Source of the DNA: Ginglymostoma cirratum
Lineage: Eukaryota
DNA: 64,000 nucleotides
NCBI GenBank assembly: GCA_024137785.1
Contig: JAHRHZ010000046.1
Location: 31,286,320 to 31,350,319 of the forward strand
Direction of reading: 5' to 3'
The translations under genes were made by a program, and so were the position numbers. Shown here piece by piece: positions 1 to 64,000 of the stretch. Below the pieces are notes generated by a model. It saw only the letters and a program-made list of their open reading frames with translations. It searched no databases and was not told the origin of the DNA. Positions within the stretch are counted from its first letter, which is position 1. Every line of letters starts with the position of its first letter.

Positions 1-129
1 GACCCTTCTTCAGAAAACATGACCCTTCATTTTTTCTGAAGAAGGGTCTAGGCCCAAAACGTCAGCTTTCCTGCTCATCTGATGCTGCTTGACCTGCTGT
101 GTTCATCCAGCTCTACACCTTGTCACCTC
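1..129. mobile_element. PLE-derived hammerhead fold-back element (family A), left arm cut by the window edge
   Basis: 1-16 gacccttcttcagaaa is the reverse complement of tttctgaagaagggtc (33-48). The right arm matches 21221-21319. GAAA is mutated to AAAA. Confidence 0.85.
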
Positions 130-3100
130 GAATAGGAAGTCAAGTTTGCTATTCTGTTTGGCTCCCTAGGAGCATTTTAAAAAGATATACACTGTATATT
201 TGAAACTCTACAATACAAGGCGTCTGGTTTCTCAAATAAATGCTTGAACCTCCTGCTCACGAAACACATGCCATGAAACATTAATGCCTAGCCAAATTCA
301 GTTATCATTTTCCTAGGCCCTGTGTAAGTCCTTATTAAATTAATTTATCTTTTATTAATTCATGAGGACCTTAGCTTCATTTTAAAATGCCTAATTTTCC
401 TTGTGGTTCTCTGAATTTGGCTTGTCCCACAAAAAAGAGATGCCAACTACTGTGGTGGCTTCATAAATCCATAATTACTTAGCCAAGGAACACTCTGCTT
501 GGCTCAAGACTCTAATAAACTGCAGGTATAAATAGCCATTGGGAAAATCACCAACCACAAGCTACTTACTCATTCATTTAGTAATTCGATCCTAAGATGA
601 AAACAACATAATTAATTTGCCAAAATATATTTTGCACAATAATAATTACATTTCTACAACATGCTCCAGTTTCTGGGTTGAACTTGGCATGAGGTTTATC
701 ATATTGGATTTTCCACAGGAAGGTATGAGTTGGTTTCATGAATTTATACTAACATGTGCAGCTTGTATCATAGGTAGTATACAATGGGAGTAAATGAAAA
801 ATAATCTAATCTCCTGCATTTTATGATGGTGCCCTATCCTGCTGCGTCCTTTCTCCAGGAAAATGAAAGAGTGCTACCTAGTTCAAAAGTAGGCTTGATT
901 TACCCATGTAGAAAAGCGTAACAGCTTATCAGCAAAGATGAGATTTATATTGAACCTGCAGACTGCTTGGCATCTTGTTTGTTATAATGCACTCTTTAAA
1001 GTCTTGGTCTGCCAATAATATGGCATATACAATAACATTAAAAAAGTGTAATGCAACATGTATATGAAACTAATTTGTAAATAACATTTAAACCTGGGAA
1101 ACAATGTGAAAAGGCCAGAACCATCTGAAGAGGATTGCTTCTGTGGGCAAGTCAGCAAACATTGGTGGGTTGATTTAACATTGTAGGTGATAAAATAGTG
1201 GCACAGTGAAAAATACAAATAGTCCAACAAATGGGAAGAGGAGGCATCTTAGCTCAAAACAACAGGATTCCAGTATAACCCTGTGATTGAAATAATGAAA
1301 CAAGAATTAAAACTGGAAAAGAATGTCCCTGGTTGTTTCTGGATTTTGTATTTTTTTTAGAGAATTAACGCAATGGGAGTGAAACGGAGGTGGACTGGGT
1401 GCATTGAACACAGGAACAATGAGGAATAGATTTGTTTCTTTTTAATGTACATTTCTAATGAACCAAATGAGAATTACATTTGCACACTGGAATTTCACCT
1501 CTGGATAAAAATTTGCAGACTGGATCAGAAATTGGCGTATCATGCATCTGTTTATTCAGACATAGAAGAGTTAAAAAGCAGTGCAATTTGAGAGTAGGAA
1601 TGTCTGTCCCTCACCTATGCAAATACTGGTACTTTTGCATATTTGTAAGCCTTATTTCTTTTCAGAGGTTGCCATCAGGCGGTCTTGAATATGTAACCAG
1701 AAGTACTACTATACATTAAGGAATGCCTTCAAAAAATTGATTAGGATTCTCCAGCAGCCATCATCTGAGGGCATACATTTACAATTTTATTTGTCAAGAA
1801 ACATATTCACACACAATCACAAGAAATAGGAGCAGGAATGGTTCCCCGACTTCAAAGGAGTCACAGTCAATCCTTCCTGTAAGCCACTACTTTTCAGAAT
1901 TTAGTTTAATTGGCAGTTTCTGTTAAGAAAACTGAAAATGGAGGTTAATGAGTTCTGAATCTTGCCAAAAGCCTAATTCCTAATGAATCTCTGACCTCCT
2001 CTTTCAGCTAACATTGCTTCAGCGATGCCCAGTTTGAGCCCCAGATTATTTGCTACCCATGGGTTTTAATGTATGCTGTTCCTTACATTTGTTGATGATG
2101 AAACGCTGTGGCTAGGGTGTCAGCCATGCAGAATTTTCACACTTTTACAACAGTTGTCATCAGCCAAAGGTCTCACAGAACAAGCAGGATTAAGAGATAA
2201 GAGAGATAAAAGTTGGCTGTAAATTTGATTTATAAGATTCCAAGGAACAGTGCAAACTCAACTGATTTGCTGCCCATATTAATTAATGAATCACATGGGA
2301 AATTAGCCAAATTTTTTAAGCATTTTGTACATAAATCCAGATTGAACTATTTGCAACACTCATTTGGCATTTTTTTCTCAAACTTAATCACATGATTCTG
2401 CTTTACAATGTCCAAGTGCAGCACAATTACATACAATAAAAATAAGAGATTTTGTTTGTCAGCACATGGGATCTCTTCTGGACATGAATATAATGTACAT
2501 TGTCCTGAAATTGAAGAAAACCATCTCATTGTACCTTAATAAATCTCACTGTGACACAGTTTTACAAAAAGCATAAGAGAATCATATTTACTCGTCTAAT
2601 GCTTTCACAATGAGCAAAACTTAATTTCTCATATCTAGTATTGAATATCTCATATATTTCTCAATGCTGACTTCTAGTAAAGAGAGGATCACAAGAAAAG
2701 AGCTTCTGTTATCTGGAAACTGAAAAGGCTGCCCTTGTGGTGAAAAGCACAGTATTCATTTATACATTGTTTTAGAAACAAAAATTTCTTTAAAGAGCAC
2801 ACATCTTCCGCTCAAATAGCTTTTGTACAATGTGTAATGAGCTATCCTACAATCAGCAGTGCTAAATGCACATAATACATCGCAGATGTACAATATGTAA
2901 ACGTGCAAATATCATTTTAAAGCACATGTAATGCAACTGGATAAAATATACAACTAATTTTTTATTTAGTCAAATATTTCAAGGCAGGCTAAATTTCAGG
3001 AGTCTAGGTTGCGTCAGATGACCTGAAAATCTAGCTTCATTTGACCTTCAATAAAATGAAGGAGCTTTGCACACTTAATTATTGAAAATGCTTTTCGGAA

Positions 3101-5874
3101 ATAATGTTCCTGGAATTGAAACTGTTGTGTTACTCATGATCACATGGGCAAATCACAATGAACAGACCATGTTTACATTCAGATCTACTGTGATGATAAC
3201 ATTTCTGGCAAATCTGATGATTGTTGCGAAAAACCTGCAACAATTATGAAGTCTCATTGGCATGACGCCTGAGCATTCTACCCGTGTAGAAAGGCAATCG
3301 TCTAAAACAAAGATAAAATTTGCCATGAAGTATCAGCAAGGGGTGTGAGAATAGGTTGAGCCAAATTTTCACCAATGAAGTAGGAAGCTCGAAACCATAA
3401 ATCTCTCCACTCGGCAGAACTGTTTCCATATAAATGGCCCACCCACACACAACTTCCATTCTGGGGAACTGGGGGCATGATTGAGTCAGTCTTGCCAACC
3501 CCAGAAGTAACTTGCCAGTGCAGGGTCGTTGGAAAACCATCCTCATTTCTTTGAAACTTCATTCCAGTTGAATTAATGACTGTGAGGAGTTCTAGTCCTC
3601 ATTCCTCACACTGCCTCACCCATTCCCCATCCAAATTTTTCATTTCCCTTCCATGGACCTCCCCCAACTTCATCTTTCACACTGTCTGACTTGGCATACA
3701 GCGTAGTACTAAAGAGCAAAATAATTACAATGGCAAGTCTAGAACAGTAATTAAGAAAATATCTATTTAAATATATGCTTTGAAAGAAGCTGTTACTTTT
3801 ACAAGCCTTTAAAAGCATCAGTCAGACAGAGTTATTATAGTTTCAATAACAGAAGCTTTACCACATTATGTGCATTTTAATTTTAACCCAATAAACATAT
3901 AAACATTGAACCAAACAATTTAAATAAATAACCTAGTATGTCCCCATAAAGATATGAATAAAATGAAGCAAATACTCCATTCCTAACTTTGAAAACAGAC
4001 TGCTAACCATATTCATTCGTGAGTCTTGGAACTCAGCCAAACATTCAGAATAAGGCCATCTCAAGAAATAGATGTATGGCCATCTGGTTCAGTCAACACA
4101 GTTCTACAGTGCATTCTGGATAAGTGGGTGTGCAAGCTGCATGGCAACCATGAAAGGGCTTTGGAGGGTATTGAGAGAGAATGGGGACATAGCAGTGCTT
4201 GGTAATAACATGGAGACATAGAAATAAGAGATCGATCATCCATTGCAAGCAGGGTGAACGTTCCTAAAAATTGTCTTGCAATTGCATCCGTGTATGTGCA
4301 TATGTAAAATTGGTGGTGGGTGGGGGGGGACTAAACAGAATGGGGTAGGTACGAGCTGTCAGTTAAATGGAAGAAGTGTGCCATATCCCAAAAAGAGCGG
4401 TGGCTGGTTTTGCAGATGAGGGCCCATCTGTGATAAAGAGGAATGAAGAGATGGTTTCCCAAACCTCTTTTTTCCTCAGAATCTTCAGTGTTATCTCCCT
4501 AAACCTTGATGCTGGTCTTCCGGGAGAAAGATCAAAGAGAAATAAAGTTTGCATGTTGGAAATTAGCCATTACTATCCAAGCTGGTTTCTATGTCCTTGA
4601 ATAATCCAAAGGACACATCCTGACCTTCTTAACTGAAATAATTAAATGGTTCAATTCCAGACTCAGAAATAGATGTATCTTTCCAAAGCATAGGTGTAAA
4701 TGGTATGAATCCACTGCCCAGTCAAAGAGATGTCCTGCTTCGGGGTATGACCAGGGTTACAGGACAGTGCATCTGCTCTAAATCCAACAGACCAGAGAAG
4801 TGGAAGCTAATTTAGTTTGTACAGTGACCAACACTGAAAGAAAAGGGATAGCAATTTATGGATGGTTTCGCAGAGAGATCCAGTTATTGGAAATTATTTG
4901 TTTCGGGAAGTTTCAAAGTAAATTATCAAACGTAATTTCTTCTGCTTTACATCACCACACAATTGTGGTGAGAAATTGATGAGAAATTTTGGATTGGTTA
5001 TGGATATAACCTAAGGAATCTGCAGGATTATCAAGTTTACAGCATTAGTTGCACTAAAACCAGAACCACTTCCAAAACATTCCTGTGGAAATAATTAATT
5101 TTGACTATTGTCTTCCATTCTCACTTGTAACTTTGTATTAATCTTATTGCTGACTTTCAATATAAATAATTAACACTGACCATATATATATTTAAAAAAT
5201 CAGCAGCTCAAGAACTCTGTCTGAAAGTGCCACAAATGAACAGTTTGAAATAAGATAAATATTCATTCTGTTCGTAGTTAGAGTCCTCAACAATTGAGTA
5301 CTGCAGTTTTCTAACTTGTAAACAATCTTGGTGAAGCTGAAGCAAGGTTGTGTTGCTAGAATGTATAATGGTTGCTTCCCAAAGGATGCACTGTATAGGG
5401 AGCTTGACTGTATCAGTAAACACAATGGGTAACCAAAATTGAAACAACTAAAAACAATCTACATGTTGTGCTGAAGTTTCGACAGCACAGAAAATTGAAG
5501 AAGATTTCCAGGGAAAAATACAAAAATATTATGTGGCAGTATCTTCCTGCATTGGTGAATAACAACCTGTAATGTCCCCTCACTGCAACTAACAATATCT
5601 TGCTCAAGTTGAACTGTACTCCCATCAGACGATTTCTGATAGTTGAGCTGTAGATGACAGTAGAATCATCATCAAACATTCAGAGTCAGGGCCATAGAAC
5701 CTGAGATTATAGACCTATATTTTTCTATTTTGCCTTCTTCCATCTTTAAATCAATGATTCTTGCTGAGTCTTGATCTGTTGGTTCACAGACACTCAACCA
5801 CAGCAGACCCAGCTTTACTGAATTATAAATTTATGGTCGCTACCAACATAACCAACTATTATGTGATCAGCCAT

Positions 5875-6354
5875 AAAGATTTACAGGGCTGCTGCCAGGG
5901 TTGGAGGGTCTGAGCTATAGGGAGAGGCTGAATAGGCTGCGGCTATTTTTCCTGGAATGTCAGGGGCTGAGGGATAACCTTATAGTCGTTTATAAATTCA
6001 TGAGGTGCACGGGTAGGGTAAATAGGCAAGGTCTTTTCCCCGAGGTGGGGGAGTCCAAAACTAGTCAGCATAGGTTTAAGTTGAGAGGGGAAAGATATAA
6101 AAAAGGACCTAAGGCAACTATTTCACGCAGCGGCTGGTGTGTGTATGGAATGAGCTGCCAGAGGAAGTGGTCAAGGCTGGAAAAATTACAACATTTAAAA
6201 GGCGTCTGGATGGGTATATGAATAGGAAGGGTTTTGAGGAATGTGGACCAAAAGCTGGAAAATGGATTTAGATTTTTATCAGATTTCTGGTCAGCGTGGA
6301 CGAGTTGGACCGAAGATTCTGTCTCTGCGCTATATATCTCTATGACTCTATGAT
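5875..6354 (+). mobile_element. CR1 LINE 3' fragment
   Basis: LPGLEGLSYRERLNRLRLFFLE..LRDNLIVVYKFM..GRVN..LFP (CR1 ORF2 C-terminus); ends in a ctctatgactctatga tail. Confidence 0.92.
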
Positions 6355-8861
6355 CACGTGTCTAAACAACAAAAACATAATTTAAAAATTGTTATCAGCA
6401 TGGAAAAGTTCCAAGACACTTCAAGGGAGCAAAGTATGACATCAAGCCACATCAGAAAAATGGTGTATATTAAACTACAATGAGCATACCGTGAGTATCA
6501 ATGGAAGTTATGTGGTGAAAGTTGCCCCTCTGTGTCAAAAACTGAAGAGCAGGTGAGGAACTAAATAGTTCAGCTACATACAGATGCCAAGGTAAACAGA
6601 GTGGCCCAGGTTTTACTGTAGCAGGGTACTGAACGTCATCTGCCATTTGATGAATTAACCCTTGCACATTTCGATTTTTAAACTGCTTGTATCACAAGTA
6701 GCAGAACATGCGTGGTGATTTTCTTTTTCTTACTCATTCAGGAGAGGACAGCATTGCTGATAGGACCAGTATTTATTCCCCAGAGGGCAGTTAAGATCAA
6801 CCACTTTGCTGTGGATTACAGTGCAACCAAAGTCTGGGACCAGGGTAAAATTAAGCAATCTGTACGCCTTAATTTACCAAATAGAAGGATTGTGGAATAA
6901 ATGAAGGACTGCGTAAATTAATAAGTCAATTCATCGGCAAACAAAATACAGAAAGACAAGTAGTCATTGGATCCAGGGGGAGAAAAAGGAATTGAAAGGA
7001 AAGCGTCTTTTTAAAAAATGCACTTAAAAAATTTCCAACAATTAAAATTTGATGAATTAAGCGCACTCATTTGAACTAGCTAATTTCTAGTACCAGCAAA
7101 GTTATAATTAAGAATTAAGAATTGCTCACAAGTAATTAACACTTATCACATCATTAAAGAGATTTGAAATGACAGTCTATGGTTTGTATCATTTGTATGT
7201 ACCAGGCTAAATGTCATTCAATGTTTTTAACGTGGAGACAGACAGTGAGATGTCCTTTGCAAAGCTAACGATAAACAGTATGTCTCAGATATTCATATTT
7301 TAACTATACAACTGCCCATTATTATTGTAACATCTATGTACATCCAATTGCAAATGCCATTAATTTCACTGTTTCTCACTGACAGAAATTCTGACCCAAA
7401 TCAATTTACTATAAAGTACAACGGTTTACAACTACACCACTTTAAATTGGTACACCATAGAATAGGAAGAGTGCAATGCACTTGCCAGTTGTTCATTTTT
7501 CTAAATGCACAAGGATGCTCATGTTGTTGCATAGCAATGTGTTGAGGCTGTATCTCATTAATTCTGATGAGCAATAAACACGAAATAAGCTGCCAGCACA
7601 ATAAAAACTTTAACGCTGCCTGTTTTCACACACTCCCAGCAGATGGCTGATCGTCAGCACATGATAACATATACCTTCTTGAAAGTGTGTCTTTTTAACT
7701 TATATCTTTTCTTTATTTTCTGCCTGAAGAGACCCCCACATAAGACAATCCACCATACACAGTCAGGAGGAAGCTCCTTTGATGCCAGCTATCAAGTTTA
7801 GCTGGACTTCTAGATGACCACGCACATGTACATTTACAGGCGCTTGTGAGCAAATCACTCAGCTGGGAAAAAGTCCGAGGGCAGCTTGCTAGAAACAAAA
7901 GGAGAGGAAAGGAGAGAAAGATGCAGATCAGTCACTTTTTAGGAAACACATAATTCAGTACCAAACTGGATTTGGGAGCCACAGTGAAAGAGGTTGATTT
8001 ATGTAGTTAAGTGTTGTCTCAACAGAAGAGTCAGATCAAAATCAAGACAGCCCACAAAACAGGAACATGTGGAAGGAAACTGTGAATTGAGTACAAAGTA
8101 AACTATGTTCATGCACAACTGTGTTATTCTACATGTTCATTGGTTGCTATTCAGATACAATGGCTTGTATCTGAAACCTGTCTCTCTAAAACATATTTTG
8201 TAATCCATCTACTGAAAGATCAGACAATCACTAATGAGGCCATGGACAATACATTGACTCTGATCTTCCATTTAGAAGATAGATGTTGCAGCAAAATACC
8301 CTAAAAGATAGTCGGTAGGGCTTCTCAGAAGTCCTGCTACTACTGGGGAGACAACCAAGCTCTTTTCAGATCAGCATAATTGGCACTGTTCATTGGACCA
8401 ACAGGACCAGCTGACATATACGTGATAGCTTGAAGAAGACTTCAGAGAAGTACAAAACCTTTGCCCAGTGCTTCAGTAATATAATACAGCAACGACAGAT
8501 ATCAAAAAGATTAACATTCCTAAAGGTAAGAGATCACCTTTCAGTACTCTTTTAAATGGGAAATTCACCAAAGAGCAAGCTTCAGCCTGTATTAAAGGGG
8601 AAAACAGTCATTCATATCAAAACAATGCAGGGACTCACAACTACTTAGTGAACTCTGGAGCAGGCACATCATAGCTTTCAAGTCTCCATGTCGGAATGGT
8701 GGCAGAAGGTAGCCTTACCAGCTTAATACATTTTCAGGAATACTCTGAAGTCTTGACCTGGTAAACCTTGTAAAGTTTTTAACCTGACTTTACCCAGCCA
8801 GTGATTGACGGGTATCACATTTATTGAAAACACCTTTCAACACATACATTAAAAATACTCC

Positions 8862-9066
8862 GAGAACTACTGGAAACCTGAAACAAAAGCAGAAATTTCT
8901 GGAGAAACTCAATACGTCTGGCAGCATCTGTAGAGAGAAAGCAGCGTTAACATCGGAGGTCCAGTGACCGTTCTTTAAAATCCTCTGAAACCTAAAACAT
9001 TAACTTGGTTTTCTCTTCACAGATGCTGCTAGATCTGCTCAGTTTCTCCAGCATTTTCTGCTTTTG
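8862..9066. mobile_element. Decayed hammerhead fold-back element (family B)
   Basis: caaaagcagaaatttctggagaaact...gcagcatctgt (from 8884) is inverted relative to acagatgctgct...agtttctccagcattttctgcttttg (to 9066); similar to 56588-56720. Confidence 0.8.
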
Positions 9067-10121
9067 CAACAACTACATATCTTTCATAAAACTTGAGCCG
9101 TCCACCTCAATTCAAGGCAAGAGGATGCTGAACTGTGGATCTCAATTTGACGTGTATTACTAACTTGGCTTCAATCTCCCCAAGAAATTAGTTTCTTTTC
9201 TGAAGCACGTCTTTCAAATTTCAACCTATGGAGTATAAAGCTTTTGGGGAGCGTTAAAAGCTACAACTGGTCTCATTAAGTGAAATGAAATTGTAAACAA
9301 TTGATTTTTGATTGAGGGTTACTTTTCCACACCTGTTTTACTTTTCTTTAGTTGACAAAATGCCATCTGGCTGAAATGATGGGGTTTTAAAACTGATTGT
9401 GTGTTTCTGAAAGGAACTGGACCTAAATGGACTATAATTACCCAAAATCACACATTGTCACATTATTTTTGAATGCTTTCTTAGGGAGGATGAAATCAGT
9501 AAGCATTCTTCAGTGTAGCATGCAAAGGAAACATAGACATTGTTTTAAACTAGTACTTCTTTCATAAGCATTTAAATATTTTATTCAATTTAATTGTATA
9601 TTCCAGGCACAATCTCACACAAAACATGACAAGTTTAGATATTATTTTGCTCAGATGTATCTCCTCAGCAATTCTACATGTGGTCTGTAAATATCTTACG
9701 CAATGAAAATAACAAAAATTAAATAAGCAATTCTCATTTTTCTCCCCCCTTTAAATCTAAACAAAACTGGAATACTAAGAACAGAAACTTCTGAGCCCTT
9801 GAATGACATAGGCCACGGCAAGAAATTTAGGAGTTTCAAATGTCCAGAGAAGCCCTTCTCAACGCCAAAAGGAAAAGGCTCATTTTTAAACTAAGTGTTG
9901 GACATCGAGACAAGATTATCAATAATGAGCTGCAAGAGGCCTATGAACACAGATTATCACTCATTGTCACACTCATTATCTCACCTCATTAATGTGCTTG
10001 TTCCTCTTCTGGTGGAGTGATAGTGTCCCTACCCACAAACTGATAGGCCTAGGTTCAAGTCTAATCTACACCAGAGATGGGTGATAACAGCAAGCTGGGG
10101 TCAAAAACCCAACTGAGTCCT

Positions 10122-10214
10122 GGTGAAGAGTCACTGAATGCAAAACATTAACTCTGATTTATCTTCACAGATGCTGCCAGAACTGCTGAGCTTTTCCAGC
10201 AACTTCTGTTTTTG
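10122..10214 (+). mobile_element. Single-arm decayed family B copy
   Basis: aaacattaactctg...cacagatgctgccagaactgctgagcttttccagcaacttctgtttttg is nearly identical to 56612-56683. Confidence 0.8.
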
Positions 10215-12752
10215 ACTCCAGCTTGCTGCTTGGACTTCCAGATCTCCATTTTGGACACTTATTACAGATGTCTCAGGGTTCACTCTACTGGGGGTGAACA
10301 GCCACACCTCACATCCAAGGACCCTGGCTTCAGACAGGTAATATCTGCATCATCACAGTACATCTCCAATCCACCTAGTGTGTTCTGTATTTGAATGCTG
10401 CACATTGGAGCACACCAGCACCTTTCAGTGCAATGGAAGGATACTTTGCACAGAGGCACCCAACTCATGGATTGGACCTGGCTGCATCTCAGGGCTGCTT
10501 GCTCATTCTCTTACTGTTCACTTAGTTTGTGTGAACTTGGATGCTCACCTTGCCTTTTTGTACTTTGCTACCTCAGCCAGACCTGAAGGGCTCACAATAT
10601 TTCTGTCTTGCCTTGCAGCTTATCACAGGCACAAAGACAGGAAGCTTGTCAGCAGTTATTAGTCAAGGGATGGATATGTTGCTGTGCAGCACCTTGCAGT
10701 GTCGATCCCACAGCTACAGAGTGCAGAAGCCTAAACTGTAAACACACTACATACATGTACATCAACCAAATGGCCATGTCTCAAACTCAATAGCGAGTAG
10801 TCAGGAGGGATAGTTGACAGTCAGGGGCTCCCAGTACATCCAAGGGCAATGTCTGCTCATAATCCAGGGACTCAACACAGTCAGTTATCTGTTTGGGGTT
10901 TCAGATGTGCCATCTATACGCATAAGAATTTTTGCGTACACTGTGCCATAACATACACAGTGAAGAGCAACTCCTGACTGCCAACAACTGACTGGGTGCA
11001 AAGCTGCTATTTTAAGATGACACTGGTGCTGGGGACTCCAGGATATTCCAGCCGTGGAGAGTGCTTTCTCTTGTAGTGAGTTGGAGAATCAGGTTAGCAT
11101 CGGACCATGGCGCCATGGTACCTAGTTACTGAAGAGTGTTTGAGACGATCACATGAGAAAACTCACTAGGTCTCCTGGCAAAAAAAACGCAATGAAAATG
11201 ACACTTTGCTGATTGTTAGTAAGACTCAGCCCTACATTACTTCCTGGAGTCAGGAAATGGCATTGAGTTTATTAATTGGATTTCTCTATACTTTGATTCG
11301 GTTTAGGCTTTCGAACTTAAGCAATCAAAATGGGCCCAATGACTTAATAAGATGATTGTCACAATAAATTGGCATTTCTTGATTAAATTTACACACTTAG
11401 TTTTGCAAAACTGGTTTCTCTGCACTAAATTACATCCTGGGCTCTAGAAAATACAAGCATTCAACCGATTTAATGAGCATCTATTGGTAGATTCTCCTGA
11501 CCGATCATTCAGGATTGTTTATTTTCATTAGCCCTGAGTTATTTCTTATGAACAGCTTTTCTGTGGTAGGGACATGAAATGTTGACATGTTCCAGTTCTT
11601 TCGTTCTCAGGGATATAATCATCACTGGCATGACTGCATTTATTGCCCATTCTTGGTTGTCTGAAAATTCCCTTGAGCATTCTTCATCAGCGCTCAGCGA
11701 TTGTTAGCTTAAATGATCAGCTTTTGAGGCCATTTCAGAGGGCATTAAGCATTCACTGGGTAGTGTCAACTACAGAAAGTTTCACTCTCTGAAGATCAAA
11801 TGAATCAATTGTCAGGTTCTTGTGGCAAGCTTTTGAAAACTCAGTTTTTCAACTTTCCACAATGGATTTGATCTCCTAGCTTTTGGAGAACAGCTACTTG
11901 TTCAGTATCATCATCACTAAAATATTCTGAACTGCAGTTTCATGTGCGAAGTCGTTAGGTAAAAAAACGTAAAGATTTGCATTATTTATATAGCACTTGT
12001 CACAAACAATCGGCACCTCAAAGTGTGCTACAGCCAATTAAATATTTTTGAAGTTTGTCATTTGTTGTAATTTGCACAGCAAATTCAGATAAACAGCAAT
12101 ATGTTAATGACCAAATACCATTCGATATCATAAATATGATACCACAATACCCTCAACTAAAAAGTATTAATTTATATTCATTTTGATCTAATACAGTTTC
12201 TGGGCACTTTGGGAAATGAAGTAGAGTTGTTTGAATAATAGGAGTCCCTTTATAATACAGAGTGAGGAACTGATTGATGTAAAACTGTGATTCTATAGCA
12301 TCATTACTGTCAGAAAATTATATTTCAAATATGACAAGTTTCTTGAGGCATTGTGCACCACGGTTGCAAATACAGGACTTGTACAAAGAAATGGTGATGG
12401 AAATGTGCGCTTTAAGTATAACAATGTAAAATTCAATTTTGTACTCAGGGAACACAGGCTGACGTGAAACCTTTCTTCATTTATTGTGAACAGATAGTCA
12501 ACATTAAGAAAAAGCTTTGGGAAGTAAAGAGACCCAAGCGCCCTCTGATTTTCATGAGGATTATGTCATAATTAAGTGATATCCTGTGGTATTCCAATCT
12601 ATGTCCCCACACAAAATCTTCGGAGAGATAAAATATTCAGAAATCTATTGTTTCATCACTGGGAATACTCCGATTTAGAGTACTGACATCGGCAATGCAA
12701 CATATTCTGATATACAAGACATTGGGGCAGAAGACGTTTGTTTTTATAACAT

Positions 12753-12980
12753 CAAAATACAGCAGATGCTGGAAATCTAAAAGAAGCACAGGAAGTGGTG
12801 AGGCAACTCATTTAGTCTGACAGCAACTGTGGAGAGAGAAGCAGAGTAAACGTTTCGTCTCTGATACAACTCTTCTTTAAGTACTGAAAACATCAGACTC
12901 AAAACATTGACTCTGTTTCTTTCTCCACAGATGCTCCCAGATCTGTTGAGTTTTTCTAGCATTTTCTACATTTGTTTTCA
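12753..12980. mobile_element. Decayed hammerhead fold-back element (family B-related)
   Basis: ctgtggagagagaagcagagtaaacgtttcg is inverted relative to aaaacattgactctgtttctttctccacag. Confidence 0.75.
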
Positions 12981-14369
12981 TTATGGAATGAATGTTCAAC
13001 CAGTTTTCTTAATCTTAATTCTTACCTTTTAACTAAGTTGTATCGTAAGACACTTTGCCTTGTTGACTCAGTCTCTGATGGTTGCACTGTAAATGTTTGT
13101 GAAGTAATGATATCTTGAGAATCAAAATATTCCTCCCCATAACCAGTTTGATTTTGCTGTACAATGGGTTAATTCAACATTTCCAGTCCTGTGTTACAAA
13201 TGTCAGTTAAAGTTCTACTCCTTCCACAACATTTTTTTAAAGAAACTTCTTGTTTGTTTAAGAAAACATACAATTGGGTTGGCACAATAAGCCTGTGATC
13301 AGACTGAAGGAATAAAGATTTCATTTCATGATGCTGTTGGAGAGGTAGCCCTGAGCCTAGCATTCTTTTATCGAACTTTCTTGGGTTAAAATTTAAAGCT
13401 CGGCTTATTTGTTCAAGTAAGTACATCTTGAGCACAGCTTCTAAAGTTTGCAAGATTTAGGAAAGAGTAAAGTTTCAGAACACAGAAGCATGGTTGATAA
13501 ATAGTCTGACCATCAGGCTGGGGATGCAGGGAGGGGGACTGCATGTGATGGACCACTGTGGGAGGAATTCAGAATATAAACAGAGATATTGCACAGACAG
13601 GACAGACTGAGTCCACACACTTCACACCTTCAATTCCAACCATTTAATGTGGGGCAGAAATCAGTGGGGAGAAATGTGATGACTGTTTGTGTCTTTTCAT
13701 GAGAGAAGATACAGAACGCAGATGAAAGTCTGTGTTGTAGCCTATATGGTGAGAAACAGACTGTTCCCAATGCACAAGGGGCTGTTGTGATCTATCCATG
13801 CATGCGCAATTGCACCCACTCTATGGGAAGCAATCCCTGTCCAAAGCAGTCCATTTCATCTTCAATCAGAGCTGAATGGTCTCCACTGAAAACGGGGAGC
13901 CATATCAAGTTCTCAAACTGTCCCGATACCACTCAGGATTAATCCCATTCTGGGCTATTATTTCGGTCATTTAGAAGATATGAAAATGACAGAATAATAA
14001 GTTTTCAGCACAAAGTAAAGGTGGATGAGAATAGTGGATCAGCTTATCAGTTTATAGGCCAAGAGAAACTAGCATTGCAATGGGAGCATTATTATATTAG
14101 TCTGGTACAATTCTCTCATCTTTCACACTTGGGACTGCAATAAGCCTCCTGGTGGTGGTGTTGCCCATAAACTCTGCTAGTGAGAAAACTACTGGAGAAA
14201 TTGAAACTTGTGACAAAAACAAAGACAGCAGGTTTCAGTCGTCTTGTGAGGAAGAGTCTGGGATGTAATAAGGCAGTGAACCAGACGTGGAAGTAAGCAG
14301 CATGGTCAAGCAGCATTCATACAAATATGAAGCTTAAAGCCTAAATTAGCTGTATTAGTTCAATGAGGA

Positions 14370-17300
14370 TTTGTACTTGCAGATTCAGTCTGATTCCGTT
14401 TCTCTGGACTTAAATGATAAAGGATGGTGTTTTACAAATGCAAATTTCCCTAAATCCACATCATGCCTAGCTAAAGCCATGTATCCCGATTTATCTCTAC
14501 AGATTTCCTTAAATGCAGCAAGTAATCTCACCAGGTCTTCCCTTCGTCCTTCCTCAAAGAATAAGAATACAGTGTCTAACATTCCCAGTATTTCAATGTT
14601 CGTTAACTAGATGCTAGAAGGTTCAGCTTGTAAATTTATGTCTCCTTCTACCTCACCGTCACTGTCTCTGCATCTGCAACTGTTTTTACTATATGATAAT
14701 ACTTCAGCCTTCTTATCTTCCTCACTGTGACAGTATTGTTTCAAGGTGTTGATTCGATACAACTAATTATTCTTCCTGCAATCAGAGTGTGTACCAAATA
14801 ATTCACTTTGCTAATCTTCTTAATCACTTTGTAGGGACTACTGAATCTTGCATTCAGAGATTTCCTCTGTAAAAGTAACAATTCTAACACTTCTTCTCCT
14901 ATTTGAAATGCCTGAGCTCAAAGCATTTATCTGCCCATTCTTCTACCTTTGCCTGTAATGTTTTTAAAAGCTCCCATTCTACTTTGCATTAGGCTTTAAC
15001 TATTGTTTGAGAGTATGATGGTAGCTCGCTCAAGCTCCCTGTGTCTGTGGATGATGTGTATGGACTTCAACTGTTTCATACCCAAATTACACATTATGTC
15101 TTGAAAAATTTAAGACACAATATGGGAACCTTGGCCCAACTGCATTTTTAATCAGCAATCCATCATGTGTGGAAAATGTGCGAGTGTGTCCACCACTATA
15201 TTAGCTGTGATTGCCCAAGAAGAGATAGCCTCTGGGAACAAGCTGTCATATTCATCATGGCAAGGATAAACTGGTGGCCCACTTTCATTTTCGGTAATGG
15301 TCCAATATGGACTACTGAAAGGTTCTCAAAAATCTGTATGGGTATTAAGGGTGCTGGTTTGATTGTATGTTAAGGTTTTCCCACCATTTGGCATTTAAGA
15401 TATGTTTTCAAAGCAGCACCATGTCTTTTGAAGACCTGGCCAGGGAAATTACCTGATGGCAATATCTGTACTTGAGTTTTCATATTTCTACATGTCCTGT
15501 ATTTGGAATTTAATGTGCTACCTGCAATATCTTTTTACAATATCTGTGTGGTACCACTATCTGATGATCAACTACTTTTTATCAGCAGGTCTCACCTTCC
15601 TCATCAAAATCCCAATTTTAACATAAGAATACTCCATAACACAGTCTCGGCTTCCGCATAGGCTGATTATAGTAACTTGGTTAAGCTCCAATTTAAGAAA
15701 AATCATGAAATACTTCTTTTGGATTATTTTGAAGAATGTTTCAGCTATCATAATACCGACATGTGTTAGCACTTTGGCTGCTGGTGATGGATTTTGCTTA
15801 GACCTTGCTCTGGTCACCAGAGATAACGGAACAGTATCTTGAACTTGTTCCAGTAACTGTTCTGTTTCTTTAATCTCCATCAGACTTGCTGATTATGGGA
15901 AAAGTTATAGCTTTCACCCCTGCCAAATCATTACCTAAAACTAAATTAACCCCATCTGTATCTAAGTTTGAACAACCCCTCTTGTCGCTGTTCTGGACAT
16001 TAAGTCAGATTCTAAGTGCACCCAGTACTAAGGTGTATATACTCTCCATTAATTCCATTTATTAGAACCTAGGTTTTAAATGTGTTCTCTTGGGGTAATA
16101 ATTTTGCCTAATAAAATTTTGAGTGGCTCCTGAATCATTAAAATATAGTCAACAGGCAAGCTGATCCATTTGAATTGTAAGAGCTAAGAAACAGACGTAG
16201 GCCATTTAGCCCTTAAGGCCACCTGCCATTCAATGCAATCATGCCAACTGAATACTACAATACCTTTCATTAACTGTTGTTAATCAGAAATCTACCTTAT
16301 ACGTACTCAAAGACAGACCTTCCACGGTACTCGGCGCTAGAGAATTTCAAAAGTTCACAACCCTTTGAGTAAAAAAACTCCCCACATCATGAAATTAAGT
16401 GGTATCCCCATGATCTTTAAATGGTGCCCCCTTGTTCTGGACTCCCCGATTAAACATCTTCCCTGCAACTACCCTGCCTATCCTTTTAAATGGTTTGCAA
16501 GTTGCAATGAGGTCACCTTTCATTCTCCAAAACTCTAGCAAATAAAGACTCAGCTTGCCAATCTCTTTTCATATGGCAATCCTGCCATCCCAGGAACAAG
16601 CCTAGTGAGCCTTTGTTGCACACCCTCTCTGGCAACAATATCATTCCCAAGATAAGGAGATCAAAACTGCACAAAGTAATCCAGGCCAAATCTAATCAAG
16701 CTCTTAATCAATTGAAGCAATTCTCCACTAAAGAATTCTTCCTGTACTCAGATCCTCTTGCACTATAGACATACATTCTATTAGCCGTTCTTATAGTTTG
16801 CTGCATCTGCATGTTGGCTTTCAGTGACCTATCAACATGGACACCCAGGTCCCTTTGTACATTAACACTTTCTAACCTCTTACCATTTAATAAATACTCT
16901 GCATATCACTCATATAAAAGGGGTTAAAATCGCATTTTCCCACATCATATTCCATTTGTATGTTCTTGCCTATTCACGAAGCCTTTCCAAATCCTCCTGA
17001 AGCCACTTTGCATCTTACTCACAACATACATTCCCACATAGCTTTGATCCATCCATTAATTTGGCCCCTACCTCCAAGTCTTTAGTAGATTTCGGACCCA
17101 AGTACTGCCTTTTGTGGTACCCCAATAGTCACCGCCTGTCAATGCAAGAATGATGTTTTTGCTCGTAATTAAATATTAGATACTCATTAATTAAATAATT
17201 AAGTTACTTTTCTCTTGACAAAAATCCTTCGTGTCTTTCATCCACTTTATTCAGCTTTCCTGGAAGACACAGTAAATTTACCTTCGGTCCTACCATTATA

Positions 17301-19433
17301 GTTACAGCCATAATTTGATCCATATCTTGGCCTCCTTTGTTGGAATCACTTGTACGAACTTCAGTTAGTCCTATGGTTTTCCAGGTAATTTCCAACATTC
17401 CAAACAAAGGTATCTAATTTTATTACAATGAAATATTTAGCCCTTACGACTATCACCTTTTAAACTTGGCATCTTCCTTTCTGGTCTGATGAATTCCTAA
17501 GGCATTCCCAGCTGTCCTTTATTCACCCTGGCTATTTGCATTCCAATCTAAATGCTGCAGTCATGTGGTCTTCAACATGCTTTTTAATTACTAGAGAAAG
17601 TGATTTTTAAAAAATGTTCTAAGTGAATCGTTTCTCTCAGAACTTCATAGATAGCATCTGAATGCCTGTGTCCAAATTATTTGATTTTATCCTTGCAAAT
17701 TTAATGTATGCCTGTTTTCTTTTGTTTCAAAACTTCTGAAATGCCTCAGGGTCTGGCTTATATGCACCAATAAAAGCCTTTTTAAACTATGTTTTAATGC
17801 ATCGAAACCTGCTCTGAACATGATGAATAAACCTCATGAGCTCTATTTGCTTTGCATGAGCAATATTGAGCTTTCCTTTGGCAACTTCATTTATTTTGCT
17901 ACTTTCTCAAATGAAATAAGAACGCTTCCACATCTTTTTCCTCAAATTTTGGTAGGGGTTGCACAAATTTACACACCGCCTTACTGGACTTTTAATTAGA
18001 CTCAGATCTTTCCTCATCAGAATGTTCCCAGAGTCAAAGGCCTCTTAGTTCCAGCCTTTTATGCTGGTATTCCCTTTCTTCCTCCTTTTCCCTCACCTGC
18101 AATGCTCTTCCCCTTTTTCTTCCATTTGAAGTGCATCTCTCTCAAGTTGATTTCTTTTAAAATTTTTAACTCAATAATTATTTCAATCATTTCACCTGTA
18201 ACTGAATTCTTGCAAACCCAATTTACTCATGTTCGATATACCACAACTTTAATATTTCCAAAAATTCAAAATGCTAATCCTTCAATTATTTTTGCCTTCT
18301 TAGCTTTCACAGGAAATTCCAACCTTAACTCCTTACCAATTCTACTAACTTAGCCTTAATTAAGTCTTGTAAATTGTCAGGCACTCTTCCTGCATATTAA
18401 AGTTTTAGTTGCTTCTCAAGCCATTTAATTTTATAGTATGAAGTACATGGTATTGGTCCTTCTATCCCTAAATAATTATTACTCTACAACCAATGAACTG
18501 CTGCCTGCATCTAATATCCCAGCTCAGCCCTCAACCTGAGTTACAACTGTGACAGGGAGGAATACATTGGTAACCAAGCCCACAATCCGCACAAGTTACA
18601 CCATAAATACGAATGTCATAATTCAATCAGCAAAATGGCTAATGGCTTCCCTTTTGTACTGCTATCTAGATAAAAAGCAACTTACACCATGTCTCTAACT
18701 CAAAATAATACTTTTATTCTAAATCAAATCTCATTTCTAAAACAAGTGGCAAGACTTGGTAAACATAATTCTGGTGCCTATAAATTAGGTTCTAACTTCC
18801 TTTAATCCTAAAGCAAACATACTCACACAACACAAAAGAAACAAAGTCTCCACAGAGATTATAGTTTTAATGAAGCAATAGAAAATGCCCTTATTAGGTA
18901 ATGGTATGAAAGTCCTTCAGGTTTCTTGTTGACAAAATCAAATTGTTGACAAACAGACTATTGGAAACTCTTCCAAACAAAGCTTCAGTTCAGATGGAAG
19001 AAAAAGTAAATCCAAGTCTTTAGATAATGGGTACAGTTCAGCTTTTCAGGACCTACAAATACTTTGGCAGTTTCTTCTCCTTTGACTTGCTCGGTTTGTG
19101 AGACAGAAAACAAGTCCAGAAATAGTTGTGAGGCAACCATTAGCACGGGACCCCCAAAGTCCATTCTAAAGCCAATGTTCCAGAAATTAAGAGTTATAAA
19201 CCCTAACTCTGATCTATTTAAGAGATCTGCTTGACTACTTTCCCAAAGTCACTTTACTTTCTGCTGTCAGCAGGTGGATCACAGCCCACATTGAACTGTT
19301 GATCATTCCCAAGAAACCAAATGTTCCCTTCAATTTCTCGGCATAAAATAAACAGTATTAATCCAGAAATATCCAAACAGTTCAATATCTTACTATTTTT
19401 CACATAGTCCAAAAATATATATAGGCATTGTCA
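14370..19433 (-). mobile_element. Decayed Gmr1-like Gypsy LTR retrotransposon (gag/SCAN-like, protease, integrase, start of RT)
   Basis: Minus-strand remnants: LPKFEEKDVEAF..FEKVA (~17960-17895), LRETIHLEHF..KNSL (~17640), DSGATQ (~16135), DGVNLVLGNDLAG (~15950), VAH..GHV..KT..WPGLQKD (~15520-15425), FSSPYKVIKKISKVNY (~14845-14795), HDVDLG..VKHHP (~14460). Degenerate tRNA-Pro-like PBS at 18516-18533; putative 5' LTR ~18542-19433 (edges uncertain). Confidence 0.8.
16175..17160 (-). mobile_element. CR1 LINE 3' ~1 kb, nested in the Gypsy relic
   Basis: Reverse-complement CR1 hallmarks: gtaggccatttagccct 3' UTR, acacccaggtccctttg, gtggtaccccaatagtcac (VTIGVPQ). Confidence 0.85.
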
Positions 19434-21026
19434 ACATTCCCCAGAATTCACTATTGATGATGGGTTCATGAATTACATGAAGCCTCTAGTTACAGGGTGT
19501 TTATTAATGAGTAATGAGTTTATGAGTTTATTAATTCGTGATTATTCGTTTGATTTTATCTGATATTCTCTTGTTTCTCCCTCAACAGGGATCAATCTAA
19601 CTTCTTTGTCCCGTTTGCCTATAGGACGATGGCCTGATGTCCATCAAGCTAGGGAACTCACTCGCTCGAATAAATTTAAAACAGTACAAATGAAATCAAC
19701 CTAATAATTACATAATTTTATTTTACACAGTACTTTTGGGGTAAAATTCAACCTTGGGGTTGGGGTAAGCTCTCTTAAGGGTAATTATAGAATAGGTAAT
19801 ATGCACAACTTTCTAGTCTTTGAAGATTTTAAGCGGCAAATTGAACTGGGTTTATGATAGACAGGTGATCAGCCATTACCTCTTCTTTACCCATACCATT
19901 GTCTGCATTTCTCACTCTCACTGAGATTTGAATTTTGCCCGTTCCACTTCAATGATTCCAATCCCAAAAGTATCAATTGAAAAGATCTGTCTTCTTATGC
20001 TAACAAAATAAATGGTTTATTGCTTATAAAAATTAGAACATTTATAGTTATTTTAAACGGATAAGAACAGATACTATGTGTATTATGATTTTTTTTTAAG
20101 GTTGCATTGATCAATTTAATTTGCGCTGGTTATTAGCACCAGTCAAACACACAGCCAATAAAGTTAGCAATAAGCGGATATAAAACTGAACCATGTGCCT
20201 CATTTGAATGTTACTGTTAAGCTGCCGGCACATGATGAGGATGTACAATAAAATTGCGACTTGGAAAAGTGTTGTTGACATTTATAACACCACCTCTGAC
20301 ACCATCTCAAGTTTTCAGATGAGCAAACATTTCAAAGGTGGACCAATTGAAAATTGTCAGGCTGCTGTCTACCCTAATATATGTTACCAGCTGTTGTGAG
20401 GAGCTGACATCACTTGCCACAAAGTGATTGCTGAGTCTGAATGGTTTCATTTCATCTCTAACTCACTAAATTCTAAGGAAGCTTTCAAAACTTAACTGCC
20501 TTCAAGTTACACAAGAAATTGGTGTGAGAATATTTAACACATTCCTATGTAATTACTTTCTCTTTTACTTGTATGAACAACAAACAATTGAAAATAAAAG
20601 TCTTGATGCTTCTCCTAGACAGATAAGGATTAACAAACAACGACATTAAGCAAGTGATTACATTTGTGCAAGTCTAAGTGGAAGGCCCATGTCAATTATT
20701 ATTTTGAACAGAAGGGAAAAGTATATTTTTAGTACCTCCTCCAGAGTGAAATGTAAAATGGTAAAAATTGATTATTATGTATAAATTAAATAAGATTTCT
20801 CAGATCATTCTTGTCCAAAGTTCTTAAAAAAATTAGAGATGACCTCCAAGACAGCCATTATCCACAGTTAGCAGTTATTAATATGAGTTAACAGTATATT
20901 TGTCTGAAGCATTCGACCTACAATAGGGTGTGAATGCTAGGCAGAGGTTGTACACTGTGAAGCCATAAATTCACATATTGCATTGTGCTTGATCATAAAT
21001 TGAAAATGGGATGCAGTTTTACAAGA

Positions 21027-21352
21027 GTTAACAAGGTGCAGAGCTGGATGAACACAGCAGGCCAAGCAGCNNNNNNNNNNNNNNNNNNNNNNNNNNNNNN
21101 NNNNNNNNNNNNNNNNNNNNNNNNNNNNNNNNNNNNNNNNNNNNNNNNNNNNNNNNNNNNNNNNNNNNNNGGAGCAGGAAAGCTGACGCTTCGGGCCTAG
21201 ACCCTTCTTCAGAAATTTTTTTTTTCTGAAGAAGGGTCTAGGCCCGAAGCGTCAGCCTTCCTGCTCCTCTGATGCTGCTTGGCCTGCTGTGTTCATCCAG
21301 CTCTGCACCTTGTTATCTCAGATTCTCCAGCATCTGCAGTTCCTGCTATCTC
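21027..21352. mobile_element. Young hammerhead fold-back element (family A) with 15-bp TSD; contains a 100-N gap
   Basis: Near-perfect inverted arms meet at cagaaattttttttttctg. TSD tgcagttttacaaga at 21012-21026 and 21353-21367. Confidence 0.92.
21071..21170. other. Assembly gap (100 N)
   Basis: N run. Confidence 1.
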
Positions 21353-24235
21353 TGCAGTTTTACAAGATGCTCTTTTTATTAAGACAGTCTCCATCAGAAA
21401 AAACTGACTCAATGTAACTGTCGATGAAATATGAAAATGTCATGGGTTCTGTGAAACAAAAAGATAGGACATTTAACATTTAGAATTAACTATCTGCGAT
21501 CCATTATGAATAATACCTGATATGTGTTAAGAGAATTCCGGGTAGTTCTCAAAATTGAAGTGTTGTGGCAATAAATATAATGCACCCATTTTTTTCATTT
21601 GTACAATCAATCAAGCTCCATGACTGGACTGTTGTCCTAAAATTCATTTCCAAAATCTTCAATATCAAGAATAGACAGATCATGAACGAATCTTGGAAGT
21701 GTTAATATTTTCTCAGCTTTACCATCTCATCCACTTTTACTATATTTATGCATCCCTCCAGGCTTCATGTGTTATCAGGTGTTCTTCCTACATCTGCTAA
21801 AATCTTCTGTATAGAACATCTCATTTTCGTGACTTCAGAAAAAAATAAGCCAAGAATGAGCTTAGAATCTGAACAAAATCAAAAGCTGGTATTGTGTGGC
21901 TCAGACATATTCTGTCAAAGGTTCTGTGATTGACTCTCTTCATTTAGATCAAATGACAAAATAACTGGGCATTCAATTCCAAGTCCCTTTAATTTTCAAA
22001 TTTTCCCTTGTATCTCGCAGATGAAACAAAATAGCTTACGACTTTGATTAAAAGAATTAGAAGTATGAGTACAATAGGATAATTCTGTATTGAAATTGAG
22101 CAGACATCAATGAATTTTCTGTGATCAGTGAACGACACAAAGTGTCTGACTTGTTCAATGGAGCACTGTGCCTATGTGTGTGTATTTACAGGTACTGATT
22201 TCTTTTTAAGCATGTCACATCATGATACTGAAATTATTTCTGTCTGTGAAGAGAAATTGGTGCAATGTTTATTATGGTACAATTAAGTCAATTTTCTTCA
22301 ATATCTCCAAAGATTGACTTCTGTTCATATGTGACGCAACAGCAGAGACAGAATAAAGTAAAAATGCTGCCAAGTGTCTCAGCAGTATCTGGTAGGATCT
22401 TTTCCCCGAGAAAAAGTGACCTGTTATGTAAGTATAAATGGTTGGGAAGTGAAAGGTGGCAGTTTATTAACTGAGCCTGATGACCAATATCATGTAAACT
22501 CGATTGCAAGTGTCAGGAAGTCTAAAGCTGCAGAAGCAGTCATGAAGGATCAAATTGGAAGTACTTACCAATGGGTAAATCGCAAGCCTGCAGAGTTTTA
22601 ACTTCATATCTAACAGCTATTCTTGTTGTACAAAAACTCCAAAAAGGTATGACTAATATCACAGCCTCAAATTAGATTGACAAGGCACATTATGAGATAA
22701 CTGACAATTGTTACGGCTGTTGCATATGATAAACATGTAACATGCATCCATTCAAGAAGTTAATACAAAACAGAAATATTATTGACGTCAAGAGGTCTGA
22801 TAATAAGGTACTGGAGCATAAGTTAATGTTCACATTTCCTTACTTAGCTAAAACAACATTATAAATTAAGAAGATTTGTACTGTGTGTCTCCGCATAAGA
22901 AAGAAAGAAAGACTTGTTAACTGAATGATGTTGGTTTGAATGGCTGTTAATGGTGGCCCAATAATGAAATTATAGAATGACATGTAAGGTACTGATTACA
23001 ATGGAGATAGTGTCAGGACAAGGACCAAGTGCAGTGGGAAGCAAACCAGAAATTAGATGGATTCAACAGCCCAACTGTGTGTGTGCCTTGACTTTCAATG
23101 CAGAGTGAAAATCCAGCCTGAGTCAGGTTTTTTTTGTGACATGTGAAAAGCCACTGTAAGTGCAGGATTAGTAGGAAGATAAAATATGGACAAAACAGCT
23201 TCTGTTACCTTAAAACTTTTCATATGACTGATAGTTGCTACTGTGTTTTAGCAGTTATATAATTATACATTTAATTATTCAATGTCACAATCAATCAGTC
23301 TGTTTTATGTCATTTAGATACTGAAAAATTCTCACTCTGTAAAACATAGCCTGTGGATTTTTACTCCTCTATTGAGACTTTTTGCAGTGTTTCTGTACAG
23401 AAAATCTGAAGAAACTGTTTTGGAATGGGAAGATGTGTGACATTAGCATGTATTTGCAAGTGTTGTCTGATTTGTTAATCTGTTTTTCTCAAATACGTCT
23501 GAGTTTTGGCTAATGTGCAAAATTAGCTTTTGAACATCAAGCCCTGAGTACCCATTTATAGAATTTTATGTGAAAATTTTAATCACATGCAATCCTCAAG
23601 TATGGGTTAAAGTGCTGCAATGAAAAACTCTAATGATGTGTAACTGCTTTAGTTTACTTTTGTATTCCTATTCTAATCTAACTAGCCAATGAATCATTTC
23701 ATTCATTCATTTAATTATTTGCTAGTCTAATGTTTGCTTGTTAAATTAATGAAAATTTCATCTCAATAGAATAAACAAGTTGGACTAGTGTAATTACAAT
23801 GTGAGGCCCACCTCTACTAGTTCCATTGTGAATGTCAGACTAGCTAATGTAAGTGTTTGTATTTACAATCTGAATTCACTGTATGTTCAATCTATGTAGG
23901 TAGTGTGTACTATCTATGGGATGGATCACATTACTCACCAAGACTTCTTCAACAGTATCTCCCAAACACATGACCTCCACTGCAAAGGTGAAGAAGGAAA
24001 CAGACACATAGGAATACGATTACCTCCAAATTCCTTTCCAAGCTACACAGTCTCTTGGCTTGGATGGTCTTCACTGTTGCTGGATTAAAAATTCTAGAAA
24101 ACTTGATCTAACCATCCTGTGGGGAACCTTCACTGTAAAGATTGAAGTTAATATTGATGCTTCCTCCACGTGGCACGTGCTGTTTGGGTTTAGAACTTGT
24201 GAGCTATATTGACTGATAAAATCTTCAGTGATTAT

Positions 24236-24520
24236 GGGGAAGCAGTGACATAGTGATCATGTCAGTAAAGTAATAATTTATAACCTCAGGTTAACATTCT
24301 GGAGCTATGGGTTCAAATCCCTGCTCTACCAAATAGTTAAGGCTTGAATGGAACAAAATGTTAATGATGGCTATATTGCTTGTTGTACATACCCAAACTG
24401 TTCACTTTAGGGAAGGAAATCTGCCATCCTTACCTGGACTGGTCAACATACAACTTCAGACCCACAACAATATGGTTTACTCTTAACTGTCCAGTGGCAA
24501 TAAATGAGGCCAACATCTCA
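24236..24520 (+). mobile_element. tRNA-derived SINE, decayed; another SINE head at ~10010-10090
   Basis: gcagtgacatagtg (A-box-like), gggttcaaatccc (B box), tttagggaaggaaatctgccatccttacctgg body. Confidence 0.6.
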
Positions 24521-25668
24521 TTACCAAATTTTAAGAATGATTTACCCATAAATATTCTATAGATCTGGAAACAATAGCACATAACAATTGCATTGATCAC
24601 CAAACAATGAAAATAATTGGTCCCCCTCTTAAAAATTTCAATGATTCCATAGGATGTCTACGTTTAGGTCAGACTTGTAAATCAGTCCTTTGGCAACACG
24701 CTGGGTGTTGGAAAGGCTGGTAAAATGGAATTGGCATGCAACAGAGAGAGGTGCCGGCTGTTAGCAAAATGACATATAATAGGAAAGTTGGCAGATTGAC
24801 TGTCCCCCGTGAGCCAACTTGAGCCACATAAGTAGCCAATGAAAGGCCATTCCCCACCTCCTTGGTCAATCAGTCAGGTGCCATGTGGGGAAACTTGTAA
24901 GTAAAATCTGTCAGTCTCTAATTGGACTCTGGGTAGATTGGGGGGGGTGTCATTCTTGTTTGAGTACTCTTTGAACCTCTTTGGAGTCTTCAGCAGCAAT
25001 GGCCACAATTTACCAACAGCATCTCATGTATACTACAAACAACTATCCTTACCTTAATGATCATTATTACTGCTCCCTTTGCTCAGAATATTCCAATCTT
25101 TTTTACAAAAATTAATTTATTAGCCCATACCCTCACAAAGAACCTTCACTGGTCTCCTCCATGCTCTTCAAAGACCTCTTCCCTCTTATGTTGAAAATCC
25201 TTGAAAGCATTGTCACTTTCAGTTCAATTTTAATTCCTTTCGTCTGTCAAGCTCAGACACCTACCTTGTAACTCCACCCACAGTGCTTTATATGTCCTTG
25301 AACCCTCGGCAGGATTTGACATGGTAAGTACCTCAATTATTATCCATTAGTTTTTTTTCTGGTTCATCTACATGGAACTACCAAATGGTTCCAGTCCACG
25401 TGTCCTATTACTGTCAGTGCATCTCTAACCTCTACACATACAGTTCCAAACATCTTGCAGTGTCCTTCCAATCCTCTCCTTTACCTTATTTACATTTTTT
25501 CACTTGCCAACAATATCTACATTTCCATTTTTGTGGAGTTGCTAACAGCACACACTTCTATCCCTTTACTGGCTGACTCAGTTATTTGGCTGAAATCAAT
25601 TCATGGGATAATAAGAACTTACTACAGATAATGATTGGGAAGACCTCAGTCACTGTTCTGTCTTACTA

Positions 25669-25770
25669 AGTTTTGAAGAAGGGTGACTGGACCCGAAACA
25701 TTAACTCTATTTTATTTTCACAGATGTAGCCAGGCCTGCTGAGTTTCTCAGCAATTTTTTTTTTTTGTTT
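25669..25770 (+). mobile_element. Single-arm family B copy beginning at the hammerhead
   Basis: agtt-ttgaaga-agggtgactggaccc-gaaacattaactc...cacagatgtagccaggcctgctgagtttctc. Confidence 0.8.
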
Positions 25771-26764
25771 GTCCCCAAGTCACTAAAACTCCATATCTCT
25801 GCCATTAATGGAATCTCATTCTAAGATTGAGCTCCTGCACAATTTGGTATCCTACCATGCACGGTGTGAAGATACAAAACTTATATTTTATTGATTATAA
25901 GGAGCACTTGTTTTCATCTTACTATCCCAACCTTGTTTTCCACAAAGCTCAAGTATTCATCTGAACATTTGCTATTTCTAGATACAAATTCTCAGACACC
26001 TTCTTTCCATTGCACAGCCTTTATCAATTTCCATCTTGCTAAAAACAGCTACCAGTCATCTATCCGTCCTAAATTCTGATTCTTTTTCACTCCAATCTTC
26101 ACCTTTACAAATAACTCCTTGTTATCCAACATATACAATTCAGAACTCTAGTTCTAGCTTATTGATCCCACAATGCTTCAGCCTCTCTAATTCTAAAACC
26201 TCTTCCACATTAACGTAACCAGCCAACTTTGGCCCTTTGGTTCTAGTTCATTTGGGCATACTTCACTTTCCATTTCAGCATCAATACCTAAACAGTCAGT
26301 TACTTCCATGCTACTCCCTGGAATACACCCAGAAAAGTAGGCCATCTTTCCTGTTCTTTCTATTGTTGCTTGGTGTCTATTTCTCTTCTGCCAATTGCCT
26401 TGGAATATTTTTAATTTAATAGCCCAAAACTAGTGCCAGCTGTTGTTGTCTATTTGTTTCAATGTTAGCCAACTCAAATGCTATTATTCGTTTATTGCCA
26501 AATATCGCCAACACCAATTCCACGGAAAACACCGCAAAAATCTATACTATTCACTGAATAATACTAATGAAGATATAATAATGTATTATAAAAATGGTAA
26601 TGTATGTTCTACAATAACTTGTGTCATATTAACCAGTGCATCTTCTAACTCATCCTGAGTGATGCCATGGTCTAGGATGCGTAAGCAGTTATATCCGTTT
26701 TACATCACAATTGTTATTTCCATGAAGAACAATGACATAAAGGTTTCAAGCATCAACTATGAAA

Positions 26765-27152
26765 AGCTTAGCTCGCTTGGTAACATTCTTTTCTCCAGAG
26801 TCAAGAGATTGTGGGTTCAAGCTTCATTCTAGGAATTCATCCAGGCTCGGACCTCAGTCTTGTTTAGCACTGCATTGTCAGAGGAGCCATCCATATGAGA
26901 TTCAACATTGAGACCCGATCTGCCTATTCAAGTGAATGTGAAAAAAACTCATCTTTTAAAAAATTATGCAGAGAGATCTCTGGCATTACCCTCAGCCAAT
27001 GGTTCATTTATTAGAGTTGTTTTTGTGGGGTTTTGCTGTATTCAAATTTCCTGTCACACGTACGCACAAAATAACAATGACCTTACTTAAAAAATAATTA
27101 ATTGGCACTTTGAGACATCCTTAGGAAATGAGAGTTGCCAAATAAATGCATG
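26765..27152 (+). mobile_element. Deu-domain SINE, decayed
   Basis: tagctcgcttggtaac (A box), gagtcaagagattgtgggttcaagc (B box), gcactgcattgtcagagg, 3' ...aataaatgca. Confidence 0.65.
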
Positions 27153-27512
27153 TTGAATCTTTGTTTAATGAAGCTTTATGGTGAAACTGAATGCGCTTTG
27201 CATGAAAGCAGAATTATTTATGACACAGACCTCTTTATTTCGTTGATGGCCTTTAACATTATGTAATAAAAGCTTCTATTGTGAATAGCCTCAGATATTA
27301 TTTTGATGATTGCTACTTTTAATCCTTTCCACAAAGATACCAGGTTGTTCACATTAAACTCAGATTTAAGTTTAAAAAAAGTAAAAAGTTGTTAGAATGC
27401 AAAACTGTATAGCCAGTATCATTTTGACAGGAACCCAAAACAAAAGTCATATTTCCCATTAACTCTTTAAAAGTTCACTACAGCAGTAGTAGTTAACACA
27501 TACAGCCCAGAT

Positions 27513-28142
27513 ATAACAAGCATGGGGCTGGATGAACACAGCAGGGTCAAGCAGCATCATAGGAGCAGGAAAACTTGACGTTTCGGGCCTAAACCCTTNN
27601 NNNNNNNNNNNNNNNNNNNNNNNNNNNNNNNNNNNNNNNNNNNNNNNNNNNNNNNNNNNNNNNNNNNNNNNNNNNNNNNNNNNNNNNNNNNNNNNNNNNN
27701 NNNNNNNNNNNNNNNNNNNNNNNNNNNNNNNNNNNNNNNNNNNNNNNNNNNNNNNNNNNNNNNNNNNNNNNNNNNNNNNNNNNNNNNNNNNNNNNNNNNN
27801 NNNNNNNNNNNNNNNNNNNNNNNNNNNNNNNNNNNNNNNNNNNNNNNNNNNNNNNNNNNNNNNNNNNNNNNNNNNNNNNNNNNNNNNNNNNNNNNNNNNN
27901 NNNNNNNNNNNNNNNNNNNNNNNNNNNNNNNNNNNNNNNNNNNNNNNNNNNNNNNNNNNNNNNNNNNNNNNNNNNNNNNNNNNNNNNNNNNNNNNNNNCG
28001 GGCCTAAACCCTTCATCAGAAAAGGGTTTAGGCCCGAAACGTCAAGTTTTCCTGCTCCTATGATGCTGCTTGACCTGCTGTGTTCATCCAGCCCCATGCT
28101 TGTTATCTCAGATTCCCCAGCATCTGCAGTACCTTTTATCTC
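27513..28142. mobile_element. Young hammerhead fold-back element (family A, same variant as the PLE at 36791); contains a 400-N gap
   Basis: Inverted arms 27513-27598 and 28023-28106. TSD-like cagcccagatataa at 27503-27516 and 28160-28173. Confidence 0.9.
27599..27998. other. Assembly gap (400 N)
   Basis: N run. Confidence 1.
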
Positions 28143-28829
28143 TGATACAATTTTTACCCCAGCCCAGATATAATACAGTTTTTTACTTTCAGTAGATGAG
28201 ATTCTGGCAGTCCAGAAACACTATTGGATAGGAGAACTGAAATCCGCTGTAAACGTAATTTCGCCTTCCACCAGCGCAGCAAACCTGTCTGTTTTCCAAC
28301 GAGGTTCAAACTGAGTTGTTACACAGTTACCATTACAGCTGCTATCAGGAAATCCTGCTGACCGCACAAGATATTCATTGTCTGCCCTTATTTCTTCTCT
28401 GTATGAATTGAATTATTAACTTGCATCTCCAGCTCCAAAAAATTAGTTTGATTCTATACACACTTACATTGTGATATTACTCATAAAGAACTAGGATCTA
28501 ATTGTTATGAGGACATACATCCAAGGTCCTGCAGACAATGGTGCAGTCTAGTCAGAGACCAAGGAACAATGCCACAGTCTCCCAGCCACTTGGAGAACCG
28601 TAAGAAATACAATTAACGAACATCAGCCTTTTAAGCCTAAAAGTGTAATTATTTCTGAGAACTAGAAAACATGACATGGCACAATAAGTGTCTGTGAGTA
28701 AATAAAACTGTTTTCCATACTTAATTTTATATGAGATTGAGAAAACGCAACACAAATTGTTGCTGGAGAGGGAAAACTCTGAGTGAATCATGTCAAAACA
28801 AAATGATTGCTTCAGGCCGTGATGAATTC

Positions 28830-29310
28830 AGAAGTTTATGATACCCTAGAGTCATTTCAGAAGTTTGAAAAAATGTGTAGATTAACAGGCATGTTTTTTA
28901 AAGACACTAAAGAAGAAGAAAGGGCCAACTAAATTGCTTAGCGGGCATATTCAGAAAGGGTTTTAGAAAATAAATAGCTGGCAATTGAGTGAGGATGACA
29001 GCAAAAACCAAAACAAAACATCTTTTGAAGAAAACTTAGCACATTTCTCCAGCCAAAGTTGTCATCAGATCCAGTGATATGAATTTCAAAGCCTGAAACA
29101 AGAATCAGGTGAGCCTGATGACAATTTCTTATCACGATTGAAAAATATACCAAGAGATTGCAAATTCAGAATACAAATAAAAGGCTGACAGATCAGTTCA
29201 TTTAGAACTCGGCACACCTTGAAGTATAAAAGGATTCTAATGGAATGAAAAAACTCTCAATATTGTAGGCTATAGGCACTGTCAGAGCATTTGAAGCCAT
29301 ACAAATTAGC
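28830..29310 (+). mobile_element. Gypsy-type gag relic
   Basis: EFQSLKQESGEPDDNFLSRLKNIPRDCKF...RLTDQFI resembles the retrotransposon gag QxxGExxxxFxxRL motif; contains stops and frameshifts. Confidence 0.65.
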
Positions 29311-30163
29311 GTGAAGATTACCCAAACAACGAACCTTCAGTTAGGTCAACAGAAGTGCAGCAGGGGAAAGGCATCCAGTGAATAGGCAACAGAGGAATGC
29401 ACACATGCTCATCAAAGTCATTCAGAGGTCCAGGGCAAGTACAGACAAATACAAAGGAGGGCTATTGGGCTAAAATGGGGCCCATTGCCAAAAGGGAATT
29501 GGGTAGTCAAGTCTGGTAGGGGAAAGCAAAGACATGTGCTGAGATGGGAACAAAGATGGTTACAGTGGGAAGATTCAAGACATAAAAGGGGTGTACATAA
29601 ATGTATTGGAAAGCAAGGCATGCTACAGGAAGGGGATTGTTTGGCAGTGACCACCACTACTACAGTCCATTTGCAATAGGTAGGCCCAAACTGCTATTAG
29701 GGAGGAAGTTCCAGAATCTTGCACAAGTGGCAATGATGAATGGTGACAAATTTCTGAGTCAGAAGGGTTGGTGGCCTGCGAGGAAACTCGTAGATGGTGG
29801 TGGAATGTAAAACATTTACTGGTCGTCATGCCAGTGAAACTTATCAAGATAGAATGTAAACTTCAGCCCATTGATTTATACAGGCTTTTTATTAAAAGAA
29901 AGATAGATGTTATATCGATATATTCTTCATAATGGGTTGAGAACTATTTGTTATGAACTGGTACAACTGGGGTGCCACATTTATTGCTACACTGGAGGCA
30001 GATACGAAGCAACAATGAATCAGTTATCCAGCATTGGGGGCAGCAGCAAGACATACAGTCAATGAAATACAATATTCTGAGTCTAAAAGAGTGATTATTT
30101 CAAATTTCTGAGAACTGGAAGACATAATGTGTGTATGCGTTGCACATGACCATAAATTCACTA

Positions 30164-30332
30164 CAGGTAATCCCCAGGTTGTGAACAGTTGCTTGCAAGT
30201 CATTTGTCAGCAACTTGGAACACCAGGCAACACAATATAAAACAACCATTTGTTAAGTACAGGAAATGTTTAATATCTTTAAGATGTCATTCCTACTCAC
30301 AAGTCAGACATTCATGAAGCAGGGACCCCCTG
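30164..30332. mobile_element. Tc1/mariner (Tigger/pogo-type) MITE
   Basis: TA|CAGGTAATCCCC ... AGGGACCCCCTG|TA: TA duplication with imperfect CAGG..TCCC terminal inverted repeats. Confidence 0.6.
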
Positions 30333-31090
30333 TAACTATTTCAAACACCTATCAACAGAAACGTGCAAAGGTAAATTCACAAGAGCTCAAACAACTAATG
30401 CCCATGATTTAATTATTATTTTACACATATTTCAACTAACCTTTGTATTATTTTAATTATAAAATATTAAGTCACCTCAAAATAACCCTCAGCTCCATGA
30501 CTGGCAAGGATTGCGGGAATATTTTTGTGCAATAATTTATTTTTAATGAGTTCTACATCACACAGTGAAATGTCAAACCCATGCTATTGATATTTTTCTT
30601 TGTTTTAACTTTAAATATGTACATTTTAAAATCAGTCAGAAATAAAACCAGAAACTTTCCACAGCTTTGCAGCCAATTATAAAAGCTCTATGATTTTAAG
30701 ACGTCCAAGCTGAACACAAAGCCTCTTTTAAGGCAAAGCTAATTTATCTAAATATAGGTAGTAATGCCCCTCCCTCCAATTATATCAACATATTTTGAAG
30801 AGAAAAAAACATTTTTTGCAAGTTCAGATGAGAAAGACACTATTCTTGCACAAGATCAGTATGGTTCACGTGGAAAACAAATTGCACAACGTAAATCCCT
30901 TATGCTGGTCTAAACAATTTTCCTAGCTCCTATTGATCTTTTTCCAGGGTCACTTTATAGCCTTAAGCATTTTCTTGAAGTGTTCTTCTATTCCTATGGA
31001 ACAACTAAATGAAAACTCAACGAAAACTACCTGCCTAATTAATGAAGGATAATATGCACTATTTTATAGCTTTTTAAAAATATTTTGCTA

Positions 31091-31562
31091 AAAAGAGACA
31101 CATAAATTCAAAGTCTTTCACATCATCTTATCAGGACAGACAGGCAAGAAGCCGAAGTGTGAAATCAAACAATTTATACAACATGACGAGAGTGTACTTT
31201 GGTTGGACAACAGTCAGCACAGAAATGCAACTGGAGCAGTTAATTGTGAATATTGGTTTGCTGAAAAAGCTCAGCACCCTCTCCTCATGCTATATAAATT
31301 GGTGTTCCCTTTCTAAGGTTTCCTTCTTAAATATCAGATAAAAACCGAAAGTACTGTGGATGCTGTAAATCAGGAACAAAAACTAAGCTGCTGGAAAAGC
31401 TCAGCAGGTTTGGCAGCATCTGTGAAGGAAAAAACAGAGTTAACATTTCGGGTCCGGTGACCCTTCCTCAGAACTGCTGAGCTTTTTCAGTAACTTTGTT
31501 TTTGTTCTTAAATATCAGTCCTGATGACCAAAGATAAAAATGCTTTGACTAGTGTCGCATTT
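31091..31562. mobile_element. Older fold-back element (family D) with outward-facing hammerhead-like motifs, interrupted by the 31338-31507 insertion
   Basis: tcaggacaga...aatttatacaacatgacgagagtgtact is inverted relative to agcaccctctcctcatgctatataaatt...cagtcctgatga. Both sides read gtcctgat(a/g)a....(g/a)aaa..ctttga. Confidence 0.6.
31338..31507 (-). mobile_element. Family B hammerhead element (full minus arm plus short inverted arm) with 14-bp TSD
   Basis: Minus strand AGUU-CUGAGGA-A-GGGUC-ACCG-GACCC-GAAA-UGUU-AACU. TSD ttcttaaatatcag at 31324-31337 and 31505-31518. Confidence 0.92.
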
Positions 31563-33192
31563 TGACAAAGCTTAGACTGTCTATTGCCAAGAATTATTTT
31601 TATACTTGAAAAAGGAGTATTGTGGAGAATTTTAAATCAACACTAAACTCAAGGCTCTGATCAATATTTTAATCAGTATTTGTGACACTGTGGGGAGACA
31701 ATCTCAACTAGAACACCAGAAAGCCTCTCCAATGAAACAAAAGGACACACATACAACATATTCATTCACGTTACATCCCCTTCTTTTGTACACCAATCAT
31801 ATTGCACTACATCATACTACATGTTCATTTATTTGCAGATTTAAGAGGTATAGCAATGGTCTTGATCAACTGCAGTTTATTCACATATACATGTAACAGG
31901 GATAGCTGTGGTATGCAGGTAACATCTGCTATTGCGAGGTAACAGCACATTTGTTCTTTAAGAGCTTTGTTTCTCCCAGCATCTTTATTTTATGTTGGCA
32001 TCTACTATATGATTTACATTGGAAGTCTCTGTTTCTAACTGCCTGGTTTCATATTTGATCCTTTCAATGCTATCAACATACTTGCATTGTTCCGACTTCA
32101 AGGATCCATGCATTTCCCATTCTTCAATTGGAATACTTACATCTAAAGGAGGGAATCGTGTGGGGGAGATGTGTTCATGATAACATTCTAAATAGCCTCT
32201 CCAGCGCATATAAATTAATATATCTGGACGTTCTAAATATTATACACAAACAGTCACTATCGCTCTCACTTGCTTTCCTGTATGATTTAAGTCCTGCCCT
32301 CGGTGTTCCAAAACCTTGGATGCAGTTTTTCACCATTAACTTTTGATCAAGTAGAAGGATAATCAGTCATGTCCATACAATTCAGTCACCAAAATAAATG
32401 CAGGAGTTTCAGATCACGTCAATGGGATAACTTCATCGATACATCAACAGCTGCTGCCCTCTTTGCTTTATAATGAAATATTTAACACAGAATTCAGTGT
32501 TTACCTTTTGGTTGTGTTGTCACAAACACTGAAGCGTGCACAAAATAACTGTTATACTGTAATTAAAATATATAGCCTGCACCAAGATAAATCTTTGAGA
32601 CACATCCCTACCTACTACATAAATTCATTCAACAAAATTGAAGCTTCTGTGACCCATGTCAAGCAGCGATGAGCAGCTCAAAACAGTGGCAGTTCAGATC
32701 TCCCTAAGAAGGATACGACTATATCACATAATAAATAAATTGTTGTTTCGATAGCATTAAGATGCTGAATGCCATCCTGCAATTGATCTTTAATGTGCAA
32801 CAATTTAGACATGCTCCTTTATGAGAGAAACCCTACAAAAATGGAATTTTAAAGCAACTCTAGCCAGATTAAATGTGTAACATGTGTACAATTTAGACAG
32901 CCTAGCTTTGCAAAACAAATCTTCCCGAAGAGTGACAAGAACAATTCAACCTTTGCATAAAAATATTCAAAAGCAATGTTTCTCAGGTTGAAATGATGTC
33001 TCTCAACTGCAGCATTTTTGCCCTGATTGGTAATCCTGAAAGCTTCTTCACACAAAGTCTGGACATATTGCTGCATTTTCATTGCTACAGCAAAACAGAT
33101 TTAACATCATGTCAATGCAAAACTGTATTCAAAATGCTAGCCAGCTCAAACTCAGATGCAACAAAACATCCACTTGACTTACCATGTCATGA

Positions 33193-33327
33193 TGTGGAGG
33201 TGCCGATGTTGGACTGGGGCGGACAAGGTCAGAAATCACACAACACCAGGTTATAGTCCAATGGGTGTATTTGAAATTTCAAACATATTTGTTGGACTAT
33301 AACCTGGTGTCGTGTGATTTCTGACCT
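33193..33327. mobile_element. Fold-back element (family C), no hammerhead retained, 14-bp TSD
   Basis: aggtcagaaatcacacaacaccaggttatagtccaa (33226-33261) is inverted at 33292-33327. TSD ttaccatgtcatga at 33179-33192 and 33328-33341. Confidence 0.85.
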
Positions 33328-33384
33328 TTACCATGTCATGACATCGAATTACAAAGAACCATCTGATGAACACCCAATATGGAA

Positions 33385-36165
33385 GAGATAATTTTTCCCC
33401 AAAAAAATTCAATACTGTGAACTGTTAGCTTACATCAATTTCAGCATTTTCAAGGTTTGTACATGCTTTTGTATGTTTGCTGTCCATGCTATTAGCAATG
33501 ATAAGCACATACTCAGAACACCAAGAAGAATTTTCAAAGCATTGTCATTAATCTGAGTGATGCAATATATCCATTCTATTTCAAGAGATGCAATATTTCA
33601 GAATAACATAACTGGATTCAATATGCTTCGGTATATATTTTCATTTACCTTAGTGATAAATATTCCTCTGGTAATTAAAATTCCAAATAATTCATCTCTG
33701 AGAAGTTAGATTGCAGTGTTACTGGGTTCCTACGTGCAGAACATGAAGTAAGTATAAAGAAATGTAAAAAGCTGACAGATTGATTCTAAAAAGCCAACAC
33801 ATAATTCTTCCGTGCCTGAGAACTGGGTCTGACATGCTCCAGCCTACAATGATGATATGCAAGAAGTCTCTACACTGTCTGTTGGAACCCAAAGTGAAAT
33901 GATTAACCAATACTATCCAACCCAGAGCAGCAAGTACTAACTTACCAGGCACTGTGTTATGAGTTATAAAATAACAATAAGCATTTCATCTCTCCTTCCC
34001 CCTAGGTCAAGCAATGTCTAAACTGCTACCCATTAAACCAAATATCCATTCTTCAAAGGCTAGCAAAATCACTTTGGGCTGTTTGAATTTTTTTTGTATC
34101 TGAAAGTTCAGTGGACTGTTCTACACATGTAGGAAGATTCAAAATCAAGTTCAAGTTCTTTAGCAACAAGAGATATATACAAGTAATTTTAAATGTGGAC
34201 TAAAATTTTATGTTTGCCCCACCCAAGATGAATGCTATTCATTCAAGGAACCCAGAAGAGAACATTGTTACTGTATTCTAGAAAACATGAAAGGTTCTCA
34301 TTATATTATCACAAGAAATTCTCATGGTTCCTGATGGATATTTGCTGAGAAATAAAAGCAAATTTTAATGGCTTTTACAGGTAGCAATACAACTGCCTTT
34401 TCAAGAAGGCAGCAGAAGAGGGCACCTGTGCCAAAGCTCACCTGCTCTGGTCGCTTTTCGTTCTTTCTTGTTTTTTCCTTTTTGTTTAGTTTTATAGTTT
34501 TTCTTTTCCCTACTTGCATTCTGCAGGGAGTTCAGTCGTGGAGGCAGCGGTAGCGATGGGAATGGCTGGGGCTTTGGCAATCGGTCACGAGGTGGCTGGT
34601 GAGTCCAGATGGTGGTCGGTGGCGAGTTAGCTGGTAAACCCGGATATCCCAGCGCAGGAGAAAGATCAAGCCCTTTTGGGGAGCGCGGGCCCTCATGGGG
34701 AAAGCCCTGCCTGGAGACACTAAAGGCCCATGGCTAAACAAGGGCTGTAATTTTGAACTTTATTTCTTTATTTACTACTTTATACCAAGGAGAACTGTAA
34801 TGTTGTACTTCATTTTTACTTTTCTACTTGTACATAAGATTTTGTTCCTAGGTACCTTGTAGCTAAGATGGCGCCAGGATTGACGACTTTGTACATTTTT
34901 CACTGTACTCCTGTATGCCTGTACTTGAATACACATGACAATAAAACCTAATTCCTAATTAAACAGTCTTTACTTGTTTCATGGTACAAACATGAAAGTC
35001 CTTTGTATTCAATTCCCTTGAGTGAATAACTTTCATATTTCATATTAACTGTGCTAATTCTATTTGTAAACCTTTCCAAATGTAGTTAAACTATCTCTAA
35101 TTCTTATCAAAGTTCACTGATCCGCAGCATTGAGCCAGTGTCTTGGTCAATACAGAGAGGCAAATTGAAGTAATTTTACTGTTTTTACCTTTTGTCCATA
35201 ACGTGGGTGGTTTTTAACTTCGTTTCTCATTCACTTTTCCATTTTAACAATAGGCAGAGGTGTGGTTCCCCAAACCCAGTTAGTGAAATCCAAGGTAGAA
35301 AATACCCATAGACAAGTCATTGGGGTTACACCAGAGTGGGGTGCAGGGATGATTCACAAGCTGGGGGAATGGTTCAGAATGAACACATGCACGCATGCAC
35401 ACACTGCCACCACCACCCATACCACCAGATCCCTACACCCACACCCCCACAAGGTAAAAAGAGAAATGAAAGAAAGAAATCACAAATTACTTAAAACCAA
35501 AAGATATTGATATTATTTCACATGAATTAAAATCACGTAAGTCAATGCCCAGAGCAGACCCTTTTAGTTAGCTGTACACTGAAGCTCCTTTCTCGGACCT
35601 GACATACAGCTGAACTGCAATCGGGGATGCAGGAACTGTGAACTAGGAGTTTGCTCATTTTGCATGCAAAATACAGGACTATTTTCACATATCTAACTTT
35701 TGAGAGAGATTGAGCTCAGAGGTAGGCCTAAGCTAAGACAAGAGCTGCTTATGCTGTATTCTGCTCTGGTGTTACAAGCAGACTGACAAAAGAAGTCAAA
35801 GCTAGATAATTAAAGAGATGATTTTCACCAAAAAATTCAATACAGTGAACTGTTAGCTAACATTAGTTTCAGCATTTTCAAGGTTTGTACCTACTTTCAT
35901 ATGTTCATTCTCTACACCGATAGCAATGATGTGTAATTAAAGTGGACTGAGCAGTTGAATTTAGATAACTGGGTTGTTAGGTTGAGTCCACTTCAGTTAA
36001 TGAGATTGCCTTGATGATGCTTTCATCCAAATCCATGCGTGTTGTACAAGATAGCTGTGGGGCCATTGGTACCAACATTTCAAAAGACTTTTCATTATAT
36101 TATCACAAGAAATTCTCTCGGTCCCTGTATTTTCTGAACATTGTTCCTGATGGGTATTTGCTGAG
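33385..36165 (+). repeat. Old local direct duplication (33385-33502 ~ 35814-35930; 34291-34349 ~ 36085-36165)
   Basis: aaaaattcaatac(t/a)gtgaactgttagct...ttcagcattttcaaggtttgtac and tcattatattatcacaagaaattctc...gttcctgatgg(a/g)tatttgctgag each occur twice in the same order. Confidence 0.85.
34403..34942 (+). mobile_element. Unclassified non-autonomous retroposon with a Rex1/Babar-like 3' end
   Basis: GC/CpG-rich body, aagatggcg motif, and a 3' end tttcactgtact...acacatgacaataaaacctaattcctaatt with a short tandem tail. Confidence 0.4.
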
Positions 36166-36790
36166 CTGATGTAGTGAGGTAGGTAGGTAAAGAGGGATTG
36201 GCAGTAAAAGGTGTGAAGATGGCTATCAGAATCCCCTCCACATTTCTCAATGTTGGGTGCCTTGATCAGGCTAGGGACTGGCTTTGAAGAAGGAGTCGCC
36301 TTCTTCCTCTATCTTCACTTCAGGAGATGACACAAGCAGGTTATCCAGGTTACTTGTCACATTCTCGGTATGGTAATGGGTCAACCTATTCCTCAAGCCA
36401 GGTGAATACTAGTGCCGGTAGGATGAGGGGCTTTAATGGTCATTTAGTGTCCACAAAGCTATCAAGTGGTGGCAGGGTCAACAACAGACTTTCTTGCTAC
36501 AGATTTAATCACGGTAGAGGCAGGAAGGAGACGGAAAGCTCACCTGTCACTCTCCCACCCAATTACATGGGTCCTGGACTCCAAGTATGCCACTAGAGGG
36601 GGCTGAAGATTCCAACTATCTGTTTCTCTCTGAAATATTTTCCTTCTGGATTGATGAAGCTAAACTTTGTTTTTGTGGTTGCACAATTCAGACATAGACT
36701 ATCAACATGTGAGGTTTTGTAGTTTGGCAAGGGAAGCAATGACCAATAAGTAATGGAATATCACTGTCCAATAAATAATGGAATAGCAGT

Positions 36791-38773
36791 GATAACAAGC
36801 ATGGGGCTGGATGAACACAACAGGCCAAGCAGCATCACAGGAGCAGGAAAACTTGACGTTTCGGGCCTAGACCCTTCATCAGAAATGGGGGAGGGGAAGA
36901 GGGTTCTGAAATAAATAGGGAGAGAGGGGGAGGCGGATAGAGGATGGATAGAGGAGAGGATAGGTGGAGAGGAGGCAGACAAGTCGAAGAGGCGGGGATG
37001 GAGCCAGTAAAGGTGAGTGTAGGTAGGGGGGTAGGGAGGAGATAGGTCAGTCCAGGGAGGACGGACAGGTCAAGGGGGCAGGATGATGTTAGGAGATGGG
37101 GGTGTGGCTTGAGGTAAGAGGAAAAACAGGTTAGGAGGTGGAGATGAGCTAGGCTGGTTTTGGGATGCGGTTGGGGGAGGGGAGATTTTGAAACTTGTGA
37201 GATCCACATTGATGCCATTGGGCTGCAGGGTTCCCAGGCTGAATATGATTTGCTGTTCCTGCAGCCTTCGGGTGGCATCACTGTGGCATTGCAGGAGGCC
37301 CAGGATGGACATGTCATCTGAGGAATGGGAGGGGGAGTTGAAATGGTTCGCGACTGGGAGGTGCAGTTGTTTGTTGCGAACTGAGCACAGGTGGTCTGCA
37401 AAGCGGTCCCCAAGCCTCCGCTTAGTTTCCCCGATGTAGAGGAAGCCACAACGGGTACAGCGGATGCAGTATACCACATCTGCCTGATGTGGAAAGTCTT
37501 CTTGGGGCCTGGGATTGGGGTGAGGGAGGTGGTGTGGGGGCAGGTGTAGCACTTCCTGCGGTTGCAGGGAAAAGTGCCGGGTGTGGTGGGGCTGGAGGGG
37601 AGTGTGGAGCGGACAAGGGAGTCGCGGAGGGAGTGGTCCCTCCGGAAAGCAGATAAGGGTGGGGAGGGAAAAATGTCTTTGATGGTGGGGTCTGATTGCA
37701 GATGGCGGAAGTGTTGGAGGATGATGCGTTGGATCCGGAGGTTGGTGGGGTGGTATGTGAGGACGAGGGGGATTCTTTTTTGGTTATTATTGCGGGGACG
37801 GGGCGTAAGGGACGTGTTCCGGGAAATGCGGGAGACACGGTCGAGGGCGTTCTCGACCACTGTCGGGGGCAAGTTGCGGTCCTTGAAGAATGAGGACATT
37901 TGAGATGTATGGGAGTGGAATGTCTCATCCTGGGAGCAGATGCGGCGGAGGTGAAGGAATTGGGAATAGGGGATAGCATTTTTGCAGGAAGGTGGGTGGG
38001 AGGAGGTGTATTCCAGGTAGCTGTGGGAGTCAGTGGGCTTGAAATGGACATCGGTTTCTCGGTGGTTACCTGAGATGGAGACAGAGGTCCAGGAAGGAGA
38101 GAGAAGTGTTGGAGATGGTCCAGGTGAACTTCAGGTTGGGGTGGAAGGTGTTGGTGAAGTGGATGAACTGTTCGAGCTCCTTGTGGGAGCACGAGGCGGC
38201 GCCGATGCAGTCATCAATGTAACGGAGGAAGAGGTGGGGTTTAGGGCCAGTGTAGGTACGGAAGAGGGATTGTTCCACGTAACCTACAAAGAGGCAGGCA
38301 TAGCTTGGGCCCATGTGGGTACCCATGGCCACCCCTTTTGTCTGTAGGAAGTGGGAGAAATTGAAAGAGAAGTTGTTGAGGGTGAGGACGAGTTCGGCTA
38401 AGTGGATGAGGGTGTCAGTGGAGGGGGATTGGTCAGTTCTGCAGGACAGGAAGAAGCGGAGGGCCTTCAGGCCATCAGCATGGGGAATACAGGTGTATAG
38501 GGACTGGATGTCCATCGTAAAAATGAGGTGTTGGGGACCGGGGAATTGGAAGTTCTGGAGGAGGTGGAGGGCGTGGGTGGTGTCACGGACGTAGGTAGGG
38601 AGTTCCTGGACCAAGGGGGTGAAAATGGAGTCTAGGTAGGTGGAGATAAGTTCGGTGGGGCAGGAGCAGGCGGAGACAATGGGTCGACCAGGGCATTCAG
38701 GTTTGTGGATTTTGGGGAGGAGATAGAAGCGGGCGGTGCGGGGTTGGGGAACGATGAGGTTGGAGGCAGTGGG
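36791..38773 (-). mobile_element. Penelope-like retroelement (probably Neptune-type), 5'-truncated and frameshifted; RT + GIY-YIG endonuclease + 3' hammerhead module
   Basis: RT motifs FYLLPKIHKP..GRPIVS, TMDIQSLYT, QTKGVAMGTHMGPSYA, FLRYIDD. Linker PLVLTYHP and PCNRRKCYTC. GIY-YIG domain VVYCIRCTRCGFLYIGETKRRLGDRFADH...HFN...LGTLQPNGIN. Flanked by tggaatagcagt (36779-36790) / tgggatagcagt (38774-38785), a 12-bp TSD with 1 mismatch. Confidence 0.95.
36852..36885 (-). ncRNA. Minimal type I hammerhead ribozyme motif in the PLE 3' region
   Basis: UUU-CUGAUGA-A-GGGUCUAGGCCC-GAAA-C-GUC^AAG: intact catalytic boxes, stem II GGGU/GCCC, palindromic ACGU in place of stem III, short stem I UUU/AAG. Confidence 0.8.
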
Positions 38774-41109
38774 TGGGATAGCAGTATTGCCTTATCCTAT
38801 CAAGTTTCTGATCATATCAGATTGCACTTAATTTATCTTCATCACCAGATTGGGAGTAGGTGGATTTGCAGGTTTCTTCAATCAGAAAAAAAGGCACTCC
38901 ACCCACATTGCATATATTTAATCGCTCGCTGCATTCTCTTCACCTGTAATCAAAGTTACCAAACAACTTGTAGAAAATCTACTTCATATCTGCAGAAATA
39001 TTTGACACAAGATTGAAACTTTTTATTTGGCTGTACTTTTCCCATAATAAAAAGGACAAAAGAGCAACTTACAGCACATGTATGTACACTTGTATTAAAT
39101 ACTTCTTGGTTACCTCATTATTCACTAAAATTAAGTGTTCTAACATTTCAGAAACCCTTCAGCATCTGTGTCGAAAACAAACTGGGGAGTTGCCGTGTGT
39201 GACAAAGTGATGAAAAAAAAATTCAACAAGGTTTTTACATTAATTGTCACATGCCCACGATATAAGCATATGGCAATTACATAGTTACAATTTAGGGTTG
39301 AGAGAAACAGATTATTTTGGGTAGTTTATATCTTCATACATTTGGTTGCAGCAACATCACAGTTCCATCTGGTTCAGACAGGCAACTTTTCATCTTTTCT
39401 TTTGCCCGTCTGAAAGCTGGGTGGCCCCAGGAAATATCAATATATCTATAATTTTTAACAAAGAAAACACACTTTACATCACCTCCAATATATATCAGTA
39501 AGAGTGATTGCTGGGTTTCAAACATTGAAAATTTTGAACAATTGCCAGCTTTAATAATTCAAAGGTCCCAAGAGTAGGAATTGATCAAACCGTGCTTTAA
39601 AAAAAACTCACTAACAATTAACCAAAATTAATTTGACTGTTGATTTGAACTGAAGAATGTCACCAAAAATTCTTCAAAAAATAAACTCAATTTTGCATGC
39701 TCATTTTTTGCAGTCTTTAAGTATCTGTTCCATTTTAAAAGGGAGGAATAATGATGTAATCCTCCATACATACCAACCTTTGTATCCAGCTGTCAGCACT
39801 GCAGGATAAGTGAATGGATTCCATAGCACTCTGTGGTGCTGTTTCATCAGTCAGCTCAGCTAAGGTGTAACACATTGCTGTTTATCTTTTGCGCCTGATT
39901 CAAGAGTTGCAGAAGTCAGAAACCCAAAGAGGCAACAAAGGCCGATGATTATCATTGCACTTTGAGCACAGCGACAACTCAAAGTCTCAGGCAGATCTAA
40001 TGGAAAAGTTGTTTTAAAAAAAAGTCAAAATTAAACTGAAAATGTTGCCTCTGTCATTGAGAATAGACGTAATACTGTTACCACAATGTGTTGCATAGAA
40101 ACTACATCAAACCCTCCGAAGTGACTGACTGAAATCTATAAATTAATTGGAACCTTTCAAGGAAATGTATTCTACCACAGCTATTTCCTCCCATAACCAC
40201 AGTCACACAATTACAGGGCTTTCTAAGACACAACTGTTCTAATTTTTTTCTCATTTACTTGACTGAAGCTACTAGGTCCATACTGAGAGTAACATTAATG
40301 AACCCTTGTCACTCTCCTGAAATCAATTGTCCACATGCATGAACTGAAGCAGTGAAGAGTCAGCTTTGTGAAGGCTTCACAAGCAAAGTACAATCTTGCC
40401 TTCACCTAATATCCATTGATTCATCCTCCTAGCTACTGATCAACAATGTACCCAATTTCCAAAAAAAGGCTCTTCTGTGAAAAGAAAATCATTTATCCAT
40501 GCAACTCACTGTGATTTCAATTAAATGAACGTAATTTTCACCCCCAAAAGTAGGTTGCTTTGGGTTGCATGCAAAATAAAGACAAAAAAAATCTGAAAAT
40601 CCCAAAATTGATCAAACCAGAGAATAAAAGGCTGGATCTGGACAAGAAGAAACAGCAGTGTTTCCTCCAGGACCAACAAGTTTTCTTGTGCACACCCCCA
40701 CCCCAACCCCGCTCATCACCATCATTTGCCAAATTCCCACTACCTCAAATGCAGACTCTCCAAATTCCCCTTCCCACCAACAGAATGTAACTCACCCAGT
40801 CTACTCCCTCTCCCTATAATCTTCCCTTTCCCAGATCACAGAATCTTCCCAATGTCATCCTCCTTTCTGCCTCTGCCTCAAACCTTAGCTGTGGCACAGT
40901 GCTGAGGCCAGCAGCCTCTCAGTATATGCTTCTCATCCAGTGCTTCTACCCTGCTCCCTTTCCATTTCTCCATAAATAAGATTAATAATCTGTGAATTTT
41001 ACAGGACAGCAAATGCTGAGACTGAATTTAAAACCTGTATCATCCAGAGGAATATACTAGTAATCTACTAATTGCACCATGCAGTTATGTCTTGAATACA
41101 GCATCTAAC

Positions 41110-43616
41110 ACAAGTACTGTATATGAGGGACTTGGTTAGGTGGATAGGAAGGACTTATATTAATTAGTGGAGATGGCTATAACCAGAGGAGGTATTGATT
41201 TCAAGTAATTGGTGGAAGGTAAGTTGAAAACATTAAACTGTTGACCCATCTTTGATGAGTTAATGGCATGGATTGACCATGGAGGTATGATATTGTTGCC
41301 ATCATAGAAATATGGTTAAGGGAACGGCTGGACTGGCAACCGAACATTCGGGGTTTAGGAACTATAGGCAAGACAGAGGAGTATGTAAAAAAGAGTGTTG
41401 ATGTAGCATTACTAATTACGGAGTCAATTACTGCAATAAGGAGAGATGATATCTTGGAAGGGTCCTCAAATGAGGCTTTGTGGGTAAAACGTAGGAACTC
41501 GAAGGAGCAGCCACTCTACTGGGAGTGTACTATAGGCCCCCAAAGAGTCAAAGGGAAATAGAGGACCAAAGATGTAGACAGTTAAAAAAGATATGTATGT
41601 TAGAGTAATAATCAGGTAACTATACTAGGAGATTTCAACTTTCCCAACCTAAGTTGGGATAGTCTTAGGGTTAAGGGTTTAGAGGGGGAAACATTTCTTG
41701 AGGATATCCAGGGGATTTTTTTTTGTATGAGTATGTAGAAGACCCTACAAGGGACAGCACACTGCTGGATCTGGTTCTGTGGAAAGAAGAAAAACATGTG
41801 TACGATGTGGCAGTGGGGGAACATTTTAGCGATAGCGACTACAATTTGGTACGGTTTAAATTTATTCTGGGCAAGGAAAAAGATGGCCTGCAAAAGATGG
41901 CTTTAGATTGGAGGAAGGCAAACATAAAGAAGGTTCCAGCCTTTTAATTCCCCTCTGGCTACCGGGGAAGAGCCAGAGGACTGGAGAATGGCTAATGTGG
42001 TTCCACTTTTCAGCAAGGGTGGTAGAGATGAATTGGGAAACTACAGACCGCTAAGTCTCACATCCGTGACAGGGAAACTTTTGGACAAAATTCTGAAGGA
42101 GCAAATTAATACCCACTTGGAAAGACATGGGCTAATTAGGGATGATCGACATGGTTTTGTCAGAGGGAGGTCATGCCTAACAAATTTGTTAGAATTTTTT
42201 GAAAATGTGATCAAGTGTGTGGATGAGAAAAGTTCAGTTGATGTAGCTTATGAGGATTTTAGCAAGACTTTTGACATGATCCTACTTGGAAAACTGATTA
42301 AGAAGGTTAAAGCACCTGGAACTGAGGAGAACTTGGCAAGTTGGATCAGAAACTGGCTTCGTAATAGGACACAATAATGGTAGAAGGTTGTTTGAGTGAC
42401 TGGAGGCCAGTGTCCAGCAGTGTACCACAAGGATCAGTGCTGGGATTCCTATTATTTGTCATGTACATGACAGATACAGTTGTAAATGCGGGAGGAATGT
42501 CAAGCAAATTTTCAGACAAGATCAAGATTGGTCGAGTGGATAACAGCAAAGAAGATGGTTGTAGGTTGCAGGAAGATATAGCTGGATTTATCAGATGGGC
42601 AGACCAGTGGCAGATGGTATTTAACCCTGATGAGTTGGAAGAAGAAACAAGATGAAGGAATATTTAAAGAATGGCAGGACACTAGGTAGCTCAGAAGAAC
42701 AGAAGGATGTTGGGGTAATTATTCACAAATCCCTGAAGTCGGCAGAGCATGTGAATAGGATAGTTAAGGCCGCATAAGGAACACTTGTTTTCATCAGTCG
42801 TGGCATAGTGTATAACAGCAAGGAGGTAACGTTGGAGTTGTACAGAATGTTAGTCAGGCCACAGCTGGAGTACTGTATGCAGTGCTGGTCACCTAATTAC
42901 AGGAAGGATGTGATAGCACTGGAGGGGGTACAGAGGAGGTTCACCAGGATGTTGCCTGGGATGGAGAAATTGAGCTATAAGGAGAGATTAGAGGGGCTTG
43001 GATTGTTTTCTTTAGAGCAGAGAAGACAGAAAAGGGACATGATTGACATGTATAAGATTATGAGGGGTATGGACAGGGTGAATGGAGAGCAGCTGTTCCC
43101 CTTAGTTGAGAGGTCAATCACGAGGGGGCATAGCTTTAAGGTGGTTGGCAGAAGGATTACAAAGGACATGAGGAAAGACCTTTTCACCCAGAGGGCTGTG
43201 GATGTTGGGTATGAAATAACTCCACAGGGGCCAGGATCCAATCACCAAGTCACCCGTTATTTACACATGGACAGGGATCCAGCTCCCTCAGGGCCAGCTC
43301 TCAGAGTGAACAGAACCTCTGACACTCCTGTTTATAGCTGTCAGCGAGGGGTCCCTGATTGGACCAGATCAACAGCCCCAGTCAAGGAACTCATAATTTA
43401 TGAGGTCCACCTGGCTGTCCTTGTTACAATCACTACAGGGAGTTTATTTGGAAATCTTCAAATCATTTCAAAGGAACAGAGATCTACACTTCCAATGCTG
43501 TAACTTGAAAGGTGCTATTCACAAACATCAGATTGGCAGCTAGCTTATTCAGACAGCGCAAACATCATGGGCTGAATGGCCCCTTTCTGTGCTGTAACTT
43601 TTCCATCATTTTATTT
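41110..43616 (+). mobile_element. CR1 LINE with APE endonuclease and RT remnants, internally deleted and frameshifted
   Basis: EN: YDIVAIIEIW, GVYYRPP, ILGDFNFP, PTRDSTLLDLVL, HFSDSDY. RT: WRMANVVPLFSKG..GNYRPLSLTSVTGK, HGFVRGRSCLTNL, DFSKTFD, VPQGSVLG, LVRPQLEYC..WSP, LEGVQRRFTRMLPGM. 3' UTR gggctgaatggcccctttctgtgctgta. Confidence 0.95.
43203..43437 (-). mobile_element. Solo LTR (~235 bp) inserted in the CR1
   Basis: TGT...ACA termini. Minus strand has CCAATCAGG, CTATAAA and an AATAAC polyA-like signal. Flanks tgga/ggga (4 bp, 1 mismatch). It interrupts the CR1 frame after FTQRAV. Confidence 0.75.
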
Positions 43617-45944
43617 CAAATCACACGAGGGTTCTACCCTTTTGTCCCCAGATCTTAGCACAACATTGTAGATGTATCGGATATTGAATCAGCTTCCATT
43701 CAACAAAGGAACTCAAGACTGTTTGCTGAACTCTGATATTAAAGGTACGAAAGACAGATTCAAATTCATAACAATAACCAATAAGAATATAGTAGAATAC
43801 ACAGCACAGGCTAGACCAATCAGCCAAGTTAACCGGAAAGTGCAAAATTCTACCCTCCACACTCTATGATAATGGGGCTTAAATGCTTTAATAATCACAG
43901 GATAATGATAGCAAGATTAAAAGAGTTATAAAAGCCAGATGTACTGTTAGTGACATGGGTTGACACATCATTTGTGTATTCCTGTGACCTTCTTCTGTGC
44001 ATGAATTTAAAGTGGTATTTATCCACTTATTTTAAATGAGAAATTCATTCTATTGGAAAAAAAGAGATACCATACAAATGTGATTAAAATCCATCTGCTG
44101 TTGTCCTTAAGAGCAATTTCTAATCTTGTGTTTATAAGGTGTTAGAAAGAGATGACCTAAAAGTCCACTCCATTGTCATAACCAAAGTGAACTGGGGCTC
44201 CTGACAGCTTGGTGACATACATGCCAAACTCCATCAGATTTCCCTGAGCCTAACGACTTGCATAATATCGGGTAGGCATTAGCAGCAATGTATTCACTGG
44301 TTGGGCATTCTCTAGGTCGGGGAACTAGTCGAGCTGAAAACTTCTGTACAATCTTGCCAACGATGCATTTAACAGAAGACCCAACTCACATGATCATTTT
44401 TTGAGAATTGTAGGTCTGATTACAGCTTGAACTCCTCTTATGATCCCCATTTCTTCACATGAAGCTTTAACTTTTGCAAGCAAACTTTATGAGTTCGGAC
44501 AGCAGTGGTGGTGAAAATTCTAGCAAGTAACACCATCCTTCCAATCTGTCTCCGCTTATTTTGTCAAGTTTCAAAGGGAAAGGGGTGACAAATAACCACT
44601 CACTCCCTGCACAAGGCATCCTGACTTCAAGCTTAATGAAGTAGAAACCAATGTGACCACGTCCTACCCCCTTTCCTGTTGCTGTGATTCTCTGTCCACT
44701 TTGATTCAATTAATCAGAGAAAAAATTGAAGTCCTTCAAATAAAAGCCAATGTTTGATTGGCAATTAAAAACAGGAAAATATTAAACAAACGACTCACAG
44801 CTTAATTTATAACATGCACATGTCACATTGCAAACTAATTCTGCCTTAATACAGACCACCTGTTTCATTGCTTTTTCAGGTTGGCATGCATGCAATCAAT
44901 ATTTTGGATACTTATTGAAATGGTTGTGACACATAAGGGATATTGGAGATGAATCAGATATGATCTTCCCAATTAGGCGGTGTGGGGAGAAAAGTAGAGT
45001 GAGATTTAACTTGATCTGCCTGGGTGGGGGGTGCAAACTGACACATTTGGATTTGCCAGTTTTTAAATGAGGCGCAATGTAAAGCTGGCGGCCAAATAAG
45101 TCAGGCTCCAAGCCATCTCCTGTTTCACAGGATTGTTCGGTATTTTGTACGTTGGTCTTGTGATTCTGAAGACAACTCTTCAAGATGCCTCCTGTTCCAC
45201 ATGTCCAGGGCAGCAACGTGGCAAACTGCTCCTCTTGTTGCTGCCTTTGTTTCCTGTCTATTTTGCCCACATGCACTGGTTTCCCTTTGTCAGCCGTGAG
45301 GAAGGGTTGGGGGTGGGGGCATATTGTTAAATGTCTGACAGCCAATGTATGAGGATGAACTGTTTAACAAAGTTTGATTCAAAGCTCTGTTTCCCCTTCC
45401 TCAACTGTTCCCATATCATCCTCTACCTCTCCACCCCAGCCCCGCACAAACTACACTCTAGAGATTTGCAAGTGTCCTTTTTTGCTATTAACATTTTATT
45501 AACACGCTGCAACCAATCTATTTAGGCCAGCTATCCTCCAAATGGGTTGAGATTAATGTCTGAAGCCATAGTCCACTCTGCTGTTTGACTATCAAACATT
45601 GCTTAGTTTATACACTGGTGAACTCACCATTTTGCAGTTTAAGAATAACAATAAGATTACAGATGTACCTCAACTAACCAGTTTTCACTCATTCTCACCG
45701 ATAAAAATAATACATTGCATAAATCTATCCTTTAAAAAAACACCTTCATTGAATGCAGATAAACCGAAACTACTGGAAATGATAATTAGCACCTCGATCC
45801 AAATAAAGCTTCAACATTGTATTGTATAACAGTTGTTTTAGGGAGATGGAATAGTCCTCTGGAGAAAAGAAATTTAACTTGAGTCATAACCAGATATTAC
45901 TGGATCTGGTCTGTAGCATCTGCAGCAATATCTCAACACTCTTC

Positions 45945-46300
45945 ATAGTTTAGAAGTACATATTTGGCTGTAATCATTGTTGCCACATAGGAAGCATAGG
46001 CAACACGCTATAAGGTCCCAGCAACAGCAATCAGCAGATAATTTATTTCACAGATGTTGGTTGAGGGGTAAATATTTGCACAGGACAATGTTGAAAATAG
46101 TTCTTCAAAATAGTACCATGTGATCTTTTACGTCCAGCTGTGAGGACAGACAGGAGCCCAGTTTAATATCTCATCCAAAAGATGGTGTTTCCAATCGTGC
46201 AGCGTTCATCCAGTATTGTGCTGGCACGTTGTCCTAGATGTTGTATTTAAATCTCATGGGTGAAACTTGAGCCCACAAGCTTTTGACTCAGAAATGAATC
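45945..46300 (-). mobile_element. Deu-domain SINE (SacSINE1/AmnSINE1-like)
   Basis: gatgttggttgaggggtaaatatt...atcttttacgtccagctg...gtttaatatctcatccaaaagatgg...cttgagcccacaagcttttgactcaga: reverse complement of a tRNA-like head plus Deu core. Confidence 0.75.
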
Positions 46301-48009
46301 ACAGATCATCTGATAATTGGGAAAAAAAATGTTCTGACTTTTTACTTTATCACTTAGACTCAAAATTGTGACACTTGTTCAACCTACTTTATAATGACAA
46401 AACAGAAACTTCTATTTAAAGGTGGCTGAAAATAAACTTATTTTGGAGTGATAGTAATCTATTTCAATAGAGCCAATTTATTATAAAATACTGAGGGAGC
46501 ATTTACAGGGGAGGAGGGGAGGGGAGGACCCCTTTCCATTGCGAAGTTCTGATCAAGAATACATAAAATGCTTCGTACAGAGTCTCTTTGATACATTACA
46601 GCAAACCACTGTGGTCCTCCTGAGGACTGTTTCTAGGAATACACTTGCTATTTACCAGTTCAAGGGCAGACAAGAGATTACTGCAGGGGTTCAACAATTA
46701 AATTGTACTTCTGCTGCTGGCAACCTTTTGACTTTGCAGCTCCAAGATTTGCACATATACAAATGCAGCCTCTGCTGCCTGAAATATTCAGAGTTTAAAA
46801 ATTTACTTAGCCAAATAAATGACTATTACTGGACATCTTTGTTTAGGAAATCTCCTTTCTGTGTTAATTAAACTGGTAACTTAATTAGCACCAGAATCAA
46901 TGCAGATGGCAGTACCAGCGTGTTTTTGGCAAAAGCTCCAATCTGGCCAGCATTGCTTGCTGAATGCAATACCCCATTTAAGTGGTGTAGCAAATTTGCA
47001 TTTGCTATGAATTTACATTTGCAATTGCAGCAACTGGCCGAGTGTAATTAATGATGTGTGAAGGGCAGAGCAAGAAAATCAGTTTCAAACTCACTCACTG
47101 CTTGATTTGAGGACTGTCTCTTCTTTCAAATCATCCTGAATCAACTTGTGAGCTCAGCCAAAAGCATCAGTTTAATCAGGAAACATGGTCCTGCTAAAAG
47201 GAATGAGATTTCTCTACATTGCAGCAGAGCAGAGTGCATTTACTGAGTCAATAAAATATTGCAACATATCACTATAGGTCAGAGGCTGTTCACAATGAAA
47301 AAATGATCATTAACATGCTGGCGAGATGTAATTTAATGATTTGTCTTCTTGCGCATCTTGTTGGTGCTGCAACCGTTACCTGTGGTGAATTAGTCACTGG
47401 GAATCTGACAGCCTAGGGTAGAATAACTTGCTCAGGTAAAATTCAGGATTGGGAAATGGAACCTCATAAGTCGGTTGTTAGTGGCTATTGGTTCAAATAG
47501 ACAAAAATAATGCTGCATGAGTTGCTGAGAGAAGGTCATTCCTTCCCTCTAAGAATGGTCATGAGAGACACAGTCTTTCTAGCAACTTTTCAGAAAATGA
47601 ATAAGCTAAGGAAAATTATTCAGTCAGAGCACAAATGACAAATTACACAGTTCTCTTCAACATACTGCAATGGAATGTGGCTGACCACTTATCCTTCAAT
47701 TATCTCTAAGGTATTGGTTGAACTTGCTGTTAGTTAGAAAATGCACAAAGTGCATGCGCATTTCCGGTCAGAATGCCAACTTGTCCCAATTATTTTGTCA
47801 TTTACCTCACCACATTCTGCAGGATTTAACAACATTTTTTCCATCCATCATAAAACTGCAACGCAGTGCCTTCCCATCCCAAAACATTCTGAGGGGTGAA
47901 ATTGCTCTGTACCAACAGTGCTAAATGGGTCTCAGTGAATTGGCAGCCTGTTATAGACGGCACCAGTTTTTAATTTCATTAATTTGGAAAATACTGTCAA
48001 GATCTTTAG

Positions 48010-48255
48010 TTTCAAGTTAGGGACAACTTTTTTTTTATACAAAGAGTGGTTTGTGTGTGGAATGAAGTGCCAGGGAATGTGTTGGATGCAGGTACAGTTG
48101 CAACATTTAAAAGACATTTGGATAAGTTCACGAACAGGAAAGGTTTGGAAGGATATGGGCCAAATGTAGGCAGGTGGAACTAGTTTAGTTTGGGAACAAG
48201 ATTGATGGGGGCTGATTGAATTGAAGGGTCTGTTTCTATGCTGTATGACTATAAT
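48010..48255 (+). mobile_element. CR1 3' end fragment
   Basis: Similar to 6100-6350 (gtgtgtggaatga...caacatttaaaagacatttggata...gaagggtctgtttctatgctgtatgact). Confidence 0.85.
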
Positions 48256-50635
48256 TCTGTAAGATTACATGCAACTTATAAACAAAAGAGGGCATTGCAG
48301 TTCAAATATAGTACTTAACATTACATCATGGTGAAATAGACATATAAAAATGTTATATTTTCTACACAGTATCACAGGCATCCAAAGGCACAAAGGGCAG
48401 TATTCAAATAACTTAAACATTTTCCTTTTATGGAGATTTGGTGGTTCCTTTATACAGCTAACTCTCTTCAATGTTTAATTTCCATATAGTACTCTTGTCA
48501 TTGTAGGTCAGAAAACAAGAAAATTTAGCTTCAGAACTAATGACTTAATATGGCTGCTGTTTAAATATTAAATATAATATCAGTGCAACAAAACTGTCAT
48601 CCTTTTTTGAAACAAGATGCTCAATTGTCACTTTTCTCTTGCTTTGAGGGGTTCAGGCAAACAGTGCCATGTATTTACCAATCACCAACTTCTCTGAGAT
48701 CATGACTCAAATCCTTTCTTTGCAAATGTTGAATGCAAACTGAGAGAGAGGAGAGTGAAAACTGGGTTAAGGATTAGCAGCATGATGATCTGCATCTCAA
48801 TATTCAAAAATAAAATGCCAAGCATGGAAAGCTTGCACAGCATGTATCCCATTCTTCAGCTGCCCCTCAGAAACAAGATTTGAAAAGGGATATTTTAATA
48901 GCTCTTTCCCACTCACCCCAAGAACAAACGTGGATTGTTTTACTAGTGTGCACAGCCTATAGCCTATCCATTTGATACAGCACAGCTGTCTACTGACTGA
49001 ATGTCAGGAAAAAGTTATGTAAAGGAAAATAAAACAAAAATGGATGTAATTTCCAGTTCTAATAACAACATAAACAAAATTTGCCGAATTATTTTCCTTT
49101 TGAATTTGGGGCATGTTTTCCCCCCACCCATATAGTTCCATCTTTGTAGGGAAAATCACTCCCAAACTGCTTCCTTCATGGCAAAGCATAAAGGAAGGGA
49201 AAACCTCAGCCTCTAGGTAAACTAGTGCCTACTTTCAGTACTGTAGTTACAATAGCAAACTGGATTTAGCCCAGTGGATGATAACCCTTTTTCATAGTGT
49301 AGTCCAAAGTAAGTGGTAGGAGGTTAGTGATTGTATGAACTTGAAATTACAAAAAAAACCATGTCAAATATCAGAGGTCTCTTCTTGGAAAATTGTTCAG
49401 GGAATTTTTGACAGATTGTACGGTCTCTGTTTTTTTAAGTATTAGACGGCTCAAATTTTGAAAATAAATTCAAATATGAACAGATAAATTCTGTGTGTCA
49501 AGTAGCCATGTGTAGCACTGATAAACTAAACTTGGGACAGGATTTTTCTCCCCAAAGGCATAAACCCAGTGATTCACTTGTGGATAGAATGAAAGTCACA
49601 GGTAACTACTGTTTGGGTCATAAGCCAGTTCTATATAAATTAATAGATTTTGGTTTTGTGATGTTGACATTATTTGATCTCATTACAATTAGAAAATTAT
49701 AAAATCCAGATTTCCTTGCCTTTCTGACAGTGTTGGTATAATATGTATAAATTTCCACACTGCCACTTGTTTCTCTCTAAAGTAAAACCACATCTTGTAT
49801 GTTTCTCTGCAGCTGATCTCAACAGAACAGAAGTTGGATTTTTCCTTGCAACACAAATTTCATAGCCAAGCTGCACCTAAACAGCAGTAATGAGGAGTCA
49901 GTCTAAATGTTATGAAGACAGAGCACACATTTGTTTTCTAATTGATGATATCTCGCACAACTTTTAATTTCACCATCTTCTTTCACTTTGGGTTCTCAAC
50001 TCATTACCCTTTCTGAATACTTAAGTCAATAACTGACTGCACACAATATAAAGTGTGAATGTATCTGTGTCAAGGCTTGGAAGAAAGCAGTTTCAGAACT
50101 TGGACTTAGTGTGACACAAAGTATGACTGATATGCAATGTATAATAGAAACAAGAACTTGAATTTGCAACTTGTCCTTTCAGAGCAATGATATCTACAGG
50201 TAAATCTACACGTCTTTCCCCTGGGTTACTCTTGGATAACTGCTGCTAAAAATGCTTCTTGCAAATCACTCACTGGAAGTGACTACCTCGCTTGGAATGT
50301 GGGCAAAGCTTGAATCCACTAAGACCTGACACCATCAGACATCTAATTTTCTTCAAATACTTTTCATTTCAAAAAAAAAGTATCGTCACTTTATTCAGTT
50401 AACACATTTCCCAACACAACTTTCTTAAGGTGCAATCTTTTATTAAATCTTGTAACAGAACAGAGTTTGACAAAGCTTGAACAGAGGCTAAACACATGAC
50501 TAAATATGAACACCTCAGTAAACATCATCTCATCCAAAATCCTACCGTACATATCTTATTTTGAAGTGCTGGCAACAAGTGCTGCTCTCCAGCAGTTCTG
50601 TTCTTTTTGATCTGCATTAGCTCCCCGTCTTAAAA

Positions 50636-51650
50636 TCATAGAATCATAGTTTGATACAGCACAGAAGAAATCAGTGTATGTGTGCCAGCTTTTGAAAGAG
50701 CTATCAGATTAGTTCTAACCGCTGCTACCCACTACTTCTGTAAATGTTTCATCTTCAAGTATTTACCCAAGTCACTTTTGAAGACAACTATTGGATCTGC
50801 TTCCATACCCTTAAAGGCAATGTATTCCATATCAATATAATTCACTGCATAAAACATAAAAATAAGTCCTTATGATTCCTTTAGCTAGCCCCCACAGTGA
50901 TCTCAAAAGCTGCAACCTCTGGTTAACAAAGTTCTGAAAATTGAAGCAGTTTCTCCTTATTTGTCCTATGAGAAACATTAATGACTTTGAATGTCATTAT
51001 TAAATTTCATCTTCTTGTTCTAAGGAGCACTAATCCTAGTTTCTCCAATATTATTATCTTCTAAGATCGTTGCATCCTTCCTAAAGCATAGCACCCAGAA
51101 CTGAACATAAGATTGCACGAGGGGCCTAACAATGGTTTTATAGAGAGTTTCACATAACCTCCTTACTACAAAACCCAATTCTGTCCTACTAAAACCTAGA
51201 ATCCCAAATGCTTTATCACCAGTATTCTCAACTTAACCTCTCACCCTCAGAAGATTTCTAAGCATACGATCCAGGTTTTGCACAAATTTAAATTGTCCTA
51301 TTTAGTTTATATTGCCTCTTTTCATTCTTCTCAAAATAAATTCACAATTAAATGCATTACATTTCATTTCTCATGTATATGTCTACTTCACCCGTCTGCC
51401 TACGTCCTTGTGAATTGGGTTACTTTCCCTCCTTGTTCCTCACTAGATTATAGAGTTCTGTGTCATCCGTAAATCTTGAAATTCTGCCCAGTAAGCCCAA
51501 ATCCAGGTCATTAATATATATCAATCCGTGGGAAACAGCGTTGTTTATTTCCAGTCTGAAAAGCAACCATTCACCACAACTATCTACTTTCTGTTCCTTA
51601 GCCAATTTTGTACGCATGCTGCCACTGCCTATTTCATCTCATGGGCTTTA
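50636..51650 (-). mobile_element. Old CR1 3' fragment
   Basis: Starts with an atcatagaatcatag tail. Minus-strand ...LIYINDLDLGLLGRISRFTDDTE is an RT YxDD-region remnant. Confidence 0.8.
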
Positions 51651-54600
51651 AAATGCCTCCAATATTAAAATCTCATTCTTGTACTCAAATCCCCCTTGAT
51701 CTTACGCATCTCAAACACCATCCAGTCTTGAACTCTCTGTTCCGCTGACTCTAGATGCCTGTGCATCCCATCCCTACCATTTACTGTTATTCTTTCAGTC
51801 ATCCAAATCTATGACAATCCCTCTTTCCAGTTCTCCAATTTTCTTTCTTCCATTAAGATCATCCTCAAAACCTACTTATTTTCTGAAGCTTTTACTAATT
51901 CCAACTAAAATCTTTTTTTTTGGATATGAGTCTATGCTTCTCTAACTGCACCCCTGCTAAGTGGAACATTTCCTAGGCTTACTGCACTGTACAGTGAAAG
52001 TCATTAAAATCTGTCAACTGTTCATGACATTTTACAGAAGCATTTTAGATGGAAGAAGTGGTTGGGCAGCATAGTTCTTAAGTTCAGTGAAGATGCTGGA
52101 CATTAGGAAATGTCTTTTGCTACAAAGATAAATGGAGGAAAGAATTTTGATTAACTACACAATGGGTAATTTATCACAAGCATGTGAAAGTAGCTTTAAT
52201 GATGGCATTTAAAGATTTGCAAGATTAAATATAGGACAAACACTGCACAGCAATCCCAGTTTGAAATTCAACAAACCATAAAGTACACTAAATTCTAAAT
52301 GTTCCTTTGGAATGTCATATATTTCCTTGAGTGAGAATGAGGTGATTTCAATTTCTTTCGGTTTCATCATTCATAAGTTATTGAATTAGACTCATTGGTG
52401 AAAACAAATACCTCATTGCAAGATGTAACAAATGATTATCTGCCAGAGAGATATTCTAAACACAATCTCACAAGTCCCCTTGAACTTTCATTCTGAGACA
52501 TCCAATTGATTGTTAATAAGTGTATTTCAGCATACTCTGCACTGAAAATCCAGATTCAAAGCATTTGGGATGCAGATTTCGTTAGGCCTATTAGGTCAAA
52601 TTAATGATGGCTGAAAAGGAGAGACATTCACTATTTAATTAAACCTCAGCTGATAAATAATATTGTTCAGATAAGAGTGCATAATTTGCAGCATTATAAT
52701 GAGAAGAAAACAAAAATAGTTAAATGTACTTAATTAAAAATGAAGGAAGATCATTTCATTTATAATAATAGGTTTAGAACTGCTGAATCAGGTATTGAAC
52801 AAAAGTCTGCAAAGTTAGATGAAAAATATGTATGCCATGGTGAAAGATTTCTGTAGATGAAGTTGACTCTTATGAGCATCACAATAGCTCAATATCCTGT
52901 ACTAAGAAAGCTTAACTTGAATGCAAAGACAGATTGTAAAGAGCTGCTAAGTTGTCACTGAGGAGTTCACATATGCATGCACAAAGTCAGCCACATCAGT
53001 TATCAATTATCAGAAACATAGTGTGTCAATTCTCCTACCACATCCTGGAACATTTTACAGCCCAGCTACTCAACAATCACCCAATAATATTCCAGCTGAT
53101 GACATTACAGAAGTACATAAAGTCCAGAAAGACCAATTCCTTCAGTTTTATCTCCTACATAAAAGGACTAGTTAACTGTACTAAACAAAAAGCTATCATT
53201 TCCGATCATTTAATCAAAATATTTTAAGATTTGTACAAATGAACTTTCAAAATTTCTGAAACCGAGTAGATGATTTATGAGTAAGTAACGTCCTCAAGTA
53301 AAACTTAGTTCAATAACCTCATTCTGCAGCCTCTGAAAGATAGTATCTACTAACACTACCACTTTTATTTATAATGTCATATATATATACAACAGCGAGC
53401 ATTAAAATACTTTCCTAAATCGTTCGTTGGAAAACCTGCAGATGGTGTTGAACTCAACCTGGCGCACAGTTTATGCATTTTTTGATGCTGCCGATTCTCC
53501 GTGATTGCTCGAGTTCCTTTAATGCTGCTCGAAAATAAATGACAGACTGGGACAAGGTAAGTTAGTCGCTAAACTCTGTGAATGGCTTAACCCAGTGAAT
53601 ACTGAATCACTAACAGCCTTCAGAACCACCGGAAAGTCTCTTCCGGCGTTTTCGGGACGGGTCACATTTGCTAATCTGCAAACCACCTTTAACTTCTGTA
53701 TCGATGAATAGTGAGAATGATGATCGCCTCCAAAATGAGTTCTGCCTTGAATACCCGCAGAACGGGGCGTGCAAAATGTCAACGAGCAAACACCAGTGTT
53801 TCCTTTACAGACGCTTTTGTCGAATGGGCTTTCCAAACAAACGTATTCTACCTGGATTCTCAACAAAACGGGCCACGCACTTCGTTCAATCGTCTCAGAC
53901 TGATGTACAAACTTGGAACTTAACAGCTGGAGAGATCGTCTGGTTACATGGTTCCGTGTGCAAACAGTGAAAGGAGATTGACTTCAAAAGGTTCAAAACC
54001 TCTGCGCGAATCACTATAAGACAATAATTATATCGCCCCTTTTTAGGACCCATTGCTAGCCCGAGTTAACTTAGTCATTTTTATTCTGATAAACGTTTAG
54101 TCTGCTGTTTGCTTCAAAGTTTCCACTGAGCTGAAGGGTCACCAGGCTCATGCTGAGATCTCCGTCTTGGTTTCAGATGAATGCAAAGTCTCAAACCCAC
54201 CCAGGGGCACACACACTCGCAGCCTCTCTCATGTCTCACCCGAGCAGCGGGAAATCCGTCCCCGTCTCTCCTTTACAGACTTGAGCCGCGGGCAGCTGTG
54301 GGTCGGCCAATGTAGCCCCCGTTGGAAAGTTCGGAGAAGTTCAGAGGCAGGTGGGAGAGAGCCCCTTGGTAGCGGGACTTTCAGCGCTGCAGCCCGGGCT
54401 CTTTACACGGAGCTCCAGCGCCCTCCACTGAACCTGCAACTCCATTCCCAGGGACAGTTCTCCTCATTCCACCGCCCCCGCCCCCTCCTCCCCGCTGTTT
54501 GCACACTCACCAATTCATACGACTGCACTCTTGCCTCCTCTTAAATATACGTCCACTTAAAATCAATTCACAAAAAAAGTGTCAAGTCAAATAAATTGCA

Positions 54601-54765
54601 ACATTCATAAGGAGAGAGAATCAGTGAGGATTTCGGGGTTTTTTTTGTTGCTCTGTTTGTAAAAGGACGGCGTACCGTTCCTAGTTTGCCCCGTCTCGCC
54701 GCAAATCGAACAGTTTGCATTTGTTTGCAGAAAGGAAAACAATTCAGAAACAAGAGGATGTTTAC

Positions 54766-54856
54766 CTTCTTTCAGGAGGTGTGAATGGATCACGAATATG
54801 AGGACACAGCAGATAGCTGTTCCAGTCAAAGCCCACACAGCTTTCAGGAGCTGCAT
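54766..54856 (-). CDS. TAFA5: TAFA5 (FAM19A5) first coding exon of the MQLLKA-type isoform (signal/hydrophobic N-terminus)
   Basis: ATG at 54856-54854 reads MQLLKAVWALTGTAICCVLIFVIHSHLLKE-G, then a phase-1 donor AAG|GTAAAC at 54766/54765. From memory this closely matches the human TAFA5 isoform N-terminus MQLLKALWALAGAALCCFLVLVIHAQFLKEG, which also breaks at G|QLAAGTC. Downstream exons were not found in the window. Confidence 0.93.
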
Positions 54857-54879
54857 GCTGAGAATCGCAGGCAGCAGCG

Positions 54880-54903
54880 TCAGCCTCCCCGACAAGGTAC
54901 CAT
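54880..54903 (-). other. Short upstream ORF (MVPCRGG*) ending 23 nt before the TAFA5 ATG
   Basis: tccATGG at 54903, out of frame with the main ATG; stop TGA at 54882-54880. Confidence 0.5.
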
Positions 54904-55042
54904 GGAGAAAGAGGCTTCCCCCTGCTGAAACTCACACACACAGACCCTGCTGGGACCGAGAACTGTGGCCTTCACTGTGGGGCCGGGGTGTCGCTGCCCG
55001 GATCCGCACTATCCATTCAGCCGCTGCTTTCACTGTTCACTT

Positions 55043-55079
55043 TGTGTGTATGTGTGAGAGAGAGAGAGATAGAGAGAGA
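55043..55079. repeat. (TG)n(GA)n compound microsatellite
   Basis: tgtgtgtatgtgtgagagagagagagatagagagaga. Confidence 0.85.
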
Positions 55080-55859
55080 CTGACCAGCCAGACCTCCCAC
55101 AACCCTCTCCTGGGTCACTGAGTTAAAAAGAAGCAGGTCCAGTTTGTTTGGATGTGCCTGGGGAGACGCAGGTTCCTATCTCGGTGCCTTTACTTCAGTT
55201 CAGTGAAAGAGGGCCCGCTCCATCTCCGCCCCGCACTCTGTCTGAGCAGGAGAGCGCCGCTCTCCACCAGCTCCCACTCACCGCCTCTTCTCCACACTTT
55301 TTTATCCCGGGGGCTGCTGCAGAGACGACAGCTCATGGTCTCGGGGTGCACGGTCACTCCTGTTCTCCCCTCCCTTTCTTGACACACAAACCACCCAAAA
55401 AAAATATATATACACCCCTTCCCCTCCCAGTCCCACCCCGGATCGTCCTCACTCGCCACTCCCAGCAGTGAAAAGCAGTCAGTTCAGAAGCCCTGCCTCC
55501 CCTCCCTCTCTCTGTGGCTCAGACAGGAGTCTGTTCACTTCAGTCGCGATCCTGCTCCACCGATGGATAGTGCCTGGGGCCGGGAAGCTGCTGCTTTCTG
55601 TATCTTCATTTTATTCATACCCATTCCAAGGAGCGAGGCAACATCTTCCAGCATTGGGAGCTGCTCTCAGTCACTCTCCTCCGTCCAGAGCTTTTCAATA
55701 CGTTTTTCATGCACGATCTCAGCTTGTTAATGTAGCTGTGTTTGTTTCAAGTGAATTTCTCCACTGCAATCCGCCACCTTCCTCTCACTGGCAGCAAGCT
55801 CACTTCAAGTCTGCCCCGTCTCAGGGAACCGACTGCTCCTCCCTCCCCAGTCAGGACCA

Positions 55860-55985
55860 GCCTCCTTCTCTCTCTCTCACCCGGGCTGCATTTATACCGA
55901 AACCCCAGCTCCTGATCCCGCTGGTAGGTGCCCACTCCTCCCCCGATTGGAAAACGGGAAGGTAAATCCTCTCCTGACGTCAGGC
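55860..55985 (-). promoter_or_regulatory. Core promoter of this TAFA5 first exon: CRE, CCAAT, GC-box-like element, TATA
   Basis: In minus-strand order: TGACGTCA 55975-55982, CCAAT 55946-55950, GGGGAGGAG ~55935-55943, TATAAA 55891-55896. Order and spacing are canonical and predict a TSS near 55862-55866, pointing toward the exon. Confidence 0.7.
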
Positions 55986-56548
55986 GGAACACATCTGGAA
56001 TAAGAACTGGGCTCTGGAGTGTGTCCGGGCAGAGAACGCTCTCAGTCTGCCAACATCATGTCAACTGTGTCTAGCAGTGGCTCAGCTTCGTTTAGATCGA
56101 TAACTGTATCAGCTACAGGGGACCGCCTGGGTGTCAGTCATACCGTCACTGCACCAGCACTGTAGTGGCAAGCCTTGAAGTTAAATCATATCCATGTTTC
56201 TTAAGGGCGGAAAATCGAGCAAATAAAAACTGAACTCTATTCGCCAGTGTTGCAGATAGCAGTGAGTTCAATTCGCTGCTTCAAGTGGCGTGGATACAAC
56301 AATCCCAGTGTGGAACTATACATCCCGGTTTATCCAGTTTACCGAGAACCTCATGTAACTAACTCTGTATCTTTCCCCGCCCCGATACCGCAGGAAAGAA
56401 TGTGATACTTTGAATCGTGGCCCATTACAGGCCAATGCCAGATGGGTTGTAACCGTTTAGGTTCACTTTGCACAGGCCAGTGTACACGGTCTAAATCAGA
56501 TAACTTCAGAGGCAAGGGTCTATCCATGACAAACATAAAGATTTATTT

Positions 56549-56720
56549 GTTAACGTTTCGGGTCCGGTGACCCTTCCTCACAACAGGTTCTGAGAAAGGG
56601 TCACCAGACCCGAAACGTTAACTCTGTTTTTCCTTCCAGGTGCTGCCAGACCTGCTGAGCTTTTCCAGCAACTTCTGTTTTTGTTCCTGATTCACTGCAT
56701 CCGCTGTTCTTTCGGTTTGT
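56549..56720. mobile_element. Family B hammerhead fold-back element with 14-bp TSD
   Basis: gttaacgtttcgggtccggtgacccttcctca is inverted relative to tgagaaagggtcaccagacccgaaacgttaac. TSD ataaagatttattt (56535-56548) / ataaagatttgttt (56721-56734). Confidence 0.92.
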
Positions 56721-57210
56721 ATAAAGATTTGTTTTTTGTTTTATTATTCCAGCCAATATCTTGCGTCCAACAATATATATCTGCTTTTGATTACAGGATG
56801 GCATTAACGAGTTCAAGTAAAATAAAGTATAAAACATCTATTTTAAGCTTTTAAATGCACTTACAGATGGGAGAACTGATGATGTCTGTTGGAGTGAAAC
56901 CTTCAGACTATCAAATCAATAAACCAAGAGATCGAATTACATGCAGTGTGACAGCCAGAATGAACAGCCCGGCATTTTGTACCCTGCAACAGGAGACAGA
57001 AAGCTGACCGTTAAATGTTCTAATCAGCTTGAAGTCCTGCAATCTGCTTTTGTCTGGAATACTCATTATAAACATCAGCAAGGAGGTCAAATCATGTGCT
57101 GAGAATGGTTCTTGCACTTTTGCAATGTTATCCACTCTGTCAAATCCAGTGATCACACGGGAGGGGTGCTTTTTGAACGTCTGGCAGTGCCATTTTTACA
57201 CTCGCAGTTG

Positions 57211-57231
57211 GGCGCTGTCCATAGTACTGGC
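57211..57231 (-). promoter_or_regulatory. Candidate RE1/NRSE (REST-binding) element
   Basis: Minus strand GCCAGTACTATGGACAGCGCC vs consensus TTCAGCACCACGGACAGCGCC. Right half-site is perfect, spacer is the canonical 2 nt, left half is degenerate. Lies ~1.35 kb upstream of the predicted TSS. Confidence 0.55.
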
Positions 57232-57330
57232 CCAAAAAGCGATAGATGAAATTGACAGCCTTACATAGAAAGGTTCGACTGGTAGAATGGAAATATCAGA
57301 CCAGTTCGATAAAGTTGCAAGCACAACAGT

Positions 57331-57483
57331 AATGTTGAAGATGCTGCAAATCTGGAAACACAGAAAATACTGGAAAAACTGAGCAAGTCAGGTAACTTCT
57401 GAGAAGAGAAGTGAACATTTCAGATGTTTCTCTCTCCTCAGATGCTACCTGATCTGGACTTGGAGCATTTTCTGTTACTTCAG
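57331..57483. mobile_element. Highly decayed fold-back element (family B-related)
   Basis: acagaaaatactggaaaaactgagcaagtcaggtaacttctgagaagaga is inverted relative to tctctcctcagatgctacctgatctg...agcattttctgt. Confidence 0.6.
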
Positions 57484-57494
57484 CACGTTGCATA

Positions 57495-57950
57495 AAAAAA
57501 GCTTTGCATTTATTCACCTTTCAAAACTTCACAATCAACCAAATACCTAAAAGGATCATGAATGGAAACCAATTTGCAAAAAAAAAATCCCTTAAGCAGC
57601 AGTGAAATGAACAACCAGATAATTTGTTTCAATAATATTGGTTGAGGGAGAAAAATTAGAAAATATTGGCCTGGGATTGTTATAATAATTTTACAAGTTT
57701 AATTGTACAACTCTTTAAAAAAATAATTTCAAGGATTTTGGCATTATGGGCAAGATCAATTTTTTTTTTCTTTGTTGCCTGTGAAAAGGTAGGGTGGACC
57801 GTTTAATGAACTACTGCAAGGAGCCCCACTCTTTTTTAAACCGGATGACAATTGTTTAACATATCATCCAAGAAAAATCACCTTTGATAGTGCAGCACTA
57901 TCTTGGTCCTGCACTCCTAGTCTAAATTATCTACCCAGCTCTTTGAAAGA
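57495..57950 (-). mobile_element. Deu-domain SINE, decayed; a related 3' fragment lies at ~11965-12120
   Basis: accagataatttgtttc..attggttgaggga, gtttaacatatcatccaag..cacctttgatagtgcagcact; similar to 46030-46230. Confidence 0.55.
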
Positions 57951-58149
57951 TAAACCCAATTACACATTGTGTTCACTAATATATCAAAGCCTGTTTGAGT
58001 TAATGCTTACTCTATTATGAAAATAATCTGAGAAGATTGTATTGTTAAAACCTTTGTATCTATACATAGATTATTCTATCAGGGCTCCTTCTCTCCTTGG
58101 TAACTTACAGGGACAGGTACCCAGGATATCTATTGGCCCATCAGCATGG

Positions 58150-59120
58150 CATAGAGTCATCATGCATTTAAGGATCTACCAGCACTGACGTATGCACCAT
58201 CTTACGTTAATGAGCTTCTGGCATTGATCAAAAGGTCAACAACATTATACCTTTCATAATTTTCATCACGTAGCAGAAAAGGTTCATATTGCCCAAGAAA
58301 CTGCAGAGTTAGGAGAGGTGTGCAAACATACGAGAACAACCAAAGAGGGGGAGGCTATGGAGATTGCCAGGGGATTTTTAGGATCAAGTTCAGGAAGGCA
58401 AAGTGGAAAGAGTATTAAAGTATTGCAAGCTGGAGATGCAGTGCCTCTCCTTGTCTGACAAAACGATGAAGACTCTGCTGCATATGAAATCTCAGCACTC
58501 CAAGGTTAGTTCTCGAGGTCTTTCTTCTGACTTGGACATTGAGAGACATAATACTATCGTAACACAGGGACAAGTGCTAGAAACAGACAAACACCTCAAG
58601 GAACCACCACGTCTTACAAGTATGAGAACAATACAAGAAGTAAGAGGCAAGAGGCAAAGGGTAGGCCCCCTCAGAGATGGAGGACAGCACTCCCATGCTC
58701 AGCTGACCCATTTGCAGGGTCACAGGAAGCATAGTAAAAGAGACAAGAAATGTGTTCCATGTTCCCATATAGCAGGAATTCCCAGCGATAGGTCATGGGC
58801 TGAGAATAGAGGAATCCATTCAGCTTATAGACATTATATTGACTCATGATTTTTAACACACTCTCCATTGAGAAACTGTCCAAGTTCATGGAGACCTATG
58901 TGCAATAGCACTCCAAGTGGATACAGGAGCAAAGCAGTGATCCACACAGAATGCTGCCATATGTTACAACATTGACTGATCAGTAAGACAGATGGCACAG
59001 AGATGCTTAGAGCTGCAGTTACAGCAGAGCTGGTGATCCCCTCCAGTTAGCCTAGAGCTCCAGCAGGTGTTGAGGGAACTGGCAATAGGGAAAAACCTAC
59101 TTGGTTTCATTCTCAGTAAT
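58150..59120 (+). mobile_element. Possible Harbinger Myb/SANT-like accessory ORF relic
   Basis: Decayed coding-like stretch (EKVHIAQETAELG...EAMEIA) converging on the transposase relic, as expected for PIF/Harbinger. Weak recognition. Confidence 0.35.
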
Positions 59121-59199
59121 CTACCTGTCCCGGTGCGTCCGATCATGATGGTATTGGTGGAGTGACTGCTGCACAGTCTTCGTAGAGAAAAGTCCTATC

Positions 59200-59830
59200 T
59201 TCACATTGAAAATGCTCTCTATTGTGTTTTGCAGCACTACCACCACGCTAAATGGGATATATTTACACTGTGGCAACAAAAAGTCAGAGACCAAGGATTT
59301 TGTGGCAATTAAGTCACCTCCTGTCTCCCCAATGTCTGTTGAACACCTCCAAGACAGAGTGAAAGAATACTTTCTTCTTATTTGTGTGTGTACTGCTCTA
59401 TCAACACTCAAGAAGCTCAGTACCATCTAAGACAAAGCATTTCACTTAAATAGCAGGTGATCTACCACCTTCAATTCTTACTTTGTTCACTACTTATACA
59501 CAATGGCAGCTATCTTTTCATCAACAAAATACAATATAGCAAATCACTGAAGTCCCTTCAACAACACCTTCCAAACCCATGGCCTTTACCATGTAGAAGG
59601 AATGGGGCAGTTGATGAAGGCAGTAGAAAACCATTACCTTAAAATACCTCTCAGAGTCACACAACCTCTGACTTGAAACTATATCACCATTCCATTAATG
59701 TTGCTGGTTCAAAATCCTAGAACTTCCTTCCTGAAGCACTTTGAGTGTCCACACCCCAAGGACTGTAGCAGCTCAGAAACGCGGCTCCCACAAACCCCTC
59801 AGGTGTAATTAAGGGTAGATGATAAGCACT
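59200..59830 (+). mobile_element. Old CR1/L2-group LINE 3' fragment; related pieces at ~23930-24170 (+) and ~29680-29810 (-)
   Basis: ...TLKKLSTI*DKA C-terminal remnant. The 3' segment ttcaacaacaccttccaaaccc...gttgctggttcaaaatcctagaac recurs at 23945-24100. Confidence 0.6.
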
Positions 59831-60459
59831 AGATCACATCATATTAACAAGTAAGAAAAAGCCATCCAGAGTGCAAGCCAAAGGATGACGTATTCAGCGA
59901 GGATAATGATGGGAGTATAAGCCCACAGGAACACTGTTGACCTCTGAAAGGCCATTTGTACAGCAGAGATTGCTCTATATTGACACAAATACAGTAGGCT
60001 CTCAACCTGACAACACTACCATTGCCACGGTGGCAGACTGCCCTCAGAATCTCAGGTGCTAACAGAAATAGAAGAGGCTGTAAGCAGATTACCACATAGA
60101 ATTAGCCGAGAGCAGAGATTATTACATCAGGCTGAGACTTTTTAAGGTACTTGTGTACTTTTTTCTGTTCCTTCACACAATGTAAATGACATCACATGAT
60201 GTCAGATGGATGAGCTTTCACACTTTAATGGCAATACCGCAAAAGAAGGGAAGTGGGGAAGAGGAGCAACAATGCTTAAAGAGGGTCAGTGAAACCACTG
60301 AACTAACATTTTTCATCCAGTGGCTGTAAGAATGGATCTATTCCAGGCTGTGTTTTCAAAGAAAATGCTCTCACAGACAGCTCAAAGTGAATTCCAGACC
60401 ATGCAGTCCTCCAGATTTCTAAGAGATCAACTGAAATGCTCCTGTATCGGATGATCCTT

Positions 60460-60800
60460 GACGTTGACAGCATCTTGAAGAGATCCTCAAGTCTTCTGCT
60501 GGCCTTTGCCATCATCATCCGTAGTTAAGACACATCTGATATTTTGCATCTTCCTTGTCCACTTCCATGCCCTGGTCCTCCACTTTCTCCACTGTGCTGC
60601 TGCCTTCTGAAGTCTCACTCTCTTCAAGGTCGGCATATTTCTGAGGGGCCATATTATGGGGAATACAGTAGCCCACCAAAATGTCAGGAAGTAGTTCAGG
60701 AGAGTACTGCGGGATCATCACCAGAGTGGTCCAGGCATTGGCACTGAAGCCTCAGAAGGCCAATGGCTAACTCAATGGTAGTCTTTGCGAGAAAATGGCC
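60460..60800 (-). mobile_element. PIF/Harbinger transposase C-terminal relic
   Basis: Joining shifted frames gives AIGLLRLQCQCLDHSG..PQYSPE..DILVGYCIPHNMA plus an acidic tail, matching the HARBI1-like IGLLKxRFRCLDxSGGxLQYSP..CCxLHN motif. Confidence 0.75.
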
Positions 60801-61278
60801 TCAGTTATAGTTCTATGGCCCTTTTTCAGGGATATAAATAGGTAAGTAACTGTTGCATCATGCGTTAGCTTTTGTCCCTTAGAATCCATCCACAGAATCA
60901 CGGGGTAGGATGAAGAGATACAACTGTATGGACAGGTGAAGGATGAAAGAGTCAAAGCAACTGCCTGGGAAGTGATACTGTACAACTCATGCACCCTAAC
61001 AAACTCCGAAACTTGCCCTCTGCAAGCTCTGAACAAGTTCTCTAATTTACTTATAAAAGTTGCAGAATCGGGTGGATTACTGGGCCCTAATTTTCCCCAT
61101 CCAGCTTAAATTTGGAAGAGGCAGGAATGGTGATTAAAAAAAAAACAGGCATCCCGACTGGCAGCTTTTATGGTCCCACTCACCTCTGTTTGCTTCCTTC
61201 GTGGGATCTAATAATCCTGTCCAGTCTTCAAGGTATGAACTTGATCTTCTATGGTGACTGATATTTGACTGATTTTGA

Positions 61279-61500
61279 TAAAGAGGATAGCAAGAACTGC
61301 AGATGCTGGAGTCAGAGTCGATACAGTGTGGAGCCGGAGGAACACAGCAGGTCAGACAGCATCAGAGGAGCAAGAGAGTTGACGTTTTGGGCCTAAACCC
61401 TTCATCAGGTCCCGATGAAAGGTCTAAGCCTTAAACATCAACTCTTCTAGTCCTCTAATGCTGCCTGACCTGCTGTGTTCCTCCAGCTCCACATTGTATC
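61279..61500. mobile_element. Hammerhead fold-back element (family A-related) with 12-bp TSD
   Basis: Inverted arms centred on cccttcatcaggtcccgatgaaagg. TSD gactgattttga at 61267-61278 and 61501-61512. Confidence 0.9.
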
Positions 61501-64000
61501 GACTGATTTTGACGTTAGCTGTTGATATAGCACGTTGACAAACAATAAATCTCTGCAATCTACAGTTTATTTTGCAAAATGCAAGGGAAAATCTGCTCTT
61601 TAAGTGGATAATTGATATTGAAAGCCTTGTTAAAGCAGACCTGGACTCTCTTTGTCATTTGGTGGGACATATCTGAAATTCTATCACTTTATCAGTACAA
61701 ACCCTTTCATTTCCCTGGAGGAGAACTAGATTTTCCATTGGGTAGAAATGTAAGAGACAGCTAGTATGCATGCTATGACAATCTGTTTAGGACCATTATG
61801 AAAAAGATACATAATTATAATATTCCTCTATTGCAAGAATATTTTTGACTAATTGATACTTCTGTGAAATACAGGAAGTACGTATTCCTTTGTTTTCATT
61901 GGTAACTGTGCAAAACTTATACTAGAAAAAGTATACTCTGACACACTGAAATACTATGAACATTTAACTTCAGCATTAGCCAATATATTCTCATTCCTTT
62001 AACTTTATACATCATATAACTTTGTCAATAGACATGATTAAAACAATTCAGGATAATGAAATATGAAAAATCAACTCAGAATAACATACAGATGTCACAT
62101 ACCAAAACAAAATCTGGTGAGAAATTCTTGCTGCTTAAAATAAAATGTATAAAATCCTCGGTTATACAGTGAAGTGCATTAATATAACAAAATTCAATCA
62201 AAAGTGAACCATTAATAATTAAGTTGAAAGAATAAAAGGTCACCTCATATTCTCAATAGTTACACCATTTCCCTCCCAATACTTCAGTTGTGGGATTCAA
62301 ATCAGTCAAAACTAATATTGCTGGCTCAAGAGATTCTCTGTTTTACATAAGATAAAAGATCCAACATGATTTTAACCAAATTTAGATTGAAGGTAGATCT
62401 CAGGAAATTCATTACAGTAAATGATTTCGCTTTAGCCACAAGAACACTTAATTAATTGATTTTGTTGCATCCTTCCTGTAAGGTTCATCTTCTGAAATGC
62501 ACAGTAAAAATAACACAAAGGTCACTGTAACAGGAGCTTTGGTAATGATGGGCGTCAGCTGGGTAAATCAATTCTCGTCTGGGGTCATGTTTAAAAATGA
62601 TTAAAATACGTGGTAAATAACTTCATCTTCGTTTCCTTACCACAGAAAAGCATGGTACCCTGTAGATACTGTAGCAAAATCCAGCAATGAAAAGGTATTC
62701 GTAACAAAAAAAAACACATCATGTTTATTATCAGATAAAATAAAGAGATTCCAACAGACAAAAGATTGTTACAAAGAGCAAGATTTCTCCTGATGTATTG
62801 GTAGATCATTTGATTGAAAACAGTATTCTCTCTCTCTGTCTCTTAAGAGTTGTCAATTTACCAATTCAATCTGGTTACAGATCCCCAGTATGCTCCACTG
62901 GGAATCTATATCACTGACTATAAAAGGTCTCAACTAATCCTAATTTTCTTTTCAGTTTTACATAAAATCGTCCTTTACCAAGCCATCCAAACATTGTTAA
63001 AAGAAGACACGAATGATCTTGTGGGTCCACTGATATGCTTTCATGTCAGCGAGGGTTATAATCCACCACCTTGTTCATTACAGGCTAGTGTTTTATTAGT
63101 AATGAATACAACACACAGCATGGACAGTAAAAGACATTGGGCACTGGACTGTCAGCCCTGTTAGTCTAGGTTAATTCTTAAAATGTCAACACTGGGTTTG
63201 AACTCTAATACTTTAAATGAATATTCTCTAAAATAAAATCTAATTGATCTTCTCTGGCAGTCCTCATGAGCATTCCTGGTTTCAAGATATCTTGTTAAGT
63301 TTAGTTGTGATGATGGAGCTGTGTTAAATTGGCCTGTCCCTTTAAAGCCACCTCCTTTGTACAAAGTGAATCAAACTGACCAGCTTTGATGTCAGTTTGG
63401 GGTTGAAAGAAGTTGTTGAGAAAAGTGCCTGTAGATTTGCAGCTGTTTGCAAATGCCAATTTTTACCCTTGAGGAAGTTAGGTTAATAATGTCATACAAA
63501 CCATTGAGAAATGACTGACATTCTTTATCATTCTCAAAGACGTTTTTCTCAAATTCATTTTGCATCTGTAAGTAGTTGCGACACTTTGAAATGTGATGCC
63601 TTACATGAAGAATAACATGGAAAGTTTTTAGTTTCAAGATCAACCAAATCTTGCATAGCCCATTGATTCATTCATACACAACAGGTCAATCTTACAGTTA
63701 GTGTTTAATATTATGCTAGCAGTTATGATCTCCATCTATGGTTGTTAAAAATAATTTAATATTAACCTTTTGAACTGTACCCATATCCCTTGAAAAATCA
63801 ACTATGTTCATTCAGCATCCATTATGGATGAACACCACCACATGCGGCGCTCCCAATCCAAAAGTAACAAATTAGCAGTTCTCCTGATTCCAATGGAAAT
63901 TTGATGTCAGTTTGTTATTATCCATTGTGCTCAATGCAAAGACAAAACCTGCCCTAGACCCCTGATTTTACTGAGATAGGATTTTCAAGTTGGGGAAGGA

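Follow-up and report, generated by a model that had tools for sequence, protein, structure and literature searches.

Short head-to-head insertions in the Ginglymostoma cirratum genome and a probable origin by paired priming of Penelope-like elements

The window analyzed here, a 64,000-nucleotide stretch of the Ginglymostoma cirratum genome (assembly GCA_024137785.1, contig JAHRHZ010000046.1, positions 31,286,320 to 31,350,319), is scattered with short palindromic insertions centered on hammerhead motifs, raising the question of whether these are a mobile unit of their own or a product of the Penelope-like elements (PLEs) whose end sequence they carry. The initial annotation counted 13 of them, roughly one per 5 kb, and described inverted arms with head-to-head hammerhead motifs between TSDs. 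We found arms of the PLE end module at all 13 positions, but four sites depart from that layout. TSDs of 12-15 bp had been claimed for six sites and were recovered at 21027 (15 bp), 27513, 31338 and 33193 (14 bp each), 61279 (12 bp) and 56549 (14 bp with one mismatch); a site-by-site check within the window gave no TSD at 8862, 10122, 25669, 31091 or 57331. A survey sample of 1.08 Mb of the same genome, which is not random, had a similar density of about one insertion per 5 kb (162 family A arms, 136 family B arms and 17 family C hits). Positions such as -31, +66 and +100 are numbered from the predicted hammerhead cut site, and the two kinds of outer end in family A pairs, short and tailed, lie at about +66 and about +100. 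The features of the window are listed below, with strand where one was assigned.

1..132, + strand: family A pair of which the center and a short-ended right arm (34-132) are present, the window edge truncating the left arm
8868..9068: old family B head-to-head pair without clear TSD
10088..10231, + strand: family B arm (10118-10231) within a 21-bp inverted repeat, without TSD
12751..12975: old family B pair, left arm tailed, right arm short; degenerate 14-bp TSD with 2 mismatches
21012..21367: family A pair, left arm short (100-N gap inside), right arm tailed, both reaching -30; 15-bp TSD
25671..25783, + strand: single family B arm from -31, without partner or TSD
27503..28173: young family A pair with a 400-N gap, a 14-bp TSD and a tailed arm that extends beyond +100 into ORF-ward sequence
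31091..31560: inverted pair of family D, split by a family B insertion, its outer ends bearing hammerhead-like motifs; right end approximate
31324..31518: family B insertion inside the family D pair, left arm tailed (-32..+103), right arm short; 14-bp TSD
33179..33341: family C pair, left arm tailed (+90), right arm short (about +57), hammerhead core in neither arm; 14-bp TSD
36779..38785, - strand: 5'-truncated long family A PLE with RT, CX4CxxC linker and GIY-YIG, frameshifted; short end; 12-bp TSD with 1 mismatch
36855..36886, - strand: minimal hammerhead motif spanning -31 (36886) through the predicted cut site (36855)
36911..36917, - strand: TATA-like box, a putative promoter element, beginning 31 nt 5' of the -31 base
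56535..56737: family B pair, left arm merely -31..+3, right arm tailed; 14-bp TSD with 1 mismatch
57336..57441, - strand: old family B arm with a weak partner, without TSD
61267..61512: old family A pair, left arm tailed, right arm short; 12-bp TSD

These insertions share sequence with coding elements. Pfam RVT_1 and GIY-YIG domains lie at 36.8-38.8 kb of the window, and the terminal ~95 nt of this element, at 36791, were confirmed to match the family A module. Its ORF has a CX4CxxC motif before the C-terminal endonuclease; a CX2-5CxxC zinc-finger linker has been assigned to the Neptune clade (PMC8557442). An 850-aa open frame is present in locus L123, and for each of families A, B and C, RT-thumb/GIY-YIG coding sequence is found 0.2-0.8 kb upstream. 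A link to a PLE ORF was also sought for family D, and none was obtained. Long copies carry the hammerhead-bearing module (-31 to +100) at their 3' end and full-length copies have it at their 5' end; partial tandem pseudo-LTR copies occur at L191, L197 and L198. Open frames of 2,000-9,000 aa resembled tandem arrays and proved to be N gaps at the loci inspected. Features of endonuclease-bearing (EN+) PLEs found here are an RT followed by a C-terminal GIY-YIG, a pseudo-LTR with partial tandem or inverted copies and a one-sided tail, and a minimal hammerhead motif.

The arms of an insertion had been taken as mirror-symmetric, but they are asymmetric, with a tail of ~34 nt on one only, and this overlooked asymmetry proved to be the most informative feature. 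Among 50 family A pairs in the 1.08 Mb sample, 42 combined a short with a tailed end, one was short and short, none was tailed and tailed, and seven were unclear, so that 42 of the 43 classifiable pairs had one end of each kind (p=1e-11). Family B behaved similarly (18 short and tailed, one tailed and tailed and eight unclear among 27 pairs). A few arms terminate at neither fixed site, for example at 56549. Arms neighboring within 70 nt were arranged head-to-head in 55 cases, in tandem in eight and tail-to-tail in none, and insertions of every length read TSD, inverted arm, arm, TSD, including long copies with arms of 0.3-2.9 kb. With a score of at least 10 as threshold, TSDs were detected in 35 of 50 family A pairs and in none of 400 shuffled flank pairs used as the null; they are mostly 11-16 bp (11-22 as scored). 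The TSD score falls with age, and family B passes in 6 of 27 pairs. Where a family A pair sits within a family C copy, the duplicated stretch is present once in intact C copies. Unpaired arms make up 58 of the 158 family A arms kept, with TSDs in 13 of the 48 gap-free ones, and in some the opposite end is represented by a stub of 5-13 nt. In 7 of 13 young arms, the 6 nt that follow the tailed end agreed with ORF-ward sequence at 5-6 positions (null 0.6%). Pairing of the target with the RNA at priming sites scored 2.9-3.2 of 6 versus 1.4-1.6 in controls, a figure that is biased because TSD edges were chosen to maximize the repeat. Four candidate A/B hybrid pairs were considered as proof of two templates and rejected, as none had a TSD.

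Inner arm ends are also not random, as the initial annotation required: 36 of 118 fall in -35..-28 and none in -43..-36, while seven lie near the cut site (-3..+4). Among 25 loci with 5' ORF region, L184 and L192 begin at -31 and L185 at -33. A TATA-like box is found 30-31 nt upstream in 42 of 43 long family A copies, 29 nt upstream in three of five family B copies and 27-31 nt upstream in both family C copies. Because the wall of inner ends and the start of full-length copies coincide there, with a TATA-like box 31 nt upstream, -31 is likely the transcription start site, as judged from sequence; this box and the initiator-like base would mark a Pol II start. A polyA raw-read RNA run gave no pile of read starts or ends, with similar depth on both strands, and a second raw-read RNA run gave 12 reads. 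A cap-derived extra G at the arm start was dropped as a candidate (7/22, p=0.13, confounded with the templated base at -32).

These results bear on the proposal that the hammerhead module moves as a separate SINE- or retrozyme-like unit of ~150 nt. Against it, full-length elements also begin with the module, the stub layout recurs in long copies, centers are heterogeneous, tailed arms often run ORF-ward (7/13) and the arms end not at the cut site but 31 nt 5' of it. We conclude that the palindromes are probably the shortest insertion class of at least three endonuclease-bearing PLE families and that a separate unit is unlikely. The initial view that they are RNA-derived and PLE-derived rather than DNA MITEs is supported, and the geometry agrees with its suggestion of one cDNA for each nick of a staggered cut.

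The near-universal pairing of short with tailed ends suggests that a single RNA is likely reverse-transcribed twice by the enzyme, with one round started at each DNA cut. Our preferred reading, to which we give a probability of about 70%, is that these are stub-sized head-to-head insertions of endonuclease-bearing PLEs in which both nicks prime at two fixed sites on one RNA. One RNA would be bound by an enzyme dimer whose two active sites start at +66 and +100, respectively. Synthesis begun on the 5' module copy would run off the RNA end after ~95-130 nt and yield stubs, and synthesis begun on the 3' module copy would yield long arms. The two antisense cDNAs would then be joined at their 3' ends via microhomology or short fillers, leaving stubs without the TATA-like box, most of which would be inactive from the outset. 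In L1 twin priming both nicks also prime on one RNA, yielding an inversion, and the second primer sits at a variable internal site so that non-overlapping parts are copied; in contrast, both shark sites are fixed and ~34 nt apart, and the shark arms are therefore mirror copies. Paired priming is consistent with work in vitro on an anole PLE, in which both strands were nicked and extended, two internal starts bounded the tail and a dimer was predicted (PMC11167929). Points that count against our reading are that start sites in that study did not differ between strands, that many family A arms are unpaired and a few arms end at neither fixed site, that the polyA run gave no pile of read starts, and that one palindromic core is shared by two neighbors.

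A bolder version, which we regard as possible but rather doubtful, is that PLE integration is an obligately paired dimer reaction, such that the inverted pseudo-LTR, the tail and hundreds of thousands of palindromes would come from one step, and that the enzyme re-copies whole stubs from read-through RNA, making them a facultative non-autonomous family. One palindromic core is present at two neighboring sites with different TSDs, and only these two times in the genome, indicating that whole stubs are sometimes copied or converted.

Alternatively, short non-autonomous RNAs, either from a SINE- or retrozyme-like unit or as read-out transcripts of tailed 3' pseudo-LTRs, might be mobilized in trans, also with paired priming. 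Arm lengths within pairs are correlated (6 long-long, 3 mixed and 24 short-short among 33; p=2e-4); short arms thus mate with short arms, and a short-template class therefore exists, while the pairing of long arms with long arms also speaks for our preferred reading. The TATA-like box is retained in all long tailed copies, any of which could be a source of short RNA, the core shared by two sites would fit as well, and PLE-derived retrozymes have been reported in vertebrates (bioRxiv 10.64898/2026.07.22.740005). We nevertheless consider short RNAs in trans an unlikely source, since stubs share variants and start base with full-length elements, tailed arms frequently extend into ORF-ward sequence, the sample holds no tandem module arrays, arm ends lie off the ribozyme cut site and the shared core occurs only twice in the genome.

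Less probable still is that a cDNA begun at the tailed site doubles back as its own template, with cleavage or arrest at the short site afterwards. Such self-priming accounts for identical arms and head-to-head order, and it has been proposed for inverted junctions of rotifer PLEs (PMC3846280). It requires a tailed arm whose inward reach equals or exceeds that of the short arm; among 26 gap-free pairs, however, the short arm reached further in 14, the tailed arm in five and both equally in seven, for example at -887 versus +71 and -378 versus +34 (short versus tailed). Fold-back self-copying would not produce those 14 pairs, and a fold-back primed at the short site could not have obtained the tail. 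Genome-wide, matches to junctions have the same variant in both arms in 1,142 of 1,181 cases and are discordant in 39, where ~50% discordance is expected if arm variants are drawn independently. Such concordance supports paired priming on one RNA as well as self-priming. It could also be explained by subfamilies active at different times, as long young loci mostly carry the T variant, or by arm-to-arm conversion.

DNA MITEs copied from a master palindrome are scarcely credible: the insertions are short, palindromic and TSD-flanked and some junction types recur, yet their ends are asymmetric rather than symmetric TIRs, TSDs span 11-22 bp as scored rather than one fixed length, the 25 gap-free short pairs range from 151 to 279 bp, centers and junctions vary from copy to copy, recurrent junctions are seen with either sequence variant and shade into one another in single-base steps, and the insertions form a continuum with RT-coding copies. 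Equally improbable are assembly artefacts at gaps, to which the 100- or 400-N gaps in many young pairs and the centers duplicated across some gaps might point, since the 25 gap-free short pairs have diverged arms and TSDs and raw RNA reads contain opposite-strand joints at -27..-32 (e.g. 48 reads with 37 starts at one joint); arm identity beside gaps was left out of the evidence because assembly can force it.

An inverted copy, a tail and a TSD are already known for PLEs. EN+ PLEs share with the stubs an RT with C-terminal GIY-YIG, an inverted, 5'-truncated head-to-head copy, TSDs, a 30-40 nt tail at one end, a pseudo-LTR promoter and assembly trouble at their sites (PMC3846280; PMC8557442; PMC2377424). 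The shark differs in that the minimal form dominates, the two arms usually end at a single upstream base, and one short end is nearly always joined with one tailed end. Its TSDs are 11-16 bp versus 8-10 bp in the rotifer PLE examples, and its copies have a TATA-like box, whereas Penelope of D. virilis is described as TATA-less. The mechanism proposed for the shark stubs resembles that of Poseidon of the green anole, with two internal RT starts bounding the tail, nicking and extension of both strands, dispensable hammerhead cleavage and a predicted dimer (PMC11167929). In vitro, Poseidon has no strand difference in start and no target homology, whereas shark nicks probably use different sites and base-pairing of 6-9 nt with the RNA is seen at some shark targets; the shark ORF begins ~140 nt after the cut site, and that of Poseidon inside the ribozyme. 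The origin of the inverted repeats and one-sided tail of PLEs was left open in PMC3846280, PMC8557442 and PMC11167929, and we did not find the strict coupling of short and tailed ends or the start-site wall in the published literature. If true, paired priming would explain this old puzzle of PLE integration. With 2,521 exact matches for one junction class alone, the shark genome is a rich natural resource for telling the proposed models apart, and it yields precise predictions for the existing in vitro system. Such palindromes are also prone to mis-annotation as MITEs or microRNA hairpins, and they break assemblies.

Non-LTR retrozymes are likewise PLE-related and non-coding with a type I hammerhead (PMC7229834; bioRxiv 10.64898/2026.07.22.740005). 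They are head-to-tail tandem units, cut by the ribozyme and circularized, whereas shark stubs are head-to-head (55 versus 8 tandem), share sequence with coding elements and terminate 31 nt 5' of the cut site (36/118 at -35..-28 versus 7/118 at the cut site). The predicted ribozyme of the shark module has a minimal core with helix I of 3-4 bp and helix II of 5-6 bp, matching the PLE minimal hammerheads without helix III (PMC4209133). That paper reports dual minimal hammerheads on opposite strands 100-700 bp apart and many single motifs from truncated PLEs; we found in it no account of the insertion anatomy, ends or TSDs of the pairs. An Rfam search returned no hammerhead match for the module, and whole-module folds were not more stable than those of shuffled sequences. 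Weak miRNA matches to the palindromes were obtained from Rfam. At the cut site itself, locus L194 begins at +1 and one pair is joined +1 to +1.

The feature is genuine and consists of stub insertions of Neptune-like Penelope-like elements (PLEs), a stub being the shortest head-to-head pair of arms and an arm one copy of the hammerhead module. The stubs are not a new class of element but a form of known PLE insertion. Arm positions count from position 0, which is the last base of the GUH triplet at the predicted hammerhead cut site; outer arm ends are either short (S) or tailed (T), near +66 and +100 in family A, and the inner end is the meeting point with the partner arm. End-module arms were found at all 13 window positions named by the initial annotation, its main inverted repeats are real, and the TSDs of 12-15 bp that it reported are present at six sites. 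Its layout of two arms with head-to-head hammerhead motifs fails at 25669, 31091, 33193 and 56549. Window features, by start position or range, are as follows:

21027 and 27513, sites with internal assembly gaps
25669, one arm alone
31091, a different family (D) with hammerhead-like motifs at its outer ends; site 31338 sits inserted within it
33193, both arms ending short of the hammerhead core
56549, left arm spanning only -31 to +3
36.8-38.8 kb, element with Pfam RVT_1 and GIY-YIG matches, a short end and a 12-bp TSD with one mismatch

A search of the 4.36-Gb genome with the RT of the last element drew 50,246 first-look candidates, and 150 of them were scored. Counts below come from a non-random sample of 19 records (1,076,400 readable bases), made up of four 200 kb blocks, the window with its adjoining 100 kb, and 14 single stretches; loci from targeted searches are excluded unless named.

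Most pairs have one outer end of each kind. Family A contributed 163 arms, of which 158 were kept, giving 58 single arms and 50 head-to-head pairs. The pairs comprise 42 S+T, one S+S, no T+T and seven unclear, and take in two wide TSD-less cases that are possibly not genuine pairs, as well as two others whose arms may come from a related family. A TSD score of at least 10 was reached by 35 of the 50, as against 0 of 400 shuffled flank pairs, with lengths as scored of 11-22, mostly 11-16. A separate profile search gave 30 S+T, 2 S+S and 4 unclear among 36 A pairs, and 18 S+T, one T+T and 8 unclear among 27 B pairs; neighbouring arms were head-to-head in 55 cases, tandem in eight and tail-to-tail in none. 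Family C uses the same two-end scheme (near +57 and +90), and RT-thumb/GIY-YIG coding sequence sits a few hundred bases upstream of each of the three families. Long copies, whose arms measure 0.3-2.9 kb, are arranged like the stubs; one such insertion is 3.1 kb long and has a TSD of 15 bp. Among gap-free single A arms a TSD was present in 13 of 48, and in some a 5-13 nt fragment of the opposite end is concealed within it. The expectation that an empty site carries a single TSD copy was borne out in one paralogous case: 14 nt that intact C copies have once are doubled where an A pair lies within a C copy. At window 56549-56583 and three sample sites, outer arm ends fall close to the cut site, between +3 and +14, and at neither normal priming site.

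Many inner ends stop at a wall at -31. Among 118 gap-free A arms, 36 inner ends lie in -35 to -28 and none in -43 to -36, with 4 in -100 to -44 and 7 in -3 to +4; those of family B cluster at -33 to -30. The wall coincides with the first base of full-length copies. Of 25 loci with the 5' ORF region, L184 and L192 start at -31, L185 at -33 and L194 at +1; partial tandems account for three. Because these loci begin at the module, it forms the 5' end as well as the 3' end of the autonomous element, the tail continuing into an ORF that begins near +140. A TATA-like box starts upstream of the wall, at a distance of 30-31 nt in 42 of 43 long A copies, of 29 nt in three of five B copies and of 27-31 nt in both C copies, and the wall base conforms to an initiator pattern. 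Because hammerhead helix I of A and B begins with the wall base too, the wall may instead come from a structural stop. The 6 bases that follow the tailed end agree with ORF-ward sequence at 5-6 positions in 7 of 13 young arms (chance 0.6%), indicating that the template often extended into the ORF region; window site 27513 is among the tailed arms that continue in this way. In L184, L185, L187, L192, L201 and L203 the element's 5' part is fused directly to a module beginning near -31, as if the RT had switched from the RNA 5' end onto another template; partial tandems might arise in this way.

The two arms of a pair usually carry the same variant. Helix II has a position with two states, and there the arms disagree in only 39 of 1,181 genome-wide junction matches. 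A hand count of the 100 matches listed first gave 44 C/C, 53 T/T and 3 mixed, a near-even split from which independent draws predict about half mixed. The T variant predominates in long young loci, so T and C may not be of equal age, a caveat on the one-template reading, and arm-to-arm conversion can likewise give matched variants. Arm length classes are also matched (6 long-long, 3 mixed and 24 short-short in 33 pairs; p=2e-4, with the two wide non-pairs omitted). Fold-back copying of a T-primed cDNA, which requires the T arm to reach inward at least as far as the S arm, is disfavoured: of 26 gap-free S+T pairs, 14 have the S arm extending further inward, 5 the T arm, and 7 are equal. Later central deletions could account for some of the 14, less readily for young long ones.

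The junction with both arms reaching -30 has 2,521 exact genome-wide matches (control 0), some doubled across gaps, and its short loops take many differing forms among the 50 sites listed. Junctions with one arm at -30 and the partner ending at about -26 to -11 gave 1,315 and 706 genome-wide matches, in overlapping sets, the partner stops shifting one base at a time and the joints showing microhomology or small fillers. The sampled short pairs free of gaps, 25 in all, range from 151 to 279 bp, and this variety of junctions, loops and lengths argues against copying from one master palindrome. The single exception is the core of L221 and L222, two old A palindromes 15 kb apart near the locus middles, which have 162 bp in common (96% identity) in an orientation inverted with respect to the tail; their TSDs differ, and the genome has this centre at no third site. 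One copy would yield the other if its read-through transcript underwent paired priming; local gene conversion would do so too.

In a polyA run, 39,133 reads matched a partial-tandem copy, with deep coverage of the module, an abrupt drop at -31, similar depth on the two strands and joints between opposite strands at -27 to -32; no site appeared where many molecules start or stop. Another RNA run gave 12 reads. The junctions thus occur in molecules beyond the assembly; the reads reveal neither a start site nor a short RNA.

The observed steps are two fixed outer ends, one of each kind, TSDs from a staggered cut, a common variant, a variable junction and a wall at the base where full-length copies begin. 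We propose that Pol II would start transcription at -31, that a dimer holding one RNA could prime from both nicks, that the module's 5' copy may serve as template to give stubs, and that the two cDNAs would be united by end-joining. The ribozyme does not seem to set the insertion ends. The full-length L194, whose first base is precisely +1, and a pair whose two arms meet at +1 (sample block, contig C16) hint that ribozyme-cleaved RNA is occasionally a minor template in vivo.

Earlier papers describe PLE insertions with an inverted truncated copy, a tail on one side and a TSD (PMC3846280; PMC8557442; PMC2377424), two RT start sites with both strands extended and a predicted dimer (PMC11167929), and hammerhead pairs on opposite strands (PMC4209133). 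Retrozymes are unlike these stubs (PMC7229834; bioRxiv 10.64898/2026.07.22.740005). Strict S+T coupling, a start-site wall and shark stubs were not found in the literature searched; older PLE-structure papers, supplements, Dfam and Repbase may hold part of it. The worth of the stubs lies in the mechanistic test on offer.

Palindromes at window 21182-21258 and 33233-33320 give sub-threshold Rfam microRNA hits, a mis-annotation risk. Gaps of 100 and 400 N lie within young palindromes genome-wide, often with the centre doubled across the gap. Family D (window 31091-31560 and L208-L220, loci elsewhere in the genome) is a dispersed repeat, present in the window as an inverted pair, with a hammerhead-like motif near its 3' end, about 45 nt after a TATAAA box; any link to a PLE ORF is putative. 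Pieces of another RT-coding retroelement, which we take to be LINE-like, lie at window 41928-43503 (Pfam RVT_1 at 41928-42377) and are unrelated to the stubs.

Follow-up and report, generated by a model that had tools for sequence, protein, structure and literature searches.

Penelope-like elements (PLEs) of the Neptune clade encode a reverse transcriptase (RT) with a C-terminal GIY-YIG endonuclease and a CX2-5CxxC linker, and they carry a hammerhead ribozyme in a pseudo-LTR (pLTR), an inverted 5'-truncated copy and a tail at one end (PMC8557442). The available text of that paper contains no mapping of copy 5' ends to the start of hammerhead stem I and leaves the origin of tandem and inverted copies open. 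In vitro, Poseidon PAc of Anolis nicks both strands and uses two internal RT starts at the tail, mainly on uncleaved RNA; insertion 5' ends and pair formation are not addressed in the available part of that study (PMC11167929). As far as the accessible portions of PMC8557442 and PMC11167929 go, regeneration of the pLTR, inverted copies with a one-sided tail, and the role of the hammerhead are treated there as open questions. Judging from the parts of the literature available, earlier publications already describe pLTR inversion, tails on one side, RT starting internally and copying of uncleaved RNA, as well as a putative TATA/Inr in a rotifer pLTR.

Here we describe an element of Ginglymostoma cirratum that shares the Neptune features listed above. 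Its tens of thousands of copies form a base-resolved record of where copying started and stopped.

The element and its copies in the window

The window is a stretch of 64,000 nucleotides (contig JAHRHZ010000046.1, positions 31,286,320 to 31,350,319 of the forward strand). It contains a long PLE with the following features.

36791..38790, minus strand: 5'-truncated, frameshifted Penelope-like element with RT, Cys linker, GIY-YIG, 3' UTR (U3-like), ribozyme and short tail
37540..37566, minus strand: Neptune-type C-x4-C-x2-C linker between RT and endonuclease (motif as defined in the available text of PMC8557442)
36911..36917, minus strand: TATA-like box TATTTAT, -31 to -25 from the putative start
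36880..36888, minus strand: initiator-like CC-A-TTTC, with the A at 36886 as inferred +1 and first base of stem I
36851..36886, minus strand: minimal type I hammerhead with stem I AUUU/AAGU, CUGAUGA, stem II, GAAA and palindromic ACGU; predicted cut 36855/36854

A domain search returned RVT_1 (E=3e-7) and GIY-YIG (E=1e-5) in successive frames of this element. It is an EN+ PLE, with an RT and C-terminal GIY-YIG, a pLTR, tandem and inverted copies, and an optional tail. Its linker fits the CX2-5CxxC pattern of the Neptune clade, to which we provisionally assign it. The ribozyme has the CUGANGA, GAAA and UH core, the palindromic stem III and the 4-bp stem I of a minimal type I hammerhead, in agreement with the motif described in the available text of PMC4209133, and self-cleavage is predicted from this layout. 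Stem I covaries across families (AUUU/AAGU, AGUU/AACU, AGUC/GACU, UCAC/GUGA), with one mismatch in some older copies. An Rfam scan of the window gave no hammerhead match, just hairpin matches to miRNA models, below thresholds. As the first-pass annotation had stated, the long PLE reads past the hammerhead edge into its own 3' UTR.

The window also holds short 3'-end copies of this element's family and of two related families. Separately, an open frame at 42778-43503 may correspond to the C-terminal part of a CR1/L2-type LINE protein, which it resembles. Positions are given below on a scale on which C3 of CUGANGA is 0; cleavage in family A is predicted between +27 and +28. The named copies are as follows (a strand is assigned to the solo arm).

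1..133: family-A pair truncated by the window edge; plus arm from -3, behind a T run and a short recopied ribozyme piece
21025..21354: family-A head-to-head pair; minus arm C3 at 21212, plus arm C3 at 21226; both end at -3/-4
25669..25765, plus strand: family-B solo arm, not a palindrome; starts at A(-4)
27510..28161: young family-A pair with an internal N run; minus arm at -3, plus arm at +6 via AA/TT microhomology
31338..31507: family-B long-tail arm with a remnant partner arm; minus arm at about -5, partner at +59
56549..56722: family-B pair; both arms at -3
61279..61504: older family-A-like pair, an exception; arms end at 0 and +2; 12-bp target duplication

The first-pass annotation had placed an inner arm end 2-5 nt upstream of CUGANGA in seven copies. 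This was borne out in six (at 1, 21027, 25669, 27513, 31338 and 56549) but not in the copy at 61279. The end at -5 in the 31338 arm was set by eye, the aligner having extended it to -9 through mismatches. The centre of the pair at 21025..21354 reads AAA-T10, an expanded T run, between a short left and a long right tail; the pair at 27510..28161 has a short and a long tail and a 14-bp target duplication. The further claim that arms keep the whole ribozyme stood in part: many arms end upstream of the core, but many partner arms start inside it (0 to +20), with a small peak at the cleavage site.

Other copies were also seen in the window. A family-C head-to-head pair lies at 33225-33328 and is exceptional in that both arms begin past the predicted cleavage site, on its downstream side. 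Older copies that resemble family B but have diverged, in the form of pairs and a solo, lie at 8870-9066, 10112-10214 and 12769-12977, with inner ends at about -4 to +23.

Arm ends at the hammerhead boundary

Arm ends were scored in an unselected sample of 1.394 Mb drawn regardless of the element (808 kb non-N, 42% N). For family A, 122 arms passed the filters, and dropping 23 with an adjacent N run or edge left 99 scorable arms; for family B, 61 arms were scored. In family A, 34 of the 99 ended at -6 to -1, with none at -9 to -7, two at -19 to -10 and none at -29 to -20. Only two ended within -45 to -7, and two at +28 to +33. In family B, the interval -6 to -1 held 26 of 61 ends. Within -45 to +60 the excess at -6 to -1 has a binomial p of 1e-23 for family A and 3e-18 for family B. 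The breakpoints form a sharp peak at the 5' boundary of the hammerhead in two families, as the first-pass annotation had anticipated, and are not scattered through the 3' UTR. Two further groups of ends were set aside: eight family-A arms at -47 to -58 were rejected as truncations, as they look like older subfamilies with diverged 3' UTRs, and a cluster of five family-B arms at +28 was discarded because these are old copies in which a decayed CpG breaks the alignment.

Copies were also counted by exact-pattern matches across the 4.36-Gb genome. There are 30,099 exact ribozyme cores, of which 16,999 keep six upstream bases and 15,154 keep thirteen; at the upstream rate of loss, about 27,300 would be expected to keep six. 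This deficit implies that roughly 10,000 young copies end at the hammerhead edge. Per-base retention in these counts was 0.909 over -1 to -6 and 0.984 over -7 to -13. First mismatches numbered 6,363 at -4, 1,315 with G and 987 with A or T at -5, and 1,638 at -6, the last two counts being based on suffixes one to two bases shorter. The modal arm end is -3 rather than -4; our guess is a stall before a modified first nucleotide.

The edge extends to copies that are not paired. We parsed 34 of 41 loci containing the ORF start, and ten of them reach C3; seven of these stop at -3 to -5 and three run into the 3' UTR as a pLTR. Since solo arms and ORF-bearing copies have the same edge, it is not a property of palindromes, a point that the first-pass annotation had missed.

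One possibility is that the peak descends from a single palindromic master copy, or that the palindromes are mis-assembled. N runs are indeed frequent in young pairs, and several centres are duplicated around an N run, which makes palindrome counts unreliable; with some centres counted twice, the total of 2,053 palindromes is only indicative. However, palindrome centres and target duplications vary from copy to copy, and the edge is common to solos, ORF-bearing copies and two families. Moreover, opposite-strand joints at -3/-4 are present in raw RNA reads, so the junctions are not assembly products. We therefore regard a founder or assembly origin as extremely unlikely. The N runs themselves, of 400 or 100, often lie inside young palindromes with an identical centre on both sides, and resemble palindrome-caused assembly gaps.

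Several longer copies deserve separate mention. A first candidate 5' continuation of the element (8 matches) proved to be target DNA and was rejected; the true continuation was found in loci L046, L047 and L157. At L047 (1226-1598), a tandem within one target duplication consists of one arm that begins at -3 and includes the ORF start, joined to another that begins at -4. This arrangement, with a similar one at L157, suggests that copying switched templates, passing from the RNA 5' end to the ORF of a full-length RNA. At L046 (850-1595), an internally deleted element has U3-R at both ends and is a candidate non-autonomous derivative; an RNA-read joint there leads back 325 nt. Finally, a family-A arm from +8 (G000 C19, L259-L263) is preceded by family-B 3' UTR-like sequence and may reflect a cross-family template switch.

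A putative promoter and a probable template end

The edge corresponds to an initiator-like A at -4 that follows pyrimidines and opens the 4-bp stem I. In a TATA/Inr polymerase II core promoter, a TATA-like box lies about 30 nt upstream of a pyrimidine-A initiator. Relative to A(-4), a TATA-like box is found at -31 in families A (TATTTAT) and C (TATAAAT) and at -29 in family B (TATAAA), and the three families share this spacing although their 3' UTRs are otherwise unlike. Of 12 examples picked by hand, nine combine the box with A(-4), and in one of these the spacer is longer by 5 nt; the other three, of two other types (C2 and E), have no box. Families A, B and C thus have the layout of a TATA/Inr core promoter, and we call it a putative promoter on this motif evidence. 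A further hammerhead family with stem I UGCA and a longer stem II (L204-L213, L234-L238, L294-L298) has no TATA box at -31.

The arm-end pile-up likely marks a polymerase II start at A(-4), with RT starting at tail sites and running off the 5' end of uncleaved RNA. The first-pass annotation had left a choice between a defined RNA 5' end and a programmed RT stop just upstream of the ribozyme; the TATA/Inr spacing, the edge in ORF-bearing copies and extra bases confined to the end favour the former. If the ribozyme fold made RT stop, the stop should lie on the 3' side of the fold, where RT arrives first. RNA-seq X21 (about 24% of the run) and X22 (31 reads) gave no start pile-up at the edge, in reads that are unstranded and fragmented and, in the one deep raw run, come mostly from passively transcribed copies.

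A second possibility is that the 5' end at -4 arises by processing, a longer RNA being trimmed 5' to 3' until the folded or protein-bound ribozyme blocks further trimming. Stem I, 4 bp long, has its 5' end exactly at the edge in all families, as such trimming would produce, and end-specific extra bases would be accounted for equally well. Processing nevertheless leaves unexplained why three families whose 3' UTRs are unrelated all have TATA boxes at the canonical distance, and the monomer is predicted to fold otherwise, with its first five bases unpaired. For processing by splicing, there is no acceptor AG at -6/-5, and the sequence upstream of the copies is target DNA with no shared exon; among the joints listed in RNA-seq X21 and X22 there are no splice joints. 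Overall, processing is an improbable source of this end. A polypyrimidine tract with TTTCAG overlaps the end of the TATA-like box in the window (36909-36914, minus strand) and resembles a 3' splice site at -23; no arms end at this putative site, and none of the listed joints is a splice joint there.

It could also be speculated that RT pauses and dissociates at the edge on a longer RNA, for instance before the upstream C run. Retroviral RTs pause at homopolymer runs, and family A has a run of five C's at -5 to -9. However, family B shows the same peak (26/61) with no C run there, and equally C-rich 3' UTR further upstream has almost no ends. A further argument against pausing comes from slippage in the T's of stem I. 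Four or more T's occur in about 5,000 edge-ending copies, and 83 of the first 100 listed of the 6,363 copies with a non-A at -4 have T (such pattern listings give the first 100 places, not a random draw). Among 15,158 read-through copies, four have four T's versus 15,154 with three. We consider a pause very unlikely.

Edge-ending copies also show small recopied stretches, CTGA-TTT and ATG repeats among them. This raggedness, limited to copies that end at the edge, points to polymerase behaviour at a template end. At -5, G is the commonest non-templated base (1,315 versus 987 for A and T together), which is what copying of a cap predicts. A cap-derived G is possible; we rejected it as proof of capping on account of its ambiguity. 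TG-ATTT, a sequence that can equally result from realignment, accounts for 13 of 29 G contexts, four more take the G from the partner arm, and an untemplated G directly before ATTT was seen in only 3 of 34 clean solo junctions. We found no usable paper on cap copying.

Some templates may have been cleaved. With matched double-mismatch patterns, 598 starts fall at +28, the cleavage site, compared with 122 at +27, 295 at +29, 216 at +21, 304 at +35 and 282 at +44; a stricter filter at +20 gave 134. Point and indel mutants are included in the +28 and control lists. The AA at +28 favours microhomology, but AAA at +21 has no comparable peak. On balance we lean towards a real minor class of cleaved RNA, of a few hundred copies versus about ten thousand run-offs. 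The earlier claim of an uncleaved template thus applies to the large majority of copies and probably not to all, given the local start peak at the cleavage site.

Proposed paired cDNAs and comparison with known systems

The tables of pairs, junctions and alleles pool the unselected sample with pattern-selected loci. Outer arm ends cluster at about +94 and about +130. One short and one long tail were found in 64 of 69 scorable pairs (p about 5e-15; 37 of 38 clean pairs and 27 of 31 across an N run). This pattern suggests that each insertion involved two cDNAs. Unpaired arms have a short tail in 38 cases and a long one in 28. Minor alleles are shared between the arms of a pair 113 times and unshared 40 times. 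Mismatch is 8% within pairs compared with 42% after shuffling. A single source locus or gene conversion could also account for the shared alleles. The commonest length of target duplications is 14 bp (15 of the 40 found, among 122 arms), and many apparent solos retain a few bases of a second cDNA. In 28 asymmetric pairs, it is the short-tail arm that extends further 5' in 17 cases. In those pairs the long arm cannot be its fold-back copy, and we rejected fold-back copying of a single cDNA as a general route.

The same asymmetries bear on the proposal published for head-to-head palindromes of rotifers (available text of PMC3846280), in which the template would be an antisense RNA. Here its 3' end would lie at -3/-4 and prime on itself or on target T's, the T runs being its oligo(A) tail. 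T's common to junction and target are seen at many solo arms, and one junction has a run of about 20 T. This proposal fits the 17 of 28 asymmetric pairs poorly, however, and the promoter motifs face in the sense direction. Short arms also share two fixed tail ends with long copies truncated at random 5' positions, which fits RT starting at the tail, as reported in the available part of PMC11167929. An antisense template seems to us highly improbable.

We return to the probable transcription start at A(-4). The pLTR would split as U3-R, with the TATA box in the 3' UTR and R extending from A(-4) to the tail sites at about +94 and about +130. The protein would nick both target strands about 14 bp apart, and one cDNA would likely be primed per tail site, usually on the same RNA. 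A cDNA primed in the 5' R would be 100-135 nt long at run-off, frequently lacking the last base, and would then gain A's or realign on the template; one primed in the 3' R would continue into the 3' UTR. Two cDNA 3' ends joined by 1-3 nt of microhomology would give a head-to-head pair, and a 3' end joined to the target a solo arm. Observed here are the distribution of arm ends, the promoter-like motifs with their spacing, the extra bases specific to the end, the pairing of a short with a long tail, and the target duplications; from these we infer the start site, the cap, the two cDNAs and their origin on the same RNA. It predicts an exact start site, an effect of promoter mutation, and paired cDNAs of 100 nt and 135 nt.

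More tentatively, the pLTRs may be true U3-R units whose transcripts start at the first base of the hammerhead, the ribozyme acting as a self-decapping switch, and a dimeric protein may make two strong-stop-like cDNAs per RNA with telomerase-like end realignment; the few hundred copies from self-cleaved RNA would then testify to minimal-hammerhead cleavage in vivo. Should cleavage strip a capped 32-nt leader from ahead of the ORF, the role of the ribozyme would lie in the control of translation or stability and not in excising a template. About 15,000 young copies that keep the upstream region are candidate promoters for host sequence.

In the freely accessible article texts we found no report of PLE insertion 5' ends at the stem I initiator, of end-specific slippage or of a cleavage-site peak; Fig. 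S2 of PMC11167929 may bear on the matter. As far as that paper's available text shows, nicking of both strands, two internal RT starts that define the tail and an uncleaved main substrate match our reading of the present element, and the two RT starts and the tail agree with its outer ends at about +94 and about +130. The Poseidon PAc ORF (PMC11167929), in contrast, starts inside the ribozyme, while here the ATG lies about 165-175 nt downstream. Penelope of Adineta vaga resembles the present element in its head-to-head pLTRs, palindromic junctions, one-sided tail and putative TATA box and Inr in the pLTR, and its target duplications are 8-10 bp; in the available text these structures are explained by self-priming on an antisense template and the motifs are not tied to insertion ends (PMC3846280). 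Drosophila virilis Penelope likewise has a promoter in the pLTR and a ribozyme near the RNA 5' end. According to the available parts of PMC2377424 and PMC4209133, that promoter is internal and TATA-less, and an intron of 75 nt, located 46 nt past the start, extends to helix I; in the present element the TATA box is upstream, with no sign of an intron. The TATA/edge layout is therefore not universal.

The copies do not have the structure of a non-LTR retrozyme: most arms stand alone or head-to-head and begin 5' of the core, and they are not cleavage-bounded head-to-tail tandems, although a few short head-to-tail tandems exist. Retroviral minus-strand strong-stop DNA is a short cDNA that extends from an internal primer site as far as the 5' end of the RNA, and in LINE-1 twin priming two target-primed cDNAs are joined by microhomology. 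The products proposed here differ from both, in that the short product would itself be inserted by target priming and both cDNAs would span the same region, with no tRNA primer or integrase.

Follow-up and report, generated by a model that had tools for sequence, protein, structure and literature searches.

Penelope-like pLTR hairpins with one long and one short end per insertion in a window of the Ginglymostoma cirratum genome, and similar hairpins in metagenome contigs

The stretch of DNA analysed here, referred to as the window, comprises 64,000 nucleotides of Ginglymostoma cirratum (contig JAHRHZ010000046.1, positions 31,286,320 to 31,350,319) and holds insertions made of two inverted arms, one of which reaches further out than the other. 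How does a single insertion come to have two different ends? Inverted pLTRs with an optional “tail” of 30–40 bp are described for EN+ Penelope-like elements (PLEs) in the available parts of PMC8557442 and PMC3846280, and the origin of the inverted repeats and the one-sided tail is disputed between them, the former invoking endonuclease resolution and the latter self-priming. The arm asymmetry in the window is real, but for the most part it has been described before, being this tail with a similar offset, as the original prediction had said; neither the tail nor its position at one end is new. As a difference from those descriptions, insofar as their text is available, the present copies are mostly solo pLTR hairpins, the one-tail rule is counted, and offsets of 50–100 nt occur too.

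The copies are listed in Table 1, where the ranges of offset reflect the choice of where overlapping bases are assigned. Most of them are solo pLTR hairpins of 140–250 nt without an ORF, and they show the inverted 5'-truncated copy, the TSD and the optional 30–40 bp tail at one end by which EN+ PLEs are recognized. A minimal hammerhead core with stem II is present in families A and B (found by motif at 36858–36882 and 31445–31471), like the minimal hammerhead ribozymes of PLE pLTRs, many of them dispersed outside full elements, in the accessible portion of PMC4209133, where head-to-head pairs and the tail are untreated. The Rfam search gave no hammerhead match; its weak miRNA matches fell on the 21k and 33k copies. 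The 33k copy (family C) is without a hammerhead core inside and matches neither family A nor family B; judged from its anatomy, which agrees with theirs, it would be PLE-derived. Assembly gaps (100 N and 400 N) hide the centres of the 21k and 27k copies, and an assembly artefact was rejected as the source of the arm asymmetry because four clear copies are gap-free.

Table 1. Penelope-like copies and related features in the window (positions in the window; overlap, bases shared by TSD and element at the short junction).
Feature	Span	Strand	Arms or parts	TSD	Extension	Offset	Overlap (nt)
Family A hairpin at window edge	1..131	.	right arm in view, ending at short site				
Old family B hairpin	8850..9066	.	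left long, right short	decayed		~31 profile positions	
Old family B hairpin	12734..12981	.	left long, right short	probable, 12734-12747/12968-12981 (12/14)		~31 profile positions	
21k copy, family A hairpin	21012..21367	.	short 21025-21215 (-), gapped at 21071-21170; long 21223-21352 (+)	21012-21026/21353-21367 (15 nt)	21320-21352	33-37 nt	2 (2 also at long junction)
Predicted RNA stem, 21k copy	21271..21334	+	5' strand 21271-21277; 3' strand 21328-21334, in tail				
Single-armed family B copy	25669..25770	+	end near short site	uncertain			
27k copy, family A hairpin	27503..28173	.	short 27513-27598 (-); 400-N gap; long 28022-28159 (+)	27503-27516/28160-28173 (14 nt)		53-57 nt	4 (27513-27516)
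Element template past usual long end, 27k copy	28143..28159	+	17 nt				
31k copy, family B hairpin	31324..31518	.	long 31338-31474 (-); short, 5'-truncated, about 31469-31507 (+)	31324-31337/31505-31518 (14 nt)	31338-31373	36-39 nt	3 (31505-31507)
33k copy, family C hairpin	33179..33341	.	long 33193-33276 (-); short 33277-33328 (+)	33179-33192/33328-33341 (14 nt)	33193-33224	32-33 nt	1
Long copy, autonomous-type PLE	36779..38785	-	element 36791-38773, 5'-truncated, frameshifted; RT, CX4CxxC linker, GIY-YIG; hammerhead core 36858-36882	36779-36790/38774-38785 (11/12 match)			0
56k copy, family B hairpin	56535..56734	.	very short 56549-56584 (-), minimal hammerhead motif alone; long 56587-56720 (+)	56535-56548/56721-56734 (13/14 match)		98-100 nt	0 (>=2 at long junction)
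61k copy, family A variant hairpin	61267..61512	.	long 61279-61409 (-); short 61411-61504 (+)	61267-61278/61501-61512 (12 nt; 14 nt once one CpG-type change is permitted)	61279-61315	37-41 nt	4 (61501-61504)

The long copy identifies the kind of element involved. On the minus strand it gives RVT_1 (E 3e-7) followed by GIY-YIG (E 1e-5), and the translation of 37070–37783 has two cysteines in the interval from GIY to YIG and histidines further on, the CCHH pattern by which EN+ PLEs are defined in the available text of PMC8557442. It is an EN+ Penelope-like element, with RT and, at its C terminus, GIY-YIG, and between RT and EN lies a linker of the CX2-5CxxC form typical of Neptune/Nematis, namely CX4CxxC, which is also found in the whale shark homologue P0082. 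Named homologues come from sharks, a ray, corals, molluscs and a crinoid. The 3' end of this copy is a family A arm; the copy has no inverted arm and ends, as had been predicted, at the short-arm register (36791). An un-inverted, TSD-flanked copy thus ends at the short site, which is therefore taken to be a primary start site.

Two classes of ends, one of each per insertion, had been predicted, and the counts bear this out. Not one of the eight two-armed window copies having both ends in view is symmetric, and intact TSDs adjoin both ends of all clear copies. The claim of a constant asymmetry of 32–37 nt holds for four of the six clear TSD-flanked hairpins (32–41 nt; the extensions of the 21k, 31k, 33k and 61k copies, 33, 36, 32 and 37 nt, lie where they had been placed) and fails for the 27k and 56k copies. 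For the 27k copy an extension of ~36 nt (28107–28142) had been given, but its right TSD starts at 28160 and 28143–28159 is family sequence; the 56k copy had rightly been set apart for its much shorter arm. In public contigs, which cannot pair the ends of an insertion, ends cluster at 28109 and 28142–28144 among the rows listed.

The same pairing is found outside the shark. A generic head-to-head pattern hit at least 117 metagenome loci, from which 64 without a hairpin were dropped, leaving 53; hammerhead cores were thereby selected for, and TSDs (10–18 nt) and tails came unselected. Among the matches listed, 28 of the 53 had no TSD at a score of at least 10 and were excluded from counting, 7 of these being clipped close to the arms where the contig ends. 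None of the other 25 TSD-flanked hairpins among the matches listed is symmetric, and 21 of them have offsets of 27–44 nt (median 34.5). The exceptions are L055 (64–69 nt), L022 (69 nt, weak TSD), L091 (a very short plus a short arm, no long arm) and L109 (chimeric, tail motif on both arms), all four of which were removed for the median. In the largest family, restricted to loci with 200 nt of sequence on both arms, a single arm carries the tail motif in 11 of 13 loci, both arms carry it in one, and in one it went unmatched (among the matches listed). The false-positive rate of the TSD caller is 1/110; with looser TSD scores, the metagenome matches listed yield 3 “symmetric” repeats against 34–42 asymmetric ones, two of the three (L106 and L085) lying within the arms and the third (L079) being 7 nt. 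The rule that an insertion has one long and one short end applies widely.

As to the source of these loci, no PLE ORF was found by tblastn within the 300–500 nt flanks of the 53 hairpins (among the matches listed). The pattern of families A and B had no match in the viral, metagenome and prokaryote collections, and the generic pattern gave 16 viral loci, none with an inverted repeat spanning the match. Comparing the identity of a copy's own arms with that to other copies did not distinguish one RNA from two.

The original prediction had explained the two ends by internal priming of the short arm through target microhomology and by priming of the long arm at the true 3' end of the RNA. The window junctions favour the first half: short-junction overlaps of the five hairpins at 21k, 27k, 31k, 33k and 61k sum to 14 nt (P 0.0008 against a random-insertion null; P 0.005 when the long copy and the 56k copy are added). 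The three overlaps cited for it, of 4, 3 and 4 nt, are real, but they are just the three largest, the others being 2, 1, 0 and 0 nt. Outside the window the excess disappears: with L109, L091 and L055 removed, the 22 short junctions among the matches listed overlap by 1.0 nt on average versus 0.77 by chance (P 0.17), and 10 of them have zero overlap, some with filler. On the other side, an overlap of 5 nt is reached by 2 of these 22 (against an expected 0.18, P 0.015, among the matches listed), and by eye L026, L035, L051 and L118 show near-matches interrupted by one mismatch. Long junctions overlap as much: the two measurable in the window have 2 and at least 2 nt, the outside ones a lower-bound mean of 1.2 nt (n=13 among the matches listed, hand-compiled with unmeasurable junctions set to 0), and long and short do not differ among the matches listed (Mann-Whitney P 0.65). 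Moreover, free choice by microhomology would not hold the short ends to one register, and in each family they lie within a few bases of one. A choice of the short site by microhomology is thus not supported. Since strict overlap counts underestimate imperfect pairing and the window short junctions exceed chance, target pairing probably tunes the register of the start.

Nor is it supported that the long end is the true 3' end of the RNA. In the 27k copy the template continues for 17 nt past the usual long end, which had been overlooked, and in some outside copies for 3–9 nt (among the matches listed). Summed contig depth over 28147–28158 is 4,600–60,000 in three runs and 26,000–133,000 in a fourth, compared with 9–16 or 0 over unique flank in the same four of the 24 listed runs (one 180-nt arm), and pieces ending at 28149–28153 occur among the contig matches listed for this arm. 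Searching proteins with a translation of the tail region gave no match, so it is the contig depth on which the 17-nt extension rests. In vitro, both start sites are internal in the available text of PMC11167929. The original account is largely refuted, and as a whole it is hardly credible.

If pairing does not place the short site, RNA structure may. A predicted stem of 6–12 bp encloses it in 9 of 12 outside families, where 2.7 are expected (among the matches listed), and the predicted 3' strand lies 6–13 nt after the short site in all four window arms tested; the range was widened from the window's 7–13 after the outside data, and at 7–13 the count is 8 of 12 families (among the matches listed). 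In the 21k copy the predicted stem, weak for a single copy, has the short start site (about 21317–21319) inside and the long site ~19 nt past it. Per copy the stem is weak (p<=0.05 in 2–3 of 20), compensatory change is almost absent, and single-arm folding z-scores are unremarkable (-0.7 to 0.9). By eye, the template printed in the available part of PMC11167929, that of Poseidon from Anolis carolinensis, has a 7-bp stem (+50–56/+94–100) 11–18 nt before the +111–118 start site. The literature covered, with most subscription papers including the 2005–2006 PLE reviews outside its scope, holds no end-pairing count, shark description or mention of the stem; the stem may be a new lead.

We lean, with slightly better than even confidence, to a model in which pLTR RNA is primed by both target nicks, each at one of two internal windows. 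The hairpins would come from the hammerhead-bearing pLTR end of Neptune/Nematis-type PLEs, inserted head to head and 5'-truncated. Both target strands would be nicked by the GIY-YIG endonuclease 12–15 nt apart, as read from the TSDs, and both 3' ends would be extended on pLTR-containing RNA, as the anole Poseidon element does in vitro. Two windows lying ~35 nt from each other within a longer RNA would serve as starts of reverse transcription, and the two nicks of one insertion would use different ones, which is the pattern observed. Protein and RNA structure rather than target pairing may set these start windows, and pairing of 0–5 nt may select the register inside them, as the end classes and overlaps suggest. 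Most simply, an RT-EN dimer might lie across one pLTR stem, with one active site in the loop and the other 3' of the stem; both cDNAs would stop near the hammerhead and then be joined into a hairpin whose tail sits on a single arm. It is possible, although we put it forward tentatively, that PLEs across animals insert by obligately asymmetric double priming, with an RT-EN dimer straddling a conserved pLTR stem and the tail length as its ruler; equally tentatively, both nicks could use one RNA, with one start in the stem loop and the other ~35 nt downstream.

Poseidon is the nearest known system. In the available text of PMC11167929 cutting and extension affect both strands, the tail is bounded by two internal start sites and a dimer is predicted; an upstream hammerhead and AT-rich targets are further likenesses (window TSDs are 69% AT vs 61%). 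The clade differs, however, since the window element has the CX4CxxC linker and Penelope/Poseidon are without it. In the same text the bulk products show no start-site difference between strands, no homology is seen at the start site, whereas the genomic junctions here overlap by 0–5 nt, and the pairing of sites within an insertion is outside the study.

Fold-back synthesis predicts the same long-plus-short pairing, which counts against double priming on two internal start windows. Here the long-site cDNA would snap back near the hammerhead and copy itself, and the other target end would capture the second strand, stalled by structure or protein, at a point ~35 nt short of the first junction. 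Such self-priming needs no dimer, and the available part of PMC3846280 takes inverted-junction palindromes as its sign; the off-centre junction of the 31k copy fits a cDNA end annealing to itself, and the window short-junction overlap above chance also suits it. We nevertheless hold it less likely, though a live rival, because the long copy, un-inverted and with a TSD of its own, stops at the short site, because in vitro the RT of Poseidon starts there (PMC11167929, available text), and because L091 is without a long arm. Four family-1 outside hairpins have a zero-loop centre in common, the left half of which is missing, by eye, from the one longer upstream template among the matches listed, L082, a comparison that fits annealing of two cDNA ends better than snap-back. 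Quite improbable is a common start site for both arms, with the tail difference made later by endonuclease cutting or hairpin repair: EN-mediated resolution, the reading of the tail in the available text of PMC8557442, would give one tailed end, but in vitro the tail maps to two RT start sites (PMC11167929, available text). Intact TSDs abut both ends of clear copies, and later deletion would rarely leave these.

In L1 twin priming both nicks prime, the inversion lies inside one TSD with microhomology at the junction, the inverted and the 3' segments are free of overlap, and poly(A) is present. The hairpins resemble this in the priming of both nicks, the inversion within one TSD and the junction microhomology; an L1-type product was rejected because the two arms overlap, as copies of one segment, and poly(A) is absent. 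MITEs and cut-and-paste DNA transposons have terminal inverted repeats reaching both ends and a short TSD of fixed length. They were rejected too, as the inverted repeat stops 32–100 nt short of one end and the TSD is 12–15 nt.

In practice such hairpins could pass for MITEs or microRNA precursors. Two start sites emerged from the only in vitro system, and their coupling was not asked in the available text of PMC11167929. The near-absolute rule of one long and one short end, together with the predicted stem, would make this directly testable with the assay already published and with any shark assembly.

A profile search listed the pieces of hairpin families A, B and C across the window; A and B come from the terminal repeat (pLTR) end of Penelope-like elements (PLEs), and C, judged by its anatomy, may do so too. 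Six window hairpins carry clear target site duplications (TSDs) of 12–15 nt. Their offsets, that is, the excess of the long arm over the short one or "tail", are compiled in the table. Eight two-armed window copies show both of their ends, and all eight are asymmetric. The original prediction of a constant asymmetry of about 32–37 nt had correct coordinates for the other copies, but not for 27k, where the TSD resumes only at 28160. In fact, 28143–28159 is hundreds to thousands of times deeper than the unique flank in four public runs and is thus element template. Public contigs were aligned to 28015–28194 and loose ends were counted; among the best-supported matches listed, ends with long flanks fall at 28142–28144 in 101 contigs of run X1, 71 of X3 and 26 + 49 of X12, and 20 contigs of X12 form a second cluster at 28109. 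The outer ends of the short and long arms (short site, 28102–28112; long site, 28136–28146) share a near-identical 10-nt context in family A (9/10); families B and C show no obvious counterpart. Contigs of three runs also jump back from about 28094 to 28052, with a brief spacer of constant sequence between the two points and depths reaching 900; this suggests that a ~53-nt pLTR-derived unit is repeated in tandem elsewhere in the genome.

Hairpins and neighbouring features in the window and outside it (L numbers, loci from metagenome contigs)
Feature	Coordinates	Offset (nt)	Remark
21k hairpin	21012–21367	33–37	100-N gap at 21071–21170 stands in for ~6 nt
27k hairpin	27503–28173	53–57	27599–28021: same short stretch on either side of 400-N gap; true gap probably negative
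31k hairpin	31324–31518	36–39	Left-adjacent 29-nt inverted repeat (83%), 31170–31301, around 19-nt inverted family B piece, 31258–31276
33k hairpin	33179–33341	32–33	
56k hairpin	56535–56734	98–100	
61k hairpin	61267–61512	37–41	
8.9k old hairpin		~31 (profile)	
12.8k old hairpin		~31 (profile)	
57k copy			Resembles 8.9k and 12.8k; weak
Edge copy	1–131		Cut by window edge
Inverted repeat around old single family B arm	10088–10108 / 10208–10228		21 nt, 95%; may be inverted target duplication or second-arm stub
Separate retroelement	41928–43503		Two + strand RT-bearing frames (RVT_1 E 1e-12); probably LINE remnant
L055			Exception: very short + long arm, as in 56k
L091			Exception: very short + short arm
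L022		69	Exception: weak TSD
L109			Exception: chimeric, tail motif on both arms

Outside the window, we searched metagenome contigs for two head-to-head hammerhead cores only, with outer ends unconstrained, and obtained at least 117 loci. Fifty-three are real hairpins, in 24 sequence groups; their hosts are presumed to be animal DNA within the assemblies, and a PLE ORF could be linked to none of the 53. The TSD search, which permitted symmetric ends, called TSDs in 25 of them (false calls, 1/110 mismatched flank pairs), all distinct from one another. No TSD-flanked hairpin among the 25 is symmetric, and offsets are 27.5–44 nt in 21 (median 34.5). Were the ends chosen independently, the probability of 0/22 symmetric would be 2e-7; supposing that long/long hairpins failed to assemble, it would be 1e-4. 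The predicted pairing, one end of each class per insertion, is borne out in both sets. The long arms of L022 and L028 share ~50–55 nt past the short end and may represent a family with a longer tail. L036, L067 and L077 carry 160–200 nt of additional self-complementary sequence on one arm, between two hammerhead-bearing arms.

The inner ends of window arms (21215/21223, 31474, 56584/56587, 61409/61411) lie a few bases from the 5' edge of the hammerhead core; arms stop there although the ribozyme cut site is 3' of the core. In X12 the consensus is lost just upstream of the core in 90 contigs (loose ends before 28022). Four independent insertions (L021, L040, L041, L126) are centred, with zero loop, on the same 4-nt palindrome, which lies directly upstream of the hammerhead. 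The very short arm at 56549–56584 is a minimal hammerhead motif ending 3 nt beyond the predicted cut site; 56k, L055 and L091, with such arms, may form a third start class. Minimal hammerheads are described in PMC4209133.

The long copy, a 5'-truncated, frameshifted PLE (36779–38785, minus strand), marks the window as shark-like DNA: over 61% of the query, its RT is 90% identical to a protein from the whale shark, and it is 82% identical to one from a bamboo shark. The family A arm is its 3' end. It is flanked by a 12-nt TSD (11 match), lacks an inverted arm and ends at the short site, with no nucleotides common to TSD and element (overlap 0).

Target microhomology at short junctions, also predicted, stands above chance in the window but not outside it. 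Overlaps are 2, 4, 3, 1 and 4 nt in five window hairpins and 0 in both 56k and the long copy, versus 0.7–0.9 nt per junction expected for random insertion (P 0.0008 for five, 0.005 for seven). Overlap had been visible originally only where the sister arm gives the downstream template; long junctions with template from another copy overlap too (21k, 2 nt; 56k, at least 2). Outside, 22 short junctions average 1.0 nt versus 0.77 expected (P 0.17): 10 have none, two have 5 nt, above expectation (P 0.015), and near matches in L026, L035, L051 and L118 (by eye) are uncounted under the strict rule. Thirteen outside long junctions, hand-entered with unmeasurable values as 0, average 1.2 nt (P 0.65 versus short).

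Around the short site, a 5–7 bp helix is predicted in families A and B between the segment upstream and the first half of the tail, and family C has the same predicted arrangement in other sequence. It is weak per copy (p<=0.05 in 2–3/20; combined P 0.001–0.003 on non-independent rows) and kept within families, with at most one compensatory change. Where the helix sits is more telling: its 3' strand begins 6–13 nt past the short site in 9/12 outside families, whereas shuffled tails would give 2.7 (P 1e-4). This range was widened by one from the window's 7–13, which 8/12 fit, after the outside data were seen. The Poseidon template printed in PMC11167929, whose Fig. S1 covers the region, has a 7-bp stem whose end lies, by eye, 11–18 nt before the +111–118 start site.

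Cuts are staggered by 12–15 nt in the window, and both arms point their RNA-3' ends toward the target. The outer ends fall into two classes, each insertion pairing one with the other; both classes lie within a longer template, with overlaps of 0–5 nt at either. We lean towards double priming at two coupled windows. Both target nicks would prime on RNA, whose structure would set two start windows; target pairing would merely tune the register within a window, and a dimer across one stem would give one window to each nick. That the dimer straddles one stem on the same RNA is a more tentative proposal. L1 twin priming and the definitions of MITEs are points of comparison.

Fold-back synthesis yields the identical long and short pairing and deserves some weight as a less probable route, but the short site is also where the un-inverted, TSD-flanked long copy ends, and the zero-loop centre common to four outside copies fits two annealing cDNA ends. 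Later trimming is an improbable source of the tail difference. The mechanism originally proposed, a microhomology-primed short arm and a long arm begun at the true RNA 3' end, is half wrong and, as a whole, very improbable: long ends vary by 3–9 nt between copies within some outside subfamilies, so the template continues beyond them. Coupled double priming remains our preferred reading.

The asymmetry itself is real and largely known, and these hairpins add members to an already recognised class. PMC3846280 describes palindromic junctions and an inverted pLTR that carries a 31-bp tail. PMC11167929 shows that both strands are cut and extended, that the tail lies between two internal start sites and that the start site lacks homology, and it predicts a dimer. 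PMC8969392 restates the anatomy. A literature search, with older subscription reviews outside its scope, found neither a published tally of how the ends pair nor any reference to the stem. The additions are modest: a one-of-each rule backed by counts, and the stem. Together they give a testable prediction.

Follow-up and report, generated by a model that had tools for sequence, protein, structure and literature searches.

The 64,000-nt window analyzed here, from Ginglymostoma cirratum, contains short repeats that carry hammerhead-like motifs, several of them arranged head to head. These repeats raise the questions of which elements the motifs belong to and whether the RNA copied into new insertions is cut beforehand. 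The function of hammerheads in Penelope-like elements (PLEs) is described as unclear (PMC8557442); the statistics of the copies reported below make testable both the role of the hammerhead and the way in which head-to-head copies are made.

Hammerhead motifs at the ends of Penelope-like elements

An initial annotation, made from the letters alone, had quoted hammerhead sequences of two families, A and B, and the letters at the cited places agree with it. The family A motif contains every core base, with CUGAUGA plus one additional A, GAAA, a palindromic ACGU and a GUC triplet; its stem II has 4 bp and the loop CUAG, and its 4-bp stem I (AUUU/AAGU) includes one U-G pair. In the family B motif, whose core bases are likewise all present, AGUU pairs with AACU in stem I, stem II spans 5 bp and the triplet is GUU. 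Positions with a sign are counted from core base C3. The copies and their neighbors are as follows.

30-129, plus strand: family A copy; G12>A at 56
21024-21354, both strands: family A head-to-head unit; A15.1>G in each arm
31338-31504 (167 bp), both strands: head-to-head insertion unit containing the 31438-31475 copy; 14-bp target duplication, 31324-31337 and 31505-31518
31438-31475, minus strand: family B minimal hammerhead; C3 at 31471, with cleavage predicted at 31442/31441; C15.2>U at 31445
33190-33328, both strands: family C head-to-head unit; arms start at +32, without the hammerhead; target duplication found
36791-38774, minus strand: PLE assigned to the Neptune type, 5′-truncated and frameshifted, ending at a tail-less 3′ end; 11-bp target duplication (10/11 match), 36780-36790 and 38775-38785
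36851-36886, minus strand: family A minimal hammerhead with every core base in place; C3 at 36882, with cleavage predicted at 36855/36854
36886-36917, minus strand: predicted core promoter; TATA-like word TATTTA (36912-36917), 31 nt from the A (36886) of an initiator-like CCATTTC
37244-37474, minus strand: GIY-YIG endonuclease part (PF01541, E 1.2e-05)
38069-38774, minus strand: reverse transcriptase part (PF00078, E 3.1e-07)
56549-56720, both strands: second family B head-to-head unit; both cores broken, by C3>G at 56581 and G8>A at 56595; 14-bp target duplication (13/14 match), 56535-56548 and 56721-56734
61309-61505, both strands: old family A head-to-head unit; G12>A at 61388

The three lesions that had been noted, at 56, 61388 and 31445, are all present; those at 56595, 56581 and in both arms at 21179-21258 had not been listed, and neither had the PLE context. 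Stem III had been described as reduced to self-complementary ACGU, which is true of the copy with C3 at 36882 and no longer true of the 31438-31475 copy, where the CpG change at 31445 gives AUGU and breaks the palindrome. Among the seven window copies we parsed, core and palindrome are both intact only in the 36882 copy, and in none of the three family B copies checked; an eighth copy lies at ~61404. The family B copies cited initially (31438-31475 and 56588-56622) are damaged relics, and the former is probably inert. Older, decayed family B-like copies, some of them inverted pairs, lie at 8875-9066, 10112-10214, 12798-12972, 25665-25767 and 57370-57441, and stretches of N at 27599-28007 and 21071-21170 fall beside or between the arms of family A inverted units.

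A strict descriptor matched 30 times in 1.01 Mb (1,013,797 unmasked bases) versus once and not at all in two Markov controls, so the motif is not a chance occurrence. A search of the window with the Rfam hammerhead models, one of the proposed checks, found no hammerhead up to E 1, which fits a motif lacking helix III; the only Rfam matches were miRNA-like, on inverted repeats and all far under gathering scores. The motifs thus lack the Rfam match and the stable helix III of a canonical hammerhead. They do have the features of the min-HHR described in PMC4209133, the kind to which they belong: the CUGANGA and GAAA boxes, U16.1 and H17 are intact at 36882 and are the majority base in each sampled family (A-E), the extra base between 9 and 10.1 and the G10.1-C11.1 pair are present, a monomeric helix III is absent while the 15.2-16.2 palindrome is present, and the location is the pLTR of an element with reverse transcriptase (RT) and GIY-YIG frames. 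The initial reading as minimal type I, dimer-type hammerheads was therefore right by sequence features, and we regard it as almost certain that the motifs are such hammerheads in the pLTRs of several PLE families.

Energy models, which omit tertiary contacts, make the hammerhead fold the minimum in family B; in family A it scores -3.4 versus a minimum of -9.3 kcal/mol. That other folds are preferred in A and D and that stem I of family A spans merely 2-4 bp count against our best explanation below. In subfamily A1, stem II and its loop (36863-36874, minus strand) are fully self-complementary and could form a 12-bp duplex between two RNAs, which would compete with the hammerhead dimer (-33.8 versus -5.1 kcal/mol in the energy model). 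A palindromic stem II was discarded as a general dimer signal: it holds for A1 and not for B, C or D.

It had further been claimed that the catalytic boxes are shared between A and B while the stems change and still pair. The core is indeed kept. However, A and B are homologous along the whole pLTR by alignment, have the first three stem II G-C pairs in common, and differ in one compensated stem I pair (U-G versus G-C), so this comparison is weak evidence of selection. The covariation expected across more families appeared once C, D and E were added, in stem I (C-G/A-U), in stem II (A-U and U-A pairs) and in helix III, where ACGU in A, B, D and E is AGCU in C. Stem I reads U-A/U-A/U-G in A, U-A/U-A/G-C/A-U in B, C-G/A-U/C-G/U-A or A-U in C, and A-U/C-G/G-C in D. 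Stem II starts across the five families as GGGU/GCCC; GGGUC/GACCC; GGAGC/GCUCC; GUUACC/GGUAAC or GUCACC/GGUGAC; and GAGUC/GACUC. Pairs were read by structure in scripts, MAFFT having misaligned family D. Helices I and II thus pair and covary between families, while A to E all retain the core and a palindromic helix III.

The family A motif ends an element with RT (PF00078) and GIY-YIG (PF01541) frames. In most long copies the motif lies 220-480 nt behind the GIY-YIG domain; in long B copies the distance is 285-426 nt, behind a domain 53-61% identical to that of family A. Copies of C and D follow PLE-type frames, read by eye, that of C with a linker similar to family A's and that of D with a GIY-YIG domain and no linker. 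Neptune-type elements are defined by a CX2-5CxxC linker before a C-terminal GIY-YIG with CCHH (PMC8557442). The window frames contain CNRRKCYTC, a CX4CxxC linker just upstream of the GIY-YIG at 37244-37474 in a different frame, and YCIRCTRC. By this definition, family A would be of the Neptune type through its linker, as would C; B is assigned to it by GIY-YIG similarity only. Family D is likely of the Penelope/Poseidon type, since its GIY-YIG lacks the linker.

We give almost no credence to the idea that the 31438-31475 copy has been domesticated as a host regulatory ribozyme. Nothing points to it specifically beyond the occurrence of family sequences in poly(A) RNA, while its palindrome is broken, no partner in the same orientation lies nearby, and the 48 other long frames of the window gave no Pfam match to indicate a host gene. 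A G+C-rich island at 54000-56400 (53% versus ~38%) may be a host promoter, and its tested frames had no Pfam match. A second, non-Penelope reverse transcriptase fragment (PF00078, E 9.8e-13) lies on the plus strand at 41928-43503 in broken frames; it resembles a CR1-type LINE.

Copy number and 5′ ends of the short insertions

The 4.36-Gb genome contains 83,630 A-type and 7,474 B-type exact core matches (at least 91,000), with none for the reversed patterns, and 131,232 (A) and 26,685 (B) matches to the family tails. In an unbiased sample of 125 evenly spaced 10-kb stretches from four contigs (L121-L245; 1,013,797 unmasked bases), we counted 237 family A-D insertions, old diverged ones included; extrapolated from these four contigs only, this would correspond to about one million insertions genome-wide. 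Intact cores were found in 45/58 A1, 27/57 A2, 47/78 B, 4/25 C1, 3/5 C2, 9/30 D and 3/16 E copies, shares that are too high because the sets include loci selected for an intact core. Losses within families fall mostly at CpG positions.

For the analysis of ends, copies were chosen by their tail and not by the ribozyme, in three sources: the window, the unbiased stretches and 120 loci selected by tail. The 5′-end set (n = 183; A 84, B 80, C 19) comprises those solo copies and inverted pairs whose tail scored 55 bits or more; it omits inverted arms without a partner, long copies and any copy whose flanks are masked. All insertions number 211 in A, 153 in B and 49 in C. The 5′ ends of 106 of the 183 short insertions fall at -9 to 0 (A 38/84, p 3e-12; B 55/80, p 3e-29; C 13/19, p 7e-8, each against a uniform spread). 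The predicted cut shows no such peak: 3 of the 183 end within 2 nt of the scissile bond, where 12.5 would be expected if uniform. Nor do 3′ ends form a class at the cut among 346 core-matched copies, 10 of which end within 15 nt behind it; two 3′ ends at exactly +28 are one deletion and one poor match. Neither set of ends shows a fossil trace of cleavage. In the window, the minus arm of the 56549-56720 unit ends unusually, at +33; this arm (56549-56584) and a minus-strand copy near 1493 of sampled locus L059 are two family B arms with ends 3-4 nt behind the predicted cut, where stem I stops; such ends are rare (2 of 112).

Short-copy 5′ ends cluster instead ~30 nt behind a TATA-like box. Box and initiator are 29-33 nt apart in long A, B and C copies, and occur at exactly -35/-4 in 31 of 48 long A copies; B (8 copies) and C (12) have fewer and more variable ones. 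By sequence, the 36886-36917 segment would be the corresponding core promoter. Counting against this promoter reading, the TATA-like word of family A is non-canonical, and the D. virilis Penelope promoter is TATA-less (PMC2377424). Counting against run-off at the RNA 5′ end, the ends are spread over -9 to 0 with no single preferred base, and 77 of the 183 lie outside that interval.

Promoter and stem I are set apart in family D, whose TATA box is at -47/-48 in 13/30 long copies. A genome-wide count of its head-to-head junctions gives 38 around -16, 3 around stem I and none around -30, a motif with 284 occurrences in long copies; the three patterns used for the count are not equally broad, and there is a recurring junction type for which microhomology or a master copy could be the cause. 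With its junctions near -16, the 5′ boundary follows the box and not stem I. Against this, the initiator consensus is missing from where it would be expected, occurring in 1 of 30 long copies, at -18. The family D junctions support run-off, short of proof. In the family D junctions listed, the arms frequently join at a single self-complementary 2-nt overlap, a pattern of two or more subfamilies.

In poly(A) RNA reads, taken from a run labeled with the species of the best holder, depth changes stepwise at -3/-4 in A and B, where unrelated loose ends also lie, and molecule ends do not pile up. These fragment reads, mostly read-through of genomic copies in host transcripts, map neither start nor cut. 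Read joints at 36849/36850 were set aside as they may be alignment breaks at a subfamily indel. Two other origins of the boundary were rejected: a splice acceptor (solo copies have no common upstream exon) and hidden subfamily 3′ UTRs mistaken for 5′ ends (of 67 solo upstream flanks, only 6 have a match among the others). Fold-back on stem I was rejected as a general mechanism of the junctions, short-arm starts being scattered.

The core might instead be kept as a DNA or RNA signal, a downstream promoter element or protein-binding site, with cleavage lost. Its position directly behind the predicted start would suit such a signal, as would the absence of any genomic trace of cleaved templates and the GUU/CUU triplets of B and C, which are slow in hammerhead cleavage. 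In the available text of a recent preprint, moreover, 8/9 Xenopus dimers did not cleave (bioRxiv 10.64898/2026.07.22.740005). Nevertheless, distant lineages retain all core bases, G10.1-C11.1 pairing and the palindrome of helix III even as their stems covary, and the anole homologue does cleave, with dependence on C3-G8 and rescue (PMC11167929). We consider a pure signal improbable.

It also seems rather improbable that the short elements are non-autonomous SINE-like or retrozyme-like families arising from master copies of their own that begin at the hammerhead. Their very high copy number, by the tail matches above, would fit this, and pLTR-related retrozymes are described in vertebrates including one chondrichthyan (bioRxiv 10.64898/2026.07.22.740005). 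Yet the window has no tandem array of the motif, the inverted junctions analyzed below all differ, the boundary obeys one rule in four distinct PLE lineages, a solo copy has lost the TATA-like box, and the solo upstream flanks seldom match.

3′ ends and inverted pairs

The 3′ ends are bimodal, near +85-100 and +118-138, which gives two preferred ends ~35 nt apart and matches the two RT start sites and intervening tail of PMC11167929. Target duplications flank 14/136 (A) and 15/111 (B) short solo copies versus 5/408 and 8/333 shuffled, and 50 of 95 inverted pairs, mostly of 12-16 bp, versus 1/468 shuffled; the short copies are separate insertions. These 95 are the inverted pairs with both ends readable, and their junctions are distinct in 95/95. 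Exactly one arm carries the 35-nt tail in 81 of them, both arms in 1 and neither in 13, where independence would give 47, 18 and 30, respectively (p 9e-13). In the unit at 31338-31504, the long minus arm runs from -5 (31476) to a tailed 3′ end (+137), and the short plus arm from +58 (31469) to ~+93, or to +101 by an alignment that runs into the target duplication.

A tail on one arm was known and has been ascribed to self-priming and nuclease resolution (PMC3846280, PMC8557442). By this route the hammerheads would be the same, and head-to-head copies would arise by fold-back self-priming of one cDNA or antisense transcript, the tail being trimmed by the endonuclease. Arms of a pair do share subfamily-diagnostic bases (A 153/169, B 95/121; shuffled 58% and 61%), as fits one RNA or one source locus, and some junctions show microhomology, of 8 nt at 31469-31476. 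A fold-back copy can never exceed its template, and so the copied arm should be no longer at its 3′ end than the template. Among 43 asymmetric pairs, however, the only tailed arm is the one that does not reach the 5′ boundary in 25 cases and its partner in 14, and neither arm is tailed in 4. Those 25 call for either two primed cDNAs or an antisense template plus trimming, and the latter may still account for the one-sided tail. In many pairs, moreover, both arms reach ~-3 with scrambled spacers, and solo copies show the same 5′ peak. Taken together, we think fold-back unlikely as the source of the pairs.

Gene conversion between arms was rejected, with rare variants in common in 0/78 cases in A and 4/104 in B. 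At 21179-21258, A15.1>G is common to both arms even though arms so rarely share such variants (0/78 in A), and the 21024-21354 unit may derive from a source copy whose ribozyme was dead.

Proposed mechanism and comparison with known systems

The whole motif is kept in many short copies, which were therefore likely copied from uncut RNA up to its start. As the overall explanation, we find it probable that these are PLE hammerheads and that the short copies derive from uncleaved RNA reverse-transcribed to a 5′ run-off; that the run-off is combined with priming on two strands we hold with somewhat less confidence. Transcription would start a few nucleotides before the hammerhead. The element's protein would then nick both target strands with a stagger of ~14 nt and prime two cDNAs, one at each internal start site. 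When these sites lie in the 5′ repeat of the RNA, the cDNAs would be only ~95-140 nt long, would run off the RNA 5′ end, and could be joined to the target or to each other, giving solo or head-to-head copies. In such a scheme, uncleaved RNA would be the template for short insertions and ribozyme cutting would not be needed for them. With a 4-nt palindrome as helix III, the ribozyme would cut only as a dimer between tandem repeats; by analogy with the anole element, this cleavage is probably protein-assisted and would process tandem transcripts. Extension of both strands, two start sites and an uncleaved template have a precedent in vitro (PMC11167929).

A more speculative extension, to which we assign a low probability, is that a protein dimer primes one cDNA per target strand at different start sites on uncleaved RNA, and that the genome holds the fossil record of this process. 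The hammerhead would then lie at the very 5′ end of the transcript, its palindromic helix III clasping two templates like a retroviral dimerization signal, and cutting would be put off to another step.

The ribozyme kind itself is already known; what is new is the end and pairing statistics of the copies. In the searched literature, which excluded Lunse et al. 2017 and most subscription papers, we found no paper on the run-off boundary or the start-site coupling. As in the min-HHRs from pLTRs of metazoan PLEs (Cervera and de la Pena 2014, PMC4209133), the type I core here lacks helix III and has the extra base between 9 and 10.1, G10.1-C11.1 and a palindromic 15.2-16.2, and there are many families per genome, mostly as single copies, with opposite-strand pairs. 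Differences are the at least 91,000 exact cores here versus ~9,000 for Xenopus, counted by a different search, and the shorter, 4-bp stem II of family A. The searched supplement file of that paper names no shark; hammerhead repeats in one chondrichthyan are described in the 2026 preprint (bioRxiv 10.64898/2026.07.22.740005).

Non-LTR retrozymes (PMC7229834; bioRxiv 10.64898/2026.07.22.740005) are likewise short, numerous, PLE-related and equipped with a type I hammerhead. Unlike retrozymes, which form tandem arrays and circular RNA, with each tandem unit carrying a hammerhead, the sampled copies here are solo, inverted or the ends of PLEs. Copy number is high but not unique, the axolotl having up to 120,000 retrozyme copies (PMC7229834).

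In Adineta vaga Penelope (Arkhipova et al. 2013, PMC3846280), a TATA box and an initiator-like element (TCACT there) were already noted in the pLTR, and head-to-head pLTRs carry the tail on one arm, as here. Target duplications are 8-10 bp there versus 12-16 bp in our copies, and the inverted pLTRs are explained by self-priming on an antisense template.

Closest to our observations is the green anole Poseidon element PAc (Frangieh et al. 2024, PMC11167929), with two internal RT start sites and a 30-40-nt tail between them, both strands cut and extended, uncleaved RNA used, and no ends at the cut site. Families A, B and C differ from this Poseidon element in their Neptune-type assignment, and the available sections of that study report neither a coupling of the two start sites between the arms of an inverted pair nor a run-off where the RNA begins. 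We infer that the copies are a germline record of an uncleaved RNA template, a 5′ boundary that tracks the promoter, and two RT start sites used one per arm, which would carry what was observed in vitro for a single lizard element over to four lineages in vivo.
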